Part shown: positions 1 to 64,000 of the stretch, piece by piece
Layout: every line of letters starts with the position of its first letter
How positions within the stretch are numbered: the first letter of the stretch is position 1
Virus record (IMG/VR): IMGVR_UViG_3300042402_003388
Coordinates: 36,551 to 100,550 of that record
DNA from: a virus
DNA length: 64,000 nucleotides
Reading direction: 5' to 3' (one strand)
The notes under the pieces: generated by a model
Database searches by the model: none
What the model was told of the DNA's origin: nothing
Seen by the model: only the letters and a program-made list of their open reading frames with translations
Made by a program: the position numbers and the translations under genes

Positions 1-2
1 AA

Positions 3-647
3 TCTAAAGGTGTTACAGGAAGTAAGGCTAAAAAAATTATTAGTATTATTGAACGAGCTTCGGTAAAATCTGATGCTGAAATGTTAAAAGTATTTGAGGA
101 TAGTGTTACTACTATATTGAAAAAAGAAGGTGCGAGTCCTGAGATTATAAGTAAATTTTTAACAAAATTTGACGCGGCTAAAGAGGCTTTTGGTAGATTA
201 GGGTTTGCAGGTAAAGTTACATTTTGGATAGCAACTGATTTAATAGTTGCAAATACCGTACAAGGTCTTATGTATATGACCGCTCTTGACCAAACATTTC
301 CAACAGTTTATGGTATCTTTCAAATTTTAGGTTTCCATTTGGCACCTGGTATTAATACAATAAGACAGTCGTTTGTTGATAGTGCGGAAGAAATTAAAAA
401 AGGGCCTGAACAAAATAATTCAAGTACTTCAGCACCTAATAACAGTGCATCTACTGAAGCAACTAAAGATGACTTTAAAACTTGGTATGATAAAAAGTAT
501 CCTCAATATAGCAGTATGTTAACATCTTGGGAAGTTGATGGTTCAGATAAAAGTATAATCATAGCTAAAGGTAAAAAGAATGACGGTACTGAAGTAACTC
601 AAAAATATAAAAAACTAACAGATGGGACTTATGAATTCCAAAAATAA
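3..647 (+). CDS. hypothetical protein, 5'-truncated (frame open from window start)
   Basis: Frame of ORF 81..647 is open back to base 3; no recognisable motif. Confidence 0.7.
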   Translation, partial: SKGVTGSKAKKIISIIERASVKSDAEMLKVFEDSVTTILKKEGASPEIISKFLTKFDAAKEAFGRLGFAGKVTFWIATDLIVANTVQGLMYMTALDQTFPTVYGIFQILGFHLAPGINTIRQSFVDSAEEIKKGPEQNNSSTSAPNNSASTEATKDDFKTWYDKKYPQYSSMLTSWEVDGSDKSIIIAKGKKNDGTEVTQKYKKLTDGTYEFQK

Positions 648-2277
648 TAAAAAGATTAACGTTAATACCATTATTAATAAATTATTTGAATACGAAAATC
701 CAAATAATTTAAATGGTATGCGTAAAATATTGGCCGAGAATCCTTTTGACCAAGGTAATAGTGGTGGTAACAATCCTTTTGAACAAGGTAATAGTGGCGG
801 TAACAATCCTTTTGAACAAGGTAATAGTGGTGGTAATAACCAAAACAATAACAACCAAAACAATAACAACCAAAACAATAACAACCAAAACAATAACAAC
901 CAAAACAATAACAACCAAAATAACAATAACAACCAAAACAATAACAATTCAACTATAAGTAATCAAACTACTTTTGAAGCTGCGATTGCCGCTGGATTTC
1001 CAAAATGTGTTGCAATTCAAAACGGTACTTTGAACAATCAAAAAGAGATGGTTGTTAACTATCAGAGTGTTACTTACACATTTAAAACTGATGGGACATA
1101 CAAAAGAAGTGATAATACCTCTGGAACTTGGAAGTGTAATGGGGATACTGATGTAACAATAACCGAATCAGGAGGAAGTAATAACAACCAACAAAGCGGA
1201 GGTGATTGGATGGCAGGGTTTCCTGAATGTGTTAAGTCATTTAAACAAAGTAATCCATATTTGTATACAAATGGTAAGGATAATAAAGGCGTTGAAGTTG
1301 AGATATTCTTCACAAAAGTTGCAAGACAAGGAGGAAATTACGCAGCCATCTCAAGACCTATTGGTTCGAGAGACGCATCTGAACAAGTTAAATTATCCTA
1401 CAACTGTAATAATGGTTTAAAAATTACCGACATATACGGATTAGAATATACTGTAGGTCCTGTAGGTATGAGTAATACTCAACAATCCAATTTAACTTCT
1501 GAACAATCAGAGACTTATAATATGGTTACCGAGACTAATAATTTTTTAGGTCTTAAAGTTATTATGGGTAATTACAGATTAAATACTGTCGAATTAACTC
1601 AAGCAACTGAGGCGGTTATTTCAGGTATTAATTCAAAATATAGAAGTAATGGTTTTGGATACTATGCAACTTTCTTAGAAAATTTAATTGAGTTTTATTC
1701 GTCTATGGGGGAAAAGTATCAAAGATACGTTACAACCTTGAATGAAAATTTCACTCAAGTTAAAGGAGCTATGACAAACGCAACAAATGCGTTAGCTCAG
1801 ACAAGTAATCAATCAAATTGGAATCCATTAACAAATCCACCTCAAAAAGATATAATGAATTACACTGAGGTTAAATTTGATAAAGCACCATTTACAACAC
1901 CATTTACTGCTTATGTGTTAAAAGGTCAAAATATGACTACTAACGCCACTGCAAACATTGATGCGAATCTTTCGAAATATATGGAAGGTAATAAATTAAC
2001 CGCCGAATTCTGTAAAACAACTATCTCTAAATTATTGGAGTGTATCCAATATCAAGAAACAGGGTTATTTAAGAAGAAAGCGGAATCGGTTACAAGTTGT
2101 GAAGCGTTTGAGATTGGCGAATTAAAAGCAATGAAACAAGTTGTTGCGAATTGTGCAAGAAAACGAATTATTACTGATAGAAATCAAATAAGTGCGTTGT
2201 CTGACGAAGGATTAGAAGATAGATACAGAGTGTCATTCGCGTCTATGAAGTCTATGGACCAACCACCATTACAATAA
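622..2277 (+). CDS. hypothetical, probably virion-associated protein with NPFEQGNSGG and NNNNQ repeats
   Basis: 551-aa ORF, low-complexity N-terminal linker, Cys-pair repeats (FPKCV/FPECV); true start may be 631. Confidence 0.75.
   Translation: MGLMNSKNNKKINVNTIINKLFEYENPNNLNGMRKILAENPFDQGNSGGNNPFEQGNSGGNNPFEQGNSGGNNQNNNNQNNNNQNNNNQNNNNQNNNNQNNNNNQNNNNSTISNQTTFEAAIAAGFPKCVAIQNGTLNNQKEMVVNYQSVTYTFKTDGTYKRSDNTSGTWKCNGDTDVTITESGGSNNNQQSGGDWMAGFPECVKSFKQSNPYLYTNGKDNKGVEVEIFFTKVARQGGNYAAISRPIGSRDASEQVKLSYNCNNGLKITDIYGLEYTVGPVGMSNTQQSNLTSEQSETYNMVTETNNFLGLKVIMGNYRLNTVELTQATEAVISGINSKYRSNGFGYYATFLENLIEFYSSMGEKYQRYVTTLNENFTQVKGAMTNATNALAQTSNQSNWNPLTNPPQKDIMNYTEVKFDKAPFTTPFTAYVLKGQNMTTNATANIDANLSKYMEGNKLTAEFCKTTISKLLECIQYQETGLFKKKAESVTSCEAFEIGELKAMKQVVANCARKRIITDRNQISALSDEGLEDRYRVSFASMKSMDQPPLQ
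739..945 (+). repeat. in-frame tandem repeats: 33 bp x3 (739-837) then about 15 bp x7
   Basis: aatccttttgaMcaaggtaatagtggYggtaaY x3; aaccaaaacaataac units. Confidence 0.95.
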
Positions 2278-2293
2278 AAAAACAAATAAAGAT

Positions 2294-2983
2294 ATGAGTC
2301 TTAAAAACAATATAAGAAAACAATTAATCGAAACTAAAGAAAGTAAAAATCGATTGTTAGGTGAATCTAAGATAATTCAAACAAGATTCTTAATGATTGC
2401 TGAATCTTCTAAGATTAAAACTAAAAAACAGTTAGACGAAACTTTTGTTAATCTTCTTTCTGAGATGATTTACTTACATAAACAAGGTTTTGATAGTAAT
2501 TTAATTAAAGAGAACGCTGAAAGTGTTTTCACCGTTTTAGGTAACTTATTTGGTGGAAGTACTAATGCAGTAGTTGAATTATTTAAAGAAAAAGGAGTTA
2601 GATGGATATTAGAAAAATTAGGAATTGAGGATAACAATTTCCTTAAGAATTTCTTAATTACCGCTTTAGGTAATACGGATTTAAAAGATGTCCCTAAATT
2701 ATTTTCAGATTGTGAGTTTTTAACAGAAAAAATATCAGAGTCTATCCCTGAGGCGTACCTAAGACAATTAGAGTATGAAAAAGGTATGGGTGGTGATTTT
2801 ATGGACTTCGTTAGAAATTCATTATATGATGTGATTAAAAGTAGTGACTTTGGAGACAAAGTTAAAGAAAAGATTTCAGGTATTGTTTGTCCATTAGTGG
2901 ACAAAATGTCTGAAAAATTCGGCAATCAATTAGATTCAATGAAATCTTCTTTGATTCCCGCTGACTCGGATACTCAATCGTAA
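2294..2983 (+). CDS. hypothetical protein (likely head-internal)
   Basis: 229-aa ORF with (I/L)xE-rich N-terminus. Confidence 0.75.
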   Translation: MSLKNNIRKQLIETKESKNRLLGESKIIQTRFLMIAESSKIKTKKQLDETFVNLLSEMIYLHKQGFDSNLIKENAESVFTVLGNLFGGSTNAVVELFKEKGVRWILEKLGIEDNNFLKNFLITALGNTDLKDVPKLFSDCEFLTEKISESIPEAYLRQLEYEKGMGGDFMDFVRNSLYDVIKSSDFGDKVKEKISGIVCPLVDKMSEKFGNQLDSMKSSLIPADSDTQS

Positions 2984-3035
2984 TTGATTGTTTATTATAA
3001 ATAGATAAAAAAAAGGAGGGTAATTTTTCCTGTGG

Positions 3036-3063
3036 AAAAGGAGGTCATTTGACCTCCTTTTTT
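3036..3063. terminator. bidirectional intrinsic terminator
   Basis: AAAAGGAGGTCA-TT-TGACCTCCTTTTTT between convergent genes. Confidence 0.85.
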
Positions 3064-3067
3064 CATT

Positions 3068-3742
3068 TTACCCCTTCTTAGATTTTACGATTTCATCAAT
3101 GATACCGTAATTAAGTGCCTCTTGTGAAGATAACCATAAGTCACGACTTGCATCTTTCATTACCTGTTTTGCCGTTTTATCACAGTAACTACCAAGTAAT
3201 TCAAATAGAGTCTCGTTGATTTTTTTCCATTCTTTCATATCGATTTCCGCATCTTGGATATTTCCACGGAATCCCCCTGAAGATTGGTGTAACATTGTTC
3301 TTGAGAAACGTAATGAAGAACGTTTTCCTTTAGTACCTGCACCTAACAATACTGAACCCATTGACGCCGCCATACCTGTGTTTACTGTACGGATATCACA
3401 TTTAATGTAATCCATTACGTCAACCATACTTAGACCTGATTTAACCGACCCACCTGGACTGTCAATGTGCATTGTGATGTCTGTACTGTCAGCAGAATCC
3501 AAGAACATTAACTGAGCTTGAACAATAGTTGACATATTATCATTAACCTCACCCGCAACCCATAAGATACGGTCTCTCATTAATCTTGAGAAGATGTCAA
3601 TTTGAGTTGCTCTCATTTCTCTTTCCTCCAAAATGTATGGAGTCATTGAATTCTCAATTTGTTTTGAGTAGTAATCCAAATGACTTGATGGTTTATACAA
3701 GTGTTTCGTGTAATACGATTTAAATTCTTTTGCGTTATCCAT
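3068..3742 (-). CDS. clpP: ATP-dependent Clp protease proteolytic subunit
   Basis: DIFSRLMRDRI, IDSPGGSV, GMAASMGS (catalytic Ser), TMLHQ (His), RDLWLS...YGIID. Confidence 0.97.
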   Translation of the reverse strand: MDNAKEFKSYYTKHLYKPSSHLDYYSKQIENSMTPYILEEREMRATQIDIFSRLMRDRILWVAGEVNDNMSTIVQAQLMFLDSADSTDITMHIDSPGGSVKSGLSMVDVMDYIKCDIRTVNTGMAASMGSVLLGAGTKGKRSSLRFSRTMLHQSSGGFRGNIQDAEIDMKEWKKINETLFELLGSYCDKTAKQVMKDASRDLWLSSQEALNYGIIDEIVKSKKG

Positions 3743-3761
3743 AGTTAAATTTTAAATTTAG

Positions 3762-3841
3762 TATCAGAGGAGGGACTCGAACCCTCACGCCGTAGCATAT
3801 GCTCCTAAGGCATACGTGTCTACCAATTCCACCACTCTGAT
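3762..3841 (-). tRNA. tRNA-Leu(TAG)
   Basis: ATCAGAG/CTCTGAT acceptor stem, CT-TAG-GA loop, long variable arm, GTTCGAGTC. Confidence 0.93.
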
Positions 3842-3844
3842 ATT

Positions 3845-4050
3845 TGGCCCCACCTGAGATTACGGTGAGTAGATATTCCTAGTTTTTCCTATTGAAAAAC
3901 CCTGCGTGTCTTACCACTTAAAACGTCAAACATACTCGGTGGATTTGTTACGTCCAGGCTCCGACGAACCCCCTCTCTAAAGTCGTGGAAGGCGACAACT
4001 ATAACATCTTGAAAGAACGTTACCAAACTTTCAGAGTATCTCTTACTCTT
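3845..4050 (-). ncRNA. possible structured RNA between the two tRNA-Leu genes
   Basis: Non-coding, GC-richer than genome, local hairpins, boxA variant GTTCTTTCAA at 4009-4018. Confidence 0.35.
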
Positions 4051-4052
4051 AG

Positions 4053-4138
4053 TACTCGGGGCGGGAATCGAACCCGCACGGACCTTACGGTCCATCAGAT
4101 TTTAAGTCTGACGTGTCTACCTATTCCACCACCCGAGC
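4053..4138 (-). tRNA. tRNA-Leu(TAA)
   Basis: GCTCGGG/CCCGAGT stem, TCAGA-CT-TAA-AA-TCTGA, long variable arm. Confidence 0.95.
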
Positions 4139-4140
4139 GT

Positions 4141-4165
4141 TTCAAAGAACTATGGTACAAATGTA
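4141..4165 (-). promoter_or_regulatory. Bacteroidota -7 element (TAcaTTTG) followed by boxA (GTTCTTTGAA)
   Basis: Minus strand reads TACATTTG-taccata-GTTCTTTGAA directly before tRNA-Leu(TAA). Confidence 0.7.
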
Positions 4166-4180
4166 CGAAAGAAATTTCAA

Positions 4181-4678
4181 TTAATCAAATCCCATCGAAC
4201 TTTTATATTCAATCCACACACGTTCAATTGAATTATTTAGAACATCTGAGAATAAGGATGGTTCATATGGTTTTGCCCTCATATTCAAACCCGCTTCTTG
4301 TGGTGTTCTGTCTGCTTTGTATAAATTACACTTATGACAACAAGTTACCAAGTTACTCCAAGTATTCTTACCACCCTTTGATTTTGGTATAACGTGGTCT
4401 AACGTTAATTGTTTTGTTGAACCACAATAAACACATTCTCCATTATCTCTTCTGTAAATTCTATTTCTGTTAACCCTAATATTCCTAACTCTGTATTTTA
4501 CATACTTCAATAGACGAATGATTAATGGACGAACAAAATTTTGATAACCTGCATAGATAGGGTTGTCGGAACTCTTTAAGATTTCCGCTTTACCTTTAAA
4601 CACTAACTTAAAACCTCTTTGAGGTGAAGTTACGTTTATTGGGGTATAATCCGAATTTAATACTAATACTCTATCCAT
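4181..4678 (-). CDS. HNH endonuclease (McrA/HNH_5-like)
   Basis: RDNGECVYCG...LTLDHVIPKSKGG...NLVTCCHKCNLYK. Confidence 0.93.
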   Translation of the reverse strand: MDRVLVLNSDYTPINVTSPQRGFKLVFKGKAEILKSSDNPIYAGYQNFVRPLIIRLLKYVKYRVRNIRVNRNRIYRRDNGECVYCGSTKQLTLDHVIPKSKGGKNTWSNLVTCCHKCNLYKADRTPQEAGLNMRAKPYEPSLFSDVLNNSIERVWIEYKSSMGFD

Positions 4679-4713
4679 AACTGTGCAAATTTAATACATT
4701 TTTTTTATAAAAC

Positions 4714-4743
4714 AAAAAAAGGTCACAATTTCTTGTGACCTTT
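4714..4743 (-). terminator. attenuator terminator of leader 3
   Basis: AAAGGTCACAA-GAAA-TTGTGACCTTT plus U-tract; left arm can alternatively pair with GTGACCTT in the leader ORF (4797-4804). Confidence 0.85.
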
Positions 4744-4771
4744 CTTTTATACGTTTTTAGTTTAACTAATC

Positions 4772-4876
4772 TTATTTTTGTTTATCTAAACCGCGTAAGG
4801 TCACTATACCATTGCCACATAACGATGTGATAATGTTATCCTGTATCAAAAGACCTGTGTTGTTATACGTTTTCAT
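4772..4876 (-). CDS. putative leader peptide 3 (34 aa, MKTYNNTGLLIQDNIITSLCGNGIVTLRGLDKQK)
   Basis: Short ORF absent from the ORF track, TATTTAT motif upstream, overlaps antiterminator segment; Leu codons CTT, TTG, TTA x3. Confidence 0.65.
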   Translation of the reverse strand: MKTYNNTGLLIQDNIITSLCGNGIVTLRGLDKQK

Positions 4877-4908
4877 AAATTACGGTTTTCTTTCTTATAA
4901 ATATGTTC

Positions 4909-5733
4909 CTATTCTGAAACCGCCCTACCTTTTAAAGATTTCCAATCTTGTTCAGGACGAACTTCTAAATTAGTTTTCCAAGCCGACTCTAATACGTTCA
5001 TATTACAACCTACTTCTTTAGCCATAGTAATTAACGCATTTATATCCTTTGGGAAACAAGTTCCACCAAAACCTAATTTACCATCAGGACCTGGAACGTG
5101 TAAATGGGAATCCCCAATTCTACCATCGGAAGCAAACCCGTAAAGAGCGTCTTCCCAATTAACACCAATTAATTGACTTAATCTATAATATTCATTCATC
5201 AGACTAACTTTTGCCGCGAAGAATGTGTTATTCATATATTTCACAAACTCAGCAGTTTTGGAATCAGTGTGAATGATGTGTCTATTCATAAATCGGTCGT
5301 TGAATAATTCCTCAACTTGTTTAGTTAACGATGGTTCACCTCCTAAAATAATTCTTGCCTGTGTTAACATATCTAACTTGGCAGTTCTCTCAGTTAAAAA
5401 CTCAGGTGAAAATATAATGTTATGACCGTATTTTTTAATTAAAGAGTCGGTAGTACCTGGTAATACGGTTGATTTGATAATGAAAATAGTATTTTCATTG
5501 TAAATAATGTTACCGAAAAAGTCTTCAATAAATGAAATATCTTGAGACCCATCACTGAACATTGGGGTTGGTAAACATACAAAAATAAATTCTTGTTCCA
5601 TTACTTCTTCTAATGTGTGAGTAGCCTTTAACGGATTAATGTCGTAAACTTTAACATCTGATGTTGGGCTAAATGCGAATGCAATAGTTTCCCCAACAAA
5701 ACCATTACCTATTACTCCTACTGTTTTTTTCAT
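4909..5733 (-). CDS. UDP-glucose/GDP-mannose dehydrogenase family (lacks C-terminal domain)
   Basis: GNGFVG Rossmann motif, IKSTVLPGT, SPEFLTE, KYMNN, GFGGTCFPKD. Confidence 0.93.
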   Translation of the reverse strand: MKKTVGVIGNGFVGETIAFAFSPTSDVKVYDINPLKATHTLEEVMEQEFIFVCLPTPMFSDGSQDISFIEDFFGNIIYNENTIFIIKSTVLPGTTDSLIKKYGHNIIFSPEFLTERTAKLDMLTQARIILGGEPSLTKQVEELFNDRFMNRHIIHTDSKTAEFVKYMNNTFFAAKVSLMNEYYRLSQLIGVNWEDALYGFASDGRIGDSHLHVPGPDGKLGFGGTCFPKDINALITMAKEVGCNMNVLESAWKTNLEVRPEQDWKSLKGRAVSE

Positions 5734-5786
5734 ATTATTTATTTAAAAATTATTATACATATAATTATAATAAGAAAAATAATTAA

Positions 5787-6272
5787 ATGAATAGTGAAGT
5801 AAATTACGAATCTTTTGGGGGGTGGGCCATCTCAAGAAAACTGTTTGAATGGATTTTAAACCATTTACCGAAAGGAAGTACAATACTTGAACTAGGTAGT
5901 GGTAATGGTACTAAAGAGTTAGTTAAATTCTACAATGTGTATAGTGTGGAACATAACATTGAATGGGTTAATTTGGTTCCCGAATCTACGTATATTTACG
6001 CCCCTTTAATTAATGGATGGTATGATGTTGAAATTTTAAAACAAGAATTACCGACTCACTATGATTTACTACTTATCGACGGTCCAATAGGTAAAAATAG
6101 GGTTAATATTATTAATCATTACAAAATGTTTAAAACTGATATACCTATAATTATTGATGATACTAATCGTGAAGATGATAATAACCTTTCAATATTTTTA
6201 AGAAAAACCCTAAATAAAAAAGCATCACTATCTGTGACCTGTGAAGATAAAATATTTACAATTATTTACTAA
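5787..6272 (+). CDS. class I SAM-dependent methyltransferase-like
   Basis: ILELGSGNG, LLLIDGP, IIIDD. Confidence 0.75.
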   Translation: MNSEVNYESFGGWAISRKLFEWILNHLPKGSTILELGSGNGTKELVKFYNVYSVEHNIEWVNLVPESTYIYAPLINGWYDVEILKQELPTHYDLLLIDGPIGKNRVNIINHYKMFKTDIPIIIDDTNREDDNNLSIFLRKTLNKKASLSVTCEDKIFTIIY

Positions 6273-6976
6273 TGGAGGAAAATGAAAAATACGACTTTTG
6301 TATTGTTATTACGACATATGAAAGAGAGGATATGTTAAAACAGTTACTGAAAGATATTTTTGAATACACTGAATATAAAATGTATGTGGTCGTTTTTGAT
6401 GATGGAAGTAAACACCCTTATGACTTAAGTGAGTATGACGTAAAATATGTTAAATATGTAAAAAATAATGGGTTAAAGAATCTTTGGAGAGTGATAAGCG
6501 ACACTTTTAAATTTTGTAAAAATATAGACGCTAAGTATTATTTCTATTTTCAGGATGATTTGCGTCTGAAAAAAAACTTTTTCCAAGAAAGTATTAGAAT
6601 TTTTGAAAATATCCCTGACGAGAATAAAATTAGTTTAGGGACATTAATGATTGACACCCAAAGAAACATACCTAAATGGACGGGAGTTTATCCAATTGAG
6701 TATGACGAATATTATAAAACACAATGGTGTGAGTTAGTTTTTATGTGTGAATACAAGTTTTTCGAATCTTTAGAATTTAAACTTAACCCAATACCTATGT
6801 CAAGATGGGATAAAAATCCTAATAATAGTAGCGGTGTTGGTCAACAAATTAGTGTTAGATTATTTGAAAAAGGTTTAAATATGTATCACGTAATTAATAC
6901 ATTAACCACTCACGGTGACCACGAGTCTGTAATATTACCCGAACTTAGAAAAAATGAAAAATTAATTGCAATATAA
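6272..6976 (+). CDS. GT2-family glycosyltransferase
   Basis: IVITTYER, VFDDGS, YFQDD. Confidence 0.85.
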   Translation: MEENEKYDFCIVITTYEREDMLKQLLKDIFEYTEYKMYVVVFDDGSKHPYDLSEYDVKYVKYVKNNGLKNLWRVISDTFKFCKNIDAKYYFYFQDDLRLKKNFFQESIRIFENIPDENKISLGTLMIDTQRNIPKWTGVYPIEYDEYYKTQWCELVFMCEYKFFESLEFKLNPIPMSRWDKNPNNSSGVGQQISVRLFEKGLNMYHVINTLTTHGDHESVILPELRKNEKLIAI

Positions 6977-6990
6977 AATTTAAAAATAAT

Positions 6991-8757
6991 ATGGATAAAA
7001 TAATATATAATGTTGCAAGCTATAAAAGAGGAGATACTTTAATAAAAACTATACAATCAATTTATAATCAATGTGATATTATCAACGTTGCACTTAATGA
7101 TTATGATGAAATACCTGTTGAATTGTACGATAAAAAAATAAATTTATTTATTACGGATAATGACAGAGGGGATGCGTATAAATTTTATAAATTAATGAAT
7201 TCTGAGGGTTATTATTTCACAATTGATGATGATTTAATATACCCCGAAAATTATACCGAATATATGGTTGATAAAGTTAATCAATATGGTAAAAAATCGA
7301 TAATTACACAACACTCAAGAAGTTTTAATTCATTTCCTATTAATAATTTTTATGGTCGTAATACCTTAGTTAATCATTTTAAACAACTACAAACTAACGA
7401 TATTAAAGTTCAATTTGGAGGTACTGGTGTTATGTGTTTTCACACTGATTTATTTAAAGTACCTATTGAATATTTTGATAGACCAAATATGGCTGATGTG
7501 TGGATTGGTAAATACGCAAAAGAAAATGATATTGATATTATATGCGTCAAACATAATAGCGGGTTTGTAGTACAACAAAATTTTGAGGACTCAATATATA
7601 CCTCCGATTCCAAAAATGATACAATTCAGACAATTTTGACTAACGACTGTTATATGGATAAGGAAGTGTCGATAATCATACCTACATTTGATAATGTTGA
7701 ATATATTCAAGAATGTTTAGATTCCGTAGTATCCTCGTGTTCTATGATTAATAACTTTGAAATATTGGTAGGTATCGACTATTGTCCAAAAACTTTAAAA
7801 TTTATAATGGAAAATAGTTTTGACTATCGAATAAGATTTTATTTTTTTAATGACAATGTCGGTCCGTATATCATTAAAAATTCATTATCAAGAATTTCTA
7901 AATCGGATAATATAATTTTTTTTGATTCTGATGATGTTATGGATAAAGATATGGTTAGTGAGGTTTTGTTAGGACTTAAAACTTCAGAATGTGTTAAACC
8001 AATGTTTCATAATTTTACTAATTATATTGATTATGACGACCCAAAATATAACTTAGAAACTAAGTTATTTGGTGAAGGGGTATTCGGAATTAAAAAAAAT
8101 ATTTTTTTAAATTTTAACGGGTTTGAAGGGTGGAGATGTGCCGCGGATTCTGACTTTATGGTTAGAATTCAAAAAAATGGAGTAACATTTAATTGGGCTA
8201 AAAAATTATTGTTTTACCGAAGAATACACGATAAAGGTTTAACAACGATTCCTGAAACTAATTATGGGTCTAAATTACGTAAACATTATATTGAGTTAAC
8301 AAATTCAAAAACAAATTTTGGGCCACTGGATGAAATGAAGATTTCGGATTTTACAAGAATTTATACTAAAACAGAAATAACTAAAATTAGTTATCGTAAT
8401 ATTATACCGACCAAACCTGTAATTGAGACTCCACAACATAGTACTGAGGATACTTTAAAACAAGTTTATTCTAAAAGTACGGTTATCGATAATAAAGTTA
8501 AACCAATTAATACTGAGGATAAAATTCTATCTAAATCAATTGAAAAGTCGGATAATAGTACAGTAGAAGATATTCGTAAAAATGTTTTATCATTATTGTC
8601 TGATAAAAAAGTTGTTAAAAAAATTGATAAGGATTTGATTGACCAAAAAAGACAAAATAGTAGAGATGTTGTAATACCGTATACAATTCAACCTGTTAAA
8701 AAGACCAGTAGAACGAGTGGGATTAACACAAAAAGAGGGGGAGGATTTAATTTTTAA
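6991..8757 (+). CDS. two-domain GT-A glycosyltransferase
   Basis: TIDDDLIYP in first domain; SIIIPTFD and FFDSDD in second. Confidence 0.85.
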   Translation: MDKIIYNVASYKRGDTLIKTIQSIYNQCDIINVALNDYDEIPVELYDKKINLFITDNDRGDAYKFYKLMNSEGYYFTIDDDLIYPENYTEYMVDKVNQYGKKSIITQHSRSFNSFPINNFYGRNTLVNHFKQLQTNDIKVQFGGTGVMCFHTDLFKVPIEYFDRPNMADVWIGKYAKENDIDIICVKHNSGFVVQQNFEDSIYTSDSKNDTIQTILTNDCYMDKEVSIIIPTFDNVEYIQECLDSVVSSCSMINNFEILVGIDYCPKTLKFIMENSFDYRIRFYFFNDNVGPYIIKNSLSRISKSDNIIFFDSDDVMDKDMVSEVLLGLKTSECVKPMFHNFTNYIDYDDPKYNLETKLFGEGVFGIKKNIFLNFNGFEGWRCAADSDFMVRIQKNGVTFNWAKKLLFYRRIHDKGLTTIPETNYGSKLRKHYIELTNSKTNFGPLDEMKISDFTRIYTKTEITKISYRNIIPTKPVIETPQHSTEDTLKQVYSKSTVIDNKVKPINTEDKILSKSIEKSDNSTVEDIRKNVLSLLSDKKVVKKIDKDLIDQKRQNSRDVVIPYTIQPVKKTSRTSGINTKRGGGFNF

Positions 8758-8765
8758 AAATAAAA

Positions 8766-8796
8766 TTTGACTTTTTACGTTACATACGTATATTTA
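8766..8796 (+). promoter_or_regulatory. near-consensus Bacteroidota promoter for leader 1
   Basis: TTTG(8766)-N19-TATATTTA(8789). Confidence 0.55.
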
Positions 8797-8819
8797 ATTA
8801 AAAACAAGTAAAACTGCAA

Positions 8820-8894
8820 ATGAAAACAACACATATCATACTAATAGGCGGGACAGATAGAACTGAAGCGACTACTCCAATGGAGATGGTGTGA
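8820..8894 (+). CDS. putative leader peptide 1 (24 aa, MKTTHIILIGGTDRTEATTPMEMV)
   Basis: Short ORF between promoter and terminator; codons match tRNA array 9015-11322. Confidence 0.8.
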   Translation: MKTTHIILIGGTDRTEATTPMEMV

Positions 8895-8918
8895 TATTCC
8901 TATACTATGAATTCACTG

Positions 8919-8947
8919 AACCCATCTCCAAAAGAGATGGGTTTTTT
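8919..8947 (+). terminator. attenuator terminator of leader 1
   Basis: AACCCATCTC-CAAAA-GAGATGGGTT-TTTT; CCATCTCCA (8922-8930) alternatively pairs with TGGAGATGG (8881-8889). Confidence 0.88.
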
Positions 8948-8967
8948 GTTTTTAGATTGTTAAACAT

Positions 8968-8998
8968 TTTGTTCTTTGAAATATTGGTTGTATCTTTG
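8968..8998 (+). promoter_or_regulatory. boxA (GTTCTTTGAA 8971-8980) overlapping a Bacteroidota promoter (TTTG-N19-TATCTTTG)
   Basis: Direct motif match; same boxA precedes five RNA-gene units. Confidence 0.7.
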
Positions 8999-9014
8999 TA
9001 AAAGATTTAAAAAT

Positions 9015-9086
9015 GGTCCCTTCGTCTATCGGTTAGGACATATCCCTTTCACGGATAAAAGACGGGTTCGATTCCCGTAGGGACTA
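9015..9086 (+). tRNA. tRNA-Glu(TTC)
   Basis: TATCC-CT-TTC-AC-GGATA, cloverleaf. Confidence 0.95.
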
Positions 9087-9107
9087 CAAAACTTAAAAAA
9101 TATTATT

Positions 9108-9371
9108 ATGCCAGAATTTAACACTTATGTTGATGTAGACGTTTACGAATTTATTGATGAATGTTCAAAAAGTGAAATTAATGAGTTAATTGACGATTTA
9201 ATTGATAGGGGTTACTTAAACAAAAATAGTAAAGGGGTTGGTAAACCACCGAAATATTCATTAATTGAGGAAACTCATAGAGATTATTGTGATGTTTTGG
9301 CGAATTCTTACCATAGAATGAGTAAGGAAGACGAAGAAACAATCGCGAATATTGCTAAAAAATATTCGTAA
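9108..9371 (+). CDS. hypothetical protein
   Basis: 87-aa ORF with phage-like codon use between tRNAs. Confidence 0.7.
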   Translation: MPEFNTYVDVDVYEFIDECSKSEINELIDDLIDRGYLNKNSKGVGKPPKYSLIEETHRDYCDVLANSYHRMSKEDEETIANIAKKYS

Positions 9372-9378
9372 TAAAAAT

Positions 9379-9452
9379 GGGGGTGTATGTCTCAAGGCCG
9401 ACGAGAATGATTTGCAATCAATCTGGGGTGAGTTCGATTCTCACCATCTCCA
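9379..9452 (+). tRNA. tRNA-Ala(TGC), atypical D arm
   Basis: GGGGGTG/CATCTCC with G3:U70 Ala identity pair, loop TT-TGC-AA, GTTCGATTC. Confidence 0.85.
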
Positions 9453-9456
9453 CAAT

Positions 9457-9547
9457 GTTATCATAGCTCAGTAGGATGAGGCCGCAATCGGATTCCTTTA
9501 AACAACGCGTGAGGGGCGGCTTTCACGATGTGGCTGAAGTGATAACA
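9457..9547 (+). ncRNA. tRNA-like RNA lacking a T arm
   Basis: GTTATCA/TGATAAC+A acceptor-like stem, TAGCTCAGTAGG D-like arm, internal helices, no TTCR loop. Confidence 0.5.
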
Positions 9548-9557
9548 AATAATATAT

Positions 9558-9629
9558 CGCGGGATAGAGCAGTGGTAGCTCGCAAGGCTCATAACCTTGA
9601 GGTCGGGGGTTCGAATCCCTCTCCCGCAA
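9558..9629 (+). tRNA. tRNA-fMet(CAT)
   Basis: C1:A72 mismatch, CAAGG-CT-CAT-AA-CCTTG. Confidence 0.92.
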
Positions 9630-9638
9630 CTAATATAT

Positions 9639-9712
9639 CGTGGGTTAGACTGGAGGTGGTTCCAGCTTGGTCTCATAAGCCAAAGACGGGGGTTCGAGTC
9701 CCTCACCCGCAA
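9639..9712 (+). tRNA. second, divergent initiator-type tRNA-Met(CAT)
   Basis: C1:A72 mismatch, TTGGT-CT-CAT-AA-GCCAA, extended D stem CTGGA/TCCAG. Confidence 0.8.
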
Positions 9713-9790
9713 CAAAGTGTCTCGGTCCGCTCTGACGAAAGTTAACGACGAGGTCTCGGTAGACAGAACGCGTCTGATTCTACCCAAAAT

Positions 9791-9863
9791 GCGAGAGTAG
9801 CTCAGTTGGTAGAGCACAACCTTGCCAAGGTTGGGGTCGCGGGTTCGAATCCCGTCTCTCGCT
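9791..9863 (+). tRNA. tRNA-Gly(GCC)
   Basis: Canonical cloverleaf, TT-GCC-AA. Confidence 0.97.
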
Positions 9864-9872
9864 CAATAATAA

Positions 9873-9945
9873 GCGGATATCGTATAATGGCTTATTACTT
9901 CAGCCTTCCAAGCTGAAGATGTGAGTTCGATTCTCACTATCCGCT
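9873..9945 (+). tRNA. tRNA-Gly(TCC)
   Basis: TCAGC-CT-TCC-AA-GCTGA. Confidence 0.96.
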
Positions 9946-9950
9946 CAAAA

Positions 9951-10023
9951 GGTCCCGTGGTTGAATGGTTACAATTCCACCCTGTCACGGTGCGAGGTAC
10001 GGGTTCGAATCCCGTCGGGACCG
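9951..10023 (+). tRNA. tRNA-Asp(GTC)
   Basis: CT-GTC-AC loop, G73. Confidence 0.92.
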
Positions 10024-10031
10024 CAAACTTT

Positions 10032-10103
10032 GGTCTATTCGTTCATCGGCTAGGATGCTACCCTGTCACGGTAGTGAGGAGGGTTCGATTCCCTCATAGA
10101 CCG
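10032..10103 (+). tRNA. tRNA-Asp(GTC), second variant
   Basis: CTACC-CT-GTC-AC-GGTAG, G73. Confidence 0.94.
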
Positions 10104-10133
10104 CAAAAATAAATTAATTTATACTTATTGAGT

Positions 10134-10292
10134 ATGGATAAAGAAAAATGGGATTCTGATGAATGGCAAGGGCGTTCTAAAGACAGGGTCGAAAAAAACA
10201 ATAAAGTTTTTGGATACTCTATATTACTTACAATACTTGGTACAGTAATTTGTTATTTATACGTCATAATATCCACTTATTTTAGATTTTGA
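10134..10292 (+). CDS. small membrane protein (52 aa)
   Basis: MDKEKWDSDEWQG... with C-terminal hydrophobic stretch; below ORF-track cutoff. Confidence 0.6.
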   Translation: MDKEKWDSDEWQGRSKDRVEKNNKVFGYSILLTILGTVICYLYVIISTYFRF

Positions 10293-10342
10293 TTTGTTAT
10301 TTCGTAAAAAATTTACTAAATTTGTAGTGTAAATAAAATATT

Positions 10343-10519
10343 ATGTGGGTAATTGTAAAATTAATGGAAAGTCTTAATGGTGTTAAAGTTCCTGTCATTA
10401 TCTTAGATGGACACTCAGAAATTTGGGAATTTGAAACTGAAGAAGAGGCGGTTAAAATGAGAGACATTTTTTCTAAAAACTCGGACTCAGGTCACGTTTA
10501 CTTAGTTAAAAAAGTCTAA
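10343..10519 (+). CDS. small hypothetical protein (58 aa)
   Basis: MWVIVKLMESLNG...; TAAATTTG promoter element at 10317-10324. Confidence 0.65.
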   Translation: MWVIVKLMESLNGVKVPVIILDGHSEIWEFETEEEAVKMRDIFSKNSDSGHVYLVKKV

Positions 10520-10524
10520 CAAAT

Positions 10525-10598
10525 GGTTCCGTAGCTCAGCTGGATAGAGCAACTGCCTTCTAAGCAGTAGGTCACAGGTTCGAATCCTGTCGGGACTA
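10525..10598 (+). tRNA. tRNA-Arg(TCT)
   Basis: ACTGC-CT-TCT-AA-GCAGT. Confidence 0.97.
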
Positions 10599-10613
10599 CT
10601 AAATTAAAAAATT

Positions 10614-10868
10614 ATGGTTGATATTAATCAAGATATTGTATTTGAGGAAGAACATAATGAGTTTATTAAAAGTGAGTTATTCTGTCAAATGATGAAAGAA
10701 AAAATAGAACATTCTGCGTATCATAAATTTGATGGTATTGCACCTGAAGGATTTACGTTGGTACCAAATGAGGTGTTAGAAGAACTTAAGGACTTTGACA
10801 ATTGGAAGGAGTTTAAATACGATTTAGAATGGATTAAGAAAAATTCTATAAAGTATTTGGTAGTTTAA
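10614..10868 (+). CDS. hypothetical protein
   Basis: 84-aa ORF. Confidence 0.65.
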   Translation: MVDINQDIVFEEEHNEFIKSELFCQMMKEKIEHSAYHKFDGIAPEGFTLVPNEVLEELKDFDNWKEFKYDLEWIKKNSIKYLVV

Positions 10869-10885
10869 CTTATAAAAAATAATAT

Positions 10886-11164
10886 ATGAAAAAATTTGCA
10901 CCATACGTATTAGTACTTATTTGGTTTTTAGTTATTGGGTTATTGGCGTTCTTATTGACAGGATGTAAAAATAAGAATAAAATAGAACCTGGTGATAAAG
11001 TAGTTAAATGTGTAATTGATAGTGTTTCAACTGAAGGACCTCGTTCAACTATTGAACCGTATGTAAGATATTATTACTATACCAAATGTGGTGAAAGACT
11101 TATTACCAATCGAGATGACATTTACAAAATTGGGGACACGATAACTTACGTATATAAAAAATAA
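10886..11164 (+). CDS. putative lipoprotein
   Basis: MKK + hydrophobic stretch + LTGC lipobox. Confidence 0.7.
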   Translation: MKKFAPYVLVLIWFLVIGLLAFLLTGCKNKNKIEPGDKVVKCVIDSVSTEGPRSTIEPYVRYYYYTKCGERLITNRDDIYKIGDTITYVYKK

Positions 11165-11169
11165 AATAA

Positions 11170-11242
11170 GCCTCCTTAGCTCAGCTGGTAGAGCACTTCA
11201 CTTGTAATGAAGGGGTCGTAGGTTCGAATCCTACAGGAGGCT
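11170..11242 (+). tRNA. tRNA-Thr(TGT)
   Basis: CTTCA-CT-TGT-AA-TGAAG. Confidence 0.97.
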
Positions 11243-11248
11243 CAAATT

Positions 11249-11322
11249 GGTCCTTTAGCTCAGTTGGTTAGAGCAGCTCACTCATAATGAGAAGGTCACA
11301 GGTTCAAGTCCTGTATGGACCA
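11249..11322 (+). tRNA. tRNA-Ile2(CAT, lysidine type; reads ATA)
   Basis: GGTCCTT acceptor with C4:G69/C5:G68, CT-CAT-AA, GTTCAAGTC T loop as in bacterial Ile2. Confidence 0.85.
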
Positions 11323-11343
11323 CAAATATCTAAAAACACAAAT

Positions 11344-11511
11344 ATGCAACTTATATTCAATATTATCGCAACAATTGTATTCCTAATCTTTGGGATTATA
11401 TGGAGTAAGAAAACGTTCACAGACATTATAGCCAAAATAATTTGTCTTGGTTTATCCATTTTAGGAATTATTCTAATTTTGATACAATGCGGGTATATTA
11501 TTAAAAAATAG
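11344..11511 (+). CDS. small two-TM membrane protein
   Basis: Start at MQLIFN; upstream part of track ORF overlaps a tRNA. Confidence 0.65.
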   Translation: MQLIFNIIATIVFLIFGIIWSKKTFTDIIAKIICLGLSILGIILILIQCGYIIKK

Positions 11512-11526
11512 TCATATATTTGTACT

Positions 11527-11802
11527 ATGAAAAGTTACCTGATTATTAGAGAGGATTATTTTAATGAAAAAGGAATTGGTAACAATACTCATTTCTGTAT
11601 TAAAGAATCTAAAAAATTTTTATGGTTTGAATGGTGGTCGTACGTGAAATACAAAGAATGTTACGAAAGTGGTTCATATAACACTGTTTTAAAGTTCACT
11701 AATTTATATGAAGCAGAAAAATTTGTTAATGAAGTTTTGTTAAAAAACGGACCAAGACAAAAATGGTCATCTATGACCCTAAAAGAAATAAAAGAAAAAT
11801 GA
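11527..11802 (+). CDS. hypothetical protein
   Basis: 91-aa ORF after TATATTTG element. Confidence 0.65.
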   Translation: MKSYLIIREDYFNEKGIGNNTHFCIKESKKFLWFEWWSYVKYKECYESGSYNTVLKFTNLYEAEKFVNEVLLKNGPRQKWSSMTLKEIKEK

Positions 11803-12386
11803 AAACGATATTTTTAGACCACGATGGAGTAATCTGTTTATCCACAGAGTGGGGTGGTCGTTACAAGAAACAAAAAAAATGGGGAGAACTTAAAATGTCT
11901 ATGGGGATGAATGAAATCCCTATTGAATTTAGATTTGACAATTTTAATAAGAAGGCAATCAAAATTCTGAATTCAATTATTGAAGAAACTGGTGCTGAGA
12001 TAGTAGTTTCATCTGATTGGAAACGATGGGCAACTGTTGAGGAAATGGGACAATACTACGAATCTCAAGGGATTATCAAAAAACCAATCTCATTTACTCC
12101 AAACTTAAGTGAATGTAATAACTATGATGGTTCATTTCCTTGGAATAGAGATTGGGATTTAGAACAAACTCGTACATTAGAAATTAACCAATATTTGAAG
12201 GACCATCCTGAGGTGACAGAATGGGTTGCAATCGATGACCTTAATATGGGAAAAGAGGGGATGTCATATTCAATTAAATGGGTTCACGATTGGGGTTTAG
12301 ATAATTTTGTACTAACACCAAAAGGTAATGAAGGGTTAAAACAATCAGGAATTAAAGAAAAAGTTTTATCTTTTTTAATAAAATAA
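11799..12386 (+). CDS. HAD-family phosphatase (RNA-repair 'Swiss Army Knife' HAD_SAK_2-like)
   Basis: IFLDHDGVI, IVVSSDWK, WVAIDD. Confidence 0.8.
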   Translation: MKTIFLDHDGVICLSTEWGGRYKKQKKWGELKMSMGMNEIPIEFRFDNFNKKAIKILNSIIEETGAEIVVSSDWKRWATVEEMGQYYESQGIIKKPISFTPNLSECNNYDGSFPWNRDWDLEQTRTLEINQYLKDHPEVTEWVAIDDLNMGKEGMSYSIKWVHDWGLDNFVLTPKGNEGLKQSGIKEKVLSFLIK

Positions 12387-12393
12387 AAAAATA

Positions 12394-12424
12394 TTTGACA
12401 ATTACGGAATTTTTCGTAACTTTG
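12394..12424 (+). promoter_or_regulatory. consensus Bacteroidota promoter for leader 2
   Basis: TTTG(12394)-N19-TAACTTTG(12417). Confidence 0.8.
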
Positions 12425-12469
12425 TAGTAATTATAGAAACAGGTAGAAATACCACAACAAATAGAAAAA

Positions 12470-12580
12470 ATGAAAAACACTAATAAACATATGAACGTCG
12501 TGATTTGGAAACAACAATTTAGTAATTGTTCGTATCCGCGTATTTCGCATACAAGTTCAGTTGATGAAGGTTTAGTGTAA
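12470..12580 (+). CDS. putative leader peptide 2 (36 aa, MKNTNKHMNVVIWKQQFSNCSYPRISHTSSVDEGLV)
   Basis: Short ORF between promoter and terminator; codons 6-24 sample all 15 tRNA types of array 12687-15825. Confidence 0.85.
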   Translation: MKNTNKHMNVVIWKQQFSNCSYPRISHTSSVDEGLV

Positions 12581-12614
12581 TGTAAATAAAATAACATACA
12601 ACAAATATCTCAAG

Positions 12615-12646
12615 TCCTGAACTCAAAAAGTTCAGGATTTTTTTTT
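12615..12646 (+). terminator. attenuator terminator of leader 2
   Basis: TCCTGAACT-CAAAA-AGTTCAGGA-T9; CTGAACT alternatively pairs with AGTTCAG (12554-12560). Confidence 0.9.
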
Positions 12647-12656
12647 GTTATAAAGT

Positions 12657-12666
12657 GTTCTTTGAC
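12657..12666 (+). promoter_or_regulatory. boxA antitermination element
   Basis: GTTCTTTGAC followed by ATATTGG, same context as 8971. Confidence 0.7.
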
Positions 12667-12686
12667 ATATTGGTAAGAAAAGTAAA

Positions 12687-12758
12687 CGGGGTGTAGTCTC
12701 GAGGAGAGACGCGTGTTTTGGGAACACGAGGCGGCAGGTTCGACTCCTGTCACCCCGA
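12687..12758 (+). tRNA. tRNA-Pro(TGG)
   Basis: CGTGT-TT-TGG-GA-ACACG, short atypical D loop. Confidence 0.9.
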
Positions 12759-12764
12759 CTATAT

Positions 12765-12838
12765 TGTCACATAGCTCAGTTGGTTAGAGCGTTCGCCTGA
12801 TACGCGAAAGGTCGATGGTTCGAGTCCATCTGTGACAA
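12765..12838 (+). tRNA. tRNA-Ile(GAT)
   Basis: TTCGC-CT-GAT-AC-GCGAA. Confidence 0.95.
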
Positions 12839-12844
12839 CTTAAT

Positions 12845-12919
12845 GTCTTCGTAGCTCAGTTGGTTTAGAGCACCTCACTTTTAATGAGGGAGTCACAGGT
12901 TCGAGTCCTGTCGGGGACA
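12845..12919 (+). tRNA. tRNA-Lys(TTT)
   Basis: CCTCA-CT-TTT-AA-TGAGG. Confidence 0.95.
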
Positions 12920-12925
12920 CAATAT

Positions 12926-12997
12926 GGTCGGTTGGCCGAGTGGCTTAGGCGATAGTCTGCAAAACTATCTACACAGGTTCGATTCCTGTACCGACCT
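12926..12997 (+). tRNA. tRNA-Cys(GCA)
   Basis: ATAGT-CT-GCA-AA-ACTAT, U73. Confidence 0.96.
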
Positions 12998-13002
12998 CAA
13001 AT

Positions 13003-13075
13003 ACGTCTGTAGCTCAGTTGGTAGAGCACTGGTCTCCAAAACCAGGTGTCGGTGGTTCGAATCCATCCAGGCGTG
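13003..13075 (+). tRNA. tRNA-Trp(CCA)
   Basis: CTGGT-CT-CCA-AA-ACCAG. Confidence 0.96.
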
Positions 13076-13079
13076 CAAT

Positions 13080-13153
13080 GACTCAGTAGCTCAGGGGTTT
13101 AGAGCAGTTGACTGTTAATCAACGGGTCGTAGGTTCGATTCCTACCTGGGTCG
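13080..13153 (+). tRNA. tRNA-Asn(GTT)
   Basis: GTTGA-CT-GTT-AA-TCAAC. Confidence 0.96.
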
Positions 13154-13156
13154 CAA

Positions 13157-13291
13157 TAGGTTGATTAGGGAATGATTGTACTGATAGTTCGAGAGTGAAT
13201 ACTGACTAGTACAATCGGAGTTTGCAGGTATTCACCCGAGTAATGCTAATCGTAAAAACAGATGTCCACTGAACCATCTTCTGTTTTCCTA
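13157..13291 (+). ncRNA. unassigned structured RNA with kissing-loop/pseudoknot
   Basis: GATTGTACT/AGTACAATC hairpin whose loop GTGAATAC is complementary to GTATTCAC; closing helices GATTAG/CTAATC and TAGG/CCTA. Confidence 0.6.
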
Positions 13292-13295
13292 AATT

Positions 13296-13376
13296 GGGAG
13301 TGTTGAGCAACGGTTGCTTAGCTGACTGTAAATCAGTGGTCTTACGACATTGGGGGTTCGAATCCCTCCACTCCCA
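13296..13376 (+). tRNA. tRNA-Tyr(GTA)
   Basis: GCTGA-CT-GTA-AA-TCAGT, long variable arm. Confidence 0.93.
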
Positions 13377-13382
13377 CAAAAT

Positions 13383-13411
13383 AAAAAAGGGGATATAAAT
13401 CCCCTCTTTTT
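13383..13411. terminator. bidirectional hairpin terminator
   Basis: AAAAAAGGGGAT-ATAA-ATCCCCTCTTTTT. Confidence 0.7.
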
Positions 13412-13429
13412 CGATTAGGTCGTTATCAA

Positions 13430-13594
13430 TTATTTCTGTTTAGCAATAATTGACCATACACCACCAACTAATGTAACTGCAGCTCCGATAAGTTCTTGAA
13501 CTGTTGAATCAGTTGCAAGACCTTTCATAATCAGGATACCACCCACAAAAGTAAGTGCGTGTCTAACGATACCTTGGATTTGTTCTTTAGTCAT
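13430..13594 (-). CDS. small two-TM holin-like protein (54 aa)
   Basis: MTKEQIQGIVRHALTFVGG...GGVWS; TATTTAT motif upstream; antisense insertion within tRNA array. Confidence 0.7.
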   Translation of the reverse strand: MTKEQIQGIVRHALTFVGGILIMKGLATDSTVQELIGAAVTLVGGVWSIIAKQK

Positions 13595-13650
13595 TATAAA
13601 TTTGATTAAAGGTTTATGCCAGACTATAAATATTGGAAAAACGGTCAAAC

Positions 13651-13721
13651 TGTCCTTTCGTCTAATGGCAGGACACGTGGTTTTGGTCCACGCGGTGGAG
13701 GTTCGAATCCTCCAGGGACAA
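13651..13721 (+). tRNA. tRNA-Gln(TTG)
   Basis: CGTGG-TT-TTG-GT-CCACG, U1:A72. Confidence 0.94.
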
Positions 13722-13775
13722 CAAGGGGTTAGGTGGAAACCCAAGAGTAGGTGATGAGTCTACGTCCACCAAAAT

Positions 13776-13847
13776 ACCGATGTAGCTCAGTGGTAGAGCA
13801 CTTCTTTCATACGGAAGGTGTCGGAAGTTCAATTCTTCCCATCGGTA
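13776..13847 (+). tRNA. tRNA-Met(CAT), elongator type
   Basis: ACCGATG/CATCGGT, CTTCT-TT-CAT-AC-GGAAG. Confidence 0.85.
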
Positions 13848-13853
13848 CTTAAC

Positions 13854-13928
13854 AGTTCCTTAGCTCAGTTGGTTTAGAGCACTTCTTTTACACGGAAGGG
13901 GTCGTAGGTTCGAATCCTACAGGGACTA
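13854..13928 (+). tRNA. tRNA-Val(TAC)
   Basis: CTTCT-TT-TAC-AC-GGAAG. Confidence 0.94.
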
Positions 13929-13935
13929 CAAAATG

Positions 13936-13972
13936 CCAAACTCGGTAGTAAAACACGTCCAAACTCGGTAGT
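13936..13972 (+). repeat. 14-bp direct repeat x2 (CCAAACTCGGTAGT)
   Basis: 13936-13949 and 13959-13972. Confidence 0.9.
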
Positions 13973-13983
13973 TTTAAAAAAAG

Positions 13984-14093
13984 TTTGGTGAATTGAAAAA
14001 TGTTTCATACCTTTGTATTCACAAACAACGGGGGGTAGGAGTTAGTAAGTCGGTGGCCTACCCCCCCTGAGACAAGATAGAAAGTTCTTTGAA
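13984..14093 (+). promoter_or_regulatory. promoter + GC-rich hairpin + boxA (rrn-leader-like)
   Basis: TTTG-N20-TACCTTTG; GGGGGGTAGG/CCTACCCCCC (14030-14066); GTTCTTTGAA (14084). Confidence 0.7.
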
Positions 14094-14103
14094 TTAAAAT
14101 ACT

Positions 14104-14237
14104 GATAATGGTTTTCCCCACTCAACGGATGTCGACAATCCAGAATGGAATCGGAATTCAGCACCCCCTGCCGAGGCCTCGTAAAACTACGATTAAGCAG
14201 TTAAGATTGGAGCGAGATGGGTACTCCAACATTATCA
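14104..14237 (+). ncRNA. unassigned RNA closed by acceptor-like stem
   Basis: GATAATG/CATTATC+A with adjacent TTGGAG/CTCCAA hairpin in T-arm position. Confidence 0.5.
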
Positions 14238-14242
14238 TACTT

Positions 14243-14315
14243 GGAACGGTAGCTCAGTTGGTAGAGCACTTGCCTGAAGAGCAAGGTGTCGGCGGTTCGA
14301 TTCCGCCCCGTTCCA
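14243..14315 (+). tRNA. tRNA-Phe(GAA)
   Basis: CTTGC-CT-GAA-GA-GCAAG. Confidence 0.96.
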
Positions 14316-14389
14316 CGGAGTCCTGAAATAACAGGAAACCCCCACTCCCATATGGCAGCCAGTCCATTAACCTGGTGAAGTGGGGTAAT

Positions 14390-14523
14390 AGTCGAGTGGG
14401 CGTAATGAGGGATGGTACCCGAGTCCCCAAGACCAATAGTCCCAGACACTTGTGGGTTCTATGGAGTCGTAAGGTTGTCTAATCCGTCTTGAACGGTATT
14501 CGGTTCGAGTCCGACCTTGACTA
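14390..14523 (+). ncRNA. oversized tRNA-like RNA A (134 nt)
   Basis: AGTCGAG/CTTGACT+A acceptor, TCGG-TTCGAGT-CCGA T arm, expanded centre. Confidence 0.65.
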
Positions 14524-14529
14524 CAAAAT

Positions 14530-14631
14530 AGTCAGGAGTCCATTGGTTGGAGTCACCTCCCCAAGGTTGAGTAACAGTAAGGCTGACTCTTTATGGCAAA
14601 GACGGAACAGGTTCGAATCCTGTCCTGACTA
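14530..14631 (+). ncRNA. oversized tRNA-like RNA B (102 nt)
   Basis: AGTCAGG/CCTGACT+A acceptor, ACAGG-TTCGAAT-CCTGT T arm, enlarged anticodon-position loop. Confidence 0.7.
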
Positions 14632-14847
14632 CACGAGTCGAGTAGTATACGACTAGTTTGCTCCCGAATGATGAGAAGTGGTGTTACAACCATAGGGACC
14701 TGAGCCGATTACTTGAGTCTAAGTCGGTTGGTTAGTGTACCAGTAACAGGAGTAAGTTAACACACAAGTTCTAACCCCTCACGAAATTGGTGAGTTGCCG
14801 CTGAAATTCGGTATTGGGGACAGTCAAAAATGATTGAACGACTATAT

Positions 14848-14921
14848 GGTGGTTATAGCTCAGTTGGTAGAGCACTTGATTGTGGTTCAAGGTGTCACGG
14901 GTTCGATTCCCGTTAATCACC
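14848..14921 (+). tRNA. tRNA-His(GTG)
   Basis: G-1:C73, CTTGA-TT-GTG-GT-TCAAG. Confidence 0.96.
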
Positions 14922-14927
14922 CAAAAA

Positions 14928-15015
14928 GGAGGAATGGCAGAGTGGTCGATTGCACTAGTCTTGAAAACTAGCGTACCGAAAGGTACCGTAGGTTCGAATC
15001 CTACTTCCTCCGCCA
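14928..15015 (+). tRNA. tRNA-Ser(TGA)
   Basis: CTAGT-CT-TGA-AA-ACTAG, long variable arm, encoded CCA. Confidence 0.97.
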
Positions 15016-15017
15016 AA

Positions 15018-15424
15018 GACCCCACGATTAACGGAAGTATCCGACCGTTACGGAGTGTGAACCTGACTTGAAGGCTTCAAGGCTATGGGGGAGGCAACAC
15101 AAACAAACAAGGATTCCCCATTATGGATTAAGGGGGTAAGGGGCTTTAATTAGTCGTAATACAATCCACAAGTTGTAAGAATACTGAACAATCTTACAAT
15201 ACACACTCAGCTTCCGAGTGAGACTCGCCACGTAACTTTGGGGGTAGGGTGAAGATGTTCTGAGGGTAACCCTGAAATATGGGTGAGAGTAGAAACCCAC
15301 CGTGGACGGTTACTATGGGCTAACGAATCTTAGTCATATCGGTGAGGGATACTAATGACGCCAGACTATATTAAAAACTAAAAGGTTCTCCTCAAAGGCG
15401 GAGGGACGATTCAGGACCTTTTTT
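15018..15424 (+). ncRNA. unassigned structured non-coding region ending in a terminator-like hairpin
   Basis: No ORF, GC-richer, hairpins TTGTAAGA/TCTTACAA, CACTC/GAGTG, CTTGAAG/CTTCAAG; AAAAGGTTCT...AGGACCTTTTTT at end. Confidence 0.45.
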
Positions 15425-15452
15425 AATCCTACACTTAAAAAATCTAAAATAT

Positions 15453-15656
15453 ATGACAGACAAATTACAAGAGTTGTTAGAAACATCTCAAATCGGTGAG
15501 CCCGAAATTGTTGACTTATTAAACTCAATGTACAAATTGGTTGAAACTAAATTATTTACACAGGATGAGTTCAATGTTGTGTTAGATAGGTTAGGAATCA
15601 AACAAGAAGGGAATTCCTTCATTTTTAATGAAGATATGGTTTATACCTTCAATTAA
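15453..15656 (+). CDS. hypothetical protein
   Basis: 67-aa ORF. Confidence 0.65.
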   Translation: MTDKLQELLETSQIGEPEIVDLLNSMYKLVETKLFTQDEFNVVLDRLGIKQEGNSFIFNEDMVYTFN

Positions 15657-15662
15657 AAGTAT

Positions 15663-15734
15663 AGTCCCTTGGTGTAACGGATAGCACGAAACACTACGGA
15701 TGTTTTAGTGGGGGTTCGAATCCCTCAGGGACTA
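15663..15734 (+). tRNA. tRNA-Arg(ACG)
   Basis: AAACA-CT-ACG-GA-TGTTT. Confidence 0.93.
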
Positions 15735-15739
15735 CTATT

Positions 15740-15825
15740 GGAAGATTACCCAAGTTGGTGAAGGGGCTTGTTTGCTAAACAAGTAGGACTGTAAGGTCGC
15801 GAGGGTTCGAGCCCCTCATCTTCCG
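15740..15825 (+). tRNA. tRNA-Ser(GCT)
   Basis: CTTGT-TT-GCT-AA-ACAAG, long variable arm. Confidence 0.95.
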
Positions 15826-15829
15826 CACA

Positions 15830-16372
15830 TTATCTTAATTGATTATATACCGATAACGACTTATTAATGAATACCTTTCTGTCTGATTTTTGATAACAGT
15901 CGGATGCGAAATATCCATCAGCGTCATACCTATCAATATGGAATCTTGTATCACCAATAGTTTCAATAGACACTATAAAGTTATGACTATCGATATACCC
16001 AACCCTAATAATGTTACCAATCAATCTATTAGAGTTATCTTTATTTGATTGACCAAAACTTATAAAATCAGCGTCAATATCTTTAATATTATCCCATAGT
16101 TCAGGATGTAGTAATGTGTCGTCATCATTTGAGTATACATAACCATCCTTAATCATATCAATAGCGTAATTTCGTTGTGCGTGGCCTGCGGTACTTCTCG
16201 GATTTCTATGTAAATACGTCTCACAATTATCAGGAATTAACTTTTTGTCGGGTAGTTCGTCAAAATCAAAAACAACTATCCATCGATAATTTTCTTTTGG
16301 GATGTTTATACTTTCAGAGATTAAATGTAAATTCTCAGGTCTACTACAAGGTGTTATGATATTTAATTTCAT
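15830..16372 (-). CDS. GT-A glycosyltransferase
   Basis: IITPCSR, QRNYA, SNDDD. Confidence 0.8.
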   Translation of the reverse strand: MKLNIITPCSRPENLHLISESINIPKENYRWIVVFDFDELPDKKLIPDNCETYLHRNPRSTAGHAQRNYAIDMIKDGYVYSNDDDTLLHPELWDNIKDIDADFISFGQSNKDNSNRLIGNIIRVGYIDSHNFIVSIETIGDTRFHIDRYDADGYFASDCYQKSDRKVFINKSLSVYNQLR

Positions 16373-16956
16373 TTTAACTTATCTAATTTTTTAATCCAAC
16401 TTGTGTCTTGGAATATTTTATCAGGTTCACCTAATTTTTCGTGGATTGCATTTACAACTCCTTGCCATACTGAATGATAATCGTGTCCACAAATAAAACC
16501 TGATTTATTAATTATAGGTTGGTAATTTTCAATATCAGTTTTAACTTGGTCGTACGTATGTAAACCATCAATGTAAACTAAATCTACCTTTAGGTCTTTT
16601 AATTCTTTAATAGCTTCGTCTGAAATTTTACGGATATGAGTAACATTATTATATTTCGACATTCTTGAGTTAAACGTATCATATACTTTAGTTAAATCCA
16701 TATATTGACAGGTCACATCATTTTTGTCGTAATCGTTGAAGAACGGGTCAATTGCAATTACTTTTTTAAACTTATTTGCGAATAATTCTGTAGATTCACC
16801 AGCGTATGAACCGATTTCAATCATCACCATTTCTTTAGTGTCTGAAAACGTGTTAACATATTCGATTAAATCTTCTAATCCTTGACGATATTTCTCGTCT
16901 CTCATTACATATAATTTATCTTTGTGTAAATTTTTTTTGTCTAAATTTTCTACCAT
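16369..16956 (-). CDS. SAM-dependent methyltransferase (Methyltransf_24-like)
   Basis: EIGSYAGES, YIDGLHTY, GHDY. Confidence 0.88.
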   Translation of the reverse strand: MVENLDKKNLHKDKLYVMRDEKYRQGLEDLIEYVNTFSDTKEMVMIEIGSYAGESTELFANKFKKVIAIDPFFNDYDKNDVTCQYMDLTKVYDTFNSRMSKYNNVTHIRKISDEAIKELKDLKVDLVYIDGLHTYDQVKTDIENYQPIINKSGFICGHDYHSVWQGVVNAIHEKLGEPDKIFQDTSWIKKLDKLK

Positions 16957-17573
16957 TTTTTTTGATTTAATAAGTTAGTATGTGGGTGAACAGACCCATT
17001 AGTGTAGTTATGGAAATCATTAATAATTCTATCAGGGTGTGATTCTAAAAATTTAGAATTCTTTAAGAATATCCCCACATAATCTGACCAAATGTCCGAT
17101 TCCTTATTACTGGTATATTGTTCCAATAGTGTTGAGTCGTGACCATTTCGGTTACCCCATTTAATTAACGACTGACCACTATCAGGAAAAAATCTCCAAC
17201 TGTCAATTGGGTATTGGTGGAAGTCCCCATTAGACGGTGCGTTTAAATAAAAAACTCCTGAAGGTTTTAGTACTCTCATAATCTCCAAATACGATAACCA
17301 AAAGAAATCAATGTGTTCAAAACAAGATGAACTAATAACAAAATCAAACGTATTATCTTCAAAGGGTAATACATATGGGTCTGTCAATACTACATCGACT
17401 CCTGGACCCTCAGACAGGTCAACACCGACATACTTAGAGTTTTGAGGGTTTAAAGAACGAATGTTGAACCCTCCAATATATGAACCAATTTCTAAAATTG
17501 TCATCTCTTCTTTGTTTGGGTAAACATATTTGTTGAAAAATCTATAAGCGTTTTGTTCTGCGGTTTTGTGCAT
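16950..17573 (-). CDS. SAM-dependent methyltransferase (Methyltransf_11-like)
   Basis: LEIGS, LPFEDNTFD, FEHI, RVLKPSG. Confidence 0.9.
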   Translation of the reverse strand: MHKTAEQNAYRFFNKYVYPNKEEMTILEIGSYIGGFNIRSLNPQNSKYVGVDLSEGPGVDVVLTDPYVLPFEDNTFDFVISSSCFEHIDFFWLSYLEIMRVLKPSGVFYLNAPSNGDFHQYPIDSWRFFPDSGQSLIKWGNRNGHDSTLLEQYTSNKESDIWSDYVGIFLKNSKFLESHPDRIINDFHNYTNGSVHPHTNLLNQKKW

Positions 17574-17680
17574 AATATTTTTTTAAATAAATGTAATATC
17601 TTTGGATAATATATCAATAGTCATTCATTTTTGAGTAATCAATTTTTTGTCAGTCTAAATTTTTTTTGTATCTTTGTCTT

Positions 17681-18181
17681 ATGAAAAATCAACTACCATA
17701 CTGTAAGACATCTGATGCGATTAAAGGTTATGATAATTCTTCTATCGCAAAATCTGAAACTAATGATTGTGTTGTGAGAGCGATAGCTTCGGCTTTTGAC
17801 ATTGAGTATGATAAAGCTCACAAATTTGTCGCCGATAAATTTGGACGTAAACCAAGACAAGGAACTTTTGGGTTTATCCTTGGAATGAATAAATTTGCTA
17901 AAGACCGTACTCGTATTGGTCGTAAATGTTGTAAAGAGATGGGTAGACCTGTTGAACACTCATCTTTCAGCACCCTTGAGTATACCGTTACCGTAAAAGG
18001 TGAGAAAGTTAATCGTCAAATGACTGTAGGTACCTTCATTAAAAAATACCCAAAAGGAACTTATGTTTTGTGTGTTAGTAGACACGCGTTTACAATTAAA
18101 GACGGTGTTGTAATCGGTAATACAGATGACGCCACTAAAAAAAGAAAAATTGTAAACTTCGCTTGGAAAGTCGGTAGTTAA
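17681..18181 (+). CDS. conserved phage protein, possible papain-like Cys/His fold
   Basis: NDCVVRAIA...HAFTIKDG; ATG at 17681 after TATCTTTG element. Confidence 0.6.
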   Translation: MKNQLPYCKTSDAIKGYDNSSIAKSETNDCVVRAIASAFDIEYDKAHKFVADKFGRKPRQGTFGFILGMNKFAKDRTRIGRKCCKEMGRPVEHSSFSTLEYTVTVKGEKVNRQMTVGTFIKKYPKGTYVLCVSRHAFTIKDGVVIGNTDDATKKRKIVNFAWKVGS

Positions 18182-18227
18182 TCCCTATATTTGTATGATG
18201 AAGAGAATTAGTAAAAAAAATTATAGT

Positions 18228-18638
18228 ATGAAACAAAGAATATATTTGGACGATGTAAGAACTCCTGTTGAGAAAGACCAATGGGTTGTGGTTCGTTCTT
18301 ACGATGAATTTGTGGAAAAAGTAACTGAGATTGGTTTAGACAATATTGGGTTAATTTCTTTGGACCACGATTTAGGTGACACCGCAATGGCCGAGTGGCA
18401 TAAAAACGTTTACCACAATTACGAATTGAATTACGACAACATCACCGAAAAGACTGGAATGGATTGTACTAAATGGTTAGTTGAACAGTGGATGAACGGA
18501 CAACCTGTAGTTGATGTTGTTATTCACTCAGCAAATGCTATCGGTAGTGCGAATATGATGGGGTACATCAACAACTACCGACACATTAATCGTTTACCTC
18601 AAAATTGTATCAGAGTACAAATCGAACACACAGTATAA
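18228..18638 (+). CDS. cyclic-phosphate-processing receiver-domain protein
   Basis: IYLDDVR, ISLDHDLG, TGMDCTKWL, HSANAIG. Confidence 0.8.
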   Translation: MKQRIYLDDVRTPVEKDQWVVVRSYDEFVEKVTEIGLDNIGLISLDHDLGDTAMAEWHKNVYHNYELNYDNITEKTGMDCTKWLVEQWMNGQPVVDVVIHSANAIGSANMMGYINNYRHINRLPQNCIRVQIEHTV

Positions 18639-18639
18639 T

Positions 18640-18873
18640 ATGGAAAAATTAAAGTATAAAATAAATGCGTTTCTTGAAGTACTTTGGATGATATTACTTC
18701 CGTTAGTAATCGCTAACGGAATATTTTATCTCCTTGGTAGTTTTATTGCTTGGGACTTTAACCCATTTAATTGGTGGGCGTTTACAAGTACTTTTGGTAG
18801 AGTTTTAATGGTAATTGTTGAGGTTGCCATATTAGTTAACATTCCTACTTGGTGGGAGCAATTCGATAAATAA
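18640..18873 (+). CDS. small membrane protein
   Basis: Two hydrophobic segments. Confidence 0.7.
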   Translation: MEKLKYKINAFLEVLWMILLPLVIANGIFYLLGSFIAWDFNPFNWWAFTSTFGRVLMVIVEVAILVNIPTWWEQFDK

Positions 18874-19370
18874 TGAATATTTTTATTCTTGATTATGACG
18901 TTAAAAAATGTGCACAATATCACGTAGATAAGCACGTTGTTAAAATGATATTAGAGACCGCTCAGTTATTGTGTGGAGTTCATCACTTAACCCCCCAAGT
19001 CACCACCCAAGTCCCATACAAGTTGTCTCATAAGAATCACCCTTGTTCAATTTGGACAAGAGAGTCATTATCAAATTACTTGTACTTGTGTGAGTTGGGT
19101 TTGGAGTTATGTAAGGAATATACTTACCGATATGGAAAAAGACATAAATCTCAGGATGTAATTGAGTGGTGTTTGATTAACAAACCAAACATTCCTGATA
19201 TCGGATTTACAGAACCTGCTATGGCGATGCCTGACGAATATAAAGTCAAATCTGTGGTTGAATCCTATAGAAATTATTATATGGGTGCGAAATCAGGATT
19301 TGCGGTTTGGAAAAATAGAGAAAAACCTGAATGGTTTAAAGAAAAAGTATTAGATTTACAATATGATTAA
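18873..19370 (+). CDS. pyrimidine-dimer DNA glycosylase / endonuclease V family protein
   Basis: MNIFILD...DKHVVKMILETAQLL...HKNHPC. Confidence 0.8.
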   Translation: MNIFILDYDVKKCAQYHVDKHVVKMILETAQLLCGVHHLTPQVTTQVPYKLSHKNHPCSIWTRESLSNYLYLCELGLELCKEYTYRYGKRHKSQDVIEWCLINKPNIPDIGFTEPAMAMPDEYKVKSVVESYRNYYMGAKSGFAVWKNREKPEWFKEKVLDLQYD

Positions 19371-20022
19371 GATAGATAACAATTTTAAAGGTAATGTGTG
19401 GATTTTTTCGGACCCACATTACAATCACAAAAATATATGTCGTGGTACGACAAACTGGCGTATGCCAGACGGTTCAATCCCAATCTCGCAAACTCGTGAT
19501 TTTGAATCATTGGACAAAATGAACGCGTCAATCGTTAACAACATTAACGAAAATGTAATGCAAGACGATATCTTGATTTGTCTTGGAGATTGGAGTTTTG
19601 GTGGATTTGAATCTATCAAAGAATTTTGGGACCGAATCGTTTGTAAAAACATTCACCTTATTCTTGGCAACCACGACCACCATATTGAAAACAACCGACA
19701 AGGATGCCAGGGTTATTTCTTGAGTGTTAGTCACTATAACACTTTGAAAATTGCCGAACACACATTTCGTTTGATGCACTACCCAATTAGTTCTTGGGAC
19801 GGTTTAAATAAAGGGGTTATGCACCTTCACGGGCACTGTCACTTACCGACTAGTTTGAGATTTGGTAAAGGACAACGTATGGATGTGGGGATGGACGGAC
19901 ACCCTGAGTTCCGACCTTACAATATTATGAGAGAAGTAGTTCCATTATTACGTCACAGAGATAAAGTGTCTGAAATGGATAACGACCATCACACAGATGA
20001 ACTAAAGGGGGTTGTAGGATAA
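19363..20022 (+). CDS. calcineurin-like metallophosphoesterase
   Basis: SDPH, LGDW, GNHD, HYP, HLHGHCH. Confidence 0.92.
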   Translation: MIKIDNNFKGNVWIFSDPHYNHKNICRGTTNWRMPDGSIPISQTRDFESLDKMNASIVNNINENVMQDDILICLGDWSFGGFESIKEFWDRIVCKNIHLILGNHDHHIENNRQGCQGYFLSVSHYNTLKIAEHTFRLMHYPISSWDGLNKGVMHLHGHCHLPTSLRFGKGQRMDVGMDGHPEFRPYNIMREVVPLLRHRDKVSEMDNDHHTDELKGVVG

Positions 20023-20240
20023 TGGCTTGTAAAGAATGTCCTTGGGTTGTGAGGAATAAACATAATGATATGATTGTGGGGGTCTCCAAAAGATTGGACA
20101 AACCCCACAACTGTCATATGAAAAATGGTGGAAAAGAACTTTGGAATATAAACGAAAAAACTAAATGTGATGGGAGGAAAGAATACGAGAAAGACCGTGA
20201 TTCACGAGGAACTCAACGAGAAACAACAGAAAATGTATGA
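20022..20240 (+). CDS. small Cys/His-rich protein
   Basis: CKECPW...HNCH...C. Confidence 0.55.
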   Translation: MACKECPWVVRNKHNDMIVGVSKRLDKPHNCHMKNGGKELWNINEKTKCDGRKEYEKDRDSRGTQRETTENV

Positions 20241-20388
20241 TGAGTGGTTATCACACATTAAAGCGATTTATGGTGAATATGGACATTTCACTTGGAAAAT
20301 AAGTCCAACAGGTATTGGTAGTGGTATTGTGGTTTATAGTCACCATACCAGAACAGAATTGGATTTAACCGACGTTGATAGTTGGTAA
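20167..20388 (+). CDS. hypothetical protein (start uncertain)
   Basis: SPTGIG...ELDLTDVDSW. Confidence 0.6.
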   Translation: MMGGKNTRKTVIHEELNEKQQKMYDEWLSHIKAIYGEYGHFTWKISPTGIGSGIVVYSHHTRTELDLTDVDSW

Positions 20389-20415
20389 TTAAAAAAAAAG
20401 TATTACCTTTGTAGA

Positions 20416-21498
20416 ATGTTAGAAAGATTGAACAAATATTATGAGGATGAGTTGGTGCAAAAACAAGTGCACCCTACACTTCCTTTGACTATATGGAACT
20501 ACACTCCAAAAGTTCAATACGGTGAAGGTAATAACCAATATAAATTTTGGGATGAAATCACAAAACAATGTCGTGGATTGGTCACCGACAATGAAGGTAA
20601 TGTAGTTGCAAGACCATTTAAGAAATTCTTTAACATAGAAGAAAAACAACATACTCCAACTGAAGAGTTTGATGTCTATGAAAAAATGGATGGTTCTTTA
20701 GGTATCCTATTCAACTATAAAGGTGAGTGGATTCTTGCAACTCGAGGTTCTTTTACTTCTGACCAATCAGTTAAAGGTACTGAGTTACTTCAGAAATACG
20801 ATTATGACAGATTGAATCCTGATTACACTTATTTGTTTGAGATAATATATCCTGAGAATAGGATAGTTTGTACTTACGATTTTGAGGATTTGGTGTTGTT
20901 AGGAATGATACATACTCAAAGTGGTTATGAAGTTAATATCCACTCAGGTAATGATGAGGACGTTAGATTCAAAAATCTTTTGAATAACTTGGGATTCAAT
21001 ATCGTTAGGAAGTATGATGGTATATCGGACTACACTTACTTAAAACACGCAATTGCCGACAATAAAGAGGGATTTGTTGTTCGATTCACTAATGGAGATA
21101 GAATGAAGATAAAAGGGGAGGAATACCTTCGTCTTCATAAGATAATGACTAACCTATCCACTACAGGTGTTTGGGAAGTATTGAGTACTGGTGGTAAAAT
21201 GGAGGATTACTTGAAGGATGTTCCTGATGAGTTCTACAAAAAAGTTAAAATGTACGTTCAAGATTTAAATTATAACTTCTATCGTTATTCTGAATATGCT
21301 GGTAAAGTACACGATTATTTTAGATACGGTAAGTATGGTGATAGGGAAGTTGAACCAACTAAAAAAGAATTTGCGGAACATTTGGTTAATTGTGAGGTAC
21401 ACCCTAAAGTAAAATCTATCTGTTTTGCAATGTGGGATAGAAAACCATATGACCATATTATATGGAATCTAGTTAAACCTAAGTTTGAAAAGCTTTAA
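20416..21498 (+). CDS. T4 Rnl1-like RNA ligase
   Basis: QCRGLV, RPFKKFFN, EKMDGSLG, ATRGSF, EGFVV, MKIK. Confidence 0.92.
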   Translation: MLERLNKYYEDELVQKQVHPTLPLTIWNYTPKVQYGEGNNQYKFWDEITKQCRGLVTDNEGNVVARPFKKFFNIEEKQHTPTEEFDVYEKMDGSLGILFNYKGEWILATRGSFTSDQSVKGTELLQKYDYDRLNPDYTYLFEIIYPENRIVCTYDFEDLVLLGMIHTQSGYEVNIHSGNDEDVRFKNLLNNLGFNIVRKYDGISDYTYLKHAIADNKEGFVVRFTNGDRMKIKGEEYLRLHKIMTNLSTTGVWEVLSTGGKMEDYLKDVPDEFYKKVKMYVQDLNYNFYRYSEYAGKVHDYFRYGKYGDREVEPTKKEFAEHLVNCEVHPKVKSICFAMWDRKPYDHIIWNLVKPKFEKL

Positions 21499-21526
21499 AA
21501 TACGACATTATGTCGTATTTTTTTTT
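21497..21526 (+). terminator. intrinsic terminator
   Basis: AAAATACGACA-TTA-TGTCGTATTTT... Confidence 0.8.
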
Positions 21527-21566
21527 ATATTAGAATATTTATTAAACATAAAACAAAAATTATCAA

Positions 21567-22175
21567 TTGATGTCGAGTGAAGTAATCGTAGCATTTATTA
21601 CGGGGGTATTAGGACCCGTAGTTCTTTTATACTTGAAGAGTAAGTTAGAAAAGAAAAAGGAAAAACCTGATATGGTAAAAGAAGCCTTAGAAGTTAGTGA
21701 ATTAGTTAGCTCAAAAATTGACCATATTCGTGAGGAATTTAAACCTGATAGAGTTTGGGTCGCCCAATTCCATAATGGAGGTCATTTTTATCCTACGGGG
21801 AAATCAATGGCTAAATTCAGTATTATCTACGAAACTGTTAGTCAAGGTGCAACATCAATCCAAAGTAATTTCCAAAATATACCAGTTAATTTATTTAGTA
21901 AATCTATAAATCAGTTATTAGAAAACGATGTAATTGAAATACCTGACTTCAAAGACGAGTCAATCGCCACTTATGGTTTAAAATATATTGCGGAAGAATC
22001 AGGATGTAAATCAGGTTATTTATTTGCAATTCACACCATTGATGATAAATTCATTGGAATCTTAGGGTTGGATTATACAAAAAGAAAAACAAAACTTGAT
22101 ATGGAATCTATTAATCACCTTTTAGTTCACGCAACATCTATGGGTGGTGTACTAATGGGCCACTTAAATAAGTAA
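21567..22175 (+). CDS. N-terminal TM + GAF-like domain protein (T4 holin T-like architecture)
   Basis: Single TM, DRVWVAQFHNGG, FIGILGLDY; late motif upstream. Confidence 0.55.
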   Translation: MMSSEVIVAFITGVLGPVVLLYLKSKLEKKKEKPDMVKEALEVSELVSSKIDHIREEFKPDRVWVAQFHNGGHFYPTGKSMAKFSIIYETVSQGATSIQSNFQNIPVNLFSKSINQLLENDVIEIPDFKDESIATYGLKYIAEESGCKSGYLFAIHTIDDKFIGILGLDYTKRKTKLDMESINHLLVHATSMGGVLMGHLNK

Positions 22176-22955
22176 TTACATAAATTCGGATAGACTATCA
22201 AAAAATCCTGAATAAAGAATTCTCCCATTACCGTAAACAAGTTGTTCACTCACTTCTTCATCACTAATTTCTAATAGTTGTGTAGTATCCGCAAATTTAC
22301 TATTAATAGACTCGCTTTGACCCTCATCAACCCCTGTCGAATCAACCGACAATAAAAATGTTTTTTTAGAGTTAAATTCGGGGTCCAAAGTATTATTCCT
22401 CAATAATTTTTGTTCTAATGTAGTTTTAAGTTGGGTATCATATGAAATATAATATCCAATGTCATACGGAACGTAATCTTCTGTATCATTATATCCTTGG
22501 CCATCACAATAATTACATTCTTCGTTACCCTCACCACTACAATTATTACATTCGACTTTACCACCACCTTGACATTCGTGACAAGAATCCCCCTCTTCAT
22601 CTTCTCCTGAACCATCACATTCGTCACAATCTACTTCACCTAAACCGTCACACGATGTACACTCGTAGTTACCATCCCCCATACAATATTCACAATCAAT
22701 AGTTTGTTCATTACTTCCAAATTCTACTGTAGAAAATACAAAAAGATTATTATCAAGTTGAGACATCATTTCTCTGGGGTCTTCATTATTTGATATTTTT
22801 TTGGTAATAAAAACTAATTTAACCAATTCAATTGGAGTTAACATACTTTTAAATGGTAACGATTTGTTAGTTAAGATTTCTTTATATATTCCTTCTAACG
22901 TAATGTTTTTTTGAATGAATGGTTGAACGGCTTTTGCAAATGCGATTAGTTTCAT
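22176..22955 (-). CDS. protein with DnaJ-type CxxCxGxG zinc-finger repeats
   Basis: Six CxxCxGxG units. Confidence 0.8.
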   Translation of the reverse strand: MKLIAFAKAVQPFIQKNITLEGIYKEILTNKSLPFKSMLTPIELVKLVFITKKISNNEDPREMMSQLDNNLFVFSTVEFGSNEQTIDCEYCMGDGNYECTSCDGLGEVDCDECDGSGEDEEGDSCHECQGGGKVECNNCSGEGNEECNYCDGQGYNDTEDYVPYDIGYYISYDTQLKTTLEQKLLRNNTLDPEFNSKKTFLLSVDSTGVDEGQSESINSKFADTTQLLEISDEEVSEQLVYGNGRILYSGFFDSLSEFM

Positions 22956-22996
22956 CGTTGTTTTAATTTAATTATAAATACCAGTATTTATAACAT

Positions 22997-23710
22997 ATGG
23001 TAGCAGGTTTAGAAAAAATACTTAAACACTTTATAAATGGAAAAGAATATTCTCCAGGTTTGATTGTTAATATTATCAGTGTTGAATCTGATATGTACGA
23101 CAATGTCAGAGTTGTGTTTGATGTTGATAACGTTGGAGATGTTCCATATAATCTATTAATAGTCGGTGTTAACTTAAGGAGTGAAGTTGAAAAATTATCA
23201 GAATACATATCATTCGAACCTAACCATATTTATGTGAGTTACGTTGGTCAGAAAAAAGGTATTCAGGATGTATTTCATATACAAGGTTCTGAGGTTCCAT
23301 TTAGTGAAATATTTTATTTAACGAAATCGTTCAAATCAGAATTACTACATAACCTACAAGATATTACTCAATTACCTGTTGGATACCATCACGGAAAAAA
23401 AGAACATCTTAAAATATTTGGAAAGTTTATACCAAGAATAGGTGTTAGTGATTTTAGAGATGAACTATTTTTAGATTTAACATTTAGAGTTAAGGATACT
23501 GAACCTAAAATAGAATATGATTTGCAACAATTAGAGGGAGACGTGGATGAAGAACTTATTCAAGAAGGATTTCCAGAATATAAACGTATTCGAGAGGCGT
23601 TATCAGAAACTTTCGATAAATGGCCAAGAAACTTTTACTTTGATGATTCGGGAATTGATTTACCGTATTGGATGGAAGAAGTCTTTAGAGTATCAATAAG
23701 TTTAGTTTAA
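22997..23710 (+). CDS. hypothetical protein
   Basis: 237-aa ORF. Confidence 0.7.
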   Translation: MVAGLEKILKHFINGKEYSPGLIVNIISVESDMYDNVRVVFDVDNVGDVPYNLLIVGVNLRSEVEKLSEYISFEPNHIYVSYVGQKKGIQDVFHIQGSEVPFSEIFYLTKSFKSELLHNLQDITQLPVGYHHGKKEHLKIFGKFIPRIGVSDFRDELFLDLTFRVKDTEPKIEYDLQQLEGDVDEELIQEGFPEYKRIREALSETFDKWPRNFYFDDSGIDLPYWMEEVFRVSISLV

Positions 23711-23727
23711 AACAAATATTTAATAAT

Positions 23728-24315
23728 ATGAAACATAATTTAATAGAAGAAATTAAAAGAAATAGAGAATTAATGAATATCAATGAATCAGACATTGATG
23801 GTATTGATGAGTTAGTTTATAATCCTGCAACCAAAACAGGTGGTGAGATAGGTCACGGATATGACCACGGTACAAGAATTAACGGAATCACTTGGTCAGG
23901 ACACGAAGACCATTTACATATTGGGTTTACCGATAGAGATGTTGCGATAAAGGTAATCGATAAAGCAGATAGTATGGGACTAAGAACAACTGAAAACCCT
24001 TACGCTAAAAAAGACCCAAATGGTAAGGTCGATAACGTACATACCACAGGTAGTTTTCATTATAAAACATTTCCAGGGGAACCTGAAGTAGGTGCTGGTG
24101 TTGATATTAGTGGTAATGAGGAAAAAATAGTAGAATTAATTATGTGGATTGAGGAGGAATACGCAAATGGTGATTATAAAATTAATTATAGAACAGATGA
24201 TGACGCGAATCTGTTATCCAAAATAATGGATTATAAAGTTGGGGATACTACACTCAAAGATTTGGTATCAAATGCCTCGACAGGAATTAAAGATTTTTTT
24301 TCAAAATTAGTATAA
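23728..24315 (+). CDS. possible permuted M15-type Zn peptidase
   Basis: HEDHLHIG and GSFHY...GVDIS motifs. Confidence 0.5.
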   Translation: MKHNLIEEIKRNRELMNINESDIDGIDELVYNPATKTGGEIGHGYDHGTRINGITWSGHEDHLHIGFTDRDVAIKVIDKADSMGLRTTENPYAKKDPNGKVDNVHTTGSFHYKTFPGEPEVGAGVDISGNEEKIVELIMWIEEEYANGDYKINYRTDDDANLLSKIMDYKVGDTTLKDLVSNASTGIKDFFSKLV

Positions 24316-24316
24316 C

Positions 24317-24342
24317 AAAAAAACCCTCCAATTGGAGGGTTT
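24317..24342. terminator. bidirectional terminator
   Basis: AAACCCTCCA-AT-TGGAGGGTTT. Confidence 0.8.
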
Positions 24343-24363
24343 ATTATTTGGGCTCAGTAATAA

Positions 24364-24528
24364 TTATTTTACTGATGTAGTGTCAACTTTTGTTGAATCT
24401 ACAACCATTTTAGTAGTGTCAGTTGAAACTGCAGTTGAATCAACACTAGTTCCTTCTGTTTTAGAAGCGTTACCACCACAAGATGATAAAATTGCTACTA
24501 CTCCGATTGCGAAAAATACTTTTTTCAT
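24364..24528 (-). CDS. small lipoprotein (54 aa) with D(S/T)T repeats
   Basis: MKKVFFAIGVVAILSSC lipobox; not in ORF track; TATTTAT upstream. Confidence 0.8.
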   Translation of the reverse strand: MKKVFFAIGVVAILSSCGGNASKTEGTSVDSTAVSTDTTKMVVDSTKVDTTSVK

Positions 24529-24649
24529 TGTCTGATTTTTGTTTTTAGTTAAGATTTATTGTTTAAATTAGAATATAAATATAGTTTATTAATTTAAATT
24601 TGTCAATGGGTTAAAAAATAAGGGACGATTAAATCCCTTATTTTTTTAA

Positions 24650-25035
24650 TGGTGGAGATGGAGAGATTCGAACTCTCGTCTTGTTCACTTTACATATAAG
24701 TGACTACACGTTTAGGTCAACATTTTCTAATGTTCCGAAATTCACAATTCCCTTATTTTATAGTGGTTCGGTTTACTGAGAACTAATCCTCCACTTGTTT
24801 CTTTTCAGATAGAAACCACACCTATAAAGACTTCTGTTCCTAGGTTATAAGTCCGCCGACCCGAATGTTTTTGTGCTTACGCTACAGAAACAAGCTCATC
24901 TTGTTTAACAAGACCTAATAGAGCCATTTTGTCTAAAACGTTGCCGTTTACAGTTTTGAATCAGTTTTTACGGAATTAATTCAGTTCCGACGTGCCACCG
25001 ATACGCAACAATGCCAATCGATTCCATTCATCCCC
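24650..25035 (-). ncRNA. ssrA: tmRNA; tag GNVLDKMALLGLVKQDELVSVA (24945-24877)
   Basis: 5' GGGGATG, 3' GAGAGTTCGAATCTCTCCATCTCCACCA, G3:U pair, TAAAC-GGC resume site; promoter and boxA upstream, terminator 24613-24647. Confidence 0.93.
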
Positions 25036-25119
25036 ATATTTTCAAAGAACATTACAAAGATACGATTTGTTTTTTAAATATCCAAATGTTCGTTGTATTT
25101 ATTGTTAAAGTAAATATAG

Positions 25120-26148
25120 ATGAAAATACTAAAAGAGTCAAACCCTGATTGGTTATATATGCAATTACATATGTTTAAGAGGGGATTAATTGATGGTAAA
25201 GGGTTAAACGATGAGTTAATATTCAATGTTAGAGATAACGGAATTATAACTTTGAAGTTTGATAATGACGAACAATATTTTAGATTGTTTGACCTATCAG
25301 ATGATGATATTTGGTTTTTAAATAATTTATACTCATCATATGGAAACTTAGAATTGTTTGACAGTTATAGAGCCGAGGAAGATTGGAACGAAGGGTACGT
25401 TTTCCCTTATTTTAATGACGAGAATAAAGAATTAATGGAGGAGATTAAAAGATTAATTGCTCCAAATCTAAACTTACAGGATGATGGTCAGGCGGTAGAA
25501 TTTTGTAGATTACTCAATGACTTATTTAGTAAAAGAGTTGATTACATTATTGGTGATTATGAGGTTGAGATGGACTCAGGGATGAAGAACTCTATGGAAA
25601 AGGAAATCACTAATGAATTGTGTGACATTTTTTTAGAAAACGGTATTCATAATACTCAAGGGTGTTTTTATAAGTATATGACAACTGTTGACGCCATAAT
25701 TAAATTGTATGATAAGTATGGTGATAAAAATAGTGATTTATTAACGTTATTAGGTAAGGTCGGTCACGATAAATCGGTTGACGGTGATTATTGGAGTAAT
25801 ATGTACGAATATATGGGTACTAATGAATTTGATTCCGAATCGTTTAATAGAAGTACAAAATACCAATTAGAGTCTATCATATCCGATATGGAGGATGATG
25901 ATAAATTTACTAATTTAGATGAGTATAAAAAAATTGTATCACAAATCACTAAAAAATTCAAGTATAATGTTTGGTACGGTAGACCAAAAGATGAAAATAA
26001 AATGATGTTCAAAGTCATAAGAATAAATCCTGAAAACAATAAAATTGAAATTGAATATAAGAAAAAAGGTACTATGGATTTTAATAGAGGAAATTACGAT
26101 TTAGAACAATTTAATAATTTTTTATATCATCCAGAGTTGTTTGATTAA
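25120..26148 (+). CDS. hypothetical protein
   Basis: 342-aa ORF. Confidence 0.75.
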   Translation: MKILKESNPDWLYMQLHMFKRGLIDGKGLNDELIFNVRDNGIITLKFDNDEQYFRLFDLSDDDIWFLNNLYSSYGNLELFDSYRAEEDWNEGYVFPYFNDENKELMEEIKRLIAPNLNLQDDGQAVEFCRLLNDLFSKRVDYIIGDYEVEMDSGMKNSMEKEITNELCDIFLENGIHNTQGCFYKYMTTVDAIIKLYDKYGDKNSDLLTLLGKVGHDKSVDGDYWSNMYEYMGTNEFDSESFNRSTKYQLESIISDMEDDDKFTNLDEYKKIVSQITKKFKYNVWYGRPKDENKMMFKVIRINPENNKIEIEYKKKGTMDFNRGNYDLEQFNNFLYHPELFD

Positions 26149-26186
26149 ATTATTTTACTTATCTTTGTGTCTAATATACTAAAATT

Positions 26187-27017
26187 ATGGCAAGAGATTT
26201 GCAGTTACTTAAGGAGGTACTTTCAGTTCCTACCTACACATATCAAGAAGATTTAATGGTTCAATTTATTGTTGATTGGTTGAAGTCTAATAATATTGAA
26301 CACTACGTTGATGAACATTTAAATGTTTATGCGATAAAACAAACAGGTGAACTACCTGAAGACTTTATGTTCCCTTGCGTTGTTGCACATACAGACACTG
26401 TTCACAAGTTAGACACTATTAACGTTAGAGAAGAAATGTTACCTAATTCTAATGGTGATTTAAAACTTTCGTTAAAAGCGTATAATGATAATGGATTACC
26501 AACAGGGATAGGTGGGGATGATAAATGTGGTGTATTTGCCTGTTTTGAATTATTAAAAGAACTTCCAAATCTTAAAGCCGCGTTTTTTGTATCTGAAGAA
26601 ACAGGTTGTCACGGTTCAAAAATGGCGGACCCAAGTTTTTTTACTAACGTTGGATACGCAATTCAATTCGACGCACCTGAAAATTGGATGGTAACTGAAA
26701 CTTGTTATGGTGCAAGATTATTTGACAGGGAGGGTGAATTCTTTGAGAAATGTAACAAAGTCATTACTGAAAGTATGAATGAGAAACGTGAATATATGAT
26801 ACACCCATACACAGACGTTTACGCATTAAAGACTAAGTTTGATTTCTCCTGTATTAACTTCTCAATTGGATATTATCGATACCATACTAATCAAGAATAT
26901 GTTGTTGTCGAGGATACTTTTAACGGTATTGAAATGGGTAAACAAATGATAGAGTTATTAGGTTATAAAAAATATACCCACGAACCCCAAAAATCATCAA
27001 CATTTAGATATTGGTAA
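26187..27017 (+). CDS. M20/M28-family zinc peptidase
   Basis: AHTDTVH, GGDDKCG, EETGC, YH. Confidence 0.85.
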   Translation: MARDLQLLKEVLSVPTYTYQEDLMVQFIVDWLKSNNIEHYVDEHLNVYAIKQTGELPEDFMFPCVVAHTDTVHKLDTINVREEMLPNSNGDLKLSLKAYNDNGLPTGIGGDDKCGVFACFELLKELPNLKAAFFVSEETGCHGSKMADPSFFTNVGYAIQFDAPENWMVTETCYGARLFDREGEFFEKCNKVITESMNEKREYMIHPYTDVYALKTKFDFSCINFSIGYYRYHTNQEYVVVEDTFNGIEMGKQMIELLGYKKYTHEPQKSSTFRYW

Positions 27018-27070
27018 AATAAACCCCTTCAGAAACGGAGGGGTTTTTTATTTTAAGTCTATTTATTAGT

Positions 27071-27289
27071 ATGAAGTATTTTATACGATATACACTTTCT
27101 TGGGTTTCTCAAAATTTATCAATACCATTTTGGGTTGTTGGACATATTCATTTAACTATGAACATATATGACGACATTTATGAAATATTGGCATCTTTAG
27201 GAATGAATATTATCGTTGGGTTAGGGTTTTATTTAGATTATATTGATTATCAAAAAGATAAAATAAAGAATAAAAAAAAGGGGTTTTAA
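27071..27289 (+). CDS. small membrane protein
   Basis: Hydrophobic 72-aa ORF between two terminators (27021-27049, 27272-27300). Confidence 0.65.
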   Translation: MKYFIRYTLSWVSQNLSIPFWVVGHIHLTMNIYDDIYEILASLGMNIIVGLGFYLDYIDYQKDKIKNKKKGF

Positions 27290-29310
27290 ACCCCTTTTTT
27301 CTTTTTAGTTTGTACTGTTACATTTTCCCCATCCTCGGTAATAAGAACATATTTAACCTCTTCTTTAAGATTACCTTTAAGAACCTCCTCAGAGATATAA
27401 TCTTCGACTTTATCCTGAATTGCTCTCTTCAAAGGACGAGCCCCATACATTTCATCAAAACCTACTTTAGAAATCATTTTTGAGATTGATTCGTCAAAAG
27501 TGATTTGATATTTCATATTATCTAAACGAACTTTTAATTTATCTAACTCAATTGCCACAATCTTATCCACATCATTCTGACCAAGACTATTAAAGATAAT
27601 TGTATCGTCAATACGGTTTAAGAACTCAGGTGAGAAAAATTTCTTTAACTCCTTCTGTAGAGTTTGTTTTCTTAATTCTTCATTAACGAATGCGTTATTA
27701 GAATTAGAGAACCCAACACCATTACCAAAGTCTTGTAGTTTTTTAACCCCCAAGTTAGATGTCATAATGATGATACAATTTTTGAAGTTAATCTTACGAC
27801 CTAATCCATCGGTCATATGACCATCATCTAACATTTGTAGTAAAGATGAAAAGATATCTTTGTTCGCTTTCTCAATTTCATCAAACAAGATTACAGAGTA
27901 AGGTTTGTTTTTAACTTGTTCAGTTAATTGGCCACCCTCATCGTACCCAACGTATCCTGGAGGGGCCCCAATCAAACGAGATACTGTGTGTTTCTCTTGA
28001 TACTCGGACATATCTACACGAATTAACGAATCCTCACTACCAAAAACTTCTTTCGCCAATTGTTTAGCTAAGTAAGTTTTACCGACACCTGTAGAACCCA
28101 AGAAAATGAATGAACCGATAGGACGATTTGGGTCTTTAATTCCCAAACGATTTCTACGGATTGATTTGGCAATACGTTTAACCGCTTCTTCCTGCCCGAT
28201 AACTTTGTTATTTAAAGTTTTATCTAAATCAACCAAAGCTTTAGTATCGTCAGCATTTAACTTACTAACAGGAATTTTAGTCATATTTGAGACTACATCA
28301 TAAACTAACTCTAAAGACACTTCTTTACGTTTAGTTGTTAGGTCTTGCTCAAATTTTTTCTTCTCATCATCAAGTTTAGCCAAAACTTTTCTTTCCTTAT
28401 CTCTAAGTTCCGCAGCCTCTTCGTATCGTTGGTTTTTTACCACTTCAACCTTTTGATTTTTAATCTCCTGAGCCTTAACCTTCAACTCTTCAATGATTTC
28501 AGGTAATTTCATATCAACCTGACTACGAGCCCCAACCTCATCAAGAATGTCGATTGCTTTATCAGGGAATTCTCTATCTGTGATATAACGTTCCGCTAAA
28601 GTTACACAAGTCTCAAGAACTTCATCACTAAAGGATACTTTATGGAATCCCTCATACTTGTCTTTAAGATTTTTAAGAATAACTAAAGTTTCTTCTTTAG
28701 TTGCCCCATCGACAATTACTTTTTGAAAACGACGTTCTAACGCCCCATCCTTCTCAAAGTTTTTACGATATTCGTCTAATGTGGTAGCTCCGATACATTG
28801 GATTTCACCACGAGCAAGTGCTGGTTTAAAGATATTTGATGCGTCTAATGAACCTGAAGAATTACCCGCCCCAACTATTGTATGAATTTCATCAATAAAA
28901 ATGATAATATCAGGGTTAGCTTGAAGTTCTTCAATAAGAACCTTCATTCTTTCTTCAAATTGTCCACGGTATTTAGTACCAGCAACAATTGAAGTCATAT
29001 CTAATGAAAGAATTCTTTTGTCTGCCAAATTTCTTGGGCAATCTCCTTCATAGATTTTCATTGCCAAACCTTCAACAATTGCGGTTTTACCACAACCAGG
29101 TTCCCCAATGATAATTGGATTATTTTTCTTTCTACGGGAAAGTATTTGAGCGATACGTAAGATTTCTTTTTCTCTACCAACCACAGGGTCTAATTTACCT
29201 TGTTCTGCAAGTTTAATCAAATCACGACTAAAATTGTCTAATGCGGGTGTTGATGAGTCAGAAGGTCGTTTGTTCTCTTTTCTGTTGTCATTGTCCATTG
29301 ATTCTATCAT
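27286..29310 (-). CDS. clpC: ClpC-type AAA+ unfoldase lacking the N-terminal domain
   Basis: GEPGCGKT and GSTGVGKT Walker A, UVR M-domain [12 protein letters not shown] ClpP-docking loop. Confidence 0.92.
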
Positions 29311-29356
29311 ATTGTTTTATTTTTTTACAAAGGTACAAAAATTATTCTAAAAATCC

Positions 29357-29433
29357 AATATTGTCATAATGTCAGGTGATAATATTTATATATGACATTA
29401 TGTCACATAAGGGTATTGACTTATGACAATATT
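29357..29433. promoter_or_regulatory. operator-like inverted repeats in divergent clpC/UVR intergenic region
   Basis: AATATTGTCATAA / TTATGACAATATT flanking TGACA-TTA-TGTCA. Confidence 0.6.
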
Positions 29434-29512
29434 TCTTTTATTATTGTTACGGTACAAATTTAGATAGAATAATTGAAAATAAAAAATAAATTTAAAACAA
29501 AATTTTAAAACT

Positions 29513-29959
29513 ATGATTTTCGGAAGAAGAAAAAACAATTTTAACGACTTATTTAATGAATTTGATTCAATGTTTAGTCAATTCGATTCAATTTTTGGTG
29601 GCCTACCAAATAAAAGTGAGGTTGAGAAGGGAACCGATGAATTAGGTAATTGGACAAAAGAGACTTTTATTTCTGATGATGGTTCAGTACACGTCACAAG
29701 TTTTATTAGAACAAGTGGTAGTGGTAATGTAAAATCAAACGACAATTCGGTGATTAACGATTTAAAAAGAAAACTTAAATCTGCGGTTGAATCTGAAAAA
29801 TTTGAGGATGCGGTTAAACTTAGAGACCAAATTAAAAAATACGAGTCTAATCAAGAGGAGATTTCTAAATTAGAACTAGAACTTAAAAAATCTATAAACA
29901 CTCAAGATTTTGAAAAGTCGATTGAATTAAGAGATAAGTTGAAGAAATTAAAATCGTAA
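29513..29959 (+). CDS. UvrB/UvrC (UVR) coiled-coil repeat protein, candidate ClpC adaptor
   Basis: AVESEKFEDAVKLRDQI and SINTQDFEKSIELRDKL. Confidence 0.8.
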   Translation: MIFGRRKNNFNDLFNEFDSMFSQFDSIFGGLPNKSEVEKGTDELGNWTKETFISDDGSVHVTSFIRTSGSGNVKSNDNSVINDLKRKLKSAVESEKFEDAVKLRDQIKKYESNQEEISKLELELKKSINTQDFEKSIELRDKLKKLKS

Positions 29960-30004
29960 AACAAACCCCCCAATTAACGGGGGTTTTTTATTTTTAATAT
30001 ATTT

Positions 30005-30310
30005 ATGTCTATGAGACCTTTTGAGAAATATATTAAACAACTTGATGCGGATAAGGAACTACAATCAATATATCGTAAATTACGTCGTTGCTTTAAAAGA
30101 GAAGGATGGTCAGAGGAAGATTTAGTTAAACCTCCTTACTATCCGCAAGATATAATGAAGTACTATCAAGATTTTAGTAGTGAACATTCAAGATTATTCA
30201 ATGAGGTTAGAATGTATTTTGATATTGACCATAATGAGTTTATTGATTATCTTAAAAAAGAGATGAAACACATTGATGAAGAAACTCCACTAAATACTCC
30301 AAATGATTAA
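30005..30310 (+). CDS. hypothetical protein
   Basis: 101-aa ORF. Confidence 0.7.
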   Translation: MSMRPFEKYIKQLDADKELQSIYRKLRRCFKREGWSEEDLVKPPYYPQDIMKYYQDFSSEHSRLFNEVRMYFDIDHNEFIDYLKKEMKHIDEETPLNTPND

Positions 30311-30557
30311 TGATATGGGAATCAAAAAAGAAACAATATTAGGTACTAAAATTATTAACGAAATAGACTCGACGAATTTGGTTAAAACCGAGTACGATAC
30401 GGAAACAAGTAAACTTGTTGTTGAGTTTAAAAATGGGACTAAATATGAGTATGATGATGTCACTCATAAAACTTACACCCAATTTAGAATGGCCGAATCC
30501 CAAGGTAAATTCTTTAATACAAATATTTCTAAGGTTCATAAATACAAAAAGGTTTAA
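30303..30557 (+). CDS. KTSC domain protein
   Basis: STNL...YD...LVVEFKNG..YEY..V...AESQGKFFN. Confidence 0.88.
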   Translation: MINDMGIKKETILGTKIINEIDSTNLVKTEYDTETSKLVVEFKNGTKYEYDDVTHKTYTQFRMAESQGKFFNTNISKVHKYKKV

Positions 30558-30587
30558 CAAAGTTAACTTTTTAAGTATTTATGTATA

Positions 30588-31349
30588 ATGGGACAACAAT
30601 CTGAAATTTTAAAAAGTTTTTCATTACAGGATGAATTGAATCCTGATGTTTGGTATTTCCCTAATGGAAAGGTTGAAACTATGAAACCTGAAATTAGAGA
30701 AAGACTATTGGAGATTGCTTATGAATTTATAGAATTCTTAGACGTTCCCGTATTTGTTGGTGACATAATTTTAACAGGGTCTCTTTCTAATTATAATTGG
30801 TCTAAATTTTCAGACTTTGATTTGCATTTGTTAATCGACTTCGACCAATTTCCAAAGGAATCTGTTGAATTGTATCAAAAACTCTTTAATCTTAAAAAGA
30901 TGTTGTTCAACAACACTCACGATATTACTATAAAAAAATATGAAGTCGAATTATATGCACAGGATGAGAAGGAACCTCACGAGAGTACTGGAGTTTATTC
31001 AGTATTATTTGACGAGTGGGTTAAGAAACCAAAAAAAGAAGACGTTAGTATTAACATTGATGAGATTAAACATAAATCAGAACAATGGATGGAAATTATT
31101 GACGGTGTAATTGAAAACGCTGGCGATGAAGAATTGGAAGACGCTAAAGAATTAATCAAAAAATATAAAGAAAAAATAAAGAAATTTAGACAGTGTGGTT
31201 TAGAGAAAGGTGGAGAGTATTCTAATGAAAACTTGGTATTTAAGGTATTAAGACGAAATGGATATATTGAAAAACTTTATGATTTTGAAAATAAACTAAC
31301 AGATGAAAGACTATCATTACAAGAGAAGATTAACAAATCTTTGAAATAA
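30588..31349 (+). CDS. DNA polymerase beta-superfamily nucleotidyltransferase
   Basis: LTGSLSNYNWSKFSDFDLH. Confidence 0.75.
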   Translation: MGQQSEILKSFSLQDELNPDVWYFPNGKVETMKPEIRERLLEIAYEFIEFLDVPVFVGDIILTGSLSNYNWSKFSDFDLHLLIDFDQFPKESVELYQKLFNLKKMLFNNTHDITIKKYEVELYAQDEKEPHESTGVYSVLFDEWVKKPKKEDVSINIDEIKHKSEQWMEIIDGVIENAGDEELEDAKELIKKYKEKIKKFRQCGLEKGGEYSNENLVFKVLRRNGYIEKLYDFENKLTDERLSLQEKINKSLK

Positions 31350-31385
31350 TGGTTAGTTTGATATATTTATAGATAAAAAAATACT

Positions 31386-31568
31386 ATGGCAACAACATAT
31401 AGCGCTGGAACATTTACGTCCGAAATTTGTGTAGTGTGTGACACTGACCAAGGGACTACTGCAACTTACGTTGACACCCCACATCCAACATACACTAATG
31501 GTGCTGGTGATGCGGTTGTACAATTACAAATGGTTACATTAGGGGGACCTAATGGGTTAAACAGTTAA
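31386..31568 (+). CDS. small hypothetical late protein
   Basis: 60-aa ORF after TATTTAT motif. Confidence 0.65.
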   Translation: MATTYSAGTFTSEICVVCDTDQGTTATYVDTPHPTYTNGAGDAVVQLQMVTLGGPNGLNS

Positions 31569-31598
31569 TAAATTAAAAAAAGTTAAAATAAAAATAAA

Positions 31599-32984
31599 AT
31601 GGCAGATTTAAAACCACTAGGAAGTGAAAAACTTCAAGGTATGGAAAAAATACAAAGGATTCTTGAAATCGCAAGATTTAACGAGAGTACCCCATCCCGA
31701 ATTAATGAAACGTCTAAAAACGAATATAGCCTTCAACTTGCTGACGGTAATGAATACCAAATTGTTAGAGAAAAAACAGGTTATATTATTAAACAAACTA
31801 TTTCTGAATCAGAGGTTGACTATATTGCACCAATGAGAGAAAGAAAATATTATGATTCATATTCTCAAGCGTTAAAAAGATTAAATTTAATGGCTAAAGA
31901 GATGAATGAATTATATGGTAATGATGAAGGTACATCATTATTTTCGGAACAAAAAAGATTTACATTAAAAACTCCGAAATCAGAAAAAAAAAATTCTAAT
32001 CCTACCGACGAGGTAGAAAATGTACCATTACCTCCTGCACCACCCGCGGCTCCTTCAGGGGATGTCCCACCTCCACCACCTGCACCAACTGATGATATGG
32101 GAGATGTCCCACCTCCACCACCTGCACCGACTGATGATATGGGTACAGATGATATGGGTACAGATGATATGGGCACTGATGATATGGAAATGGGAGATAT
32201 GGAAGGTAATGAGGAAAACGACGAAATCGTAACTTTCAAAACAATACAAAAACTTACAGGTAAACTAGGTCAAAAATTAAGAACGTTAAATTCATCTGAA
32301 GATGATGAAGAATCTATGTCATCAAAAGACATTAAGTACGTTATTAATTCTATATTGTCTGCGTTAGATTTGGAAAAATTAGATGAAGATGATATGGAAG
32401 ATATCCTTAACAAATTAGAAGGGGCTGAAGAAGAATTTAACCCTGAAGAAAAATTTGGTAATGATGATGAAGAGGAAAATGATGAAGATAATTTTGGAGA
32501 AGAGTTACCAAACACTGATGACGAAGAACCTATTGGATTTGGGGAAATGAGTGAAGAAAACGCTTGGGCTGAGTTAGGTAACGATATTGCTCAAACAACT
32601 GCGTTAAAGGCCACAGGTGCAAGGTTTGGTTCTGATGGTGGTGAAATGAGTGAAGATTCTAAACACTTAAATAATATCGCAACTTCAATGTTTGAATCTA
32701 AAATTGAAGATACTTTAATGAAGTATTTCAACATCACTGAAAGTGAAAAAAAATTCAACAAAACAATTAACGAAGAAAGAAAAGTAAAAACTAAAATTAC
32801 TTTATCTGAGTTGAATGGTGAAATTAAAAGATTATCTGAATCTGTACAACAAGAGGTGAGTGCTAAAAAATTCTTAAAAGAAAATGTTAACGCAAAACTT
32901 GTTGGTAAAACAAATAAGAAAAATTTAGTATTTGAATTAGGATATAAACAATATAAAATATCACCTAAAGGTAGTCTTATATGA
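31599..32984 (+). CDS. acidic, Pro-rich head-assembly/internal protein
   Basis: Position before terminase; DVPPPPPAPTDDMG and TDDMG repeats. Confidence 0.7.
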   Translation: MADLKPLGSEKLQGMEKIQRILEIARFNESTPSRINETSKNEYSLQLADGNEYQIVREKTGYIIKQTISESEVDYIAPMRERKYYDSYSQALKRLNLMAKEMNELYGNDEGTSLFSEQKRFTLKTPKSEKKNSNPTDEVENVPLPPAPPAAPSGDVPPPPPAPTDDMGDVPPPPPAPTDDMGTDDMGTDDMGTDDMEMGDMEGNEENDEIVTFKTIQKLTGKLGQKLRTLNSSEDDEESMSSKDIKYVINSILSALDLEKLDEDDMEDILNKLEGAEEEFNPEEKFGNDDEEENDEDNFGEELPNTDDEEPIGFGEMSEENAWAELGNDIAQTTALKATGARFGSDGGEMSEDSKHLNNIATSMFESKIEDTLMKYFNITESEKKFNKTINEERKVKTKITLSELNGEIKRLSESVQQEVSAKKFLKENVNAKLVGKTNKKNLVFELGYKQYKISPKGSLI

Positions 32985-33391
32985 GTTATTTAGTCTTTAT
33001 AAACGGATTAGGTCCTAATTATAAAGGGGATAATATGTATGAGTTTATCTTTTCTGATGATAAGACTGATATTTGGGACGATAGTTGGGAGGCAAAGCCT
33101 TCCAACGGTTATCCTAAACCACCAGAACTTGATTACATAAAGAAAGTCGGAGTACTGAAAAATACCTCAATAGAGTTAGAATTAATACAGAACTCTGATT
33201 TTTTTAGTTTTATGGATTGTATGGATGGTGTAATTGCCTTAGGTTGGGAAAAAGAAAATGATAATATTGATTTTACAATTACTAAAAGATTGGTATTTAA
33301 TTTTGGCGAAACCGAACAAGAAGTTAAAAATAAATTATACGAACGAGATGTCGTTCTTGAATTTGAAAAAAAAGTAGTATATGAAAACTAA
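32981..33391 (+). CDS. hypothetical protein
   Basis: 136-aa ORF, ATGA overlap. Confidence 0.75.
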   Translation: MSYLVFINGLGPNYKGDNMYEFIFSDDKTDIWDDSWEAKPSNGYPKPPELDYIKKVGVLKNTSIELELIQNSDFFSFMDCMDGVIALGWEKENDNIDFTITKRLVFNFGETEQEVKNKLYERDVVLEFEKKVVYEN

Positions 33392-34286
33392 CAAATACTC
33401 AAAATTGATAGATTTTGGTTTTAGTCCAAAAACCCTAATGACTTTAAGTGAGTCAGAAATCAACACATTACATAGAAACCTTGTAGAAGGTAAAAAGAAC
33501 GAAACTAAAGAAGCTCAAACAGTTCAGACTAGTATTACGAAATACAGTGCTAGTGAAGTCCAAGACGCTAAGAGTAAGGGTGAATCAATCCCTGGTGGTA
33601 GAGCGGTTAAAATGAACCCTGATGGTAGTATGGACGTGACTAATGAAGGTGAAATGTCGGAAGGTAAAAAGAAGAAAAAGAATAAGATTAATCCATTTGC
33701 AATCTGTACTTCTCAATTAGGTAATGAGTTTGGTACTACTGAAAGACATATGTGGAATTCAAAACAGAATAACAAATATGAAAGATGTGTTAAAGCGATT
33801 AAACAATCAATGAATGAAGGAAAAGATATTACTTCTGTGATTTTAGAAAATAAAATCCTATATTTGCTTGAGAAACACTCAAACGCTAAAATGAATAAAG
33901 GAGATTTAATGGATTTAATAACTAAAAAAACACTTAACAAACCTATTGGTACTTTAGGTTCTATTGACGTTAAAGAGAATAACACAAAAGAGGCTCCTGT
34001 AAAGACACCTGTTAAAACTCCAACAAAACCTGATAAAGGTAACCCTTACAAACCTAAAACGTCGCCAGCACCTAAAGCTAAAAAATCTGAGACTAAAGAG
34101 TCTATGGTTGCTAATGCACCTGCACCGACTAAACCAACAACAAAACCTGGAACTAAAACTCCACCAAAACCAGATAAGGGAAGTCCTTATAAACCTAAAA
34201 CATCACCAAATCCTAAGGCGAGAACTAATAAAGAATTACCGTCTTGGATGTCATTTGATAATATTGGAATTAAATTAAAAAAATAA
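33381..34286 (+). CDS. hypothetical protein with Pro/Lys repeats
   Basis: KPDKGxPYKPKTSP x2. Confidence 0.75.
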   Translation: MKTNKYSKLIDFGFSPKTLMTLSESEINTLHRNLVEGKKNETKEAQTVQTSITKYSASEVQDAKSKGESIPGGRAVKMNPDGSMDVTNEGEMSEGKKKKKNKINPFAICTSQLGNEFGTTERHMWNSKQNNKYERCVKAIKQSMNEGKDITSVILENKILYLLEKHSNAKMNKGDLMDLITKKTLNKPIGTLGSIDVKENNTKEAPVKTPVKTPTKPDKGNPYKPKTSPAPKAKKSETKESMVANAPAPTKPTTKPGTKTPPKPDKGSPYKPKTSPNPKARTNKELPSWMSFDNIGIKLKK

Positions 34287-35572
34287 TGGCAAAGTTTAAA
34301 TTAGACGCTAAAGAAGCTATAGATTACGGTCCAGGACGTGAAAGAATGAATCCTGATTTAGAAAATAAACTTAGAACACAAACGACAAGTTTATCAAAAA
34401 ACCCTGCATTCCCTGATGTGGATAAAAATGGTGTTCCTGATAATTTTGAGGAGTTAGTTGCATCTAAAAGATTTAAAGATGTTGTTGAAAAAGTAAAACG
34501 TTATACTGGTATGGAAGACATATCAGGTCAAAACGCCTTTATGCAATTACAGAGAGCTTTAATGGGTGCGGTTCAAAGAGTTATGCAAATAGAGTCTCAA
34601 AATAAAGAATATCTTGAGAAATTAGCGGTTGACTTAGTTATTAAAGAAATGGGGATTCCTGATGGGTCTTTCCAATTTGATGCCAAATTAGTTGGTATGG
34701 GAGGTATCGACCAAAGTAGATTCCAACAACAAGGTGAAGAACCTGAAGAAGAAGAGATTGAACAACAATTCGGTAGTCAAGACGCTGAAGAAGATTTGGA
34801 CGATTTTATGACTGCAATGGAGAAGTTTGACTTAGAGAAAGCTAAACGTAGATTCATTAACGCATTAATTCAAGGGTCGTCTAAAAAAGGTCATTATATG
34901 TTTGAATTGGTTAGAGCCGAGTTGAACAGAATTGACCCTCAGTTGTTAAACTTATATGGTGTTTTAATGTCAATTAACGATTTAGTTTATTGGTTAATGC
35001 CTGACGAAGCCGTTCAAATGATGGCGGGTAACCCATCAAGTATGGCGGGTAAAGAAGAGGTTGATGATACTACTGACCCACCAACAATTAAAGCGAGAGG
35101 ATTATTCTTCCCTGTTTTAATTCACGAACTTATTAAAGGGGTTATGGAGGTTTTTGGTACTCACGGATTACCAGACGACCCTAAATCACAACAAATGATT
35201 ATGGGAAGTACTGATACTCTACCTAACGAGATTTGGGACTTAAGATTAGGACCTGTTATTTGGGAGAAATTCTCTCAAGCATATCCTATGGAAGTCTTTG
35301 ATGAAGATAAAAAACATATCCAACACTACCTGTTCGCTAGATTTTCAGCGTTAGATTCAAAACAGTTTTTTGAAGTTGCGAAACAAATATTATCAGGAGA
35401 CCCTAAAGGTGAGAAATTCTTACAAGATATGGTTAGAGATATTATCACTGATTTGAAAAAACGTGATTTAGAAGATTCATTAGGAAGTTATGATGACGAC
35501 TATGGTGATGACGACGACGATGACGGTTTAGATGATTTCTTAGGTGGCTTGGGTATCTCAAGACCTAAGTAA
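34286..35572 (+). CDS. conserved hypothetical protein upstream of terminase
   Basis: 428-aa ORF, HELIKG motif. Confidence 0.75.
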   Translation: MAKFKLDAKEAIDYGPGRERMNPDLENKLRTQTTSLSKNPAFPDVDKNGVPDNFEELVASKRFKDVVEKVKRYTGMEDISGQNAFMQLQRALMGAVQRVMQIESQNKEYLEKLAVDLVIKEMGIPDGSFQFDAKLVGMGGIDQSRFQQQGEEPEEEEIEQQFGSQDAEEDLDDFMTAMEKFDLEKAKRRFINALIQGSSKKGHYMFELVRAELNRIDPQLLNLYGVLMSINDLVYWLMPDEAVQMMAGNPSSMAGKEEVDDTTDPPTIKARGLFFPVLIHELIKGVMEVFGTHGLPDDPKSQQMIMGSTDTLPNEIWDLRLGPVIWEKFSQAYPMEVFDEDKKHIQHYLFARFSALDSKQFFEVAKQILSGDPKGEKFLQDMVRDIITDLKKRDLEDSLGSYDDDYGDDDDDDGLDDFLGGLGISRPK

Positions 35573-35575
35573 TTT

Positions 35576-37342
35576 ATGGCTTTTACAAGAGAACAATTAA
35601 TATTAGAATATACTAAGTGCGTAAAGAATACTCCTTACGCACTTAAAACTTATTTACAGACCTATGACAATACTGTATCTCAGTATGTCCCCTTGGAGTT
35701 ATTTCCCGACCAAGTAACCTTATTAGAGGATTACGAAAATTACAATGAAAATATTGCGTTAAAATACAGACAAGCAGGAGTATCTACAGTTACCGCTGCT
35801 TGGGCGTCAAAACGTTTAGTATTTGCATCTAAGAAAAAACCTGAAAAAATTCTAATCATTGCCAACAAATTGGACACTGCAGTTGAAATGGCTAATAAGA
35901 TTAGAGGTTTCACAGAACAATGGCCTAATTGGACTGGTGTGGGGTTTTCAAGTGAAAAAAATTCACAAAGACATTATAAGTTAACTAACGGATGTGAAGT
36001 TAAAGCGGTTGCAACATCACGAGATGCCTTAAGGGGTTATACCCCAACAATTCTTGTATTTGACGAGGCCGCATATATTGAAGCCGATGGTGATTTTTGG
36101 GCTGCTTGTATGGCGTCCCTATCTACAGGGGGTAAAGTTATTGTGGTATCAACACCTAACGGTTATGACCCAATTTATTACGAAATATATGACCAAGCAT
36201 TACGAGGAATGAATGAATTCAAAATTTCGGAGATGTATTGGTTTAAAGACCCAAGATATACTAAAGATTTAAAATTACTAAAAGTAGAAGACCTAATTCA
36301 TTATTACTTAAATCGAGAAGAATATAAGGAAATTGATACGATAGATTATTCGGAAACAGACCCTAGATTAAGAGATTTTGACGAAATAAAACAAAAACTT
36401 GCCGATGGATATAAACCTACTTCAAGTTGGTTTGAGGGGATGGTTAAGAAATTAAAATACGATAAACGTAAAGTATCTCAGGAGTTAGAATGTAACTTTT
36501 TAGGTTCAGGGGATAACGTATTTGATTCAAAACAATTACAGGATATCCATCAAAATATGTTAAAAGAACCTACCAACAGAATGATGGGAGGTGCATTATG
36601 GATGTGGAAAGAACCCGTTGAAGGTCATAAGTATATTATGGGGGTCGACGTATCAAGAGGGGATTCTGAGGATTTTACTTCTATGATTATTATCGATTTT
36701 GATGAAAGAGAACAAGTATTAGAATATATCGGTAAAATCCCACCCGATGTTGCTGCCGAGATTGCCTATAAATGGGCGATGATGTATAGTGCCTTTGTAG
36801 TGATTGATATCACAGGTGGTATGGGTGTTTCAACCGCAAGAAAATTACAAGAGATGAATTATAAGAACTTGTATATTGATGGGGTTGAAATGGGTAATAA
36901 ATGGAAATATGACCCTAAGGCGTTAGATAAGATTCCAGGGTTAAACTTTAATAATAAAAGGGTTCAGATAATTTCTTCTTTTGAAGAATCTATGAGACAC
37001 GGATTTAAAATCTACAGTAATAGACTCTTTAATGAGATGAATACCTTTGTGTATATAAACGGAAGACCTGACCACCAAAAAGGTCATCACGATGACTTGA
37101 TTATGGCGATTGCTATGGCAACGTATGTTGGTGAGAATTCATTTAATCAGTTGACTAAAGTTACCGAACAAACTAAGGCGATGTTAAGTTCTTGGACGGT
37201 AAATAATAATGAAGAGATTGGTAAACAGGTTTCATTTAATCCTGTAATTCCCGCGGGAATCCCAAATCATCAGAATTATTCTAACGAGGCCACTAAAAAT
37301 GATTATCAAAAATATTTATGGTTGTTCGGTAGGTCGAGATAA
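35576..37342 (+). CDS. terL: terminase large subunit (gp17-like)
   Basis: KYRQAGVST Walker A, VFDEAA, STPNG, GVDVSRG, HDDLIMA. Confidence 0.95.
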   Translation: MAFTREQLILEYTKCVKNTPYALKTYLQTYDNTVSQYVPLELFPDQVTLLEDYENYNENIALKYRQAGVSTVTAAWASKRLVFASKKKPEKILIIANKLDTAVEMANKIRGFTEQWPNWTGVGFSSEKNSQRHYKLTNGCEVKAVATSRDALRGYTPTILVFDEAAYIEADGDFWAACMASLSTGGKVIVVSTPNGYDPIYYEIYDQALRGMNEFKISEMYWFKDPRYTKDLKLLKVEDLIHYYLNREEYKEIDTIDYSETDPRLRDFDEIKQKLADGYKPTSSWFEGMVKKLKYDKRKVSQELECNFLGSGDNVFDSKQLQDIHQNMLKEPTNRMMGGALWMWKEPVEGHKYIMGVDVSRGDSEDFTSMIIIDFDEREQVLEYIGKIPPDVAAEIAYKWAMMYSAFVVIDITGGMGVSTARKLQEMNYKNLYIDGVEMGNKWKYDPKALDKIPGLNFNNKRVQIISSFEESMRHGFKIYSNRLFNEMNTFVYINGRPDHQKGHHDDLIMAIAMATYVGENSFNQLTKVTEQTKAMLSSWTVNNNEEIGKQVSFNPVIPAGIPNHQNYSNEATKNDYQKYLWLFGRSR

Positions 37343-37378
37343 TGTTTATATATTTTTAAATTATACTAAATTTTAATT

Positions 37379-39223
37379 ATGAGTAATGAAAATAAAGATT
37401 TAACGGTTTGGCAGAGGTTATCACAGACCTTTGGTCCTAATTCTTTGATGAATCAGGATTACCCCGTTTTTAAGTACGATAAGAAAGAGTTATTAAAAAC
37501 AACAAATGCACAAGAATATGAAAAGGCTAAATTACAAGCCCAACAAACATTCTACCTTGCAAATCAGTGGACTAAAATAGAAAACAACCTATACAGTCAA
37601 GGGGTTTATTTTGAACCAACAAGATTGGCGTCGTATTACGACTACGAATCTATGGAGTATACTCCTGAAATTTCGGCAGCGTTAGACATTTATGCTGAAG
37701 AATCTACAACTGCAGACCAAAACGGTTTTATCTTACAAATATACTCAGAATCAAAACGTATTAAATCAGTATTAGCCGATTTATTTAACAATGTGTTAGA
37801 TATTAACACTAACCTTGCGATGTGGACTAGAAACACTTGTAAGTACGGTGATAACTTTGTTTATCTTAAATTAGACCCTGAGAAAGGAATTGTTGGATGT
37901 ATGCAATTACCTAACATTGAGATTGAAAGGGTTGAGAGAGGTATGAAAGGTAAATCTAACTTAGATAGTGGAGAAAGTGAACAAAAAGCTCTTGCGTTCA
38001 ATTGGAAGAATAAAGATATGTCGTTTAACACGTGGGAAATTGCTCACTTTAGATTGTTAGGTGATGATAGAAAACTACCTTACGGTACTTCTATGTTGGA
38101 AAAGGCAAGACGTATTTGGAAACAATTATTGTTATCTGAAGACGCAATGTTAATTTATCGTACATCAAGAGCACCTGAAAGAAGAATCTTCAAAGTGTTT
38201 GTTGGTAATATGGATGATAAAGATGTTGAAGCTTATGTACAACGTGTCGCTAACAAATTTAAAAGAGACCAAGTCGTTGACCACAAAACTGGTAACGTTG
38301 ATATGAGGTTTAACCAAATGGCGGTTGACCAAGATTACTTCGTACCTGTTCGTGACCCTGCAGCTCCAAATCCTATTGACACATTACCTGGTGCTCAGAA
38401 CCTTTCTGAGATTGCAGATATTGAATATATCCAAAAGAAATTATTAACGGCTCTTCGTGTTCCTAAAGCATTTTTAGGGTTTGAAGAAGTTGTTGGTGAT
38501 GGTAAAAACTTATCATTACAAGACATCCGTTTTGCAAGAACTATTAATAGAATTCAAAAAAGTATGTTAGCGGAACTTAATAAAGTTGCTATTATACATT
38601 TATTTTTATTAGGGTTTGAAGACGAATTATCTAACTTTACGTTAACATTATCGAATCCATCGACACAAGCGGATTTATTAAAAATTGATGTTTGGAAGGA
38701 AAAGATTTTACTATATAAAGACGCGGTTACCGCTATTGAGGGTATTGCACCTGTATCCGTATCGTGGGCTAAGAAACACGTTTTAGGTTTCTCAGATGAG
38801 GATATTAGATTAGATTTACAACAACAAAGACTTGAAAAAGCGGTATCTAAAGAACTTGAAAATACCCCAACAGTAATTGTTAAAACAGGTATTTTTGACA
38901 ACATAGATAAACTATATGGTAGTACTTCAGGTTCTACCGCACCTGCGGGTGGTGAAGGGGCTGGCACCGAAGAAGGTGGGTTGACACCTCCATCTGATTT
39001 AGGTGGTGGAGCACCTCCATCGGATTTAGGCGGTGGAACACCTCCAGCTGGTGGTGAAGGGGAAGTTACTCCTGAGTCGGTTAAACGAGATAACCTTAAT
39101 ATTTTATTAGAATCTCAAGATATGTTAACTGAGGATAGTTATATTGATTTATCTAAAGGACAAGATTATTTAGGAGATATTTCAGATGAATTGGACAAAC
39201 TATTAAATAAGAGATATTTATAA
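37379..39223 (+). CDS. portal protein (gp20-like)
   Basis: EDAMLIYRTSRAPERRIF, DTLPGAQNL, LRVPKAFL. Confidence 0.95.
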   Translation: MSNENKDLTVWQRLSQTFGPNSLMNQDYPVFKYDKKELLKTTNAQEYEKAKLQAQQTFYLANQWTKIENNLYSQGVYFEPTRLASYYDYESMEYTPEISAALDIYAEESTTADQNGFILQIYSESKRIKSVLADLFNNVLDINTNLAMWTRNTCKYGDNFVYLKLDPEKGIVGCMQLPNIEIERVERGMKGKSNLDSGESEQKALAFNWKNKDMSFNTWEIAHFRLLGDDRKLPYGTSMLEKARRIWKQLLLSEDAMLIYRTSRAPERRIFKVFVGNMDDKDVEAYVQRVANKFKRDQVVDHKTGNVDMRFNQMAVDQDYFVPVRDPAAPNPIDTLPGAQNLSEIADIEYIQKKLLTALRVPKAFLGFEEVVGDGKNLSLQDIRFARTINRIQKSMLAELNKVAIIHLFLLGFEDELSNFTLTLSNPSTQADLLKIDVWKEKILLYKDAVTAIEGIAPVSVSWAKKHVLGFSDEDIRLDLQQQRLEKAVSKELENTPTVIVKTGIFDNIDKLYGSTSGSTAPAGGEGAGTEEGGLTPPSDLGGGAPPSDLGGGTPPAGGEGEVTPESVKRDNLNILLESQDMLTEDSYIDLSKGQDYLGDISDELDKLLNKRYL

Positions 39224-39235
39224 GATAAAAAAGAT

Positions 39236-39940
39236 ATGGAATTCGGATTAATCAAATCAAAAATAGAAACAAAACTTGTTGAGTCTTACAAAAAAGATTC
39301 ATTTAATACTGAGATTAAAATGTTTAAAAAATTAGTATTAGAAAATAAAGAAGTTAGTAAGATGTTTTATCTTTACGATGAATTAAGTAAAGAAAAAGGT
39401 TACGAGAAAAGTTTTGCCGACGATTATTTAAACGAATGTATTGATTTGATTGAAAGAGTTAGAATCAATAAAAAATCAATATCATTATTAGAGTCTTGGT
39501 TAAAAGATGTTAAGTCTGAAAATCATTATAAAGATATCGATACTGTAGTTATTAAAAATACAGTTGTTGTTGAAAATATTATTAATAGTAAAAATACTAT
39601 TATTAATAATTTAGTTAAAAAGAAAGACTTAAATAAAATTATCAACGTATCTTATGATACTATGGTTGAGGTTGCAAATAACACTTTAAAAAATTATTTA
39701 GAAACAATTAGTGAATCTGAATTAAAAGAAATTAAAAAATATTCAACCCTATCTCAAACAGAGTTGGATAAAAGATACGAAGTGGTTAGCGAAATGGTTA
39801 TTGAAAAATTAGAGAATTTGTCAATGAATTCTGATTCAACAACCAAAACTAAAATAACGGAAACTATTGAGAAAATTAAAACTGAAAAGATTGATTCAGT
39901 TTCATTATTTAAATTGAAATCTCTTAACGAGACACTTTAA
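39236..39940 (+). CDS. hypothetical protein
   Basis: 234-aa ORF. Confidence 0.75.
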   Translation: MEFGLIKSKIETKLVESYKKDSFNTEIKMFKKLVLENKEVSKMFYLYDELSKEKGYEKSFADDYLNECIDLIERVRINKKSISLLESWLKDVKSENHYKDIDTVVIKNTVVVENIINSKNTIINNLVKKKDLNKIINVSYDTMVEVANNTLKNYLETISESELKEIKKYSTLSQTELDKRYEVVSEMVIEKLENLSMNSDSTTKTKITETIEKIKTEKIDSVSLFKLKSLNETL

Positions 39941-40112
39941 ATTTTTCTTTATAAATCGCACTTATTTTTTGGTCCCTGAGTTTTACTGATTTTTTAGTGA
40001 ACTCTTTCCTATTTCTTAGGATTTCGTTTTGTTTAGTACGGATTACTTTACCCTTAAGAACTTTAAGAGCCTTCTCTAATGGTTGTCGGTTATTTATCTC
40101 TACAATTAACAT
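39924..40112 (-). CDS. rpsU: 30S ribosomal protein bS21
   Basis: MLIVEINNRQPLEKALKVLKGK...RKEFTKKSVKLR...AIY; start at 40112. Confidence 0.88.
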   Translation of the reverse strand: MLIVEINNRQPLEKALKVLKGKVIRTKQNEILRNRKEFTKKSVKLRDQKISAIYKEKFKVSR

Positions 40113-40207
40113 ATAATACAAATATTTCAAAGTTACATAAAGTTTTTGACAAGACAAGAATTATTACTTATTTTTATAAAAAATAAACTTGAACAATATG
40201 AAACAGA

Positions 40208-40651
40208 ATGAAAAAAGGGAAAAGTGCGAAACTATCGGGTTATCGTTCCTACAAAGTTAATTATGGTACTGTCGATTCGAAAAACCTAAAATCAATTTAT
40301 CTAAACATCCAAACTTGGGCAGAACCAAAAGAAGAAATCGAATCCCCAAATAGAGAAGTAAATAATCTATCAAGGTCAATTAAACACACCGTATTAGAGT
40401 ATATTGACAAAGAAATTTATGACGATAAATTTATTGTTGATTTAGACTTAAGGTGTAGTGGGATTCAAAAAAACAAAAAATCATTTTTAAATTTAGAATG
40501 TTACTTTTACCTAAATGAGGTGGGAATAGACTTTAAAAGTAAGGAAATTAAAAATTCAATTAAAAAAGTGACAGATTCAATTATCAAAAATAACTTCAGA
40601 GACAATGACATATTCAAGTTCTCATTAACAAAAAAACAAACGGTTTTATAA
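40208..40651 (+). CDS. hypothetical protein
   Basis: 147-aa ORF. Confidence 0.75.
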   Translation: MKKGKSAKLSGYRSYKVNYGTVDSKNLKSIYLNIQTWAEPKEEIESPNREVNNLSRSIKHTVLEYIDKEIYDDKFIVDLDLRCSGIQKNKKSFLNLECYFYLNEVGIDFKSKEIKNSIKKVTDSIIKNNFRDNDIFKFSLTKKQTVL

Positions 40652-40701
40652 AATACGGACCAATACTATATTATCGGTATATTTATTTGTAAACAAAAAA
40701 G

Positions 40702-41430
40702 ATGAAAGTATTAGCACCAAATGAATCAGGTAAGGGAATTCTGATTGAGTACGACGCGGGTTATGTGTCACCATCAGATACTCATAACGCTGAGATTATT
40801 AAGGAATCTAAAAATACATTAGACCACTCAAAACCATTTGAGTTCTATGCAGTATTACAAAAATATAATACCCCTAATAGAAATGGGAGAGTATATCCTG
40901 AACGAATATTAAAAAGAGAGGCGGAGAACTATAAAAAAGCAATTGCAAAAGGAACTTCGTTATCTGAATTAAATCACCCTGAATCATCATTAATTGATTT
41001 AGATAGAGTTTCTCATATTATCACTGAAGTGTGGTGGGAAGGTAATGTATTGATGGGTAAATTAAAACTATTAACTTCGCCAGGTTTTCACGAAAGAGGA
41101 ATTGTATCCACTAAAGGAGATATGGCTGCCAACTACCTAAGACAAGGAGTTACTTTAGGTATTTCATCAAGAGGTGTTGGGTCATTGGCTAAGAAAGGGG
41201 AACAAAACGAAGTACAAGACGATTTTGAATTAATCTGTTTTGACTTAGTATCTTCACCATCAACACCAGGGGCGTATTTATTCTTAAACGCTGAGGATAG
41301 AAGTAAGTATGATGAGAATCTTGACGAAGAAAAACAAATGCAGATGTCAAGGGCGACAGGTATGAGTACAGATTCAGGAAACAAATCGCTTGACTTAATG
41401 AAAAAATTATCCGATTATTTGGGTAAATAA
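40702..41430 (+). CDS. prohead core protease (gp21-like)
   Basis: NRNGRVYP, ELNHP, GISSRGVGS, FDLVSSPSTPGA. Confidence 0.95.
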   Translation: MKVLAPNESGKGILIEYDAGYVSPSDTHNAEIIKESKNTLDHSKPFEFYAVLQKYNTPNRNGRVYPERILKREAENYKKAIAKGTSLSELNHPESSLIDLDRVSHIITEVWWEGNVLMGKLKLLTSPGFHERGIVSTKGDMAANYLRQGVTLGISSRGVGSLAKKGEQNEVQDDFELICFDLVSSPSTPGAYLFLNAEDRSKYDENLDEEKQMQMSRATGMSTDSGNKSLDLMKKLSDYLGK

Positions 41431-41436
41431 AAATTT

Positions 41437-41655
41437 ATGGAAATGGACGAAAAGTATTTTGTAGCAAAAATTCAGTATGATTTACCTGATGAGAACACTG
41501 GTAAGATTAAAAAAATCAGAGAAGAAAAATTAGTAAAAGGTTTTTCCGTAACAGACGTAGAGGCCAAAGTTACTAAACGATATGAGTCATTCTCTCAAGA
41601 ATGGAGAATCACATCGGTTTCTGAAAGTAAAATCGACGAAGTAATTGAAGATTAA
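41437..41655 (+). CDS. DUF4494-like small protein
   Basis: YFVAKIQY...GKIKKIREEKLV...VTDVEAKV. Confidence 0.6.
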   Translation: MEMDEKYFVAKIQYDLPDENTGKIKKIREEKLVKGFSVTDVEAKVTKRYESFSQEWRITSVSESKIDEVIED

Positions 41656-41846
41656 TCATTAGAAGAAATTATTTAAAAGGAGGACAATAGTCCTCCTTTT
41701 TTTGTTTTTGGCAATATTTATTAGTTGTATTAAAATATACTTTTTTCATCAAATAAACCCCTAATCAAAAAAAATTTAATTTAACAAACTATAAAGTTAA
41801 GTTTTTTAATGATTTGGAAATATTTATATACAAATAAAAAAGAATA

Positions 41847-43370
41847 ATGGCAGAAAAACAAAATCTTGTAGAAGAGGCACTTATCCAAATGAAAAGTTTG
41901 GAGAATGTAGTTGCTGAAAATGCAAAAGGAATACTTGCTTCAACAATGAAGGAAGAAATCAGCGAATTAGTAAAAGAGTCTTTAACTGAGACTGAAGAAG
42001 ATTCCAACCTAGATTTAGATATGTCTTATGGTCAAGACCTTGAGGAAGCAGATGATGACGACTTAGAGTTTGACGATATGGATGACATTGAAGATGACGA
42101 GGATATGGATGATAATATGTCAATGGACGATACAGATGAATTTGATTCAGATGATGAGTTCGAGTTTGGTTCTGATGATGATTCATTAGTTGACTTAACA
42201 AACGCTAGCGACGAAGAAATCCTTAAAGTTTTTAAAGCTATGGGTGACGAAGACGGTATCATTGTAAAGAAAGACGGTGGAACAATCGATTTAGAAGATT
42301 CAAACGACGACGTACATTATAAAATTTCATTAGGTGAAGAAACTGAAAACCCGTTTGAAAAGGGTAATAGTAGTTTTGAAGACTCTAACGAAATGGAAGA
42401 AGATATGATGTATGAAATCTCATTAGATGATGATATGGAAGATGATTGGTCAGAAATTGATATGGATTTTTCAGATGAAGACGATGTAAATTCGGATGAA
42501 TTCAGTTTTAATCTTGATGATGATTCTGATGACGATTTCTTATCATCATTTAACGACTTCGAAGAAGAAGGAGATGGTGAAGAAGAAGAAATTGTTTACG
42601 AAATCGAAATGGATGATAACTCTCAAGAAATTGATGCAGTTGCTGAAGAATGGTCAGAAGAAGCTGACATTGAAAAAATGGAAACAAAAGAAGGATTCAA
42701 AGCTAAAGGAGTAGGAATGGGTAAACCTAAGTTCGGTTACAAAAAGACTACTGGTGGTTTTAAAGAAAATATGAAACACGGTAATCCTACAAAAGGAACA
42801 GGTAAACCTAAGTTTGAATTTAAAGAAGAAGACGAAATGGAACCAACCAAAATGGGTGGTGAAACAGGAGAGGCTTCAAGAACTTTAGGAACAGGTAAAT
42901 ATTTCGGTAAGAAAGGTCTACCAAAACCAAAAGCAGCACCACAACACTTAAGAGTAGAATCTGTAAACAATAAAGAATTACAAGTACTTAGAGAAAGAAA
43001 CGAAGAGTACAGAAAAGCTTTAAACGTTTTCAGAACTAAATTAAATGAGGTGGCAGTATTCAACTCAAACTTAGCATACGCTACTAGATTGTTCACAGAA
43101 CACTCAACAACTAAACAGGAAAAAATCAACATCTTAAGAAGATTTGATTCTGTTGAATCTTTAAAAGAGTCAAAATCTCTTTATAAAACAATAAAAGATG
43201 AATTAGGTAACCAAGGTTCTGCTACTGTAGTAAAAGAGTCTTTACAAGAGAAAATCGAAAGAAGTCCAGCTTCAGGTTCAGCAGTTAACTTAATGGAATC
43301 TAAAACATACGAAAATCCTCAATTCTTAAGAATGAAGGATTTGATGACGAAAATGAACGTCGTTAAATAA
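41847..43370 (+). CDS. prohead scaffolding/core protein
   Basis: Very acidic, C-terminal coiled coil, between protease and capsid genes. Confidence 0.8.
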   Translation: MAEKQNLVEEALIQMKSLENVVAENAKGILASTMKEEISELVKESLTETEEDSNLDLDMSYGQDLEEADDDDLEFDDMDDIEDDEDMDDNMSMDDTDEFDSDDEFEFGSDDDSLVDLTNASDEEILKVFKAMGDEDGIIVKKDGGTIDLEDSNDDVHYKISLGEETENPFEKGNSSFEDSNEMEEDMMYEISLDDDMEDDWSEIDMDFSDEDDVNSDEFSFNLDDDSDDDFLSSFNDFEEEGDGEEEEIVYEIEMDDNSQEIDAVAEEWSEEADIEKMETKEGFKAKGVGMGKPKFGYKKTTGGFKENMKHGNPTKGTGKPKFEFKEEDEMEPTKMGGETGEASRTLGTGKYFGKKGLPKPKAAPQHLRVESVNNKELQVLRERNEEYRKALNVFRTKLNEVAVFNSNLAYATRLFTEHSTTKQEKINILRRFDSVESLKESKSLYKTIKDELGNQGSATVVKESLQEKIERSPASGSAVNLMESKTYENPQFLRMKDLMTKMNVVK

Positions 43371-43401
43371 ATAAAATAAAATTTAAAAAACAAATACTAA
43401 A

Positions 43402-45213
43402 ATGGGAGCATTATTAGAATCAGGTCTTGTTGGTAACATCGGGTTAAAACACCTTAAAGTTATCAAAGAAGATACAATCAACAAATGGGATAAATTAGGA
43501 TTCCTAGAAGGCCTTAAAGGTCACCTAAAAGAGAACGTAGCTCAGTTATATGAAAACCAAGCTTCTTTCTTAATCAACGAAGCGTCTTCAACGGATTCAT
43601 CAGGTTCTTTCGAAACTGTTGTATTCCCAATCGTTAGACGTGTATTCTCTAAATTATTAGCGAATGATATCGTTTCTGTACAAGCTATGAACTTACCAAT
43701 CGGTAAATTGTTCTACTTCGTACCTAAAATTCAAGGTTACACAGGTGGTACTGCGAACAAATCAGGTGAGCACTACGCTCCAATTGGTTCTCCAGGTAAC
43801 TATCCAGGTAATCAAAACGCTGGTTACACAGGTTCAGGAGCTTACGCTAAAAACCTTTACGATTTATTCTACGAAGGTGCAGAACCAACTTTAAACCCTG
43901 CAGGTCTTTTTGATTATTCAAAAGGTCAATGGTCAGCAATCACTGCAACAACAACTGTACAAGTATGGTCTGATGGTGCTTTAGTTGACGCTACAACTCA
44001 ATTTAACGGTACTAACGTTAGAAAGATGATTGTTAAAATGTGTGGTTTCTACGATAACGGTGTAGGTAAATTAATGGGACCTGACGGTTCTGAGATTGAT
44101 ACTGAAACTTTCTTATCAGACTTACACATCATCGCAGGTACAGGTTTAACTGCAGTTTCAGGATGTACTGACACAACTGCATCAGCTTTACCATTCAGAG
44201 TTGTTACACAACAATACGGTAAAGGTATCGTTGCACCAACATCAACTCCAACACCAACTACTTGGCCAAACGGTAACGGTGGAACTTACGATAGTATCTG
44301 TTCTCAAGACGGATGTATCTATTTAGAAGTTGACTTACAATGTCCAGTATGTGCTACTTGTGGAGCTGACTCTTTAGATGGTTACACAGGTACTTCTATC
44401 ACATCTGCAGTTGCAGGAACTTCATTCATCGCTGTTTTCAGACGTTATGAAGAATTAGAATTTGAAGATAAAATCGGTGAGGTTTCTTTCGACTTAGAAT
44501 CTGTTACAGTTTCTGTTACTGAAAGAAAATTAAGAGCACAATGGTCTCCTGAGTTAGCTCAAGACGTTGCGGCATTCCACAACATCGATGCTGAAGCTGA
44601 ATTAACGGCTTTATTATCTGAACAAGTTGCTGCTGAGATTGACCGTGAAATTTTACGTGACTTACGTAAAGGTGCGGCTTGGTCTTTACGTTGGGACTAC
44701 AACGGATGGAAGAGATTATCTCAAACTACATCTTACACACAAAAAGATTGGAACCAAACTTTGATTACTGCAATCAACCAAGTTTCGGCTCAAATCCACA
44801 AATCAACATTAAGAGGTGGGGCTAACTGGATTGTTGTTTCTTCTGAGATTTCAGCTATCTTCGACGATTTAGAATACTTCCACGTATCTAACGCGGCTCC
44901 AGACCAAGACCAATACAATATGGGTATTGAAAGAGTTGGTACTTTAGCAGGTCGTTACCAAGTTTACCGTGACCCTTACTTCCCAGCTAACACAGTGTTA
45001 ATGGGACACAAAGGAACATCATTGTTAGACACAGGTTACATCTACGCACCGTACGTACCTCTACAATTAACTCCTACAATGTACAATCCATTTAACTTCA
45101 CACCTATCAAAGGTATTATGACAAGATACGCTAAGAAAATGGTTAACAACCGTTTCTATGGTAAAATCACTGTCGATGGAGTTAGAACATTTGACTTACA
45201 AGAGTTAAGATAA
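43402..45213 (+). CDS. major capsid protein (gp23-like)
   Basis: VSVQAMNLP, RKLRAQWSPELAQD, EIDREI, YAPYVPL, GIMTRY; terminator 45235-45265. Confidence 0.97.
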   Translation: MGALLESGLVGNIGLKHLKVIKEDTINKWDKLGFLEGLKGHLKENVAQLYENQASFLINEASSTDSSGSFETVVFPIVRRVFSKLLANDIVSVQAMNLPIGKLFYFVPKIQGYTGGTANKSGEHYAPIGSPGNYPGNQNAGYTGSGAYAKNLYDLFYEGAEPTLNPAGLFDYSKGQWSAITATTTVQVWSDGALVDATTQFNGTNVRKMIVKMCGFYDNGVGKLMGPDGSEIDTETFLSDLHIIAGTGLTAVSGCTDTTASALPFRVVTQQYGKGIVAPTSTPTPTTWPNGNGGTYDSICSQDGCIYLEVDLQCPVCATCGADSLDGYTGTSITSAVAGTSFIAVFRRYEELEFEDKIGEVSFDLESVTVSVTERKLRAQWSPELAQDVAAFHNIDAEAELTALLSEQVAAEIDREILRDLRKGAAWSLRWDYNGWKRLSQTTSYTQKDWNQTLITAINQVSAQIHKSTLRGGANWIVVSSEISAIFDDLEYFHVSNAAPDQDQYNMGIERVGTLAGRYQVYRDPYFPANTVLMGHKGTSLLDTGYIYAPYVPLQLTPTMYNPFNFTPIKGIMTRYAKKMVNNRFYGKITVDGVRTFDLQELR

Positions 45214-45296
45214 TCATTATCTTGATTAATACTGAAAAAGGGAACCATTATGGTTCCCTTTTTTTATTTTTTGAATATTTATATATAAAAAACTTT

Positions 45297-46895
45297 ATGT
45301 GTAATACTTGTAAATCAAAAAATTTAATCACTGAAGAAGAAAGATTAAGTATTCTTAGCAAATATAATTTAATAGAACAAAAATCAACAACACCTTCAGG
45401 TACCGTACCAAAAGGATTTACTGCGGATGCCAATGGAAGATTTGTTAGTCCATTTATAACTAACTTATACGCACCAGGGTTTTACACCCTTGAGGACCAC
45501 GAATGGAAGGGTAAATCATATTCTAATAAAGGTAAATTAAACCCATATATTCTGGCTGCTAAAGAATTCTTAAAAACTAATAAAGGATTAATACCAAGAA
45601 TTTATGTTAGTGCTGGGGAATCAATTATACCAAATTACGATAATGAAGGTAAATTAGGTGGTGGTAAGTTAAAAGAAGGGGACTTGTCTAAAGCTAGGTC
45701 AAACAATATTCAAGCCTATTTTTTAAAAGAAATACAAAGTTTAATTGACGGTAAATTTGTATCTAGAAAACCTGATGAAATTAGATTAGATACTATTACA
45801 GGTAAAACTCAGAAAAAAGAACCAAGTGGTGGTTGGGATTCTTATCGTGCTTGGGTTAAGGCGGGTGCCGACCCTAACGCAAATCCTGAATACGCACAAT
45901 TAAAGCAAGGTTACGACAATGACCAATTTACTCAGATAAGATTTGTAATTGAACCTGATTTAGGAGTAAACCAATGTTTATTTAATTTAAAACTTAAGAT
46001 TAATTATGATATGGATGGTGGTCACAATTGTAATGCGGCATTATTTGAAGTGACCGCAAATGGTACAAGAATTACGACACAAGCTGGTGGTGACTGTAAT
46101 ATGAATAATAATGGTTATAGTAAAGTTTTAGACCCTACAGGTTATAATGACCCCACTAAAGTTGGTGGATTTAGATATAACACATTAATATTGAAAGATA
46201 AGGCAACTGTCGATAAAATAATTAATGCCAATCCTAAGAAAGAAATTTCAATTAGATTAAGATGTTTAACACCTCCAGGTGAGGATAGAGGTTGGGGTGC
46301 GGGTAAATGTCATACATCAGTACCTCACGTAAGTGTATATAATAGTGATAACCAAGTGGTGGTAGAACCTTTCTTCCCAAATGTTGCTGAAGGAGAAATA
46401 TGTGTGTTAGACAAGTGTGGTAATCTACTTAGAGGTGGTGGAGGTTCTGCATCAACAACAGGTGATAAAAACGGTAATACTGCGATTGACGTACCAGCGA
46501 CTTTCACAGGGACAAGTCAAGATTACGCAAATTCTTTAATTAAATCTAAGACGATTATATTAAATGCCGATAAAAAATCGTATAACGTTTTAATCGATTT
46601 TAAATCAGGTAAAAATTCCGCTCAACAGATTAAAAAAGGAAGTAATATTACCTTCAATCAAAAGGCTGCTACACCTGCAACTACTACAACAACTAAAGTT
46701 ACGGTACCAACAGGTACAACACCAATTTTAGTTAAAGTAATTAATAATGATACTGTTGCTACTGCGGGTAAAAAATTCGTGGATAATAAGTTCGCATCTG
46801 CGACTACAACTCCTGATGTTTATAAAATACTTAAAACTACGGGGTATAATACTAAGACATATACCGCAGGTCAGTTTATCAAACTAGTCCCTTAA
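45297..46895 (+). CDS. hypothetical virion-associated protein
   Basis: ATG 45297 after TATTTAT; LITEEERLSILSKY N-terminus. Confidence 0.7.
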   Translation: MCNTCKSKNLITEEERLSILSKYNLIEQKSTTPSGTVPKGFTADANGRFVSPFITNLYAPGFYTLEDHEWKGKSYSNKGKLNPYILAAKEFLKTNKGLIPRIYVSAGESIIPNYDNEGKLGGGKLKEGDLSKARSNNIQAYFLKEIQSLIDGKFVSRKPDEIRLDTITGKTQKKEPSGGWDSYRAWVKAGADPNANPEYAQLKQGYDNDQFTQIRFVIEPDLGVNQCLFNLKLKINYDMDGGHNCNAALFEVTANGTRITTQAGGDCNMNNNGYSKVLDPTGYNDPTKVGGFRYNTLILKDKATVDKIINANPKKEISIRLRCLTPPGEDRGWGAGKCHTSVPHVSVYNSDNQVVVEPFFPNVAEGEICVLDKCGNLLRGGGGSASTTGDKNGNTAIDVPATFTGTSQDYANSLIKSKTIILNADKKSYNVLIDFKSGKNSAQQIKKGSNITFNQKAATPATTTTTKVTVPTGTTPILVKVINNDTVATAGKKFVDNKFASATTTPDVYKILKTTGYNTKTYTAGQFIKLVP

Positions 46896-47289
46896 TTTGG
46901 TTGTCTAACGAATCAATAACCATTTTACCTGTTTTATAATTAGTTGCTAACGGTACGTCGTGAACGTTACAAATTCTTAGTAACATATTAACATCTACTT
47001 GATGGGGATGAGCCTCCAATGGGTCTATGAAGAATATAACGGCATCTATTTGATTTTTAGTAATCATTGATGCTATTTGAGCGTCACCCCCCATAGGTCC
47101 ACTTAACATTGTATGTACATTAGTTAACCCTGCGTGGATTAAATGTTTACCTGTGGTTCCCGTGGCAATAACATCAACATTATTTGACTTAAAGAATTCA
47201 AGACGTTTCATTGCAAAAGAAACCATATCGGCTTTCTTACCATCGTGGGCAATCATTGCGATTTTAATTGTTTTCTTCAGTAGTTGCAT
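46879..47289 (-). CDS. mgsA: methylglyoxal synthase
   Basis: IAHDGKK, ATGTTG, SGPMGGDAQI, DPLEAHPHQVDV, PLATN. Confidence 0.95.
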   Translation of the reverse strand: MQLLKKTIKIAMIAHDGKKADMVSFAMKRLEFFKSNNVDVIATGTTGKHLIHAGLTNVHTMLSGPMGGDAQIASMITKNQIDAVIFFIDPLEAHPHQVDVNMLLRICNVHDVPLATNYKTGKMVIDSLDNQIKGLV

Positions 47290-47524
47290 TTTCAGTTTTA
47301 TTTAATTTTGAAATTTTTCTAATAGATTTTGAAATAACCTCAGCTTCTGCGATAGTAAAGGCATTTCTTTGGTACGCGGCTTGTACCCCCTGAACAATAC
47401 AATATAGAGCTTGTTCGTGATTAATACTTGATATAAACTTCTCTAAATCTTCAATACTATAATAATTGATAGTATTGAATAAAGAACCTATAGGTTGATT
47501 TTGATTTAACTCAACGTTTTCCAT
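47264..47524 (-). CDS. hypothetical protein
   Basis: 86-aa ORF. Confidence 0.7.
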   Translation of the reverse strand: MENVELNQNQPIGSLFNTINYYSIEDLEKFISSINHEQALYCIVQGVQAAYQRNAFTIAEAEVISKSIRKISKLNKTENATTEENN

Positions 47525-47566
47525 TTAATTGATATTTATTGATAATAGTAATAAAAAAAATTGTAA

Positions 47567-48286
47567 ATGTATAGAGACAGGTTAGAGGAAAATGTGAGAG
47601 ATTGGTATTATAAAAAACCAATCAGAGAAGCCACAGGAGATTCTGGAGGGGGTAGAGGGTCATATATTGGGCCTTTAGTACCTGGCGTTCGTAAATTTGA
47701 CAAAACTTCCATACAACCATTTACAGTCCCTGTGTCAAAATATAACGACGCAATGTTGGAGTATGATAGTTACGATGGTTCTATGGATGAGACTAAAAAA
47801 CAAATTAAAAAAATAGAAGGTACTGCTAAAAGAATTACCAATTATTTAAAAAAACATCCTAATCTAACTACAAGTGATGAAGATGGTAATAACATTAATC
47901 AAACACCTGGTCGAAAATTAAAAACCGTTCCGATTAAAGAAGGAGATACTTCAGTAACTGCGGGTATATATAATGGACCCATAGAACTTGGTCTAAAAAA
48001 ATGGAAAAAGGAACACTTAGGTCCTTTTGAAGAATTTGTCGATACAGAATTTAATCACAAGAAAAAGCAAAAAACTTTAAAAAATAATATTAAACGTACT
48101 GTTGGTGTTTGGGAGAAAAACCCTAAGGATGGTTATGAAATGGATGGATACGATGTTCATACAGTTAATGAATGGGTTGAAATTACCGAATCAACAAGTA
48201 TGAAAGATTTAGGTTATACTAATAAGGACCAACAACTGTACGAAACATTATATCGTAGATTATCTAAAAAATTGAAGGGGATTTAA
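47567..48286 (+). CDS. hypothetical late protein
   Basis: 239-aa ORF with an internal degenerate repeat (GxYxGP). Confidence 0.7.
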   Translation: MYRDRLEENVRDWYYKKPIREATGDSGGGRGSYIGPLVPGVRKFDKTSIQPFTVPVSKYNDAMLEYDSYDGSMDETKKQIKKIEGTAKRITNYLKKHPNLTTSDEDGNNINQTPGRKLKTVPIKEGDTSVTAGIYNGPIELGLKKWKKEHLGPFEEFVDTEFNHKKKQKTLKNNIKRTVGVWEKNPKDGYEMDGYDVHTVNEWVEITESTSMKDLGYTNKDQQLYETLYRRLSKKLKGI

Positions 48287-48733
48287 CCTTGATATTAATT
48301 TTAATGGTCTTACCACTAATGTTATAAATAAAAAATGAGTAAATGGGAGTTTAACGTTTAATATTTTTCTAACTTTAATTTCATAATCACCACCAAAGTT
48401 TTTTTTTAAAATAAAGTATCGATGATGACCATCACCAATAAGGTTATCGGATGTTACGGTTATCATTCCTTTAGTATAATCAAAACCATTCTCTAAAATA
48501 TCCACCTCTATTTTTTTATGTCTTTTAGACATTGATGGGGACTTTAACTGTCCTTTTAAATCTGATAATCTAACATTCTCCTCAACAACCTTATAACACC
48601 ATAAATTAAAACAAAACATACCTGATATTTGTTCATAGTATTTGTAATAACCCTCATCAATTACCATAGGGATTGATAATTCTCTTTTATTTTTTAAAAC
48701 AATTTTAAGTATGTCAATTTTATTTAAAGACAT
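48260..48733 (-). CDS. ParB/Srx-like N-terminal domain protein
   Basis: LIGDGHHR. Confidence 0.65.
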   Translation of the reverse strand: MSLNKIDILKIVLKNKRELSIPMVIDEGYYKYYEQISGMFCFNLWCYKVVEENVRLSDLKGQLKSPSMSKRHKKIEVDILENGFDYTKGMITVTSDNLIGDGHHRYFILKKNFGGDYEIKVRKILNVKLPFTHFLFITLVVRPLKLISRLNPLQFFR

Positions 48734-49169
48734 TAATTAACGATTTAAATACTAAGTTTATAAATTTAAGAGGTACAATATATAGTAAATAAAAATATAG
48801 ACTAACCATTATCTCACCACTATAAAAGTTAGTTAAACGTTTAATCATTATCTTACTATTTGGGTGATAATTTTCTGACAATGAAACAAATCTATGATTA
48901 CCATCAATAATGTCACCGTCATTGGTTAATATGATATAACCCTTGGTGTAATCATAACCCGAGGTCTTAATGTCCTCTCTCATACTATTTTGTTTCTTAG
49001 TCCAAAATAATTTACGATTTCTATGTTCTATATTTGATAGAGTAATAACTTCGTCCTTACATTTATAACACCAAAAATCATTGCACAAAATACCCTCAGA
49101 TGGTGAATACCAATCTGCATCGTCAGGTAATCTATTTAAAACTTCTTTATATATCTCCGCTCTTGTCAT
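48720..49169 (-). CDS. ParB/Srx-like domain protein, paralog of neighbour
   Basis: IIDGNHR; shared WCYK and GxDYTKG. Confidence 0.65.
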   Translation of the reverse strand: MTRAEIYKEVLNRLPDDADWYSPSEGILCNDFWCYKCKDEVITLSNIEHRNRKLFWTKKQNSMREDIKTSGYDYTKGYIILTNDGDIIDGNHRFVSLSENYHPNSKIMIKRLTNFYSGEIMVSLYFYLLYIVPLKFINLVFKSLINVFK

Positions 49170-49584
49170 TTTTTAAGTCTTCACTAATCAAATTTAGATT
49201 GTCTAAAGTTCTTTTATCGTATTTTTCTTCCATTTGTTTTCTACGAACTTCAACATTACGATAAAAGATATCCTTAAGTTTGTCAATATGACTACTGGGT
49301 AACCATATATAATAGGAGTATTTACCGTTTGTTATGGTAACTGCCGAGTCCCCAAATCTAATGAAATAATGTCTCCATTCGATGTAGCATATACTCGAAA
49401 TTGGTGCAATTAGTAATGTTGCATCTTTTTTTGTTATCATTTGACGAACATTGAATATTGTTCGTATTTGAATTTCGTCAAGTCCTTTATAGTTCGAATC
49501 CTCTAAATTTCCTGAAATTTTTTTAAAAATTTTTCGAAGAAATACTCTAAACCTTCTTCTTTCACGCTTTGTCAGTAGTAACAT
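49147..49584 (-). CDS. hypothetical protein
   Basis: Likely start MLLLTK at 49584. Confidence 0.65.
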   Translation of the reverse strand: MLLLTKRERRRFRVFLRKIFKKISGNLEDSNYKGLDEIQIRTIFNVRQMITKKDATLLIAPISSICYIEWRHYFIRFGDSAVTITNGKYSYYIWLPSSHIDKLKDIFYRNVEVRRKQMEEKYDKRTLDNLNLISEDLKNDKSGDI

Positions 49585-49720
49585 TTCACTATGTGTATTT
49601 GTTTTTAATAATTGAAATATATAACTTTTTTTGTAAGAAAACAATATTTTAAAAATATATTTCAAAAACGTTGATTAACATAAAATATGTTCGTATACTT
49701 AATTAAATAAAAAACATACT

Positions 49721-50170
49721 ATGCAAAAAATTAAAAACGGAGACACTGTTAGTGTAAACTATACAGGGAAATTAGAAGATGGTACCGTATTCGATACTTC
49801 ATTAGCCGAAGGAAGACAACCATTAAATGCCAAATTAGGTCAAGGTCAGTTAATCCCTGGGTTTGAGAAAGGATTAATTGATATGTCGGTAGGTGAAACT
49901 AAGACTGTTGAAATTGAACATACTGAAGCATACGGAGAAATTATTCAAGAAATGATTATCGAAGTTGCTAAAAACCAAGTTCCTGAAAATATTGAAGTTG
50001 GTCATATGTTACAAGGTAGCGGTCCTATGGGTCCTGTCAATGTAAAAGTAGTTGAGATTAAAGAAGATACTGTTGTTATTGATGGAAATCATCCATTGGC
50101 AGGAAAAAAATTAATCTTTGAATTAGAAGTTGTGGGTATTGAACCATCGACTGAGACTGAAACTAACTAA
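49721..50170 (+). CDS. FKBP-type peptidyl-prolyl isomerase (SlyD/SlpA-like)
   Basis: YTGKLEDGTVFD, LIPGFE, DGNHPLAGKKLIFELEV. Confidence 0.95.
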   Translation: MQKIKNGDTVSVNYTGKLEDGTVFDTSLAEGRQPLNAKLGQGQLIPGFEKGLIDMSVGETKTVEIEHTEAYGEIIQEMIIEVAKNQVPENIEVGHMLQGSGPMGPVNVKVVEIKEDTVVIDGNHPLAGKKLIFELEVVGIEPSTETETN

Positions 50171-50206
50171 AACAAAAAACCCTCATTACTGAGGGTTTTT
50201 TTATTT

Positions 50207-50707
50207 TTAACAATATGGGGAAGAACATCGTTTGTTCCCTGAAGCGTCAGGTTGTTTACCTTTACATACTTGAACCGCATAACCGTTAGCGTATGCTGAC
50301 GGATAAACATCAAACTTAGCCTTAGCTGCGGCTTTACCACGAGCACACAATTTAGTACCTGATTTCTTTTTACCTTCACCCATAACTAATATATCGTTTT
50401 TTGGTGCGGTACCTAATTCATCCCCCATCTTATGAAAGCTTTTAGTTTCATTCATTAAAAAATCAAAAACTTGGTCAATAGATTCTTTGGCGGTTGCAAT
50501 ATGGTCCTGAGCCCAATCGTGACCATTCTCAAGAATTTCTTCAACTTGGTCGTGATTAAGGTCTAATAACAAACCCATTTGTCTTTGAATTTGTTCAATA
50601 TTACTAAAGAACATATATCTTTGAGATTTTTGTTCTTCGTCCTCTTTAATAACTCTTTGGATTAATCTATGTATATCTTTTTCGGTTAGTTTTACTACTT
50701 TACTCAT
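50207..50707 (-). CDS. hypothetical virion-associated protein
   Basis: KVVKLTEKDIHRLIQRVIKE N-terminus; YPSAYAN. Confidence 0.7.
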   Translation of the reverse strand: MSKVVKLTEKDIHRLIQRVIKEDEEQKSQRYMFFSNIEQIQRQMGLLLDLNHDQVEEILENGHDWAQDHIATAKESIDQVFDFLMNETKSFHKMGDELGTAPKNDILVMGEGKKKSGTKLCARGKAAAKAKFDVYPSAYANGYAVQVCKGKQPDASGNKRCSSPYC

Positions 50708-50708
50708 A

Positions 50709-52268
50709 TTATTTTTTATTAACTATTAAGAATTTTATTGTTCTTTTATAAGTATCTACTTCTCCACTACTTTTGACTTTAATGTCGATATAATACTCAT
50801 TAGGTATTTTGTCTCTTGTGTCAAAAATAAAATAATACTCATTTGAGGTTCTATTTATTTTTGTCCAATCTTGAACTTGAACTTCAGTCATCCCCTCTCT
50901 TACATAAACTCGATAACTAGCATCCACATTTTGTAACAATTGTTTAGTCGTGTAAGCTTTTTTAATAACGACCCCAACTTTTCTAACGTCAGTATTTAAT
51001 ATTTTTTCATCTTGTTTTATACCATAAAAATCAAAACCATATAAATCAGGTTCTTTAGATTGAACACCGATTGATACTCTATTTTTATAAGGTTGTAAAA
51101 CAAAATCATTTTCAATATCAGGTAAAGAATCTCCATTGTAAACAATGTTCCCCCATACATCACTAAATTGACAAGGTGTTGGGTATCCACTTATTGGTGG
51201 GATTGTTACCTCATATACCCCTTTAGTTCTTGAACAAGTCGGTAAGTTAATTAACGAAGGTATTACATCACCATTAGGGTCTAAAATTGTTACGGTAGGA
51301 TTTGAATCTAATGTCACTAAGTCACCATCAACATAAGCAAACATATAAAGTTTATTTGTAATTTTTTCAACAAACAAATTTCTATCGTCCTGAATTAAAT
51401 CATTATATGTGGTTAATAAGTATGGTTCGTAAAATGTTTGGGTATGTCTTGTAAAAAACGATACTGAATAATTTGAGGTTAAACCCGTGATTAGTTCAAA
51501 TTCAGGTCGGTAGGCAATTCCCCATCCTGTGACGTTAGTGATGGTACCATTAATAATACCATTAATCTCGTTAGTCATATCAAAATTAATGTCCTCATTC
51601 CCTTTTTCAAAATGTTGTATGTCTACGACTACTAAATCATTATAATTAACATATGTCGAAGTGTTAGTGTTGGAGTACATTCCTGGCTCTGACCAATAAT
51701 CTAAATTACTGGTTTCAAACCAATTTGAAGGTCTTTTTGAAAAGGCATTATCAATTAATGGTTGACTATAAATTGCAACACCTGTCGGTGTATTTATGGG
51801 TGAATTTGAATTATTGAAATCATAACCAACCCCCTCATCCCAATACTGAGGATATGGTACACATTGTTGTGTTGTAGTTGTTGTGGTTGTTGATGTAGTA
51901 TTACCTGTCGGAGTGTGAGTGTAACAAGTTTGAGGTATTCTAAATAAAATTAAATCAAATGAACTAGCTCTTCTTCTTTCGTCGGAATTATACGTATTTA
52001 ATAAATCCTCATCAAATCTTATGGTGTTTGTCATTGTTAGATTATGTGACATATTATCCACACAATCTAAAGTTATTGTCCCATCTAAGATTTTATTTAA
52101 AAGTGGTTCTAAATTTAAGTTAAAGATAAATCTTGTGTACCCAAAAGGTGCGGTTGTATCTTTAGCAGACCCAAAATATAAATCAGTTACGGGGTTTCTA
52201 CCTGTATTAGCGTATGAATCACTAATGATAGTGTTGTTTTTATTAAAGTATGACCTATGTGTTGACAT
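50709..52268 (-). CDS. structural (baseplate/tail-like) protein
   Basis: WDEGVGYD, FYEPYL; late motif upstream. Confidence 0.6.
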   Translation of the reverse strand: MSTHRSYFNKNNTIISDSYANTGRNPVTDLYFGSAKDTTAPFGYTRFIFNLNLEPLLNKILDGTITLDCVDNMSHNLTMTNTIRFDEDLLNTYNSDERRRASSFDLILFRIPQTCYTHTPTGNTTSTTTTTTTQQCVPYPQYWDEGVGYDFNNSNSPINTPTGVAIYSQPLIDNAFSKRPSNWFETSNLDYWSEPGMYSNTNTSTYVNYNDLVVVDIQHFEKGNEDINFDMTNEINGIINGTITNVTGWGIAYRPEFELITGLTSNYSVSFFTRHTQTFYEPYLLTTYNDLIQDDRNLFVEKITNKLYMFAYVDGDLVTLDSNPTVTILDPNGDVIPSLINLPTCSRTKGVYEVTIPPISGYPTPCQFSDVWGNIVYNGDSLPDIENDFVLQPYKNRVSIGVQSKEPDLYGFDFYGIKQDEKILNTDVRKVGVVIKKAYTTKQLLQNVDASYRVYVREGMTEVQVQDWTKINRTSNEYYFIFDTRDKIPNEYYIDIKVKSSGEVDTYKRTIKFLIVNKK

Positions 52269-52297
52269 TAATTCTTTTACCTATAAATATCAAAGAA

Positions 52298-53845
52298 TTA
52301 ATTAATTCTGATATTTTGATTAAGAATTATCTCAGGAGCGGTCGCTAATTTTTGAAAGATGTCGGAAATGTTAGTACCGTCCTGTGAAACAGGTACTGGT
52401 GGCATACCGTGAAATGCGTGTACGTGAGATGATAAGAACCTAACTACTAAGTTCATAAACTTCATTAATTCATCACCTCTAACCATTGCATCGGTATTTG
52501 GAAGTACATTAGAGATTAGATAATTTTGTTCTATACCGTATATAGTTGTTTCATCTAAAACAATTTGTTCTTTACCCGTAATTCTACTTTCGTGAGAAAG
52601 AAATAACAATTTATCCGCACCTGTTATATTATAAGTGATTGGGGCATCGTTCTTAATCTCTTTTTGTTTTTGAACATCTTTAACAAGTTCAAATTGTTGA
52701 CCTATCTTATCTTTTGAATATATAAGACCAGTACCGTTCTTTAAGGCTTTATAATCAATCGCTAACGCAATTGCGGTAATATTTGAGAACTCAACACCTG
52801 ATGATGGGGATTCCATATATTTTAAAGTTTCGGGTGAAGGTCTTAAAAATAAAGGAAATTGATTTTCTAATTTAGTTATTGGGTAAGGTGGTATGTTAAT
52901 TTCACCATCATTACATTGACCAATGAACTTAATAATTTTTTGGGTTAAATCAAAAACTCCTTCTGCCGAAAACTGCATTCTGAAAAATAGGGACTTATCG
53001 TCATCCAATACCTCGGTATCTATTGTCATATTTTGAGTATTGTATTCTTTTTTTCCTTTTTCAGGTAATCGATAAAGACTAACTATGTAATTAAACTTAT
53101 TCTGTGCGTTTTCAGGATTTGTAATATTCCACTCAATAAGTGTCTTAGTAAATGAAACACTTTCTTGAAATCTCGTTGATTCTGAATTAGGTAGTGCAAC
53201 TTCTCTTTGATTAAAATCAGATAACTGTATAAAACTTCTAGTTGGTTTTGCGTTAATTTCCTTATTTGGATTATCGGGCATTGTTGTACTCTTACCCGCT
53301 CTAAGTAAAACGTGTCGGTCTTTAATTACGATGTCTGTAGTTCCCCTACCCATCAGTCCAATATCTTCAGGTTCAATGAATACGCCTTTAGTTTTGGTAA
53401 TATAGTATTCGTTGTTTAACGGGTTTTTTAATAATTTAGGGGACTCAAGTCTGTTCTTAGATGCGAACATTCTTTGGGCGTTAAAATTTTCATTATAAAC
53501 AGTTAACGGAGACGTAACAGAACCTTGTATATAATATTGTTCGTCATATTGGTATTCGTTATCAGGGAATATAACATTAACCGATTCATTTTTTTTAGGA
53601 GTTACGTTTAAATATAATGGTAATAACGGTAAGCAACAGAATGAGTCAATCTCAGTCCATTTGAATTCAGGTTTTAAATCACCACCTTCTTTAGTCTCTT
53701 TACCATTTTTAGTATTTGGTATCGCGTTTAAAATCGATTCGTTATTTTTAGTTCCGAAATCAACCCTAACTCTATTAAGCATTAACGGGTCATTTACGTC
53801 TTTAACTTTCGCAAACCATAAAATTCTATTTTTATTTAAATCCAT
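52298..53845 (-). CDS. baseplate hub gp5-like protein
   Basis: N-terminal VKDVNDPLMLNRVRV OB-fold motif; C-terminal HVH. Confidence 0.65.
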   Translation of the reverse strand: MDLNKNRILWFAKVKDVNDPLMLNRVRVDFGTKNNESILNAIPNTKNGKETKEGGDLKPEFKWTEIDSFCCLPLLPLYLNVTPKKNESVNVIFPDNEYQYDEQYYIQGSVTSPLTVYNENFNAQRMFASKNRLESPKLLKNPLNNEYYITKTKGVFIEPEDIGLMGRGTTDIVIKDRHVLLRAGKSTTMPDNPNKEINAKPTRSFIQLSDFNQREVALPNSESTRFQESVSFTKTLIEWNITNPENAQNKFNYIVSLYRLPEKGKKEYNTQNMTIDTEVLDDDKSLFFRMQFSAEGVFDLTQKIIKFIGQCNDGEINIPPYPITKLENQFPLFLRPSPETLKYMESPSSGVEFSNITAIALAIDYKALKNGTGLIYSKDKIGQQFELVKDVQKQKEIKNDAPITYNITGADKLLFLSHESRITGKEQIVLDETTIYGIEQNYLISNVLPNTDAMVRGDELMKFMNLVVRFLSSHVHAFHGMPPVPVSQDGTNISDIFQKLATAPEIILNQNIRIN

Positions 53846-54041
53846 TGTGTCTCTTTTCGTGTTCTTTTAATACTTTATTATAAACAATTTCAATACTATC
53901 TAAATGTTTTGTCAAGTTTATAATCATATCTTTTGTTTTCTCGTAATCTTCATTAAGAAAATTTAACGCAAATAACAATTCGTTATTTGTACTGTCACTA
54001 ATCTCTTTAACGATGTTATTAACTCTATCCCTACCGTCCAT
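53832..54041 (-). CDS. hypothetical protein
   Basis: 69-aa ORF in operon. Confidence 0.65.
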   Translation of the reverse strand: MDGRDRVNNIVKEISDSTNNELLFALNFLNEDYEKTKDMIINLTKHLDSIEIVYNKVLKEHEKRHNGFK

Positions 54042-54042
54042 A

Positions 54043-55938
54043 TTAGAATGCTTTTCCGTATATATCTGCAGATGGTAATGTACCAGCTGGAGTTACTGTT
54101 AATGGTTTCATAAAGATTTGTACTTTACCATTTTCATCTTGTTCTTGGGCCTGACCTTTGATTTGACCCATCATCGCTTGTAACGCTAAATTAGGACTTC
54201 CGTCAGGCATCGCCCCTGTAGGTAATCCTACTTTTTGCCATTCAGATACACCGTTAATAAACGCTCTTGTTGGGGATGAACCTTGCAACAATTGAGCCGC
54301 TGCCAATAAAGGTGCGGGAATACCCCCACCAAAATTAGGGGTGACTAATGTAAGTAATGCAAGTATTTCGTCGACGACACTCTTACATTTTCTCCAGTCG
54401 TCGACAAATTTGGCAATAATCATTATGAGTTGTATTAGTTTTAAAATCATAACATATTTTTTAAGAACCTTCTCTTTAGCCAAATCTCTAATAATTTGAG
54501 AAATAAGATTCATAATATCTTTTTTGATGATTTCAAAAAGTTCCTGAACAAATAAAGAACCTATTTTAGACATAATATTTATACAATATTTTTTAAATGC
54601 CTTCATAAAGTCCATTAAACTTTCTATAGCGTAACCACTTAACTGACCAATAGCCTTCGCCATAATGTATAGTGGTAATAATACCTTAGGAGATAATAAT
54701 GCCATCATAATCGCCTTAGGTAAATTAGTTAAGAAACTTAAATCAACACTTAAGTTAATGTCCACTGAATTAGGTACTAAAAATTTCCATTTTTCATTAC
54801 CTGTTAAAGTTTCGGTTAATTGTTCTGCTAATGCCTGCTCATCTTCAATCTTTGTTATTTTATTAAACTTTAATAAAGAATTCATTATTGATTGACTATC
54901 GACAGGAAGTTTAACATTCTCACAATCCTCAAACTCAACAACTCCATTTTGTATGTTAGATATAGTGTCATTAATATATCTTAAATCCATATCGGTAAAT
55001 TCAAAGAAAGATTCGTCAATACCGTCTAATTCAGCAACTTTAGAGTTACCACTAATATCAATCTCTCTTGCACTGTCAAAACATAAACCTAAAATTCTTT
55101 GTAGAATTAACATAAATTTATTTTCTTCCTCTAACTGACCAAAACCTACTTTAGCATCAAAAGAAACTGCCCCTGAAATTTGGTCCATTAGTTGTTGAAA
55201 TAAATTACCCGTGTCAATTATTTTTACGGCACGATAATAATCGACAATGAAATTGGCGACTTTATTCATACCAACAGTTTTGTTAACTAAATCTATTTTG
55301 TAAAAATCCCCACTAATACCGTTACCATCTTGTTGAACGTAACTAATGTCAAATAGTTTTTGACCCGAACGTCCATAAAATGGTTGAGGTACATTCAAAT
55401 CTTGTAACCTTTCCCATAATTGTCTATTCATTGAATATGGAATTTGATTTGGTGTTGGTGCGACTTTTTCATAAGCAACTGCCGCAGCCTCTTCATCAGG
55501 GTCACGGGTTAATAGACGTTGTAAATCAACACTTTTAACTTTTATATAGATTGTTTGTGCGGAATAGGCTTGTTGTTGGGAACAACCTAAAGCCTTAATA
55601 GTTTCTTTATTAAGGATATCAAAAATTTTAGGTTCTACTCGTAAAGCGGCTTGAATAAATTTAGTCTTAATATAATTCATCGACGAAGAACCAGACCCTC
55701 CATTAAATTGGACCATACTTAACATTTGGTCCATTTGGGTTTTCATCTGTCTTTGAAATCTCTTCTTTTGGTCTTTAACTTTATCAATACTTGAAAGTAC
55801 TTTTTGTTTTGCCTGTTCTAAGTTATCACCAGTGTTTTTTTCTAAATCAATAGACGCCATCTTGGTATCAAGATAGGTTCTTGACGCCTTCATTTTACTC
55901 TCAATACTGGCATAACCACTTTCTAAATCAAATCCCAT
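54043..55938 (-). CDS. hypothetical structural protein
   Basis: 631-aa ORF; GLPTGAMPDGSPN. Confidence 0.7.
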   Translation of the reverse strand: MGFDLESGYASIESKMKASRTYLDTKMASIDLEKNTGDNLEQAKQKVLSSIDKVKDQKKRFQRQMKTQMDQMLSMVQFNGGSGSSSMNYIKTKFIQAALRVEPKIFDILNKETIKALGCSQQQAYSAQTIYIKVKSVDLQRLLTRDPDEEAAAVAYEKVAPTPNQIPYSMNRQLWERLQDLNVPQPFYGRSGQKLFDISYVQQDGNGISGDFYKIDLVNKTVGMNKVANFIVDYYRAVKIIDTGNLFQQLMDQISGAVSFDAKVGFGQLEEENKFMLILQRILGLCFDSAREIDISGNSKVAELDGIDESFFEFTDMDLRYINDTISNIQNGVVEFEDCENVKLPVDSQSIMNSLLKFNKITKIEDEQALAEQLTETLTGNEKWKFLVPNSVDINLSVDLSFLTNLPKAIMMALLSPKVLLPLYIMAKAIGQLSGYAIESLMDFMKAFKKYCINIMSKIGSLFVQELFEIIKKDIMNLISQIIRDLAKEKVLKKYVMILKLIQLIMIIAKFVDDWRKCKSVVDEILALLTLVTPNFGGGIPAPLLAAAQLLQGSSPTRAFINGVSEWQKVGLPTGAMPDGSPNLALQAMMGQIKGQAQEQDENGKVQIFMKPLTVTPAGTLPSADIYGKAF

Positions 55939-55943
55939 CGTTA

Positions 55944-56315
55944 TTATTTTTTATTTAATTTATAAGAGTCGTCTACTTTTTCAACATCTCTACTAATTAG
56001 AGATTCCATTAAATCATCATCCAAATCATCAATAGTAAAATCACTTGTCTCTTTTGATGATTTTTCCCAAATTGAAGATTGTAGTTTAGATAACGATAAT
56101 TTTTTCTCGACACAGTCATTAATAATCTTTTGTTGTTCTTTAATGATTGGTCCAATTGTCTGCATATCTTCAGCATCTTTCATTAATGCCAACATTTTAT
56201 TTTGGATTCTTAATGCAGTATTTCTCTGTTCCACAATTTCATTATATACTTCTTGTAAAATTGTGAGAACAGAGTCTTTTGTGAATTTTACTTCTTTTTT
56301 CTTAGGTCTACTCAT
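55944..56315 (-). CDS. hypothetical protein
   Basis: 123-aa ORF. Confidence 0.7.
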   Translation of the reverse strand: MSRPKKKEVKFTKDSVLTILQEVYNEIVEQRNTALRIQNKMLALMKDAEDMQTIGPIIKEQQKIINDCVEKKLSLSKLQSSIWEKSSKETSDFTIDDLDDDLMESLISRDVEKVDDSYKLNKK

Positions 56316-56337
56316 ATCTATAAATACCTTATAACGT

Positions 56338-57093
56338 TTATTTTAGAATGATACCTATAATACTACCGTATAATTTCTTATATTTTTTCATTGAGTTCCT
56401 AATTTCTTTTGTAGATAAATTAGTCATCTCTCGTAATGAAAGTAGAATTACGTTTTTATTAAACTTATTGTTATCCGCCCCCATAAAAATTTCTTCATAG
56501 TTATCGAATAAATCAATTAACGCATATCCTAATTTTCTTTCATTGTCGTTTAAATTTTCAGTATCAATAAATGTTTTCAATTCTTGTTTAAACCTTTCAA
56601 TTACCATTGTGGCGTCAACATCTTCATTATCTATTGAATATGAGAATTTTACATTTTCTTCTAATGATGAAGAAATGTCCTCATATGAAATTTTTCTATT
56701 TAATTCTTTTTGGTCTTTAATAATTTGACCCATTAAATAGTTTTTACAGATAGTACCAAAATAAGAATATGCTTTCTTTTCTTTTGACGGTTTAAATTTT
56801 TCAATTTTAGTCATCAAAAAAGAATGAGTATCCGTATGGATTTCAGTAAAGTCCATATCTTTTCGATATAGTTTATATCGTCTAATAATAGACGATATCA
56901 TTTTGTCTAAAGGGTCTCTTAGGTATTCATTATAAATCTTATTCCTTACTTCCCAAGAAGGTTCAACCAAGAACATCCTAACTGCATTTTCTTCTCGTAC
57001 GTCAAAATAATTTGCTTGTTTCGCCTTCCTTCCTCGTTTTCTAGATTCAATACTTTCAGTTTCCCCACTTAATTCATTTGTTGTGAGTTGCAT
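56338..57093 (-). CDS. gp55-like late-transcription sigma factor
   Basis: Region-2-like KFKPSKEKKAYSYFGTICKNYL. Confidence 0.7.
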   Translation of the reverse strand: MQLTTNELSGETESIESRKRGRKAKQANYFDVREENAVRMFLVEPSWEVRNKIYNEYLRDPLDKMISSIIRRYKLYRKDMDFTEIHTDTHSFLMTKIEKFKPSKEKKAYSYFGTICKNYLMGQIIKDQKELNRKISYEDISSSLEENVKFSYSIDNEDVDATMVIERFKQELKTFIDTENLNDNERKLGYALIDLFDNYEEIFMGADNNKFNKNVILLSLREMTNLSTKEIRNSMKKYKKLYGSIIGIILK

Positions 57094-57896
57094 TAAACTT
57101 GTGGTTCATAATTTAATGGTCTTTCGTCAGCGAAAAAGTATTCTTTTTTTGCCGAGTCAATCCAAAACTTAACCTCGTTTTCGGATAATTTGTCAGCACC
57201 ATATTTATGATTCCAAAAGATTGACCCTTCTCTAAGGTTAATGTGTTTATACCCGATTTTCGGGATAGTCATTACTCGTACAGAATTAAATGTCAGTCTT
57301 AATAAAAATTCGTAAACAAATGTTAATTTAAAATTAGATTTAATACCTCCAAAATCAGTTACCAAACTTTTCTTAAATGCCATTCCTGAGGTTTGAAAGT
57401 TTTGATATTCTTGTAGTGTTTCGTTAGTTAAAAACCCAATTTCTTGTGTGAAATTTTGTGCAAAAGTCGCTTCATTAGTGAAACCTGCGAACGTACCTTT
57501 TTCGTCCACATCAATAACGATTGGTAAAAATGCTGAAACATCTTTATATATTTCAGAATATTTTTTCACATTTTTAAACCAAATACTTGAGTATTCATCG
57601 TCAAATTCTAAGATTGATACCCATTCAGATTCCGATTGTGAAATCCCAAAATTTACTTGGTTTGCAAAATTCGCTTCGTCAGACCAAACTAATTTTTTAA
57701 CATTTAAATTACCGAAATCATATTCAGTTATTTTTTTAGTTAATAGTTCTTCGTCAGTATGAACAATAACTAACTCATTTACACTTGTTTGTTGTTCTGA
57801 GACAGATTTGATTGCTTTTTCGAAAAACTCGTCAAAATCTTTAGCAGTTGCAGTTTTGATTGGTAGTATTACAGATAAGTTAAAAGTATTTTCCAT
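57093..57896 (-). CDS. GT2-family glycosyltransferase
   Basis: SVILPI, ILEFDDEY. Confidence 0.8.
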   Translation of the reverse strand: MENTFNLSVILPIKTATAKDFDEFFEKAIKSVSEQQTSVNELVIVHTDEELLTKKITEYDFGNLNVKKLVWSDEANFANQVNFGISQSESEWVSILEFDDEYSSIWFKNVKKYSEIYKDVSAFLPIVIDVDEKGTFAGFTNEATFAQNFTQEIGFLTNETLQEYQNFQTSGMAFKKSLVTDFGGIKSNFKLTFVYEFLLRLTFNSVRVMTIPKIGYKHINLREGSIFWNHKYGADKLSENEVKFWIDSAKKEYFFADERPLNYEPQV

Positions 57897-57897
57897 A

Positions 57898-58956
57898 TTA
57901 TTCTTCAGTTTTTAATTTTGTTAATTGTTCATTAAATGATTCGTATCTTGTCTCTAAATAATCTGTGAAAAATTTAGTGACATTAGTTTCAAAAGTTTCC
58001 TTACTTGATAAAGATGAAACAGTTTTTTCCATTTCGGTGTATAGTTCAGGTTTAATATTGTCTTCCAACCAATTTTGAATAAAGTCTGCAGTAAAGTCAG
58101 TTAATTTGGTTTCTTCTGATAACCACAAACCGTTATCCTCATTAATCCAATGAGGGAATAAACTTGGTATTTTACCAATTACTGGTACACCACACTTCAT
58201 CGATTCCATTGGGAATGTTCCAAAACCACTTGTTTCGTCAATCCAAACACTTAAGAAACACTCTTGTAAACTATTTGCAAATTCATCCTCAGTTAACCCT
58301 CTCATATCTCTAAACGTAATCCATCTGTATTGAGGGAATTTTAAATAGAATGATTTAATAAAGTTTAATGTTTTTCTTTGGTCTCTTGAGTGTACCGCAA
58401 CAATTGGCTTTTGAGTAGTACTTGTAGGTTTAAACTTCTCATCAATATATAACGGAAGAACGTCAGTACTAACACCTCTCATAATTGAAGAGATATAATC
58501 TTTTTGGAATTCAGATGTTGTGATACATTTATAGAATCCATAGTTCGTCCAACCAAATCCAGGTTGAAGAGTTTCCATCATATGGTCATATGCTTGACAA
58601 AGTACGATTTTGGCACAAGGTAAATCTTTAACTTGTTCCATAATAAATCCAAAAATTTCAGGAATGATTAAAAAATCTTCAGGAGAAATTTCTAAATTCT
58701 GACCTTCGATTGGTTTATGAGGTAGTTCCATATATTCAGGACCTAACCACTCAGCTACTCCGACATATTCAGGTTTTTCGTGTAAAATAATTGGATTAAA
58801 TCCGTTATTTTTTAATGCCATACCCATTTGATATATGTATCTTACCGAAGCTCTAGGATTACCTTTAGTATCCTGTACAAATAGGTAAATTCTCGATGAT
58901 TTACTTTGTAAATTCTCGATTGATTTTTGTAGTTTTAATATTCTATTTTGTTCCAT
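57898..58956 (-). CDS. GT-B (GT4-like) glycosyltransferase
   Basis: SGFGTFPMESMKCGVPVIG. Confidence 0.75.
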   Translation of the reverse strand: MEQNRILKLQKSIENLQSKSSRIYLFVQDTKGNPRASVRYIYQMGMALKNNGFNPIILHEKPEYVGVAEWLGPEYMELPHKPIEGQNLEISPEDFLIIPEIFGFIMEQVKDLPCAKIVLCQAYDHMMETLQPGFGWTNYGFYKCITTSEFQKDYISSIMRGVSTDVLPLYIDEKFKPTSTTQKPIVAVHSRDQRKTLNFIKSFYLKFPQYRWITFRDMRGLTEDEFANSLQECFLSVWIDETSGFGTFPMESMKCGVPVIGKIPSLFPHWINEDNGLWLSEETKLTDFTADFIQNWLEDNIKPELYTEMEKTVSSLSSKETFETNVTKFFTDYLETRYESFNEQLTKLKTEE

Positions 58957-58959
58957 AAT

Positions 58960-59244
58960 TTAAAATGATTTTAAGATTTTTTTACTGATTAATGTGTTAA
59001 ACGCGAGTTTAAATGGTATTGATAAATTGGAAGACGCTTTATGACCTAAAGTCTCATCAATTTCCTCTTGTTCATCCATTAATATCTCTAACATTAATTT
59101 AACTGTTTCGTATTTTACAATACTAATGTGATTTTCTCCCGTATAACCTGATAATGGTTCTTTAGGTTCAATTTGAATATATTTGTCTATTTCGTCGATA
59201 TCTAAGAAATAGTGTTCATTCATTATCTTAAGCATTGGCCCCAT
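58960..59244 (-). CDS. hypothetical protein
   Basis: 94-aa ORF. Confidence 0.7.
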   Translation of the reverse strand: MGPMLKIMNEHYFLDIDEIDKYIQIEPKEPLSGYTGENHISIVKYETVKLMLEILMDEQEEIDETLGHKASSNLSIPFKLAFNTLISKKILKSF

Positions 59245-59839
59245 ATATTTGATTTATTTTTTCTTTTAATTCTTTTATTGACGATATTTCGTGCTCCATT
59301 TTAATATCTTTATTGTATTCTGTGTTAAATTTTACAATAATTTTATTTTTTGGATAGTCTAATAATAAGTCAGGATTTGATGTAAGTAAAAGGTCTATTT
59401 CATCCCACATTGAATTTATTGTGGTATTACTATAAAATTTTACTTTTTCAGTTAAACAACCAAATTTAGATAAGAAAAATAACGACGCAGGTTTTGACTT
59501 ACCAATTTCGTCAGAAACCACAATAATGTCGTGATTACTTCTGAACTCAACATAAAATTCGTTAAAATCATTAAATGTCATTGTTTCTGTAGACCCCGCG
59601 TGACCAAATATTTCCATAGGAAACTCATCATAAAGGAATGAGAAAAATTCTTCGTCATCTCTAAACACAAAATGGTCTCTTAAATTTAAACTGGTTACAG
59701 GAAGATTCATACCGTATTCAAACGGGTTCTCATCTTCTTCCATTCCATCAGTTTTATCCATTAGATATTTTTTATAAACCATCTCTAGTTTACCAATAGT
59801 ATCTCTTAAAACTCCATTAATCTCAATACCTAATCTCAT
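59228..59839 (-). CDS. HAD 5'(3')-nucleotidase-like protein with altered motif I
   Basis: GIEINGVLRD in place of DxDGV. Confidence 0.6.
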   Translation of the reverse strand: MRLGIEINGVLRDTIGKLEMVYKKYLMDKTDGMEEDENPFEYGMNLPVTSLNLRDHFVFRDDEEFFSFLYDEFPMEIFGHAGSTETMTFNDFNEFYVEFRSNHDIIVVSDEIGKSKPASLFFLSKFGCLTEKVKFYSNTTINSMWDEIDLLLTSNPDLLLDYPKNKIIVKFNTEYNKDIKMEHEISSIKELKEKINQIYGANA

Positions 59840-60579
59840 TGTTCTTCGTATTTCTCTAAAATTTTAGTAATTAAAGGGTTCCTTACTATATCATTTTTAT
59901 CTTTAAATTCAAATATGGAAATTCCGTCAGAACCTCTAAATTTTTCAATCGCGTCCCATAATCCACTCTGAGTTTTATTTCTATATTTATCAGACTGCTC
60001 AACGTCACCTGAAATAAAGAACTTACTGTTAAATCCAATTCTAGTTAATAGTAACTTCATTTGACTTGGTGATGCGTTCTGACCCTCTTCAAATATTAAA
60101 ATAGAGTTGTCGATGTTCATACCTCTCATATACGCCAATGCGAACACCTCAATAACTTCAATCTCTTTAAGTTTTTCTCTAGCCTCTTTACCAATAATTT
60201 TATTTAACAAATAATAAGACGGGAAAATATACGGGTCTAACTTCTCTTCAACGTTTCCAGGTAACGACCCTAATTTCTCTTCAGCTTCAACCGCGGGTCT
60301 AACGATAATTATTTTTTCGTAAGGGGTTGTAGGGTCTGCAATTAAATCAATTGCGGCTTTCATTGTAATATAACTTTTACCTACTCCTGCAGGTCCTGAA
60401 CAAACCGTAATTTCACTTGATGTTAACGTATCATAATATTTTTTTTGATTAGTTGTTAAGAATTTTTCTTTGGTTTTCTTCTTAATAATTTGTGATATTA
60501 GTTCTTTTTTAGACATTGTTGGTTTATACTCGTTTTCTTTTGGGGTTTGAGTTGTACCTTTTTTTCTTCTTTCAGTCAT
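59836..60579 (-). CDS. phoH: PhoH-family protein
   Basis: GPAGVGKS, RPAVE, LPGN, YMRG, EGQN, GDVEQSD, IVRN. Confidence 0.95.
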   Translation of the reverse strand: MTERRKKGTTQTPKENEYKPTMSKKELISQIIKKKTKEKFLTTNQKKYYDTLTSSEITVCSGPAGVGKSYITMKAAIDLIADPTTPYEKIIIVRPAVEAEEKLGSLPGNVEEKLDPYIFPSYYLLNKIIGKEAREKLKEIEVIEVFALAYMRGMNIDNSILIFEEGQNASPSQMKLLLTRIGFNSKFFISGDVEQSDKYRNKTQSGLWDAIEKFRGSDGISIFEFKDKNDIVRNPLITKILEKYEEQ

Positions 60580-60637
60580 ATTGATTTATTAATATTTATA
60601 CATTAATGATATTCAAATTATTTTATTTGTGTAGTAA

Positions 60638-62158
60638 TTATTGTAAGACCATTACGAGTCTTTTTATCTTGTCAAAGTTTTGGACAATATAAGGGTATAA
60701 ATTATTCTGATAATCATTCATTAATTTTTTCATATCATCAGGGTCTTCATTTCTAGTTTGAGATTCATAATGATAGGCAACAGAGTTACCTGTAAAATAA
60801 TTTTTTAACCCTGACACCAAACACTTAAGATTAAGTTCTACGTCCTCAAAACACGCGTTATATTTTTCATTAAACATTCCCATCTTAATAAAGACGTTTT
60901 TTCTAATCATTAATAAAGCTCCCGTATTACCAATAACTTCTTTTGTTGTTGTTGTGTAATTGTAGTAATTTCTAAGTCCTGAATGAGAAATGTGTAAAGT
61001 TCTATCTTGTTTAAGATATATTAAAATACCATCGTGTTGTACTGTACCATCTTCGTAATGTAGTCTGGCACCTACAGTACCAACATTTGAATTTTGTTTG
61101 AATACGTTTAACATATCATTTATGACATTGTTTAATATCTTAATATCATTATTACAGAATAATAGATACTCATATTCATCTGTAATATGGTTTAAGACAA
61201 CGTCATTATTTATTTTAGCAAAATTATAATAATCATATTGAAGTAATGTTATACTAATTAATGATGAATTATCTTCAATAAATTTTTTAATTTCTAAAAT
61301 TTCTTCGTCGTTTGACCCAGTATCTGCAACGAAAATATGATAAGAGTGAGAGTTGGAATATTCGATAAATGATTGTAAACATTGTAATAAAAGATTAGTT
61401 TTCCCTTTTGTTGGGATTATTACGGCAACCTTACCTACATTCTTAATTGGTTTTTCTTTTATTTCGGTAAAGAATGGTGTTGAAGGTTTTAAATCTAACG
61501 GTAACTTATCCCCATATTTTTTTAGGAAAACATCTTTAGATGCGAAGAATTCATCATTTGGTTTACCTATTGATTCGTGAGTTATTTCAAAAGAAGATGT
61601 AACGCCAATCTTAACCCCATCTAAATAATTTGCAAGACAGAATGGGTGGTCGTAATAGTGAAATTTACCAATAGATTCGTCAAACCCTTGTGTGATTTTA
61701 GTTTTATCAAATGAGATAAAAAGACCATCAACGGTAACCACGGGAATTAAGAAAGGTAGTTTGGGGGAATAACGGTTAATCCATTTTTTACTATCTTTAG
61801 GATGATGGTAAACTTGACCAACCATAGTCTGAGTCATTCTTTCCCAATAAATCCCTGACTCAGGAAAGTAACAAGAACCCGCTTTACCGATAATTCCATA
61901 ATCAGGATTACTATCAAAGTCCTGTAATAATTTCTTACCCCAATTTTTTTCTAATTTAATATCGTTATGACAACAAACTACAATATTATACTCGGATTCC
62001 TCAATACCTTTATTATACAGACTAGATAAACTAAACTCGTTATTATTAATGTATTCTAGAATTTGAATGTTTTTTAATCCTGAAGTTTGTAACAAATGTT
62101 GTTTAAATTTGTTATTATACTCTTGGTCCTTATGTGTTGAATAAATTACTGTTATCAT
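60638..62158 (-). CDS. two-domain GT2 glycosyltransferase
   Basis: CHND, DTGS, CNND, FEDVEL, YHYESQTR. Confidence 0.88.
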   Translation of the reverse strand: MITVIYSTHKDQEYNNKFKQHLLQTSGLKNIQILEYINNNEFSLSSLYNKGIEESEYNIVVCCHNDIKLEKNWGKKLLQDFDSNPDYGIIGKAGSCYFPESGIYWERMTQTMVGQVYHHPKDSKKWINRYSPKLPFLIPVVTVDGLFISFDKTKITQGFDESIGKFHYYDHPFCLANYLDGVKIGVTSSFEITHESIGKPNDEFFASKDVFLKKYGDKLPLDLKPSTPFFTEIKEKPIKNVGKVAVIIPTKGKTNLLLQCLQSFIEYSNSHSYHIFVADTGSNDEEILEIKKFIEDNSSLISITLLQYDYYNFAKINNDVVLNHITDEYEYLLFCNNDIKILNNVINDMLNVFKQNSNVGTVGARLHYEDGTVQHDGILIYLKQDRTLHISHSGLRNYYNYTTTTKEVIGNTGALLMIRKNVFIKMGMFNEKYNACFEDVELNLKCLVSGLKNYFTGNSVAYHYESQTRNEDPDDMKKLMNDYQNNLYPYIVQNFDKIKRLVMVLQ

Positions 62159-62903
62159 AAATTTTGTTAAACTTTTTTGTCATTTCATTAAAATATGGGG
62201 TTACCATTTGAGGATATGGGAATTTTTTATAATCTTCATCTTTAAACGTTGGTTTGGGACCGTGAAAATGTAAAATTTTAATTCCATCCCCAAAATTCCA
62301 ATAAGGTTTGTAATTGTAGTTAAAATCTAACGATTCTACTTTATCTATAAAAAACATTCGTATTGCGTCTTGGTCGTAAGTTTGAAACTTAGGTAGGTTT
62401 AATTTAATAAAGAAAACAAATTCATCGTAACATTTACCCATATTTTTCCAATTAATCCACATAACACCTGTATTAATCAATGATGGGGTAAAGTTTTTAT
62501 CAAACTCACCAGCAGCCATAAAATAATTCGGTTTTAAATTTTTTAACTCGGAAACATTATCTAAAAAAAGTACATCATTATCCGTGTATAAAATATAATC
62601 ATCTTCGATTTGTAATTTCTCACATATTTTAGGAATGTCGATTCTTAGAAACGCTCCAAATGCCGTAGTATTTGTATTATAATGTGATAATAGTGAATCG
62701 TAAAACAATGATTTGTGTTGTATGATAGTAACCCCCAAATCTTGTAACTCTTCTAAATATTCATCAACAACCCCATCTAAGATAAGATATGGTTTAATAT
62801 TTGGATTAGTTTCTTTAGCGGATAAAACCGCCACAGTATACATTTTAATGTAATCCAAATATCTTTCTTGATTATGATTATTAACTCCTGAAAACCAATA
62901 CAT
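62130..62903 (-). CDS. GT8-family glycosyltransferase
   Basis: LYTDNDVL, NTGVM, DQDA, HFHGPKP. Confidence 0.88.
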   Translation of the reverse strand: MYWFSGVNNHNQERYLDYIKMYTVAVLSAKETNPNIKPYLILDGVVDEYLEELQDLGVTIIQHKSLFYDSLLSHYNTNTTAFGAFLRIDIPKICEKLQIEDDYILYTDNDVLFLDNVSELKNLKPNYFMAAGEFDKNFTPSLINTGVMWINWKNMGKCYDEFVFFIKLNLPKFQTYDQDAIRMFFIDKVESLDFNYNYKPYWNFGDGIKILHFHGPKPTFKDEDYKKFPYPQMVTPYFNEMTKKFNKIYDNSNLFNT

Positions 62904-62905
62904 AA

Positions 62906-63475
62906 TTAAAACCTTAAACCTGTTGAACCAAACCCATTATCACCTCTATCCTTTTCGTCAACAGAATCTACTTTAATTAACTCAACCCAATTACCGTTTA
63001 CTACAGGACATAAAACCGCTTGGGCGATTTTCATACCCTTCTCAATGGTAAATGGTTTTGGGTTAGTATTAAACACAATCACTTGTATTTCTCCGTTATA
63101 TCCTGAATCAACAGTGCCTGGGGTATTTAATACCGTTAATCCTTGTTTTAAGGCTAAACCACTTTTAGGTCTAACTTGAATCTCACTCCCGTCTGGAATA
63201 TCAAACTTCAATCCCGTTGGAATAAGAGCTCTACCAAAAGGTTCCAAGGTAACCTCTTCGGTTGAGTATAAATCAAACCCTGAATCCGATGGGTAATTAT
63301 ATGACGGTTCTACCGCATCATCTGAAATTACTTCGTATTTTAAAGGTTTTCTTGGGTGGTAATTCGCAAACTCCTTTTCAAGGTCGTCCAAATCCACACC
63401 CATATCTAATAACATTTTTTTTAATTCTGATTCGTCATCAGTGAATAGTTCTTCAAGTTGGTCAATATCCATCAT
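62906..63475 (-). CDS. dut: dUTP diphosphatase
   Basis: SGFDL, RPKSGLA, GTVDSGYNGE, RGDNGFGSTG. Confidence 0.96.
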   Translation of the reverse strand: MMDIDQLEELFTDDESELKKMLLDMGVDLDDLEKEFANYHPRKPLKYEVISDDAVEPSYNYPSDSGFDLYSTEEVTLEPFGRALIPTGLKFDIPDGSEIQVRPKSGLALKQGLTVLNTPGTVDSGYNGEIQVIVFNTNPKPFTIEKGMKIAQAVLCPVVNGNWVELIKVDSVDEKDRGDNGFGSTGLRF

Positions 63476-63481
63476 AATTTT

Positions 63482-64000
63482 TTATTTAAGTAATTTTAAT
63501 TTTTTAATTGCGTCAATTAGTACGTCAACATCTCTCTCACAATACTCGGCAATTTCTTTTAACATATTTTTATTCCAATATGCGTCGTGAACTTTATCAC
63601 CTGTAACCTCACCATTTTTAGGTGATGGGATATCCATACAAGCACACATTAAATCTAAAGAACCGATTGCGGTGTAGGCCCCGTATTGCCAAATCTCCTT
63701 AGTATCAATAGCTTTAATTTCCCAAGGTTTTGTATCGTATGACGGAAGGATTGATGGTGGCATTAATCCATTAATAATCATACGTTTTGCCAACATAGGA
63801 ATGTCAAAGTTTTTAAGATTATGTCCACATAGGAAAAAATCCAGTTTACCACATCTGTCTAATAATTTTTGAACGCCTTCCAATAGTTCTTTTTCATCGT
63901 CACCTGAAAATGTTTGTCGTTTAATCTCTCCGTTATCCATAACGAAGGCAACACTAACACAAATTATCTTTGCGAATTCGGGAACCAAAGCGGTCCTTTT
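63482..64000 (-). CDS. 3'-5' exonuclease (PolB-exonuclease-like), 5' end outside window
   Basis: GHNLKNFDIP, YCERDV. Confidence 0.85.
   Translation of the reverse strand, partial: KRTALVPEFAKIICVSVAFVMDNGEIKRQTFSGDDEKELLEGVQKLLDRCGKLDFFLCGHNLKNFDIPMLAKRMIINGLMPPSILPSYDTKPWEIKAIDTKEIWQYGAYTAIGSLDLMCACMDIPSPKNGEVTGDKVHDAYWNKNMLKEIAEYCERDVDVLIDAIKKLKLLK

Follow-up and report, generated by a model that had tools for sequence, protein, structure and literature searches.

How a virus might decide when to make tRNAs of its own is the question raised by the DNA examined here, a 64,000-nt stretch (the window) of a large Bacteroidota phage (IMGVR_UViG_3300042402_003388, positions 36,551-100,550), in which 28 tRNA genes are grouped as three blocks. 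Each of these arrays is preceded by a Bacteroidota-type promoter, a leader ORF with an ATG-AAA start (24, 36, and 34 codons in arrays 1, 2, and 3, as expected from a preliminary description of 24-36-codon ORFs starting MK), a segment within the ORF that pairs with the left arm of a hairpin, and a strong terminator. The in silico results presented below comprise this anatomy, the alternative pairing with its covariation, and a frame-specific match between codons and tRNAs across many phages. We consider it rather probable that transcription attenuation of the ribosome-dependent, leader-peptide kind operates at leaders 1 and 2, metering the flow from their own host-type promoters into the tRNA arrays. 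The features of array 1 are as follows.

8766-8796, plus strand: leader 1 promoter, TTTG-N19-TATATTTA, of the Bacteroidota -33/-7 type, with a final base departing from consensus
8820-8894, plus strand: leader ORF 1, 24 codons, ATG AAA start, MKTTHIILIGGTDRTEATTPMEMV
8880-8892, plus strand: antiterminator segment 1, TGGAGATGGTGTG, spanning the four final codons and reaching one base into the stop codon
8918-8949 (hairpin 8918-8944), plus strand: intrinsic terminator 1, with an 11-bp stem, CAAAA loop, and T-run
8969-8998, plus strand: internal promoter P2, perfect consensus TTG-N19-TATCTTTG, between terminator 1 and tRNA-Glu
8971-8988, plus strand: boxA-like motif, GTTCTTTGAAATATTGGT
9015-11323, plus strand: tRNA array 1, with Glu, Ala, two initiator-type Met (C1xA72), Gly-GCC, Gly-TCC, two Asp, Arg-TCT, Thr, and a CAT tRNA, interspersed with small ORFs

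Homologues of leader ORF 1 were found at 14 other loci (alignment A3), and the promoter layout TTGAC..N..TAnnTTTR also occurs upstream of homologous leaders on other contigs. The CAT tRNA of array 1 (at 11249) has C4-G69 and C5-G68 in its acceptor stem and is a probable Ile2 tRNA, presuming that these pairs can be read by the E. coli TilS rules. Measured against genome codon usage, 15 of 23 leader 1 codons are cognate to array 1 (background 0.36, P = 0.004), rising to 17/23 (P = 4e-4) with ATA included. The Ile codons of leader 1 are ATC, ATA, and ATA, so that the earlier statement that its Ile is ATA applies to two of the three. The absence of W, C, F, Y, Q, N, and S from this leader was borne out.

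The second array is longer and more divided.

12394-12424, plus strand: leader 2 promoter, TTTG-N19-TAACTTTG, perfect consensus
12470-12580, plus strand: leader ORF 2, 36 codons, ATG AAA start, MKNTNKHMNVVIWKQQFSNCSYPRISHTSSVDEGLV
12553-12565, plus strand: antiterminator segment 2, AAGTTCAGTTGAT
12612-12648 (hairpin 12612-12640), plus strand: intrinsic terminator 2, with a 12-bp stem, CAAAA loop, and 9 T
12657-12674, plus strand: boxA-like motif, GTTCTTTGACATATTGGT
12687-13377, plus strand: first unit of array 2, with Pro, Ile-GAT, Lys, Cys, Trp, Asn, and Tyr
13383-13410, both strands: bidirectional terminator, strong on the minus strand, where it serves the holin-like gene
13430-13594, minus strand: holin-like gene, interrupting the array
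13574-13604 and 13985-14015, plus strand: internal consensus promoters, flanking tRNA-Gln, Met, and Val
13651-15826, plus strand: distal part of array 2, with Gln, Met(CAT), Val, Phe, His, Ser-TGA, Arg-ACG, and Ser-GCT, and GC-rich unannotated gaps

An RNA-repair-type gene (HAD_SAK_2) adjoins leader 2, and the phage also encodes a tmRNA. In leader 2, 29 of 35 codons are cognate to array 2 (background 0.57, P = 0.001, genome codon usage), including 21 of the 22 codons in the sensing zone upstream of the antiterminator, and all 14 of the 14 tRNA classes of the array are represented (P = 3.5e-4). The partition extends to isoacceptors as previously noted, with Arg encoded by AGA in leader 1, whose array carries Arg-TCT, and by CGT in leader 2, whose array carries Arg-ACG.

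The third array lies on the minus strand.

4772-4876, minus strand: leader ORF 3, 34 codons, ATG AAA start, MKTYNNTGLLIQDNIITSLCGNGIVTLRGLDKQK
4804-4794, minus strand: antiterminator segment 3, GTGACCTTACG
4747-4714, minus strand: intrinsic terminator 3, with a 15-bp stem
4715-4686, minus strand: consensus promoter after terminator 3
4678-4181, minus strand: HNH endonuclease gene, an insertion that separates terminator 3 from the Leu tRNAs
4188-4158, minus strand: second promoter of array 3, after the HNH gene
4150-4139, minus strand: boxA-like motif, GTTCTTTGAAAC, occurring only after the HNH gene and second promoter
4138-4052, minus strand: tRNA-Leu(TAA)
3841-3761, minus strand: tRNA-Leu(TAG)

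The claim that Leu codons concentrate in leader 3 was not upheld, as their enrichment over genome codon usage was not significant (5/33 vs 0.08 expected, P = 0.12); codon matching is significant for leaders 1 and 2 and not for leader 3. Similarly, the architecture once thought common to all three arrays is present in arrays 1 and 2 and only in part in array 3, where the HNH gene and two consensus promoters intervene before the boxA-like motif and uncouple the leader from the Leu tRNAs. Leader 3 retains the same RNA switch with no significant codon match; as it now fronts an HNH gene with its own promoter, it has probably been rewired or is decaying.

The in-ORF segments of all three leaders pair with the left arms of their own terminators. 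Measured against 72-nt windows drawn at random from this DNA, the duplexes of segments 1 and 3 are unusually stable (-14.9 kcal/mol, P = 0.009, and -13.1 kcal/mol, P = 0.008, respectively), whereas that of segment 2 is weak when taken alone (-9.7 kcal/mol, P = 0.12). RNAs ending before the right arm of the terminator were predicted to fold as the antiterminator in 3/3 leaders. Across the leader set, the antiterminator duplexes averaged -14.1 kcal/mol with their own partners vs -8.6 +/- 2.8 kcal/mol in cross-pairings. In family A, in which antiterminator segment 1 covaries, 87% of cells pair vs 47-63% with the partners slid, one left-arm column changes in step with both of its partners, and the covariation score was exceeded by 0/500 shuffles, in line with the compensatory changes anticipated among relatives. 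Moreover, the geometry is conserved, with a median distance of 26 nt from the stop codon to the hairpin (25 leaders) and a median start of the antiterminator segment 20 nt ahead of the stop codon. A 1:2 (pause/protector) hairpin, which would bring about termination on an untranslated leader, was predicted in leader 1 only, and its pairing gained no comparative support across the 25 leaders (-11.5 kcal/mol with the own partner and -10.9 kcal/mol in cross-pairings, P = 0.17); an untranslated leader might therefore read through by default.

As an independent replication, an IMG/VR scan keyed solely on the boxA-like motif returned 59 distinct leader peptides, of which 40 passed filters, placing the same architecture at 32 loci; 34 of these 40 have the ATG AAA start. 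Statistics were computed on 25 non-redundant leader/array pairs, which are not fully independent because the leaders are related by descent. In these pairs, 487/775 codons matched their own array vs 354 +/- 17.5 with permuted arrays (z = 7.6, p < 1e-5), and the association was also seen when matched fractions were used (z = 7.4, p < 1e-5) and when permutation was binned by size (z = 4.8), supporting the idea that leader codon sets co-vary with array tRNA content. Only the ORF frame carried the signal: z was 7.3 there and 94% of array classes had a codon, the five other frames giving z of -2.4 to 1.2 and 60-75% of array classes. At the isoacceptor level, at least one CGN codon was present in 12/13 leaders with the cognate tRNA in the array vs 2/12 without it, at least one AGR codon in 5/6 vs 4/19, and the frequency of UUR codons was 0.119 vs 0.013. 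The match rose to 66.5%, vs 55.6% elsewhere, in the zone where a stalled ribosome would not cover the antiterminator (P = 0.0036). Furthermore, variability at the third codon position exceeded that at positions 1 and 2, which together with the frame-specific codon signal would be consistent with translation of the leaders.

Some of these features would also suit a general gauge of translation speed, in which the leaders are real attenuators reporting ribosome shortage, host shut-off, antibiotics, or cold, and their codon content is a by-product of descent. Any ribosome slowdown on the leader would flip the RNA switch alike, a leader has no more than one or two codons for most amino acids, and conservation of the N-terminus (MK..H; CAYAT in 17/25 leaders) does not depend on the array content. 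However, composition tracks the own array within the same phage, at the isoacceptor level and in the ORF frame only: within contigs, the own array was matched better than the other array in 21/22 comparisons, as in L079, where MKTMNTNTNLDTPTTPNGDAGT.. fronts Pro Asn Asp Gly Thr Ala and MRTTLLNTLLLDRQGLLRRLMP fronts Leu Arg Leu. In addition, UUR Leu codons were lost in family A exactly where the array has lost Leu-TAA. We thus regard a general gauge as unlikely. The comparative evidence strongly supports the reading of leaders 1 and 2 as putative codon-matched leader-peptide attenuators, because the codon/tRNA association is frame-specific and partitioned within contigs, the antiterminator covaries, and the geometry is conserved.

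The promoters downstream of the terminators bear on how far such control could reach. Transcription from P2, which is also conserved in L048, would bypass attenuator 1, and array 2 is interrupted by the minus-strand holin-like gene, the bidirectional terminator, and two promoters. No promoter match was found between terminator 2 and tRNA-Pro, and the block Pro-Ile-Lys-Cys-Trp-Asn-Tyr is, as judged from the sequence, the only one of array 2 that depends on leader 2 alone. Given the consensus promoter after terminator 1 and the internal promoters in array 2, the leaders cannot be the sole control, and much tRNA transcription may bypass them; their control would be partial, a regulated component added on top of basal array expression. 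Taken further, these consensus promoters (after terminators 1 and 3 and within array 2) and the unmatched codons of leader 3 would accord with no regulation at all, the terminators insulating upstream units, the downstream promoters driving the arrays, and the ORFs and pairings being functionless inheritance. This is very unlikely in our judgement, as every leader is served by a promoter of its own and is the sole gene ahead of the terminator, tRNA-Pro follows terminator 2 with no promoter in between, and selection is indicated in divergent phages by the frame-specific match, the covariation of the antiterminator, and the conserved distance from stop codon to hairpin.

A 194-nt contig from an RNA library comprised leader 2 and its terminator only (12466-12659), with no cover of the neighbouring protein genes in the same run; all RNA evidence here consists of assembled contigs from metatranscriptome libraries, which cannot reveal transcript starts, ends, or regulation. 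A contig so confined would fit a leader RNA or peptide acting in trans, for which the attenuator RNA rnTrpL and its peptide peTrpL of Sinorhizobium provide a precedent (PMC7298713), the tRNA link then being secondary. Since the peptides diverge freely beyond the codon-content constraint and no target is apparent, a role of this kind seems highly improbable.

The boxA-like motif provides a further element of the arrays. All five copies of the motif GTTCTTTGAMA in the 100-kb record closely precede a stable-RNA gene, including that for tmRNA, and the motif directly follows the terminator in arrays 1 and 2. The 18-nt motif of these two arrays is found again in Bacteroidota genomes (Chitinophaga, Niabella, Mucilaginibacter, and others), where it lies in the 16S-23S spacers. 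The rrn-type boxA is the NusB/NusE site in rRNA leaders and spacers, and the phage element would probably recruit rrn-type antitermination factors. The motif is thus shared with rrn-type antitermination and precedes every stable-RNA unit in this phage, but the phage copy sits downstream of an attenuator and would therefore act only on polymerases already past the terminator.

Among known systems, the E. coli ilvGMEDA and thr leaders are multivalent leader-peptide attenuators of amino-acid operons. Attenuators of such operons share with the phage leaders an own promoter, a short ORF with codons for more than one amino acid, and an antiterminator competing with an intrinsic terminator, the ribosome position setting the fold. 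They sense runs of one to three amino acids, whereas the phage leaders cover up to 14, mostly with one or two codons each; moreover, in the phage the tRNA produced would act straight back on the step being sensed, the terminator is followed by a boxA-like element, and a 1:2 hairpin gains no comparative support. In genomes of Bacteroidia, the presumed host class, Ile-rich leader-peptide attenuators of the same build were found upstream of ilvE and ilvA, making the mechanism plausible in the host; these leaders score 40-51 bits with a covariance model derived from the phage leaders, and have the MK... start and ...GMV stop layout in common with them. In the trp, his, and ilv attenuators, a stall reports uncharged tRNA and hence amino-acid supply, and the phage leaders might likewise be starvation sensors, coupling phage tRNA synthesis to nutrient state instead of tRNA abundance. 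Absent and uncharged tRNAs are indistinguishable to the ribosome, and the closest relatives in host genomes, the ilvE/ilvA leaders, sense charging. Nevertheless, up to 14 amino acids are covered by one leader, and extra tRNA does not relieve starvation, so that a codon set fitted to the downstream tRNAs would bring no obvious benefit, and we consider starvation sensing quite unlikely.

The pheM leader of E. coli pheST, with its Phe run, governs an aminoacyl-tRNA synthetase and likewise attenuates a component of the translation apparatus upon decoding of cognate codons, but it is bacterial and has a single amino acid and a protein-coding target, differing from the phage leaders on all three counts. 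T-box riboswitches are also terminator/antiterminator switches that report tRNA status and control translation-related genes; they bind uncharged tRNA directly and require no ORF. A T-box was rejected here, as positions 3500-16500 gave no Rfam match (E <= 1) beyond tRNAs and chance, and the signal is frame-specific. To our knowledge, all described leader-peptide attenuators regulate enzymes of amino-acid biosynthesis or aminoacylation, and our literature search found no published account of leader-peptide attenuation controlling tRNA genes; leaders 1 and 2 would depart from those described in that the regulated genes are tRNAs. In Anabaena PCC 7120, the trn operon, an accessory tRNA array, is expressed at a low level and induced upon impaired translation, under the control of direct repeats in the promoter to which TrcR, an RHH repressor, binds (PMC8421152; PMC10272220). 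It resembles the phage arrays in being inducible but is controlled at the promoter, the 2021 paper mentioning no attenuator, leader, or terminator.

From the features of leaders 1 and 2 we infer leader translation, stall-dependent read-through, a role for boxA, and a physiological trigger. RNA polymerase would initiate at the -33/-7 promoter, and a ribosome would load on the A-rich 5' end at ATG AAA. With fast decoding, the ribosome at the stop codon would cover the antiterminator segment in the last codons of the ORF, the terminator would form ~25 nt downstream, and transcription would stop. With slow decoding upstream of the segment, the latter would be free to pair with the left arm and block the terminator, and the read-through polymerase would transcribe the boxA-like element and then the tRNAs. 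The great majority of the sensing codons are decoded by tRNAs encoded beyond the terminator, and the circuit would therefore gauge the supply of those tRNAs, with a shortage raising array transcription until the stall is relieved (negative feedback). A response to any single tRNA (an 'OR gate') can only be inferred, because most amino acids have one or two codons per leader, a number associated with low sensitivity in classical attenuators.

In summary, the phage probably makes the tRNAs of two leader-preceded blocks when decoding is slow. A link to host defences that destroy tRNAs is speculation, in the circumstantial context of the HAD_SAK_2 gene beside leader 2 and the phage tmRNA. We suggest only tentatively, as a possibility of rather low probability, that the leaders are inducible counter-defence tripwires, with loss of any host tRNA in the set (through anticodon nucleases or other defences that deplete tRNAs, or through host shut-off) switching on replacement tRNAs alongside the RNA-repair-type HAD gene and tmRNA, and that, more broadly, phages of several phyla possess homeostatic, codon-addressed control of tRNA supply. 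If true, such control would be without a described cellular counterpart.

The three small ORFs preceding the tRNA arrays, the three intrinsic terminators and the three in-ORF segments complementary to the terminator left arms were all located where the preliminary description had put them, the ORFs being:

8820-8894 (+), leader 1, upstream of tRNA array 1
12470-12580 (+), leader 2, upstream of tRNA array 2
4772-4876 (-), leader 3, upstream of tRNA array 3

Folding predictions gave the antiterminator fold for RNA cut before the right arm in all three leaders, and the terminator fold for full-length RNA. Compared with random 72-nt windows of the same DNA, pairing with the left arm was unusual for leader 1 (P=0.009) and leader 3 (P=0.008), and unremarkable, taken alone, for leader 2 (P=0.12). 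A 1:2 protector hairpin was also predicted for leader 1; comparison across leaders did not support it as a family feature. No Rfam cis-regulatory family matched the leaders, excluding their identity as T-boxes.

The leaders lie in a record of 100,550 bp (window, bases 36551-100550; GC 32.7%; CheckV completeness ~33%), whose window encodes a large terminase, portal, major head protein, ClpP and a Lon-like protease, together with 28 tRNAs and a tmRNA, one further tRNA lying upstream. Promoters were searched with the Bacteroidota -33/-7 pattern, chosen over the E. coli-type sigma-70 pattern, a scan for which was uninformative here (64 sites vs 51 expected), the pattern not suiting this clade. Sites resembling the Bacteroidota type (TTG-N18-20-TAnnTTTG) were four-fold enriched (20 vs 5.4 in shuffles), and one is present 25-45 nt 5' of the ATG in both leader 1 and leader 2. 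Within 20-27 nt downstream of terminators 1 and 2 there is a boxA-like motif. Its core occurs five times in the record, in every case upstream of stable-RNA genes: those of the three arrays, a solo tRNA-Phe and the tmRNA. This recurring motif, GTTCTTTGAMATATTGG, is that of 16S-23S spacers in Bacteroidota genomes. The closest cultured phage by terminase was Flavobacterium phage immuto (27% identity). Taken together, the promoter pattern, the spacer-type motif and the nearest phage make a Bacteroidota host likely, and probably a flavobacterial one. Directly upstream of the leader 2 promoter is a HAD_SAK_2 gene (11763-12386, +; E=3e-21), named for the HAD domain of 'Swiss Army Knife' RNA-repair proteins, and an RNA-repair function of this gene adjoining the tRNA arrays is possible; a search of the 100-kb fragment (only ~33% of the genome) turned up neither RtcB nor RNA-ligase families.

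Array 3 departs from the common architecture that had been proposed for all three arrays, as terminator 3 is followed by a promoter, an HNH gene, a second promoter and then boxA and tRNA-Leu, with both promoters matching the consensus. The HNH endonuclease gene (4181-4678, -), which has its own consensus promoter, separates the attenuator from the Leu tRNAs; it may be a mobile element whose insertion broke the link between leader 3 and its array. Internal promoters were also detected in the other arrays. A perfect consensus promoter (8969-8998), kept in the close relative L048, lies between terminator 1 and tRNA-Glu. Array 2 holds two further consensus promoters, and a holin-like gene on the minus strand, which has a bidirectional terminator, interrupts it after tRNA-Tyr; only Pro-Ile-Lys-Cys-Trp-Asn-Tyr is reachable solely via leader 2. 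In locus L114, a homologue of this holin-family gene (13430-13594, -; Phage_holin_10, E=8e-18) lies a short way before the leader.

Codons read by the tRNAs of the array behind each leader (cognate codons) were counted against a codon background taken from 79 ORFs with 150 or more codons.

Cognate codons in the three leaders of the window
Leader 1, array 1: 15/23; background 0.36; P=0.004
Leader 1, ATA counted as read by the CAT tRNA at 11249: 17/23; P=4e-4
Leader 1, the other arrays: 7/23 and 1/23
Leader 2, array 2: 29/35; background 0.57; P=0.001
Leader 3, array 3 (Leu): 5/33; background 0.08; P=0.12

In addition, all 14 non-Met classes of array 2 have at least one codon in leader 2 (P=3.5e-4), and 21 of the 22 codons in the zone at least 12 nt 5' of the antiterminator are cognate (P ~7e-5, binomial on the codon background). 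With regard to isoacceptors, the Arg split was confirmed (AGA in leader 1 vs CGT in leader 2), whereas the proposed Ile split, ATA against ATT, held for leader 2 (ATT, ATT) but not fully for leader 1, which carries ATC, ATA and ATA. The supposed concentration of Leu codons in leader 3 was not significant (5/33 vs 0.08, P=0.12). The resemblance of leader 3 to the leaders of loci L114 and L096 prompted the idea that it is a relic of a larger Leu/Asn/Gly/Tyr/Gln array; its 18/33 matching codons were not significant against ~0.41 expected, and this idea was rejected. Leader 3 is best described, on its sequence, as a structural copy of doubtful function.

The CAT tRNA at 11249 has C4-G69/C5-G68, which, if the E. 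coli TilS rules apply here, suggests Ile2, in which case the tRNA at 13776 would be elongator Met. The tRNAs at 9558 and 9639 bear the C1xA72 mismatch of the initiator type; the second of this adjacent pair (9558-9713) has a low score of 38 bits and is possibly degenerate.

Scanning IMG/VR for the boxA-like motif alone returned 111 loci, many of which share one layout: a TTGAC..TAnnTTTR promoter, a leader that starts ATG AAA and has 20-48 codons, a segment that matches the terminator right arm, an AT-rich spacer, a hairpin (CAAAA loop common) with T-run, the motif and the tRNAs. Of the 59 distinct leader peptides picked up by a generic detector, 40, in 32 loci, passed filters (ATG AAA start in 34/40). 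Besides others, two broad peptide families were recognized: MKNLHI.LLGG... fronts Leu/Met/Gly/Ala/Glu/Asp/Thr sets, and MKT..KHM..QQ..CW... fronts Phe/Ile/Gln/Arg-ACG/Trp/Tyr/Lys/Cys/His/Ser sets. The clearest single example, locus L079, has three pairs.

Leader/array pairs of L079
MKTMNTNTNLDTPTTPNGDAGT...: Pro-Asn-Asp-Gly-Thr-Ala
MRTTLLNTLLLDRQGLLRRLMP: Leu-Arg(TCT)-Leu
MKTTIKHMVFSTQQKSICWYERMH...: Glu-Val-Phe-Lys-Cys-Trp-Tyr-Met-Gln-Arg(ACG)-His-Ser-Ile-Ser

Cultured relatives were sought by blastn in 50,697 phage records; the array region and the two leader regions, used as queries, matched only tRNAs or nothing. In immuto (four tRNAs) no such leader/terminator was present in the two stretches inspected, just upstream of tRNA1 and tRNA2.

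For 25 leaders with less than 60% identity between each other, 487 of 775 codons were cognate to the leader's own array, compared with 354 +/- 17.5 when arrays were permuted (z=7.6; reached in 0/100,000 permutations). The association persisted with matched fractions instead of counts (z=7.4) and with permutation restricted to arrays of similar size (z=4.8), and it was confined to the ORF frame (z=7.3; five other frames, z -2.4 to 1.2), in which 94% of array tRNA classes are represented in the leader vs 60-75% in other frames.

Leaders with at least one cognate codon, by whether the tRNA is in the array
Phe: present 14/14; absent 4/11
Gln: present 14/14; absent 4/11
Pro: present 13/13; absent 3/12
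Arg CGN: present 12/13; absent 2/12
Arg AGR: present 5/6; absent 4/19

Phage-specific codon usage might itself produce such a match; comparison within one contig removes this explanation, and there the own array was matched better than the other array(s) in 21/22 comparisons, with one tie. In family A (leader 1 and its homologues in 14 other loci), leader 1 of the window has lost all the UUR Leu codons of its relatives, and Leu-TAA is missing from its array alone. Variability in codons 2-11 of this family was 0.16, 0.09 and 0.29 at codon positions 1, 2 and 3. As judged from these sequence comparisons, leaders 1 and 2 are a real feature, far beyond chance, and belong to a widespread family in uncultured phages. 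A CAYAT pentamer (His then Met or Ile) was also seen near codons 5-8 in 17/25 non-redundant leaders, within the first 33 nt of the ORFs (e.g., window 8830-8834 and 12488-12492) and with or without tRNA-His in the array (chance ~9%, a rough estimate); it may be a pause site, a pairing partner or a mark of shared descent.

The predicted RNA switch is conserved as well. Antiterminator duplexes of the same locus averaged -14.1 kcal/mol vs -8.6 +/- 2.8 for leaders and terminators from different loci, and segments change together with stems (GGAGATGG/CCATCTCC, GGAGAAGG/CCTTCTCC, AGTTCGGG/CCCGAACT, TCTCGAGG/CCTCGAGA and ATTGAATCGG/CCGATTCAAT, among others). In an alignment of the 15 family A sequences, 87% of cells in the antiterminator helix are paired, compared with 47-63% once the partners are slid. 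The covariation score of this helix was exceeded by 0/500 shuffles, and one left-arm column (A/C/U) covaries with its partner in the antiterminator as well as with that in the right arm. The distance from the stop codon to the downstream hairpin is 21-67 nt (median 26), and the start of the antiterminator segment precedes the stop by a median of 20 nt; therefore, a terminating ribosome would cover the antiterminator without touching the terminator. Moreover, cognate codons are commoner where a stalled ribosome would free the antiterminator (66.5% vs 55.6%, P=0.0036).

Similar leaders were searched for in bacterial genomes. The pattern of T-run plus boxA motif, which is narrow and thus weak evidence of absence, gave no leader with a tRNA array in 185,579 species genomes, its 37 matches all being rRNA spacers or chance coding matches. 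The family A covariance model, built from phage leaders, matched 26 of 151 Bacteroidia genomes; the unpublished genome G097 is not relied on for any conclusion. Of the ten best loci, which were inspected (40-51 bits), four lie upstream of ilvE, one upstream of ilvA, one has a Cys-rich leader before a peroxiredoxin gene and four were unclassified; none of these ten has a tRNA array directly downstream. The ilvE and ilvA loci (L157, L158, L161, L163 and L164) have Ile/Phe/Val-rich leader peptides with a terminator and antiterminator, and by this organization are classical attenuators. Therefore, the mechanism appears to be in use in the presumed host class, and these ilv leaders hint at the evolutionary source of the phage leaders. 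In the locus with the Cys-rich leader (MKKIDKNMCMCCCSK..., L159), a tRNA-Cys lies ~730 nt downstream.

Three metatranscriptome runs, available as assembled contigs only, hold 5-7% of sampled words. One 194-nt contig spans leader 2 and its terminator (12466-12659), others run across terminator 3 into the HNH gene, and the region is covered only in part. Such contigs reveal neither the ends and strand of transcripts nor their regulation and may stem from DNA carry-over, so they were given no weight. Other stable RNAs were also noted. The tmRNA (24650-25035, -; Rfam RF00023, 99.6 bits; without an ARAGORN call) has upstream of it a consensus promoter (25085-25055) and the boxA-like core GTTCTTTGAAAATATGGGG. 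Upstream of the window, the solo tRNA-Phe (G000:C1:12200-12620; L001 1300-1700) has a terminator, a consensus promoter and a boxA-like motif without a leader ORF; immediately past this tRNA, another consensus promoter stands in front of a stretch that has no annotation. Within array 2, three stretches (13930-14243, 14317-14848 and 15016-15662) have a GC of 45-52% vs 33% for the genome, with no ORFs or Rfam matches; extra T-arm motifs occur at 14502 (GGTTCGAGTCC) and 14610 (GGTTCGAATCC), neither giving a tRNA call with introns allowed, and RNA-library contigs cover 14447-14851. These stretches may be degenerate or unusual tRNA-like RNAs.

The sequences establish this anatomy and that it is conserved; translation of the leaders, stall-dependent read-through, boxA function and the natural trigger are inferred. 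The circuit would be homeostatic, because the regulated product, tRNA, relieves the shortage that is sensed, and a leader could work no less as a timer, summing decoding speed across its codon set, than as an OR gate. The control logic of leader-peptide attenuation has been known for amino-acid genes since the trp operon. Classical attenuators have the same build, the multivalent ilv and thr leaders being closest, but here the target is tRNA genes and the leader is inventory-like. Full-text literature searches gave no description of leader-peptide attenuation of tRNA genes, phage or cellular. Phage tRNA genes are commonly regarded as constitutive codon-usage or anti-defence cargo, and to our knowledge next to nothing has been described of their regulation. 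The inducible tRNA array of Anabaena differs in being controlled by a repressor acting at the promoter (PMC8421152; PMC10272220).

Hardly any descriptions of leader-peptide attenuators in Bacteroidota were found in the literature, and the present results point to their use in this barely studied setting. If the proposed reading is true, a leader listing the codons served by its own array would sense decoding capacity directly and correct itself, and the grouping of phage tRNAs into particular blocks would be explained. Transcription units and tRNA identities (e.g., Ile2 vs Met among CAT tRNAs) would become predictable from sequence, synthetic biology would gain a compact multi-input part, and when a phage needs its own tRNAs would become a question testable with reporter fusions.

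Follow-up and report, generated by a model that had tools for sequence, protein, structure and literature searches.

A conserved small open reading frame with its own terminator, and a predicted small RNA partner, ahead of an HNH endonuclease gene in a giant lake phage

What does a 34-codon open reading frame (ORF) followed by a strong terminator do directly ahead of the HNH endonuclease gene of a giant phage? The question is raised by leader 3, which lies on the minus strand of a 64,000-nucleotide stretch of viral DNA analysed here as a whole (the window). A first-pass annotation of this stretch had proposed that leader 3 gates the HNH gene, two tRNA-Leu genes and clpP, with leucine codons in the ORF as the possible sensor. 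Gene regulation in uncultured giant phages of Bacteroidota is still poorly understood.

The source record is a 100.5-kb IMG/VR virus entry with a completeness estimate of 33%. Relatives of the window phage reach 317–326 kb and have terminal repeats, and the window DNA is therefore that of a giant phage, a lake phage of a family of ~320-kb phages. It carries 28 tRNA genes (ARAGORN), and no close relative was found when the phage collection was searched at the DNA level. The features of the locus are collected in Table 1. Upstream of the unit lies a dehydrogenase-like ORF whose Pfam matches begin at position 66 of the NAD-binding-domain profile and which lacks the C-terminal UDP-binding domain. 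An N-terminal piece was looked for upstream of it and not found, and the same short form is also kept in L004 and L006. The solved structures nearest to the HNH nuclease domain are IscB/Cas9-type HNH domains and the small Geobacter HNH endonuclease 4H9D. The HNH gene is inherited in synteny across the phage family, not scattered in the fashion of homing endonucleases. Between these two genes, leader 3 is a predicted small transcription unit, made of a phage-type promoter motif, an ORF and a strong terminator, that stands before the conserved HNH gene.

Table 1. Features of the leader 3 locus and its surroundings (window positions unless another record is named).
Feature	Position	Strand	Basis
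Dehydrogenase-like ORF (UDP-glucose/GDP-mannose type), 274 aa	4909..5733	-	Pfam PF00984 (6e-23), PF03721 (3e-18)
ATATTTAT, phage promoter-like motif, 20 nt 5′ of the small-ORF ATG	4897..4904	-	Sequence; conserved before the unit in relatives
Small ORF (leader 3), 34 sense codons and stop; ATG 4876, TAA 4774..4772	4772..4876	-	Frame and dN/dS
21-nt target site of the predicted trans small RNA, codons 7-14 including CTT TTG	4837..4857	-	Perfect complement of G000:C1:26014-26034 (+)
Region 2, GTGACCTT, copy of the terminator 3′ arm, codons 25-27; putative antiterminator strand	4797..4804	-	Duplex energy, covariation
Intrinsic terminator, AAAGAAAGGTCACAA pairing with TTGTGACCTTTTTTT round a GAAA loop, then T tract	4709..4747	-	Fold, terminator scan
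Terminator 5′ arm core AAGGTCAC	4742..4735	-	Sequence
Terminator 3′ arm GTGACCTT	4726..4719	-	Sequence
Terminator T tract	4720..4709	-	Sequence
Predicted host (sigma-A) type HNH promoter: -33 TTTG 4716..4713, 19 nt, -7 box TAAATTTG 4693..4686	4686..4716	-	Conserved motif
HNH endonuclease gene, 165 aa	4181..4678	-	Pfam HNH_5 (1e-16), HNH (3e-13); PHROG 16726 (5e-41)
Predicted host-type tRNA-Leu promoter: TTTG 4189..4186, 20 nt, TACATTTG 4165..4158	4158..4189	-	Conserved motif pair
tRNA-Leu, anticodon UAA	4052..4138	-	ARAGORN
tRNA-Leu, anticodon UAG	3761..3841	-	ARAGORN
clpP, 224 aa	3068..3742	-	Pfam CLP_protease, 2.7e-58
Small-RNA-like unit, ~75 nt, outside the window	G000:C1:25983-26058	+	Motif, hairpin, terminator
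Terminator-tail/promoter overlaps	4709-4720 with 4686-4693; 8942-8953 with 8993-9000; L002:1537-1572		

The ORF had been described as holding a tandem CTT-TTG and three TTA codons, and all are present: CTT and TTG at 4852..4847 (codons 9 and 10) and TTA at codons 19, 27 and 30, for a total of 5 leucine codons in 34. It also follows the phage ATATTTAT motif, as had been noted. Seven of the 20 copies of this motif in the window lie 14–27 nt 5′ of the ATG of an ORF of at least 70 aa, and the distance in leader 3 falls inside this range, which is typical of the phage's genes. In relatives, the copy before the unit often has a TTTG ~20 nt upstream.

Coding evidence is clearest in the subclade, which comprises the window with L004, L006 with L162 and L164, L005 with L160 and L166, and L151. 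In these nine sequences the reading frame and the position of the stop codon are kept, and all indels are in-frame. The dN/dS ratio is 0.38–0.54 in frame 0, compared to 0.7–1.9, with 4–7 stops, in the other frames, and the peptide conserves the residues GLLxQD and TLRxLDKQ. Judged from these alignments, leader 3 is a genuine small ORF that is conserved along with its terminator and is probably translated. Such peptide-level conservation with dN/dS below 1 speaks for the main rival to any regulatory reading, namely that leader 3 is an ordinary small gene. Under this explanation the ORF would encode a functional micro-protein and have its own promoter and a constitutive terminator that also ends the dehydrogenase transcript. 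A small RNA described below would act on translation or stability of the mRNA within the coding region, and any complementarity between the ORF and the terminator would have little or no effect. This is a real possibility, if a somewhat doubtful one. Against it, some nucleotide blocks of the ORF (TTTAGATAAACAA) are invariant even at synonymous sites, and the peptide has no family match in Pfam or PHROGs.

The wider family gives a less uniform picture. In the major clade, 28 distinct elements keep the frame, with spacings of 71, 68, 65 and 59 nt that differ by multiples of 3, and a conserved peptide ending in RTINYC is retained. However, the ORF is lost or broken in L008/9/18, L011/14 and L047, where the nucleotide motifs remain, and in L016 and L022 the motif GTCTTTTGG is read in a different frame, as Ser-Phe-Gly. 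The blocks GTCTTTTGG, TATGAGAA and CGAACCATAAAC thus persist despite a broken ORF or, for GTCTTTTGG, a shifted reading frame, which counts against an ordinary small gene. Codon-position entropy climbs weakly from position 1 to position 3 (0.63, 0.74, 0.84), and the major-clade evidence that the ORF is coding appears mixed. When 22 major-clade leaders were run through RNAalifold, the terminator was the only conserved structure, and a riboswitch-type RNA was rejected for this reason. Rfam matches to the leader, to a major-clade leader and to the small RNA all stayed below threshold and were driven by the terminator.

The terminator of the unit is strong. A terminator scan called a 15-pair terminator at 4747..4714, and across the terminator alignment 97% of cells hold a pair; the L005 group carries the compensatory change described below here too. 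A 226-nt region folds better than its shuffles (z = -3.6), an excess that is mostly owed to the terminator. The dehydrogenase-like ORF is without a terminator of its own, and its transcripts would therefore also enter the leader terminator. This terminator is nevertheless not simply the end of the dehydrogenase gene, because in L005 it is kept together with the ORF and the HNH gene behind a different upstream gene.

It had also been claimed that a motif in the ORF pairs with a terminator arm. This was borne out. A copy of GTGACCTT lies in the ORF, and the best duplex between the leader and the terminator 5′ arm has an energy of -13.1 kcal/mol, which none of 300 shuffles reached (z = -4.4). The 8-bp helix joins 4804..4797 with 4742..4735 and is found at the same location in every subclade member. 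All six subclade sequences tested show the complementarity, with z between -4.4 and -2.1. Moreover, in 9/9 subclade sequences the ORF strand [G/C]T[G/A]ACCTT complements that sequence's own 5′ arm, AAGGT[C/T]A[C/T]. Over these nine sequences 98.6% of cells are paired, and one pair changes from GC to AU on both sides in three of them. The changes are linked in the L005 group, where the ORF has G→A, the 5′ arm C→T and the 3′ arm G→A, and the covariation of the putative antiterminator is a single evolutionary event. Region 2 further contains an ACC codon that is invariant, yet ACC makes up only 13% of the threonine codons of the phage. An arm copy with a compensatory change, kept in every subclade member by way of a minor threonine codon, speaks against an ordinary small gene. 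The proposed extension of the helix by TACG/CGTA fared less well: both stretches are present (TACG at 4797..4794, CGTA at 4753..4750), but they are reached across a 7-nt one-sided bulge, and the extension is missing in L151.

In leaders 1 and 2, which lie in the same window, small ORFs likewise hold copies of the terminator 3′ arms, GGAGATGG and AGTTCAG, and this shared device makes coincidence less likely for leader 3. In the subclade of the window phage, two RNA pairings of leader 3, this one and the pairing in trans described below, are under selection.

Outside the subclade, leader:arm complementarity in most major-clade and other elements is at chance level (z ~0). It is weak in L012/L024 (8 bp, p ~0.1), in L043 (p ~0.09), and in the L035 group and L066 (z ~-2.3). 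The switch, if real, would therefore be confined to the subclade. The major clade keeps its RTINYC peptide and its spacings in multiples of 3 with the antiterminator absent, as an ordinary small gene would.

Folding predictions place limits on how such a switch could work. When the RNA is folded only up to the terminator loop, the 2:3 helix is present in the minimum free energy structure in four lineages. Once the 3′ arm is added, full-length folds favour the terminator, whether or not the small-RNA site is masked, and masking leaves the predicted 2:3 and 3:4 pairs unaffected. That the terminator prevails in all full-length folds again suits an ordinary small gene. A further 1:2 pairing, AGGUC:GACCU (5 bp, with AGGUC over the leucine pair), occurs in the folds of the window, L006 and L151 and not in that of L005. 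Another helix, AAACCGU/GCGGUUU, would close the structure by joining the 5′ UTR to codons 28-30; it shows covariation in L006 and was dropped because it is broken in L005 and L151. Within the ORF, a hairpin at 4806-4838 (-) with the core CACAUCGUUAUGUG appears in all folds, with the same core in the window and L005 and different ones in L006 and L151. In these models it could act as a pause hairpin.

What is new at this locus is that the CTT-TTG stretch of the ORF is complementary to a separately encoded, predicted small RNA of ~75 nt. The unit that would encode it consists, on the plus strand, of ATATTTAT, a 5′ hairpin, a single-stranded linker and a 12-pair terminator. Its segment at G000:C1:26014-26034 (+) is a 21-nt perfect complement of the leader at 4837..4857 (G000:C1:41387-41407), ~15.3 kb away, which means that the RNA would act in trans and not from opposite its target. 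The leader is the sole match of the small RNA within the 100-kb record. G005 carries a homologue of the small RNA that is 91% identical, G006, the contig of L005, one that is 74% identical, and L222 a third. The motif, the 5′ hairpin (with a GU→AU change), the linker and the terminator are conserved over the four contigs. The tail of the terminator of the small-RNA unit (also at L002:1470-1545), together with a TATCTTTG box, forms the predicted promoter of the next gene.

The two partners appear to have changed together. The leader target TTGATAC in the window is matched by the small-RNA seed GTATCAA, the target TTAGTAC in L006 by GTACTAA in L222, and the target CTGGTAC in L005 by GTACCAG in G006. 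The longest uninterrupted complementarity between a leader and its own small RNA is 21, 18 and 12 nt in the three lineages, compared to at most 11 nt for cross pairs. All three variable positions (3/3) are compensated in trans across three lineages, one of which combines the L006 leader with the L222 small RNA from separate contigs of one sample that may not belong to one genome. The leader changes at the target site are synonymous or conservative and retain Leu-Leu-(Ile/Val)-Gln-Asp, which places the site under a double constraint, from coding and from pairing. Complete relatives (321 and 326 kb) were searched for an antisense partner of the major-clade motif GTCTTTTGG, and none was found: every CCAAAAGAC match fell in sequence that looks coding, and BLAST with the leaders and with the small RNA returned nothing above chance level. 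Compensatory changes in three lineages support the pairing of the leader with this predicted small RNA, whose expression is inferred.

Another reading is a pair of non-coding RNAs, in which the leader transcript of ~170 nt would serve as a small RNA or sponge for its 75-nt partner and would contain the ORF only incidentally. In its favour, the two units share a promoter motif and both end in a terminator. The major-clade motifs that outlast the ORF in L008/9/18, L011/14 and L047 agree with this. It is nonetheless very improbable given the coding signature of the subclade and the frame-preserving indels of the 28 distinct major-clade elements, and the terminator as the only conserved structure and the lack of an Rfam family count against it as well.

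Is the leader tuned to leucine? A leucine-sensing leader-peptide attenuator would respond when ribosomes stall at leucine codons, either because charged tRNA-Leu is lacking or because the phage tRNAs are, and the stall would open the terminator and induce HNH, the two tRNA-Leu genes and clpP. In a set of 50 long window ORFs, 8.1% of codons are for leucine, and the 5/34 of the window leader is not a significant excess (P = 0.14). The subclade ORFs contain 15–24% leucine, and the excess reaches P = 0.005 in L151 and P = 0.02 in L006, lineages that share their leucine positions by descent. Conservation of the leucine codons had been proposed as a check: the Leu-Leu pair is kept throughout the subclade by way of the synonymous codons TTG, TTA and CTG, as leucine sensing would require. 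The presence of tRNA-Leu behind HNH in the subclade and the 5-bp pairing of the Leu pair with region 2 in the window fold are also in line with leucine sensing.

The arrangement of the codons argues otherwise. Only two of the leucine codons are adjacent, and because such codons are found ahead of, within and behind the putative antiterminator strand, stalls would act in opposite directions. At Leu 27, inside region 2, or at Leu 30, a stalled ribosome would sit on region 2 and promote termination, and a stall at Leu 9 or 10 would do the opposite. The 1:2 pairing is gone in L005. The antiterminator is missing from L059 despite its tRNA-Leu, and tRNA-Leu is missing from many relatives that carry the unit. 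Nor does a leucine reading extend beyond the subclade, where some relatives read the conserved GTCTTTTGG in another frame (Ser-Phe-Gly in L016 and L022) or have no ORF. The tRNA-Leu and HNH genes, finally, have predicted promoters of their own. Leucine-specific sensing is accordingly not favoured as the reading of the codons, and a leucine attenuator is quite unlikely.

The genes that the unit accompanies were traced in a clpP-anchored search, which returned 80 related loci. The HNH gene is present in ~60 of these 80, at 55–95% identity and at a variable distance upstream of clpP. In most HNH-bearing loci the same order precedes its ATG: ATATTTAT, an ORF of 23–40 codons, a GC-rich terminator with a TTTTTTGTTTT tail, and TAnnTTTG. 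About one third of lineages are without the unit, and in some of them its place is taken by a tRNA gene or by a gene in divergent orientation. In L012/L024, L043 and L074 the position before HNH is occupied by unrelated-looking ORFs of 36–37 codons with a terminator. A tRNA-Leu gene lies behind HNH only in the subclade, in L012, where it is tRNA-Leu(UAA), and in L059, which lacks the antiterminator. Across the family, the unit therefore seems to travel with HNH rather than with tRNA-Leu or clpP, and tRNA-Leu as a gated target finds no support in most unit-bearing members of the family, which have none behind HNH. The wider family is mostly without leader:arm complementarity or an antisense partner, and the ancestral unit may thus be a plain small gene with a terminator.

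Gating in the strict sense is also at odds with the sequence between the terminator and its supposed targets. In Bacteroidota, the -7 box has the consensus TAnnTTTG at position -12 to -5 (PMC9723704). The -7 box TAAATTTG ends 7 nt before the HNH ATG, with a TTTG at -33 inside the terminator tail. The TAnnTTTG before HNH is invariant or conserved in near and distant relatives whose flanks vary, and a TTTG/TAnnTTTG pair directly before the first tRNA-Leu is conserved in L004, L006, L005 and L012. HNH and tRNA-Leu thus each appear to have a conserved sigma-A-type promoter downstream of the terminator. The design recurs: a TAnnTTTG promoter takes its -33 TTTG from the TTTTTTGTTTT tail of a terminator ~19–20 nt further upstream, and terminator and next promoter therefore overlap (Table 1). 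HNH and tRNA-Leu have such TTTG-N19/20-TAnnTTTG motifs of their own, and the gating of these genes and clpP by leader 3 is not supported. Predicted promoters for the downstream genes are, in addition, what an ordinary small gene would lead one to expect. Of the suggestion that leader 3 is a general translation-stress sensor that also induces ClpP, a response to general translation is kept in the reading preferred below; across the family, the unit goes with HNH.

Taken as a whole, these observations lead us to favour, tentatively, an attenuator-like regulated stop that would be set by general translation and an antisense RNA. In this proposal, if codons 25-27 are free of ribosomes while the polymerase makes the terminator, the antiterminator helix would form first. 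A fraction of polymerases would then continue into HNH, tRNA-Leu and clpP. The codons could be free of ribosomes when translation is slow or does not initiate, or when the small RNA is bound upstream; with a ribosome on region 2, the terminator would form. The sensor input would be general translation together with the antisense RNA, not leucine specifically, and read-through would supplement, not substitute for, transcription from the genes' own host-type promoters. Against the regulated stop, a local terminator of 15 pairs (~-14 kcal/mol or stronger) should quickly displace a long-range helix of 8 bp, and the antiterminator covariation counts as one event only.

A more elaborate form of the proposal has two inputs on one terminator, the occupancy of the ORF by ribosomes and a trans small RNA that acts as a roadblock or inducer at codons 7-14. 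These would time read-through from the phage-specific promoter into the block of HNH, tRNA-Leu and ClpP. This form is unlikely.

One locus thus joins a conserved ORF-terminator unit, an alternative pairing in cis and a small RNA with compensatory support from three lineages. If the regulated stop is true, the phage uses attenuation and an antisense RNA to time a block of nuclease, tRNA and protease genes. If it is untrue, the locus still holds a rare phage small-RNA/target pair backed by covariation. The idea of codon-matched attenuators is limited as well: leader 3 has the architecture of leaders 1 and 2 and not the codon match.

The leader peptides trpL, leuL, hisL and ilvL belong to ribosome-mediated transcription attenuators of amino-acid operons. 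Leader 3 resembles this type in having a short, probably translated ORF 5′ of an intrinsic terminator, a leader strand that can pair with the 5′ arm and so exclude the terminator, and, outside L005, a weak predicted upstream pairing that overlaps tandem leucine codons. It differs in having no run of regulatory codons, and its putative antiterminator strand falls within the ORF, 22 nt ahead of the stop, rather than after it. By simple footprint geometry, region 2 (4804..4797) would be out of reach of a ribosome waiting at the stop codon (4774..4772), and the arrangement is therefore unlike that of trpL. The antiterminator is also far weaker than the terminator, predicted promoters lie between the terminator and the supposedly regulated genes, and these are a phage nuclease, tRNAs and a protease instead of a biosynthetic operon.

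Antisense-driven transcription attenuation is exemplified by pT181 repC and by the countertranscripts of pIP501/pAMbeta1, and in satellite phage P4 the CI RNA controls elongation by pairing with the element's own nascent transcripts. As in these systems, the small RNA of the window phage has its own predicted promoter and terminator and is complementary to a leader with a terminator at its end. Unlike them, it is encoded 15 kb away and not opposite its target, and it would pair with ORF codons rather than with the strand that competes with the terminator. Folding predicts no effect on the terminator. We know of no described attenuator that combines a leader peptide with a trans-acting antisense RNA.

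The closest comparison is within the same phage. Like leaders 1 and 2, leader 3 has a small ORF that holds a copy of the terminator 3′ arm, followed by a TTTTTTGTTTT tail and a TAnnTTTG box. However, leaders 1 and 2 directly precede tRNA arrays, while leader 3 precedes a protein gene, is without a convincing codon match, and alone among the three has an antisense partner encoded in trans.

Follow-up and report, generated by a model that had tools for sequence, protein, structure and literature searches.

Why phages carry large sets of tRNA genes, and how these sets are used, is a long-standing question. The phage studied here has 29 tRNA genes on a single contig of 100,550 bp (32.7% G+C), and a short segment in front of one of its tRNA arrays (8766-8998) raises the question in a specific form: does the phage regulate transcription of its tRNA genes, and what would the signal be? 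An earlier note, made from the sequence alone, had read this segment as a leader peptide that samples the tRNAs of the following array (array 1), combined with a terminator/antiterminator switch. All of its sequence statements on the segment were found where it had placed them, and its core reading is supported by the layout, by the codon content and by the way in which the antiterminator tracks the terminator across phages. From these comparisons we put a probability of about 75% on the proposal that 8766-8953 is a ribosome-mediated (leader-peptide) transcription attenuator, which gates transcription from a promoter designated P1 into array 1.

Coordinates refer to the window, the whole 64,000-nt stretch of the phage genome that was analysed, and to its plus strand unless indicated otherwise. 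The genome encodes a large terminase, a portal protein and a major head protein, and the virus is therefore a tailed phage. Near-identical DNA is present in many lake-water metagenomes. The host is very probably a freshwater member of the Bacteroidota, because the promoters are of the Bacteroidota type and an 18-nt motif, described below, matches almost only Bacteroidota genomes.

The leader of array 1 and its alternative folds

Bacteroidota-type promoters sit on both sides of the putative switch in 8766-8998, one upstream of the leader ORF and one downstream of the terminator. The upstream promoter, P1 (8766-8796), consists of TTTG/TTGACT at 8766-8772 (with TTTG at 8766-8769), a 19-nt spacer and a -7 box at 8789-8796 that reads TAnnTTT followed by A. 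It was also scored as TTGACT-16-TATATT, with a match of 10/12. Leader ORF 1 (8820-8894), with 24 sense codons and a TGA stop codon, follows in the 5′ leader. The ORF has no Shine-Dalgarno sequence; such sequences are mostly absent in Bacteroidota. Codons 7-17 read exactly as the earlier note gave them. The stretch from codon 7 to codon 19 (8838-8876), the putative sensor window, is cognate to array-1 tRNAs at every codon but CTA (codon 8), and 6 of the 24 codons of the ORF are non-cognate to array 1.

An intrinsic terminator (8918-8953) lies between the ORF and the tRNA genes. Its stem of 11 pairs with the loop CAAAA occupies 8918-8944, has an energy of -16.4 kcal/mol and is followed by a T-run. 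The hairpin could in principle do no more than end transcription of the glycosyltransferase-like gene upstream (6991-8757), with the ORF in between being there by chance; the terminator is 160 nt beyond the stop codon of that gene, and short ORFs are common in AT-rich DNA. However, P1 lies between the gene and the ORF, and a P1-like promoter is kept upstream of all leaders that are homologous to leader 1 (class 1). Such homologous short ORFs were found at 13 other phage loci, where the frame is kept although the upstream genes differ. The statistics presented below, based on random peptides, on permutations and on 305 short ORFs, also oppose chance. We consider a chance ORF very improbable.

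The terminator is mutually exclusive with a second helix, the antiterminator. The 5′ strand of this helix (region 2, 8881-8893) spans the final sense codons and the stop codon, where a terminating ribosome could cover it, while its 3′ strand (region 3, 8914-8930) overlaps the 5′ arm of the terminator. The perfect pairing claimed at its core is present: TGGAGATGG (8881-8889) and CCATCTCCA (8922-8930) are exact reverse complements of each other. The extension of this 9-bp helix by GTGA/TCAC appears in the minimum-energy fold, computed with RNAfold, of a nascent RNA ending at 8932, and the extended helix evaluates to -15.0 kcal/mol.

Folding of leader 1 RNA at three lengths with RNAfold gave three states. 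RNA ending at 8898 folded into a helix between region 1 (8833-8843) and 8887-8897, possibly an anti-antiterminator or pause helix. RNA ending at 8932, in which the 3′ arm of the terminator is absent, folded into the antiterminator. The full-length leader RNA folded into the 8833-8843/8887-8897 helix together with the terminator. These three fold states are the four-region layout of classical attenuators. They do not fit the suggestion of the earlier note that the start codon tests fMet, because without initiation the 8833-8843/8887-8897 helix and the terminator would be left intact, and this predicts termination, not induction.

The helices were also followed in an alignment of class-1 leaders, whose members are mutually related and are thus non-independent samples. 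In this alignment the antiterminator helix is 86.5% paired, compared with 41-62% when it is slid, and the terminator is 94.8% paired. One antiterminator pair, at alignment columns 69/112, occurs as UA (9), GC (3), AU (1) and GU (1). The 8833-8843/8887-8897 helix is 84.5% paired; covariation was looked for in this helix within the class-1 alignment and none was seen.

Codon content of the leaders and of the arrays behind them

Array 1 (9015-11323) contains tRNAs for Glu, Ala, Gly-GCC, Gly-UCC, Asp (two), Arg-UCU and Thr-UGU and three tRNAs with a CAT anticodon, on which ARAGORN and Rfam agree. Two of the CAT tRNAs are initiator-like and one is Ile2-like. The initiator-like pair adjoin each other (9558-9630 and 9639-9713), and each has a C1/A72 mismatch; by this feature of their sequences they look like initiators. 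The second of the two, whose D-arm is unusually long, reaches no more than 38 bits in the Rfam tRNA model. The third (11249-11323) had been taken as Ile2. It matches, over its full length and at 82.7%, genes annotated as tRNA-Ile in P1-like plasmids of E. coli, and this similarity, from which the assignment derives, supports Ile2.

Array 1 also contains small protein-coding ORFs between its tRNAs (9108-9371, 10343-10519, 10614-10868 and 10886-11164), and further coding sequence lies between the arrays (11527-12386). If co-transcribed, these small ORFs would share the same attenuator control.

Every tRNA type of array 1 has a cognate codon in leader ORF 1. The earlier count of 18 matching codons out of 24 stands only if 11249-11323 is Ile2 and if U34 tRNAs read every codon of a four-fold box; strict wobble removes the three ACT codons from the match, as ACT codons need four-way wobble by Thr-UGU. 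We compared the leaders with random peptides drawn from the codon usage of this phage. Random 24-codon peptides cover all 9 types of array 1 with P=0.007 and contain at least 18 cognate codons with P=0.0004. The match between leader 1 and array 1 thus exceeds chance. We also examined all 305 ATG ORFs of 20-40 codons in the six frames of the whole genome. Full coverage of the 8 elongator types of array 1 is reached by exactly one of these 305, and full coverage of the 14 elongator types of array 2 by one. In a DNA variant contig from a lake, leader 1 differs by ACA to ATA and GCG to GCA, and both codons stay cognate.

A rare-codon explanation was considered and rejected: the GC3 of both leaders agrees with expectation (P=0.32 and P=0.43), and a low mean RSCU was seen in leader 1 (P=0.017) but not in leader 2.

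A second cassette of the same kind precedes array 2. Leader 2 (12394-12674) has a promoter at 12394-12424, an ORF at 12470-12580, a candidate antiterminator strand at 12554-12560, a terminator at 12612-12646 and a boxA motif at 12657-12674. Array 2 (12687-15826) comprises 15 tRNA types, each of which is represented in leader 2; a random 36-codon ORF covers all 15 with P=0.0004. One of its tRNAs (13776-13848, Met or Ile2) had no E. coli match. Both leaders cover 100% of the types in their own array. Of the types exclusive to the other array, leader 1 covers 36% and leader 2 covers 71%, and the off-target codons of leader 2 are located in the final codons of its ORF. The two leaders are therefore complementary and split the code as their arrays do.

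The loop CAAAA and an 18-nt motif (8971-8988 and 12657-12674) are common to both leaders, as the earlier note had observed. The common ancestry that it drew from this is not upheld: the peptides form two distinct families, and only the loop, boxA and the design are shared. Metatranscriptome contigs from two freshwater studies span leader 2 at 12441-12592 and 12466-12659, and almost nothing was found on leader 1; these are contigs from RNA libraries, which carry no information on transcript ends, strand or level.

A third cassette lies on the minus strand (4714-4875 and 4052-4170). It comprises an ORF of 34 codons, several of them for Leu, and a terminator that is bidirectional (4714-4747); a TAnnTTTG promoter, an HNH-like gene and a pair of Leu tRNAs follow. 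Directly before these tRNAs lie a promoter-like box of their own and a shortened boxA core. In codon match this cassette is far weaker than leaders 1 and 2.

boxA, promoter P2 and the cassette in other phages

The name boxA given to the 18-nt motif (8971-8988) is correct. Exact matches occur almost exclusively in Bacteroidota genomes, often directly behind tRNA-Ile and tRNA-Ala, and in five of these loci the 23S start is 34-52 nt downstream. The motif is thus identical to the spacer element of Bacteroidota rrn operons that lies just before the 23S genes, which corresponds to the known position of the spacer boxA in rrn operons; its role there has been described (PMC10250234). By analogy with the E. 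coli literature (PMC10250234), we infer that the phage motif would bind NusB/NusE and confer resistance to termination.

Promoter P2 (8968-8998) is located downstream of the terminator and has TTTG at 8968-8971, N19 and TATCTTTG at 8991-8998. It fits the pattern TTTG-N19-TAnnTTTG, and 9 matches to this pattern or to TTG-N19-TAnnTTTG are found in the window compared with 1.9 expected. The caveat of the earlier note that a promoter lies here is therefore valid. P2 is the main weakness of the attenuator reading for array 1, as a promoter of this sequence can drive attenuator-independent expression. boxA lies inside the spacer of P2, and therefore only transcripts that read through from P1 would carry it. 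The same overlap (the motif variant with A at position 10, then tg and a TAnnTTTG box) recurs in four other loci (L016, L034, L074 and L077).

The situation is simpler for leader 2. A promoter was sought between its terminator and the tRNAs and none was found; at leader 2 and in several relatives, the interval from the terminator to the first tRNA accommodates no promoter. Those arrays would therefore be expressed only by read-through, and their dependence on read-through argues that the terminators are conditional.

A scan of IMG/VR for the 18-nt motif gave at least 111 loci, mostly inside or before phage tRNA arrays. A large group of IMG/VR loci (L003, L006, L010-L012 and many more) consists of near-identical 'viral' contigs from gut metagenomes in which boxA has no tRNA context and sits behind a structured GC-rich segment. 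About 25 loci among the matches listed have the whole cassette, with a promoter, a short ORF starting with MK, a terminator, the motif and tRNAs, and the peptides of these cassettes form two classes. Class 1, the homologues of leader 1, has an N-terminus that is conserved in sequence and usually precedes Leu, Met, Gly, Glu, Asp, Ala, Thr and Arg-UCU tRNAs. The leaders of class 2 are similar to leader 2, and this class usually precedes Trp, Cys, Tyr, Gln, His, Phe, Lys, Asn, Ser and similar tRNAs; in its peptides the order of residues varies freely while the residue set of the array is kept.

A blastn search of leader 1 against GenBank phages gave no match, megablast of 8000-12000 matched tRNA genes only, and a permissive Rfam scan of 3000-16500 gave tRNAs only, with no known cis-regulatory family.

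The relation between ORF and terminator holds across both classes. In 22 of 27 loci the 3′ part of the ORF contains a Watson-Crick complement, 6-11 nt long, of the 5′ arm of the terminator. In class 1 the complement ends 5 nt short of the last nucleotide of the stop codon; in class 2 this distance is mostly 12-27 nt. This rule spans about ten unrelated terminator stem sequences; whatever the sequence of the terminator, the 3′ end of the ORF duplicates its 3′ arm. In several loci the antiterminator strand even matches the 5′ arm better than does the 3′ arm of the terminator itself, in which G-U pairs are used. By these sequence comparisons, the predicted antiterminator strand co-changes with the terminator across phages.

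We also asked how well leaders match their arrays across phages, using leaders with at least 5 downstream tRNA types. In 19 non-redundant leaders, with Met excluded, 164 of the 169 downstream tRNA types have a cognate codon in the leader. Random peptides cover 111.5 ± 5.1 of the 169 types, leaders permuted among all arrays cover 112.6 ± 7.9, and leaders permuted within their class cover 137.7 ± 4.2 (P<5e-5 for the observed 164). Individual loci show the same relation. Class-1 leaders with Leu tRNAs in the array have 3-4 Leu codons each, compared with one Leu codon in leader 1 of the window, where Leu tRNAs are located elsewhere. One leader (L111) has no Trp, His or Phe codons, and the corresponding tRNAs are missing from its array. 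Another (L016) has a Glu codon, and its array starts with Glu. Family-wide, the share of cognate codons is 76% in the middle of the ORF, compared with 52% over codons 2-4 and 46% over the final six (P=5e-8). This is the pattern expected of a sensor window that lies upstream of the antiterminator strand.

The co-variation bears on two other explanations. One is that 8820-8953 is a stand-alone small gene, encoding a micropeptide or a small RNA, that array 1 is transcribed from P2 only, and that cassette and array owe their codon match to a shared ancestry. The position of P2 between terminator and array would agree with this, as would the conserved N-terminus of class-1 peptides. Shared ancestry does not account for class-2 peptides, in which order is free yet the residue set of the array is kept, nor for co-variation that persists within a class. 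A stand-alone gene would also leave unexplained why the ORF end copies the terminator arm in unrelated terminators, and many loci have no room for a second promoter. We regard this explanation as improbable.

The other explanation accepts the switch but holds that it reports general translation capacity (ribosome availability, global starvation or host shut-off), with the ORF serving as an average mRNA. The leaders have one or two codons per tRNA type, with no runs as in trpL or hisL, and by the same geometry any slow-down of translation gives read-through. An average ORF, however, would not track the downstream tRNAs as these leaders do (164 of 169 types, compared with about 138 when leaders are swapped within class). 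The two leaders of this phage split the code like their arrays, and codons of rare types, such as Trp, Cys and Arg-CGN, appear exactly where their tRNA genes follow. We consider a sensor of general capacity unlikely, though somewhat less so than a stand-alone gene, and favour an attenuator that samples the tRNAs of its own array.

Relatives were identified by a flanking gene. One of them (L001; 85% amino-acid identity in that gene) has both leaders nearly unchanged. It has lost the Gly-GCC gene and retained the GGC codon of the leader. Its sole Gly tRNA (4113-4186 of that contig; the window has two, at 9791-9946) has a body that resembles the Gly-GCC gene and the anticodon TCC, and looks like an anticodon switch or a recombinant. 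This tRNA, with the anticodon UCC, may read all GGN codons. A second relative of the flanking gene (L002) has no tRNAs nearby.

The cultured Cellulophaga phage phi17:2 (L235), whose host is Cellulophaga baltica, has two cassettes of the same layout. Its first leader ORF (6616-6684), which is unannotated, has Gln, Arg-CGT, Leu, His, Glu and Pro codons and precedes Pro, Glu, Gln, His, Leu, Leu and Arg tRNAs. The second leader precedes Ala, Ile, Gly, Met, Asp, Thr, Val, Arg, Met and Tyr tRNAs and has a codon for each of the eight non-Met amino acids, a match at the amino-acid level only. This second leader probably starts at GTG 7576 (L235:7576-7659). The CDS annotated in this place, gp077 (L235:7540-7659, 39 aa), has a TTG start inside a repeated promoter sequence, and the annotation probably mis-describes the leader ORF that starts at GTG 7576.

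Proposed control of the tRNA arrays and relation to known systems

From the anatomy, the alternative folds, the codon-tRNA match and the conservation and co-variation across phages, we infer that leader ORF 1 is translated, that ribosome and polymerase are coupled, and that slow decoding switches the array on. In this model RNA polymerase would initiate near 8803 and a ribosome would translate the 24-codon ORF. When codons 7-19 are read fast, the ribosome at the stop codon would cover 8881-8893, the terminator would fold and the transcript would end. When the ribosome stalls at a codon of Ile2, Gly-GCC, Gly-UCC, Thr, Asp, Arg-UCU, Glu or Ala, 8881-8893 would remain free and pair with 8914-8930, no terminator would form and the polymerase would run on. 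The read-through transcript would carry boxA, which would probably recruit host Nus factors, and the polymerase would enter the tRNA genes. P2 would add attenuator-independent expression of array 1, and leader 2 would act likewise on array 2. The outcome would be a feedback in which a tRNA block is made when its own codons are decoded slowly and is shut down when supply is adequate.

The signal in this model would be the rate of decoding by charged tRNA, host and phage together; because host tRNAs read the same codons, the sensor would report the decoding supply as a whole. Amino-acid starvation, for which additional tRNA is no remedy, would trigger it as well. The natural trigger may be cleavage of host tRNAs, host shut-off, the codon demand of late genes or starvation.

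The mechanism is of a known kind, while the regulated product and the sampling of multiple tRNA species by codons are new. Amino-acid operon attenuators include trpL, hisL and leuL and the multivalent thr and ilvGMEDA leaders of enterobacteria. The phage element resembles them in having a promoter, a short ORF with regulatory codons and a mutually exclusive antiterminator and intrinsic terminator; in both, the end of the ORF overlaps the antiterminator strand, and a 1:2 helix is possible, giving four regions. Amino-acid operon leaders have a codon run for one to three amino acids, whereas the phage leader has one or two codons for each of 8-15 tRNA species. The phage element also differs in that it would regulate tRNAs and not enzymes, so that the molecules sensed would be the product. 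It is phage-borne, is set in Bacteroidota without Shine-Dalgarno sequences and is followed by boxA.

The attenuator of pheST in E. coli, with its pheM leader, is an example in which the supply of charged tRNA controls a component of the translation apparatus. The phage element would likewise be a leader-peptide attenuator acting on a translation component, but pheST controls a synthetase, uses Phe codons only and has no tRNA genes. T-box riboswitches bind uncharged tRNA directly via a specifier codon, with no ribosome or ORF. They share with the phage element transcription attenuation that reads the state of tRNA; no T-box architecture was found at 3000-16500 in the permissive Rfam scan. The element also resembles rrn antitermination, which uses boxA with NusB/NusE, in that the same 18-nt motif follows both leader terminators. 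It differs from rrn in that boxA is in a phage and lies downstream of a regulated terminator. In full-text searches of the literature, leader-peptide attenuation was found for amino-acid, synthetase, resistance and similar genes, and none for tRNA genes.

One view of large tRNA sets in phages is that they substitute for host tRNAs lost through depletion or cleavage (PMC10264068, PMC11464382 and PMC11555353), and phage tRNA arrays have been discussed as counter-defence or supply, as in phage T5 and in evasion of PARIS and retrons. Term searches in these three reports, and their abstracts, gave no supply-sensing control of phage tRNA genes, and the present element would add such control to the picture of these arrays. 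It is tempting to go further and regard the attenuators as counter-defence sensors. If a host anticodon nuclease, or other immunity that depletes tRNAs, eliminated a single tRNA species, ribosomes would stall at the leader codon for it and the entire phage block of substitute tRNAs would be turned on; boxA would load Nus factors only onto the induced transcripts, and tRNA-rich Bacteroidota phages would use this as a general strategy. We offer this extension tentatively and think it rather unlikely to hold. If true, the phage would monitor a tRNA pool of ~25 species with two or three tiny ORFs.

Each tRNA block appears wired to a sensor of the decoding speed for its own codons. If confirmed, this would be the first leader-peptide attenuation that controls tRNA genes, and it would constitute a direct feedback loop on the tRNA pool. 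Each leader would be a natural multi-input sensor for 8-15 tRNA species and would be usable as a reporter of tRNA supply or of anticodon-nuclease activity. Since the same layout is present in the cultured pair of Cellulophaga baltica and phi17:2, the idea is directly testable.

Follow-up and report, generated by a model that had tools for sequence, protein, structure and literature searches.

Leader-peptide attenuators regulate the amino-acid operons of enterobacteria, as exemplified by trpL, hisL, leuL and pheL and by the multivalent thrL and ilvGMEDA leaders. To our knowledge, no described leader-peptide attenuator controls genes other than those for amino-acid biosynthesis or aminoacyl-tRNA synthetases. 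The pheST attenuator (pheM leader) and the T-box riboswitches couple tRNA status to synthetase genes. A long tRNA array is also found in Anabaena sp. PCC 7120, where the trn operon is silent by default and is turned on when translation is impaired (PMC8421152, PMC10272220). The Anabaena trn operon paper makes no mention of a leader, attenuation or a terminator, and our literature search returned nothing relevant on attenuators or leader peptides acting on tRNA arrays or operons. The regulation of phage tRNA genes is almost unknown, and the reason why large phages carry near-complete tRNA sets is debated.

Here, we analyzed a 64,000-nucleotide stretch of an uncultured giant phage record (the window) and found that positions 12394-12686 likely constitute a multivalent leader-peptide attenuator of the ribosome-mediated (trp) type that responds to a shortage in decoding by opening a phage tRNA array to transcription; this assignment is inferred from sequence, without RNA or ribosome data. 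Like the enterobacterial attenuators, the cassette has a promoter-proximal short ORF with regulatory codons, an intrinsic terminator before the first structural gene, and a mutually exclusive antiterminator whose upstream strand would be covered by a ribosome reaching the ORF end. By contrast, it would control tRNAs rather than biosynthetic enzymes, its sensor samples up to 15 tRNAs with approximately one codon apiece instead of runs of one or two amino acids, and it resides in a Bacteroidota phage with a boxA after the terminator. As with pheM and the T-boxes, the attenuator would answer to the state of a specific tRNA and control a component of the decoding apparatus, whereas the pheM leader responds to a single amino acid and governs a synthetase, and T-boxes bind uncharged tRNA directly, without translation. 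The accessory array is likewise proposed to open when translation is impaired, as in Anabaena, whereas the trn operon is controlled at its promoter by the repressor TrcR acting on direct repeats (PMC8421152, PMC10272220). The leader-peptide attenuator parts are known; their proposed application to tRNA genes appears to be new.

Architecture of the leader 2 cassette

The cassette that precedes the second tRNA array (array 2) comprises the following features.

12394-12424, plus strand: promoter of leader 2, Bacteroidota type (TTTG, 19 nt, TAACTTTG), read from the sequence and by pattern search
12470-12580, plus strand: leader ORF 2, 36 codons, ATG to TAA
12485-12541, plus strand: sensor segment, codons 6-24, with at least one codon for each of 15 tRNAs
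12554-12623, plus strand: antiterminator formed by 12554-12564, a strand inside codons 29-32, and the terminator 5' arm at 12610-12623, with inner helices between
12612-12640, plus strand: hairpin of the intrinsic terminator (attenuator), with a 12-bp stem, a 5-nt loop and nine T, the terminator as a whole ending at 12646-12648
12657-12673, plus strand: transcribed boxA-like element (GTTCTTTGA followed by ATATTGG), located past the terminator and ahead of tRNA-Pro, the first tRNA of array 2

Transcription is predicted to start near 12432. Promoter, short ORF, sensor codons, antiterminator strand, terminator and tRNA genes thus represent all parts of an attenuator in the correct order, and this anatomy is shown. 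The terminator has a folding energy of -14.5 kcal/mol (z -4.72), and folding of 12553-12624 predicts the antiterminator, at -14.0 kcal/mol (z -3.18, with 1 of 200 shuffles as good), so that the two structures are about isoenergetic. The upstream strand of the antiterminator sits 25-17 nt before the stop codon. When folding was repeated at equilibrium with a masked ribosome, no flip to the antiterminator was observed and the terminator was still preferred. Therefore, the switch must be kinetic, as in trp, and thermodynamics alone cannot demonstrate it.

ARAGORN and Rfam both place exactly 15 tRNA genes in array 2, on the plus strand at 12687-15826, with the anticodons Pro-tgg, Ile-gat, Lys-ttt, Cys-gca, Trp-cca, Asn-gtt, Tyr-gta, Gln-ttg, Met-cat, Val-tac, Phe-gaa, His-gtg, Ser-tga, Arg-acg and Ser-gct. 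Codons 6-24 of leader 2 read all 15 of these anticodons within 19 codons, and codons 5-27 specify only amino acids of array 2. The six residues without a counterpart in the array are Thr4, Thr28, Asp32, Glu33, Gly34 and Leu35. Among the sensor codons, GTC, GTG, TCG, CCG and CGT are rare, each accounting for 6-15% of its synonymous set in phage genes. Rare codons act as sensors in the leu leader of enterobacteria, and the phage leaders share this usage.

These results confirm most of the original prediction, which was made without database searches. Its claims that codons 6-24 cover the 15 tRNAs (judged against the ARAGORN/Rfam array and the ORF codons as listed), that codons 5-27 contain no non-matching amino acid with six non-matching codons overall, and that all sensor codons lie upstream of the antiterminator segment held. 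The claimed competition of the 12554-12564/12610-12623 pairing with the terminator held as a predicted fold of near-equal energy. The claim that four of the six non-matching codons fall inside the antiterminator held only in part, as Asp32 alone lies within the 11-nt strand and Glu33, Gly34 and Leu35 lie in the inner helices. Two observations that would have refuted the prediction, an antiterminator too unstable to compete and homologous leaders lacking the codon match, were not made, given the energies above and the relatives described below. Overall, the attenuator interpretation is supported by the window anatomy and by covariation in relatives, while read-through and a single transcript of 15 genes have not been demonstrated.

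Known leader families were not recovered by Rfam: none of Thr_leader, Leu_leader, His_leader, Trp_leader and Phe_leader reached its gathering score (best, Thr_leader at 17 bits versus 55), permissive thresholds over 12380-12690 yielded nothing near a gathering score (manA-II, 22 bits versus 100), and no T-box was matched at leader 2. The cassette likewise has no sequence relation to the enterobacterial leaders.

The leader matches its array beyond chance

To estimate the chance level, we scanned all six frames of the whole 100,550-bp phage record, comprising 68,549 stop-free 19-codon windows. The usual coverage was 6-7 of the 15 anticodons per window. Full coverage occurred only in leader ORF 2, within which all listed windows scoring 13-15 were located, and outside it the best 19-codon frame in the 100-kb record covered about 12 of 15. 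Leader ORF 2 was also the only run in the record composed purely of array 2 amino acids and containing all 14 of them. Under an independent and identically distributed model with the phage's own amino-acid frequencies, the probability of the match is 2.3e-8 per window. The statistical match between leader and array is thereby shown.

A sister cassette precedes array 1

The window contains a second cassette (leader 1) with the same organization.

8766-9014, plus strand: sister cassette, leader 1
8766-8796, plus strand: promoter of the same type as that of leader 2
8820-8894, plus strand: leader 1 ORF
8882-8891, plus strand: antiterminator strand (whole antiterminator, -16.8 kcal/mol, z -3.5)
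8918-8944, plus strand: terminator (-16.4 kcal/mol, z -4.1)
8971-8987, plus strand: boxA, followed by a possible extra -7 box
9015-11323, plus strand: array 1, tRNA Glu, Ala, Met (three), Gly-gcc, Gly-tcc, Asp (two), Arg-tct and Thr

Here too, the antiterminator and terminator are isoenergetic. Codons 10-21 of leader 1 read 8 of 8 array 1 anticodons, the best match to array 1 in the whole record. The match extends to codon choice: leader 1 carries GGC and GGG, matching its pair of Gly tRNAs, and AGA to match Arg-tct, whereas Arg-acg is matched by CGT in leader 2. No third, Leu-rich leader accompanies the two Leu tRNAs encoded on the minus strand (3761-4138), where inspection revealed just a promoter and boxA; the same arrangement, promoter plus boxA without a leader, is seen at the tmRNA and at a lone tRNA.

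Leaders covary with arrays in related phages

We extended the analysis to IMG/VR loci obtained from a motif scan, a partial sample that provided about 23 non-redundant relatives with differing tRNA sets. These relatives are phylogenetically linked, so that the p-values below overstate independence. Homologous short leader ORFs, beginning with Met-Lys or Met-Arg, are kept in the relatives, and their stop codon lies 22-37 nt before the terminator in nearly all of them. The same promoter type, as a full match or a -7 box, precedes the leader in 13 of 23. Despite terminator sequences that differ between relatives, a copy of the terminator 3' arm is invariably present in the ORF tail; this partner strand lies mostly at -25 to +1 nt relative to the stop codon, and its sequence covaries with the terminator. 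Among 34 candidates, 18 had a terminator 5' arm whose pairing with upstream sequence outperformed 95% of shuffles.

Using an unbiased pipeline on these relatives, leaders matched their own arrays with an F1 of 0.685, compared with 0.565 ± 0.016 for permuted arrays, and none of 20,000 permutations reached the observed value. Swapping arrays within a genome lowered the score from 0.78 to 0.35. The amino acid of an array tRNA was found in the leader in 199 of 202 cases, as opposed to 141 of 235 (60%) for amino acids without an array tRNA (Cochran-Mantel-Haenszel p 5e-20). For example, a Leu/Arg-rich leader precedes a Leu-Arg-Leu array in relative L031, and a Leu/Ser/His/Tyr-rich leader precedes a Tyr-Ser-His-Leu array in relative L035. 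These data show that, across the family, leaders covary with arrays and antiterminators with terminators.

Selection on the leader is also shown at the codon level. The codon class tracked the isoacceptor for Arg (p 0.0019) and Leu (p 0.002), while the corresponding comparison for Ser in the relatives was not significant. In four-codon boxes, NNG codons made up 45% in sensor segments versus 10% in phage genes (p 1e-22), and G-ending codons for Lys, Gln and Glu made up 42% versus 21%; no shift was detected between NNC and NNT in sensor segments. Matching residues were most frequent in the middle of the ORF (77%), compared with 65% near the N-terminus and 53% over the final eight codons. As a point against the model, many leader residues have no matching array tRNA.

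Array 2 likely comprises more than one transcription unit

The genes and interruptions of array 2 are as follows.

12687-13377, plus strand: proximal part, tRNA Pro, Ile, Lys, Cys, Trp, Asn and Tyr (ARAGORN, Rfam)
13383-13410, both strands: bidirectional hairpin terminator 3' of tRNA-Tyr, which terminates the antisense holin gene
13433-13594, minus strand: holin gene inserted within array 2, 54 aa (Pfam Phage_holin_10, E 8e-18)
13651-13929, plus strand: middle part, tRNA Gln, Met and Val (ARAGORN, Rfam)
13984-14015, plus strand: internal promoter (TTTG, 20 nt, TACCTTTG), -7 box at 14008
about 14030-14067, plus strand: G+C-rich hairpin downstream of the internal promoter
14084-14092, plus strand: second boxA core, after the internal promoter
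14243-15826, plus strand: distal part, tRNA Phe, His, Ser-tga, Arg-acg and Ser-gct (ARAGORN, Rfam), with two gaps of about 0.5-0.65 kb each

The original prediction had cautioned that a hairpin at 13383 and an internal promoter at 14008 interrupt the array, and both held. Array 2 is probably not a single transcript, because the seventh tRNA is followed by a bidirectional hairpin and an antisense holin gene, and because tRNA-Phe has a canonical promoter and a separate boxA ahead of it. We infer from sequence alone that array 2 likely forms more than one transcription unit and argue, on the same basis, that its distal eight tRNAs have separate expression too. Leader 2 nonetheless holds codons for these eight tRNAs, which counts against the model.

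The post-terminator motif is a copy of the host rRNA-spacer boxA

In rRNA operons, the position of boxA has been described (PMC10250234), and the motif at 12657-12673 resembles the E. coli boxA core. It is identical to the motif located 5' of 23S in the spacers of Sphingobacteriia and Chitinophagia; the same 17-mer occurs in the 16S-23S spacer, before 23S, of Pedobacter, Flavihumibacter, Niabella and Deminuibacter, and it precedes 23S in five Bacteroidota rRNA operons. In contrast to the rRNA-operon boxA (PMC10250234), the phage copies precede phage tRNA arrays and a phage tmRNA gene, with all six copies in the whole phage record placed directly before stable-RNA (tRNA or tmRNA) genes. Three of the six begin 4-7 nt past a -7 promoter box. 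We conclude that the motif is a copy of the host rRNA-spacer boxA; any binding of NusB/NusE to it is inferred from sequence alone. In the literature, querying the motif sequence along with boxA turned up nothing but primer lists.

The possibility that this motif is itself a promoter was ruled out by its presence in host rRNA spacers before 23S and by the three phage copies that start just past a canonical -7 box, that is, at an RNA 5' end.

Alternative explanations

A cassette of the same parts could gauge general translation capacity or amino-acid starvation, through charged-tRNA level or ribosome availability, rather than the supply of individual tRNAs. Stalling would be identical for an absent and an uncharged tRNA, a leader with 14 amino acids would respond to nearly any shortage, the antiterminator would be expected to form by default without any translation, and in Anabaena the tRNA operon is switched on under general translational stress (PMC8421152). 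However, the leaders follow the tRNAs of their own array, differing between the two arrays of one phage, and the Arg and Leu codon classes follow the isoacceptor, neither of which a general gauge needs; we regard this alternative as unlikely. Reversed logic, in which smooth translation of the leader permits read-through and stalling causes termination, with positive feedback once phage tRNAs are present, is harder still to sustain. In its favor, the direction of the switch rests on geometry alone, and a fast-terminating, departing ribosome could release the antiterminator strand. Against it, this strand falls within the final eight codons, and nearly every member has its stop codon 22-37 nt ahead of the terminator. 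This is the trp/his arrangement, in which the antiterminator is blocked once a ribosome sits at the stop codon; moreover, the sensor codons are far enough upstream for the strand to stay free.

We consider it similarly improbable that the ORF and terminator form an independent mini-gene, or an insulator against upstream transcription, with the tRNAs expressed from their own promoters and the peptide having another role or none. The internal promoter at 13984-14015 and the leaderless promoter-plus-boxA loci (Leu pair, tmRNA and lone tRNA) would fit such a view, as would possible -7 boxes past the terminator, ahead of the first tRNA, at leader 1 and in 7 of 23 relatives. On this basis, it is possible, though only inferred, that some arrays have an attenuator-independent promoter as well. 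However, no promoter-like site was found between the terminator and tRNA-Pro (12647-12686), the distance from the T-tract to the first tRNA is only 9-23 nt in eight relatives, and the leader-array covariation, the rare-codon bias and the conserved antiterminator in the ORF tail would be left unexplained. Finally, the match could be a chance resemblance in an AT-rich spacer, given that the window was picked after viewing the sequence and that ORFs of 20-40 codons are common. This is all but excluded, as the genome-wide unique maximum sits exactly upstream of array 2 and the match recurs at array 1 and in about 23 non-redundant relatives with different arrays.

Proposed mechanism and implications

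In the favored reading, a tRNA-specific attenuator, transcription would begin at the promoter at 12394-12424 and ribosomes would load onto the 36-codon leader, the translation of which is itself inferred. When all sensor codons (6-24, several of them rare and wobble-read) are decoded fast, the ribosome would reach the ORF end and cover or melt the antiterminator strand at 12554-12564, so that the terminator forms and RNA polymerase halts before the tRNAs. When any single sensor codon is decoded slowly, the ribosome would stall upstream of that strand; the physiological trigger, also inferred, may be low supply, cleavage or lack of charging of the matching tRNA during infection. The freed strand would then pair with the terminator 5' arm, allowing the polymerase to read through, pass boxA, with probable recruitment of host Nus factors as in rRNA operons, and enter the tRNA genes. 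The newly made tRNAs would relieve the stall, resulting in negative-feedback control of supply. The direction of the switch, stalling-dependent read-through and Nus binding at boxA are inferences from sequence alone.

A bolder reading, which we favor by a narrow margin, is that large Bacteroidota phages run a codon-resolved homeostat of tRNA supply, built from attenuator-gated tRNA blocks, one sensor codon per tRNA (preferring rare G-ending codons that U34 tRNAs read only by wobble) and a host-borrowed boxA. If so, the loss of any single tRNA species, possibly caused by host anticodon nucleases or by phage-induced decay of host tRNAs, would be detectable, and that exact set would be replaced on demand.

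If the attenuator model is true, the phage follows the speed of decoding at individual codons and makes tRNAs as they are needed, which would directly link phage tRNAs to tRNA-targeting host defences and host shut-off. It would also carry classical attenuation beyond its known amino-acid and synthetase targets, to tRNA genes and into Bacteroidota. A sensor built from one codon per tRNA, with rare wobble codons, is unusual. Dozens of natural variants with different arrays represent a ready-made mutational series, leader-reporter fusions could read out individual tRNA supply in cells, and the boxA copy provides a practical host-prediction marker for these uncultured phages.

Closest relatives of the phage

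The terminase is at most 28% identical to that of any cultured phage, with a Flavobacterium phage as the top match, and there is no close isolate for comparison. Megablast of 12000-16000 against cultured phages gave tRNA-sized matches only. No tRNAs were found in relative L003. In the closest relative, L002, a GGC codon is retained, yet ARAGORN detects no Gly-gcc tRNA there, a point against the codon match. A neighbouring protein of L002 is 85% identical and its leaders are nearly identical to those of the window, making this relative uninformative on covariation; the substitutions between the two lie in the ORF tail.

Two leaders each match their own tRNA array

Leader 2, a short open reading frame (ORF) with a promoter and terminator ahead of the 15 tRNA genes of array 2, offers each of the 15 array anticodons one or more codons to read within codons 6-24, with AGT and TCG serving the two Ser tRNAs and CGT serving Arg-acg. 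In codons 5-27, no amino acid is foreign to the array. Both points had been claimed in the original prediction and both held, the first on codon reading and a six-frame scan covering the full record. In that scan, stop-free windows of 19 codons typically covered 6-7 of the 15 anticodons, the listed windows scoring 13-15 all lay inside leader ORF 2, and 15 was attained nowhere else. Given the phage's own amino-acid frequencies, the probability that 19 residues comprise all 14 array amino acids and no others is 2.3e-8. The match is therefore confirmed as real and not a chance product.

Features of the two leader cassettes (window positions)
12394-12424, plus strand: promoter of leader 2 (TTTG, 19 nt, TAACTTTG)
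12470-12580, plus strand: leader ORF 2, 36 codons
12485-12541, plus strand: sensor segment of leader 2 (codons 6-24), matching the array anticodons
12554-12564 with 12610-12623, plus strand: antiterminator of leader 2, -14.0 kcal/mol, z -3.2
12612-12640 plus nine T, plus strand: terminator of leader 2, -14.5 kcal/mol, z -4.7
12657-12673, plus strand: boxA-like motif (9-17 nt among its copies), GTTCTTTGA, which ATATTGG often follows
12687-15826, plus strand: array 2, 15 tRNA genes
8820-8894, plus strand: leader ORF 1, preceding array 1
8847-8888, plus strand: sensor segment of leader 1, within leader ORF 1
8971-8987, plus strand: boxA-like motif ahead of array 1
9015-11323, plus strand: array 1 (Glu, Ala, three CAT tRNAs, Gly-gcc, Gly-tcc, two Asp, Arg-tct, Thr)

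In the sister cassette, codons 10-21 of leader 1 read all eight array 1 anticodons, with the two Gly tRNAs served by GGC and GGG and Arg-tct by AGA, and this leader is the best match to array 1 anywhere in the record. Each leader is specific to its own array: F1, a measure of match between leader amino acids and array tRNAs, was 0.79 and 0.91 for own arrays versus 0.47 and 0.32 for swapped ones.

A competing terminator and antiterminator

The upstream strand of the leader 2 antiterminator falls in codons 29-32 and pairs with the terminator's 5' arm, with inner helices between the strands; this fold was obtained with the terminator's 3' arm omitted. The predicted competition between the two structures was upheld by their similar energies, as was the placement of all sensor codons upstream of the antiterminator, since the last sensor codon ends at 12541 and the antiterminator strand starts at 12554, ahead of the stop codon at 12578. 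Leader 1 shares this design (antiterminator -16.8 kcal/mol, terminator -16.4). A ribosome stalled at the sensor codons of leader 2 would leave the antiterminator strand free, and one reaching the stop codon would cover or melt the antiterminator. Equilibrium folding with a masked ribosome still preferred the terminator and did not flip to the antiterminator, so selection between the two structures must rest on kinetics, as it does in the trp attenuator. Overall, the attenuator interpretation offered in the original prediction is supported. Rfam gave a weak hit to the manA-II motif below its threshold (12490-12643, plus strand; 22 bits, E 0.11, gathering score 100), probably caused by the terminator.

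Leaders track arrays across related phages

A motif scan of IMG/VR returned at least 115 loci, many of them holding large tRNA arrays that varied in order and content. A composition-blind pipeline required a terminator fold of <= -11 kcal/mol with a tRNA within 220 nt, took the most upstream ATG of an ORF ending <=80 nt ahead of the terminator, and defined the array as same-strand tRNAs as far as the following leader or a gap of 1.5 kb, yielding 53 candidate leaders (34 non-redundant). Own-array pairings gave a coverage of 0.91, precision of 0.59 and F1 of 0.685, versus 0.80, 0.50 and 0.565 (sd 0.016) for permuted pairings, and none of 20,000 permutations attained the observed values.

Among 23 non-redundant leaders with a Met-Lys or Met-Arg start, a tRNA present in the array had its amino acid in the leader in 199/202 cases, versus 141/235 for absent tRNAs (Cochran-Mantel-Haenszel, stratified by amino acid, p 5e-20), and Trp and Tyr never occurred without the matching tRNA where arrays were uncut by the locus end. 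Homologous leaders lacking the match would have refuted the hypothesis; this was not borne out. In one relative (L031), a leader containing eight Leu and four Arg residues precedes a Leu-Arg-Leu array, and its homologue of leader 2 shows a gain of Glu and no Asn or Pro, changes mirrored in its array; another (L035) has a Leu/Ser/His/Tyr-rich leader ahead of Tyr, Ser, His and Leu tRNAs. A small exception is the close relative L002 (3151-3226 and 3959-4186), in which tRNA-Gly-gcc was undetected in array 1, yet the GGC codon is retained in leader 1. Because relatives share ancestry, the p-values overstate independence; the varied array compositions still show repeated change.

Array-matching residues made up 77% of mid-ORF positions, 65% of codons 2-7 and 53% of the last eight codons, where the antiterminator strand lies. 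In 18/34 candidates, upstream pairing of the terminator 5' arm outperformed 95% of dinucleotide shuffles (mean z -2.1). The partner strand mostly fell in the stretch running from 25 nt ahead of the stop codon to that codon, despite terminator sequences varying between phages, indicating that both strands changed together. The stop codon mostly preceded the terminator by 22-37 nt.

Codon choice also followed the isoacceptor. Leaders of Arg-acg-only arrays used 9 CGN and 2 AGA codons, and those of Arg-tct-only arrays 9 AGR and 1 CGC (p 0.0019); Leu-tag-only arrays had 8 CTN and no TTR, and Leu-taa-only arrays 4 TTR and no CTN (p 0.002). For Ser, codon class showed no significant effect of isoacceptor. 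NNG codons in four-codon boxes accounted for 45% mid-leader versus 10% in the phages' genes (p 1e-22), and G-ending Lys, Gln and Glu codons for 42% versus 21%. C-ending versus T-ending codons did not differ between leaders and genes; the preference is thus not a general G+C effect, and selection on codon identity is its probable source. The rare codons are GTC, GTG, TCG (twice) and CCG in leader 2, each 6-9% of its synonymous set, and GGC (2%), GGG and GCG in leader 1. Phage tRNAs for the G-ending sensor codons all carry U34 and would read NNG by wobble alone. Choosing the slowest codon per tRNA would fit what is expected of a stalling sensor, a reading we consider likely although inferred from sequence alone. 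These sensor codons have a parallel in the leu leader, which uses rare Leu codons; to our knowledge, a rare G-ending preference in such leaders has not been reported.

His occupies residue 5-7 (Met-Lys-x-x-x-x-His) in 16/23 non-redundant leaders, with or without a His tRNA in the array, and makes up 1.5% of phage proteins. In the window it lies at 12488-12490 and 8832-8834, the latter in leader 1, whose array lacks a His tRNA. Its conservation might reflect shared ancestry, or a function in initiation or pausing.

A boxA-like element and the predicted reach of the attenuator

Both leader terminators are followed by GTTCTTTGA, one base and ATATTGG. Six copies of this motif occur in the record, each directly ahead of stable-RNA genes (array 1, array 2, tRNA-Phe within array 2, a Leu pair, tmRNA and one lone tRNA); no stable-RNA unit of the phage lacks a copy in front of it.

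Further features
4142-4150, minus strand: boxA-like motif, GTTCTTTGA core
24650-25035, minus strand: tmRNA (Rfam 99.6 bits), preceded by a separate Bacteroidota promoter and a boxA (7 nt upstream) but by no leader ORF
25042-25050, minus strand: boxA-like motif ahead of tmRNA
13383-13410, both strands: bidirectional hairpin after tRNA-Tyr, ending the antisense holin gene
13433-13594, minus strand: holin gene, 54 codons (Pfam Phage_holin_10, E 8e-18), antisense between tRNA-Tyr and tRNA-Gln
13984-14015, plus strand: canonical internal promoter after tRNA-Val
past that promoter, plus strand: G+C-rich hairpin, then a further boxA at 14084
14084-14092, plus strand: boxA-like motif ahead of tRNA-Phe in array 2

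In a scan of bacterial genomes, the same 17-mer was found mostly in Sphingobacteriia, Chitinophagia and other Bacteroidota. In five Bacteroidota loci its place is the 16S-23S spacer, downstream of tRNA-Ala and 90-210 nt ahead of 23S, and the phage motif is identical to the pre-23S spacer element of Pedobacter, Flavihumibacter, Niabella and Deminuibacter. The second boxA of rRNA operons sits in this spacer ahead of 23S (PMC10250234). Three of the six phage copies start 4-7 nt past a canonical -7 box, placing the motif at the extreme 5' end of the RNA. That the motif is itself a promoter was considered and rejected given these two locations, which instead led us to read it as a boxA copy that probably loads host Nus factors onto polymerases entering untranslated stable-RNA genes, an inference made without Nus-binding data. 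The shared boxA suggests a possible host in Sphingobacteriia or Chitinophagia.

Since boxA needs transcription and no promoter-like site was found in 12647-12686, array 2 must be reached from the leader promoter by way of the terminator. In eight relatives only 9-23 nt separate the T-tract from the first tRNA, leaving no space for a promoter; a possible -7 box lies between terminator and first tRNA for leader 1 of the window and in 7/23 relatives.

The original prediction cautioned that a hairpin at 13383 and an internal promoter at 14008 interrupt array 2, and both features were confirmed. Given the hairpin, the antisense holin gene and the internal promoter with its boxA, gating is firm for the first seven tRNAs only; that the attenuator gates these is strongly supported, albeit without transcript or ribosome data. 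The distal eight are probably also expressed separately, as inferred from their arrangement, though leader 2 holds their codons. The attenuator may top up their basal level; alternatively, Nus-modified polymerase might cross the weak internal hairpin. The array 2 gaps at 14093-14242 (between boxA and tRNA-Phe), 14317-14848 and 15016-15662 gave no tRNA or Rfam match, and a 67-codon ORF in the last (15453-15656) had no Pfam match.

Relation to described regulators and to the phage

The device resembles the leader-peptide attenuators of amino-acid operons in operation and satisfies all structural criteria of the class that sequence can test, but the genes it controls are tRNAs. Rfam leader models and T-box did not match the phage leader, which, together with its tRNA targets, places it outside the described families. 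Among published cases of regulated accessory tRNA arrays, the nearest is the Anabaena trn operon, on whose promoter the TrcR repressor acts (PMC8421152, PMC10272220); in the full-text literature searched, no tRNA array or operon was found to be under leader-peptide or attenuator control. The control principle is already known, and its extension to tRNA genes is the new aspect. We hold the cassette anatomy and the leader-array rule with high confidence; for the direction of the switch and its physiological trigger, inferred without transcripts or ribosome data, our confidence is moderate.

The virus record is 100,550 bp long, with an estimated completeness of one third, and the window has genes for a large terminase subunit, portal, major head protein, ClpP, an ATP-dependent protease, tmRNA and 28 tRNAs. 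No close cultured phage was found (terminase identity <=28%, the top match being a Flavobacterium phage); readable promoters are of the Bacteroidota type (TTTG, ~19 nt, TAnnTTTG). ClpP is encoded at 3071-3742 (minus strand; Pfam E 3e-58) and the large ATP-dependent protease at 27289-29310 (minus strand; PHROG 4871, E 1e-239). Directly upstream of leader 2, the product of the gene at 11763-12386 (plus strand) contains a HAD domain of the kind in 'Swiss Army Knife' RNA-repair proteins (Pfam HAD_SAK_2, E 3e-21), a tentative hint that the region handles damaged tRNA.
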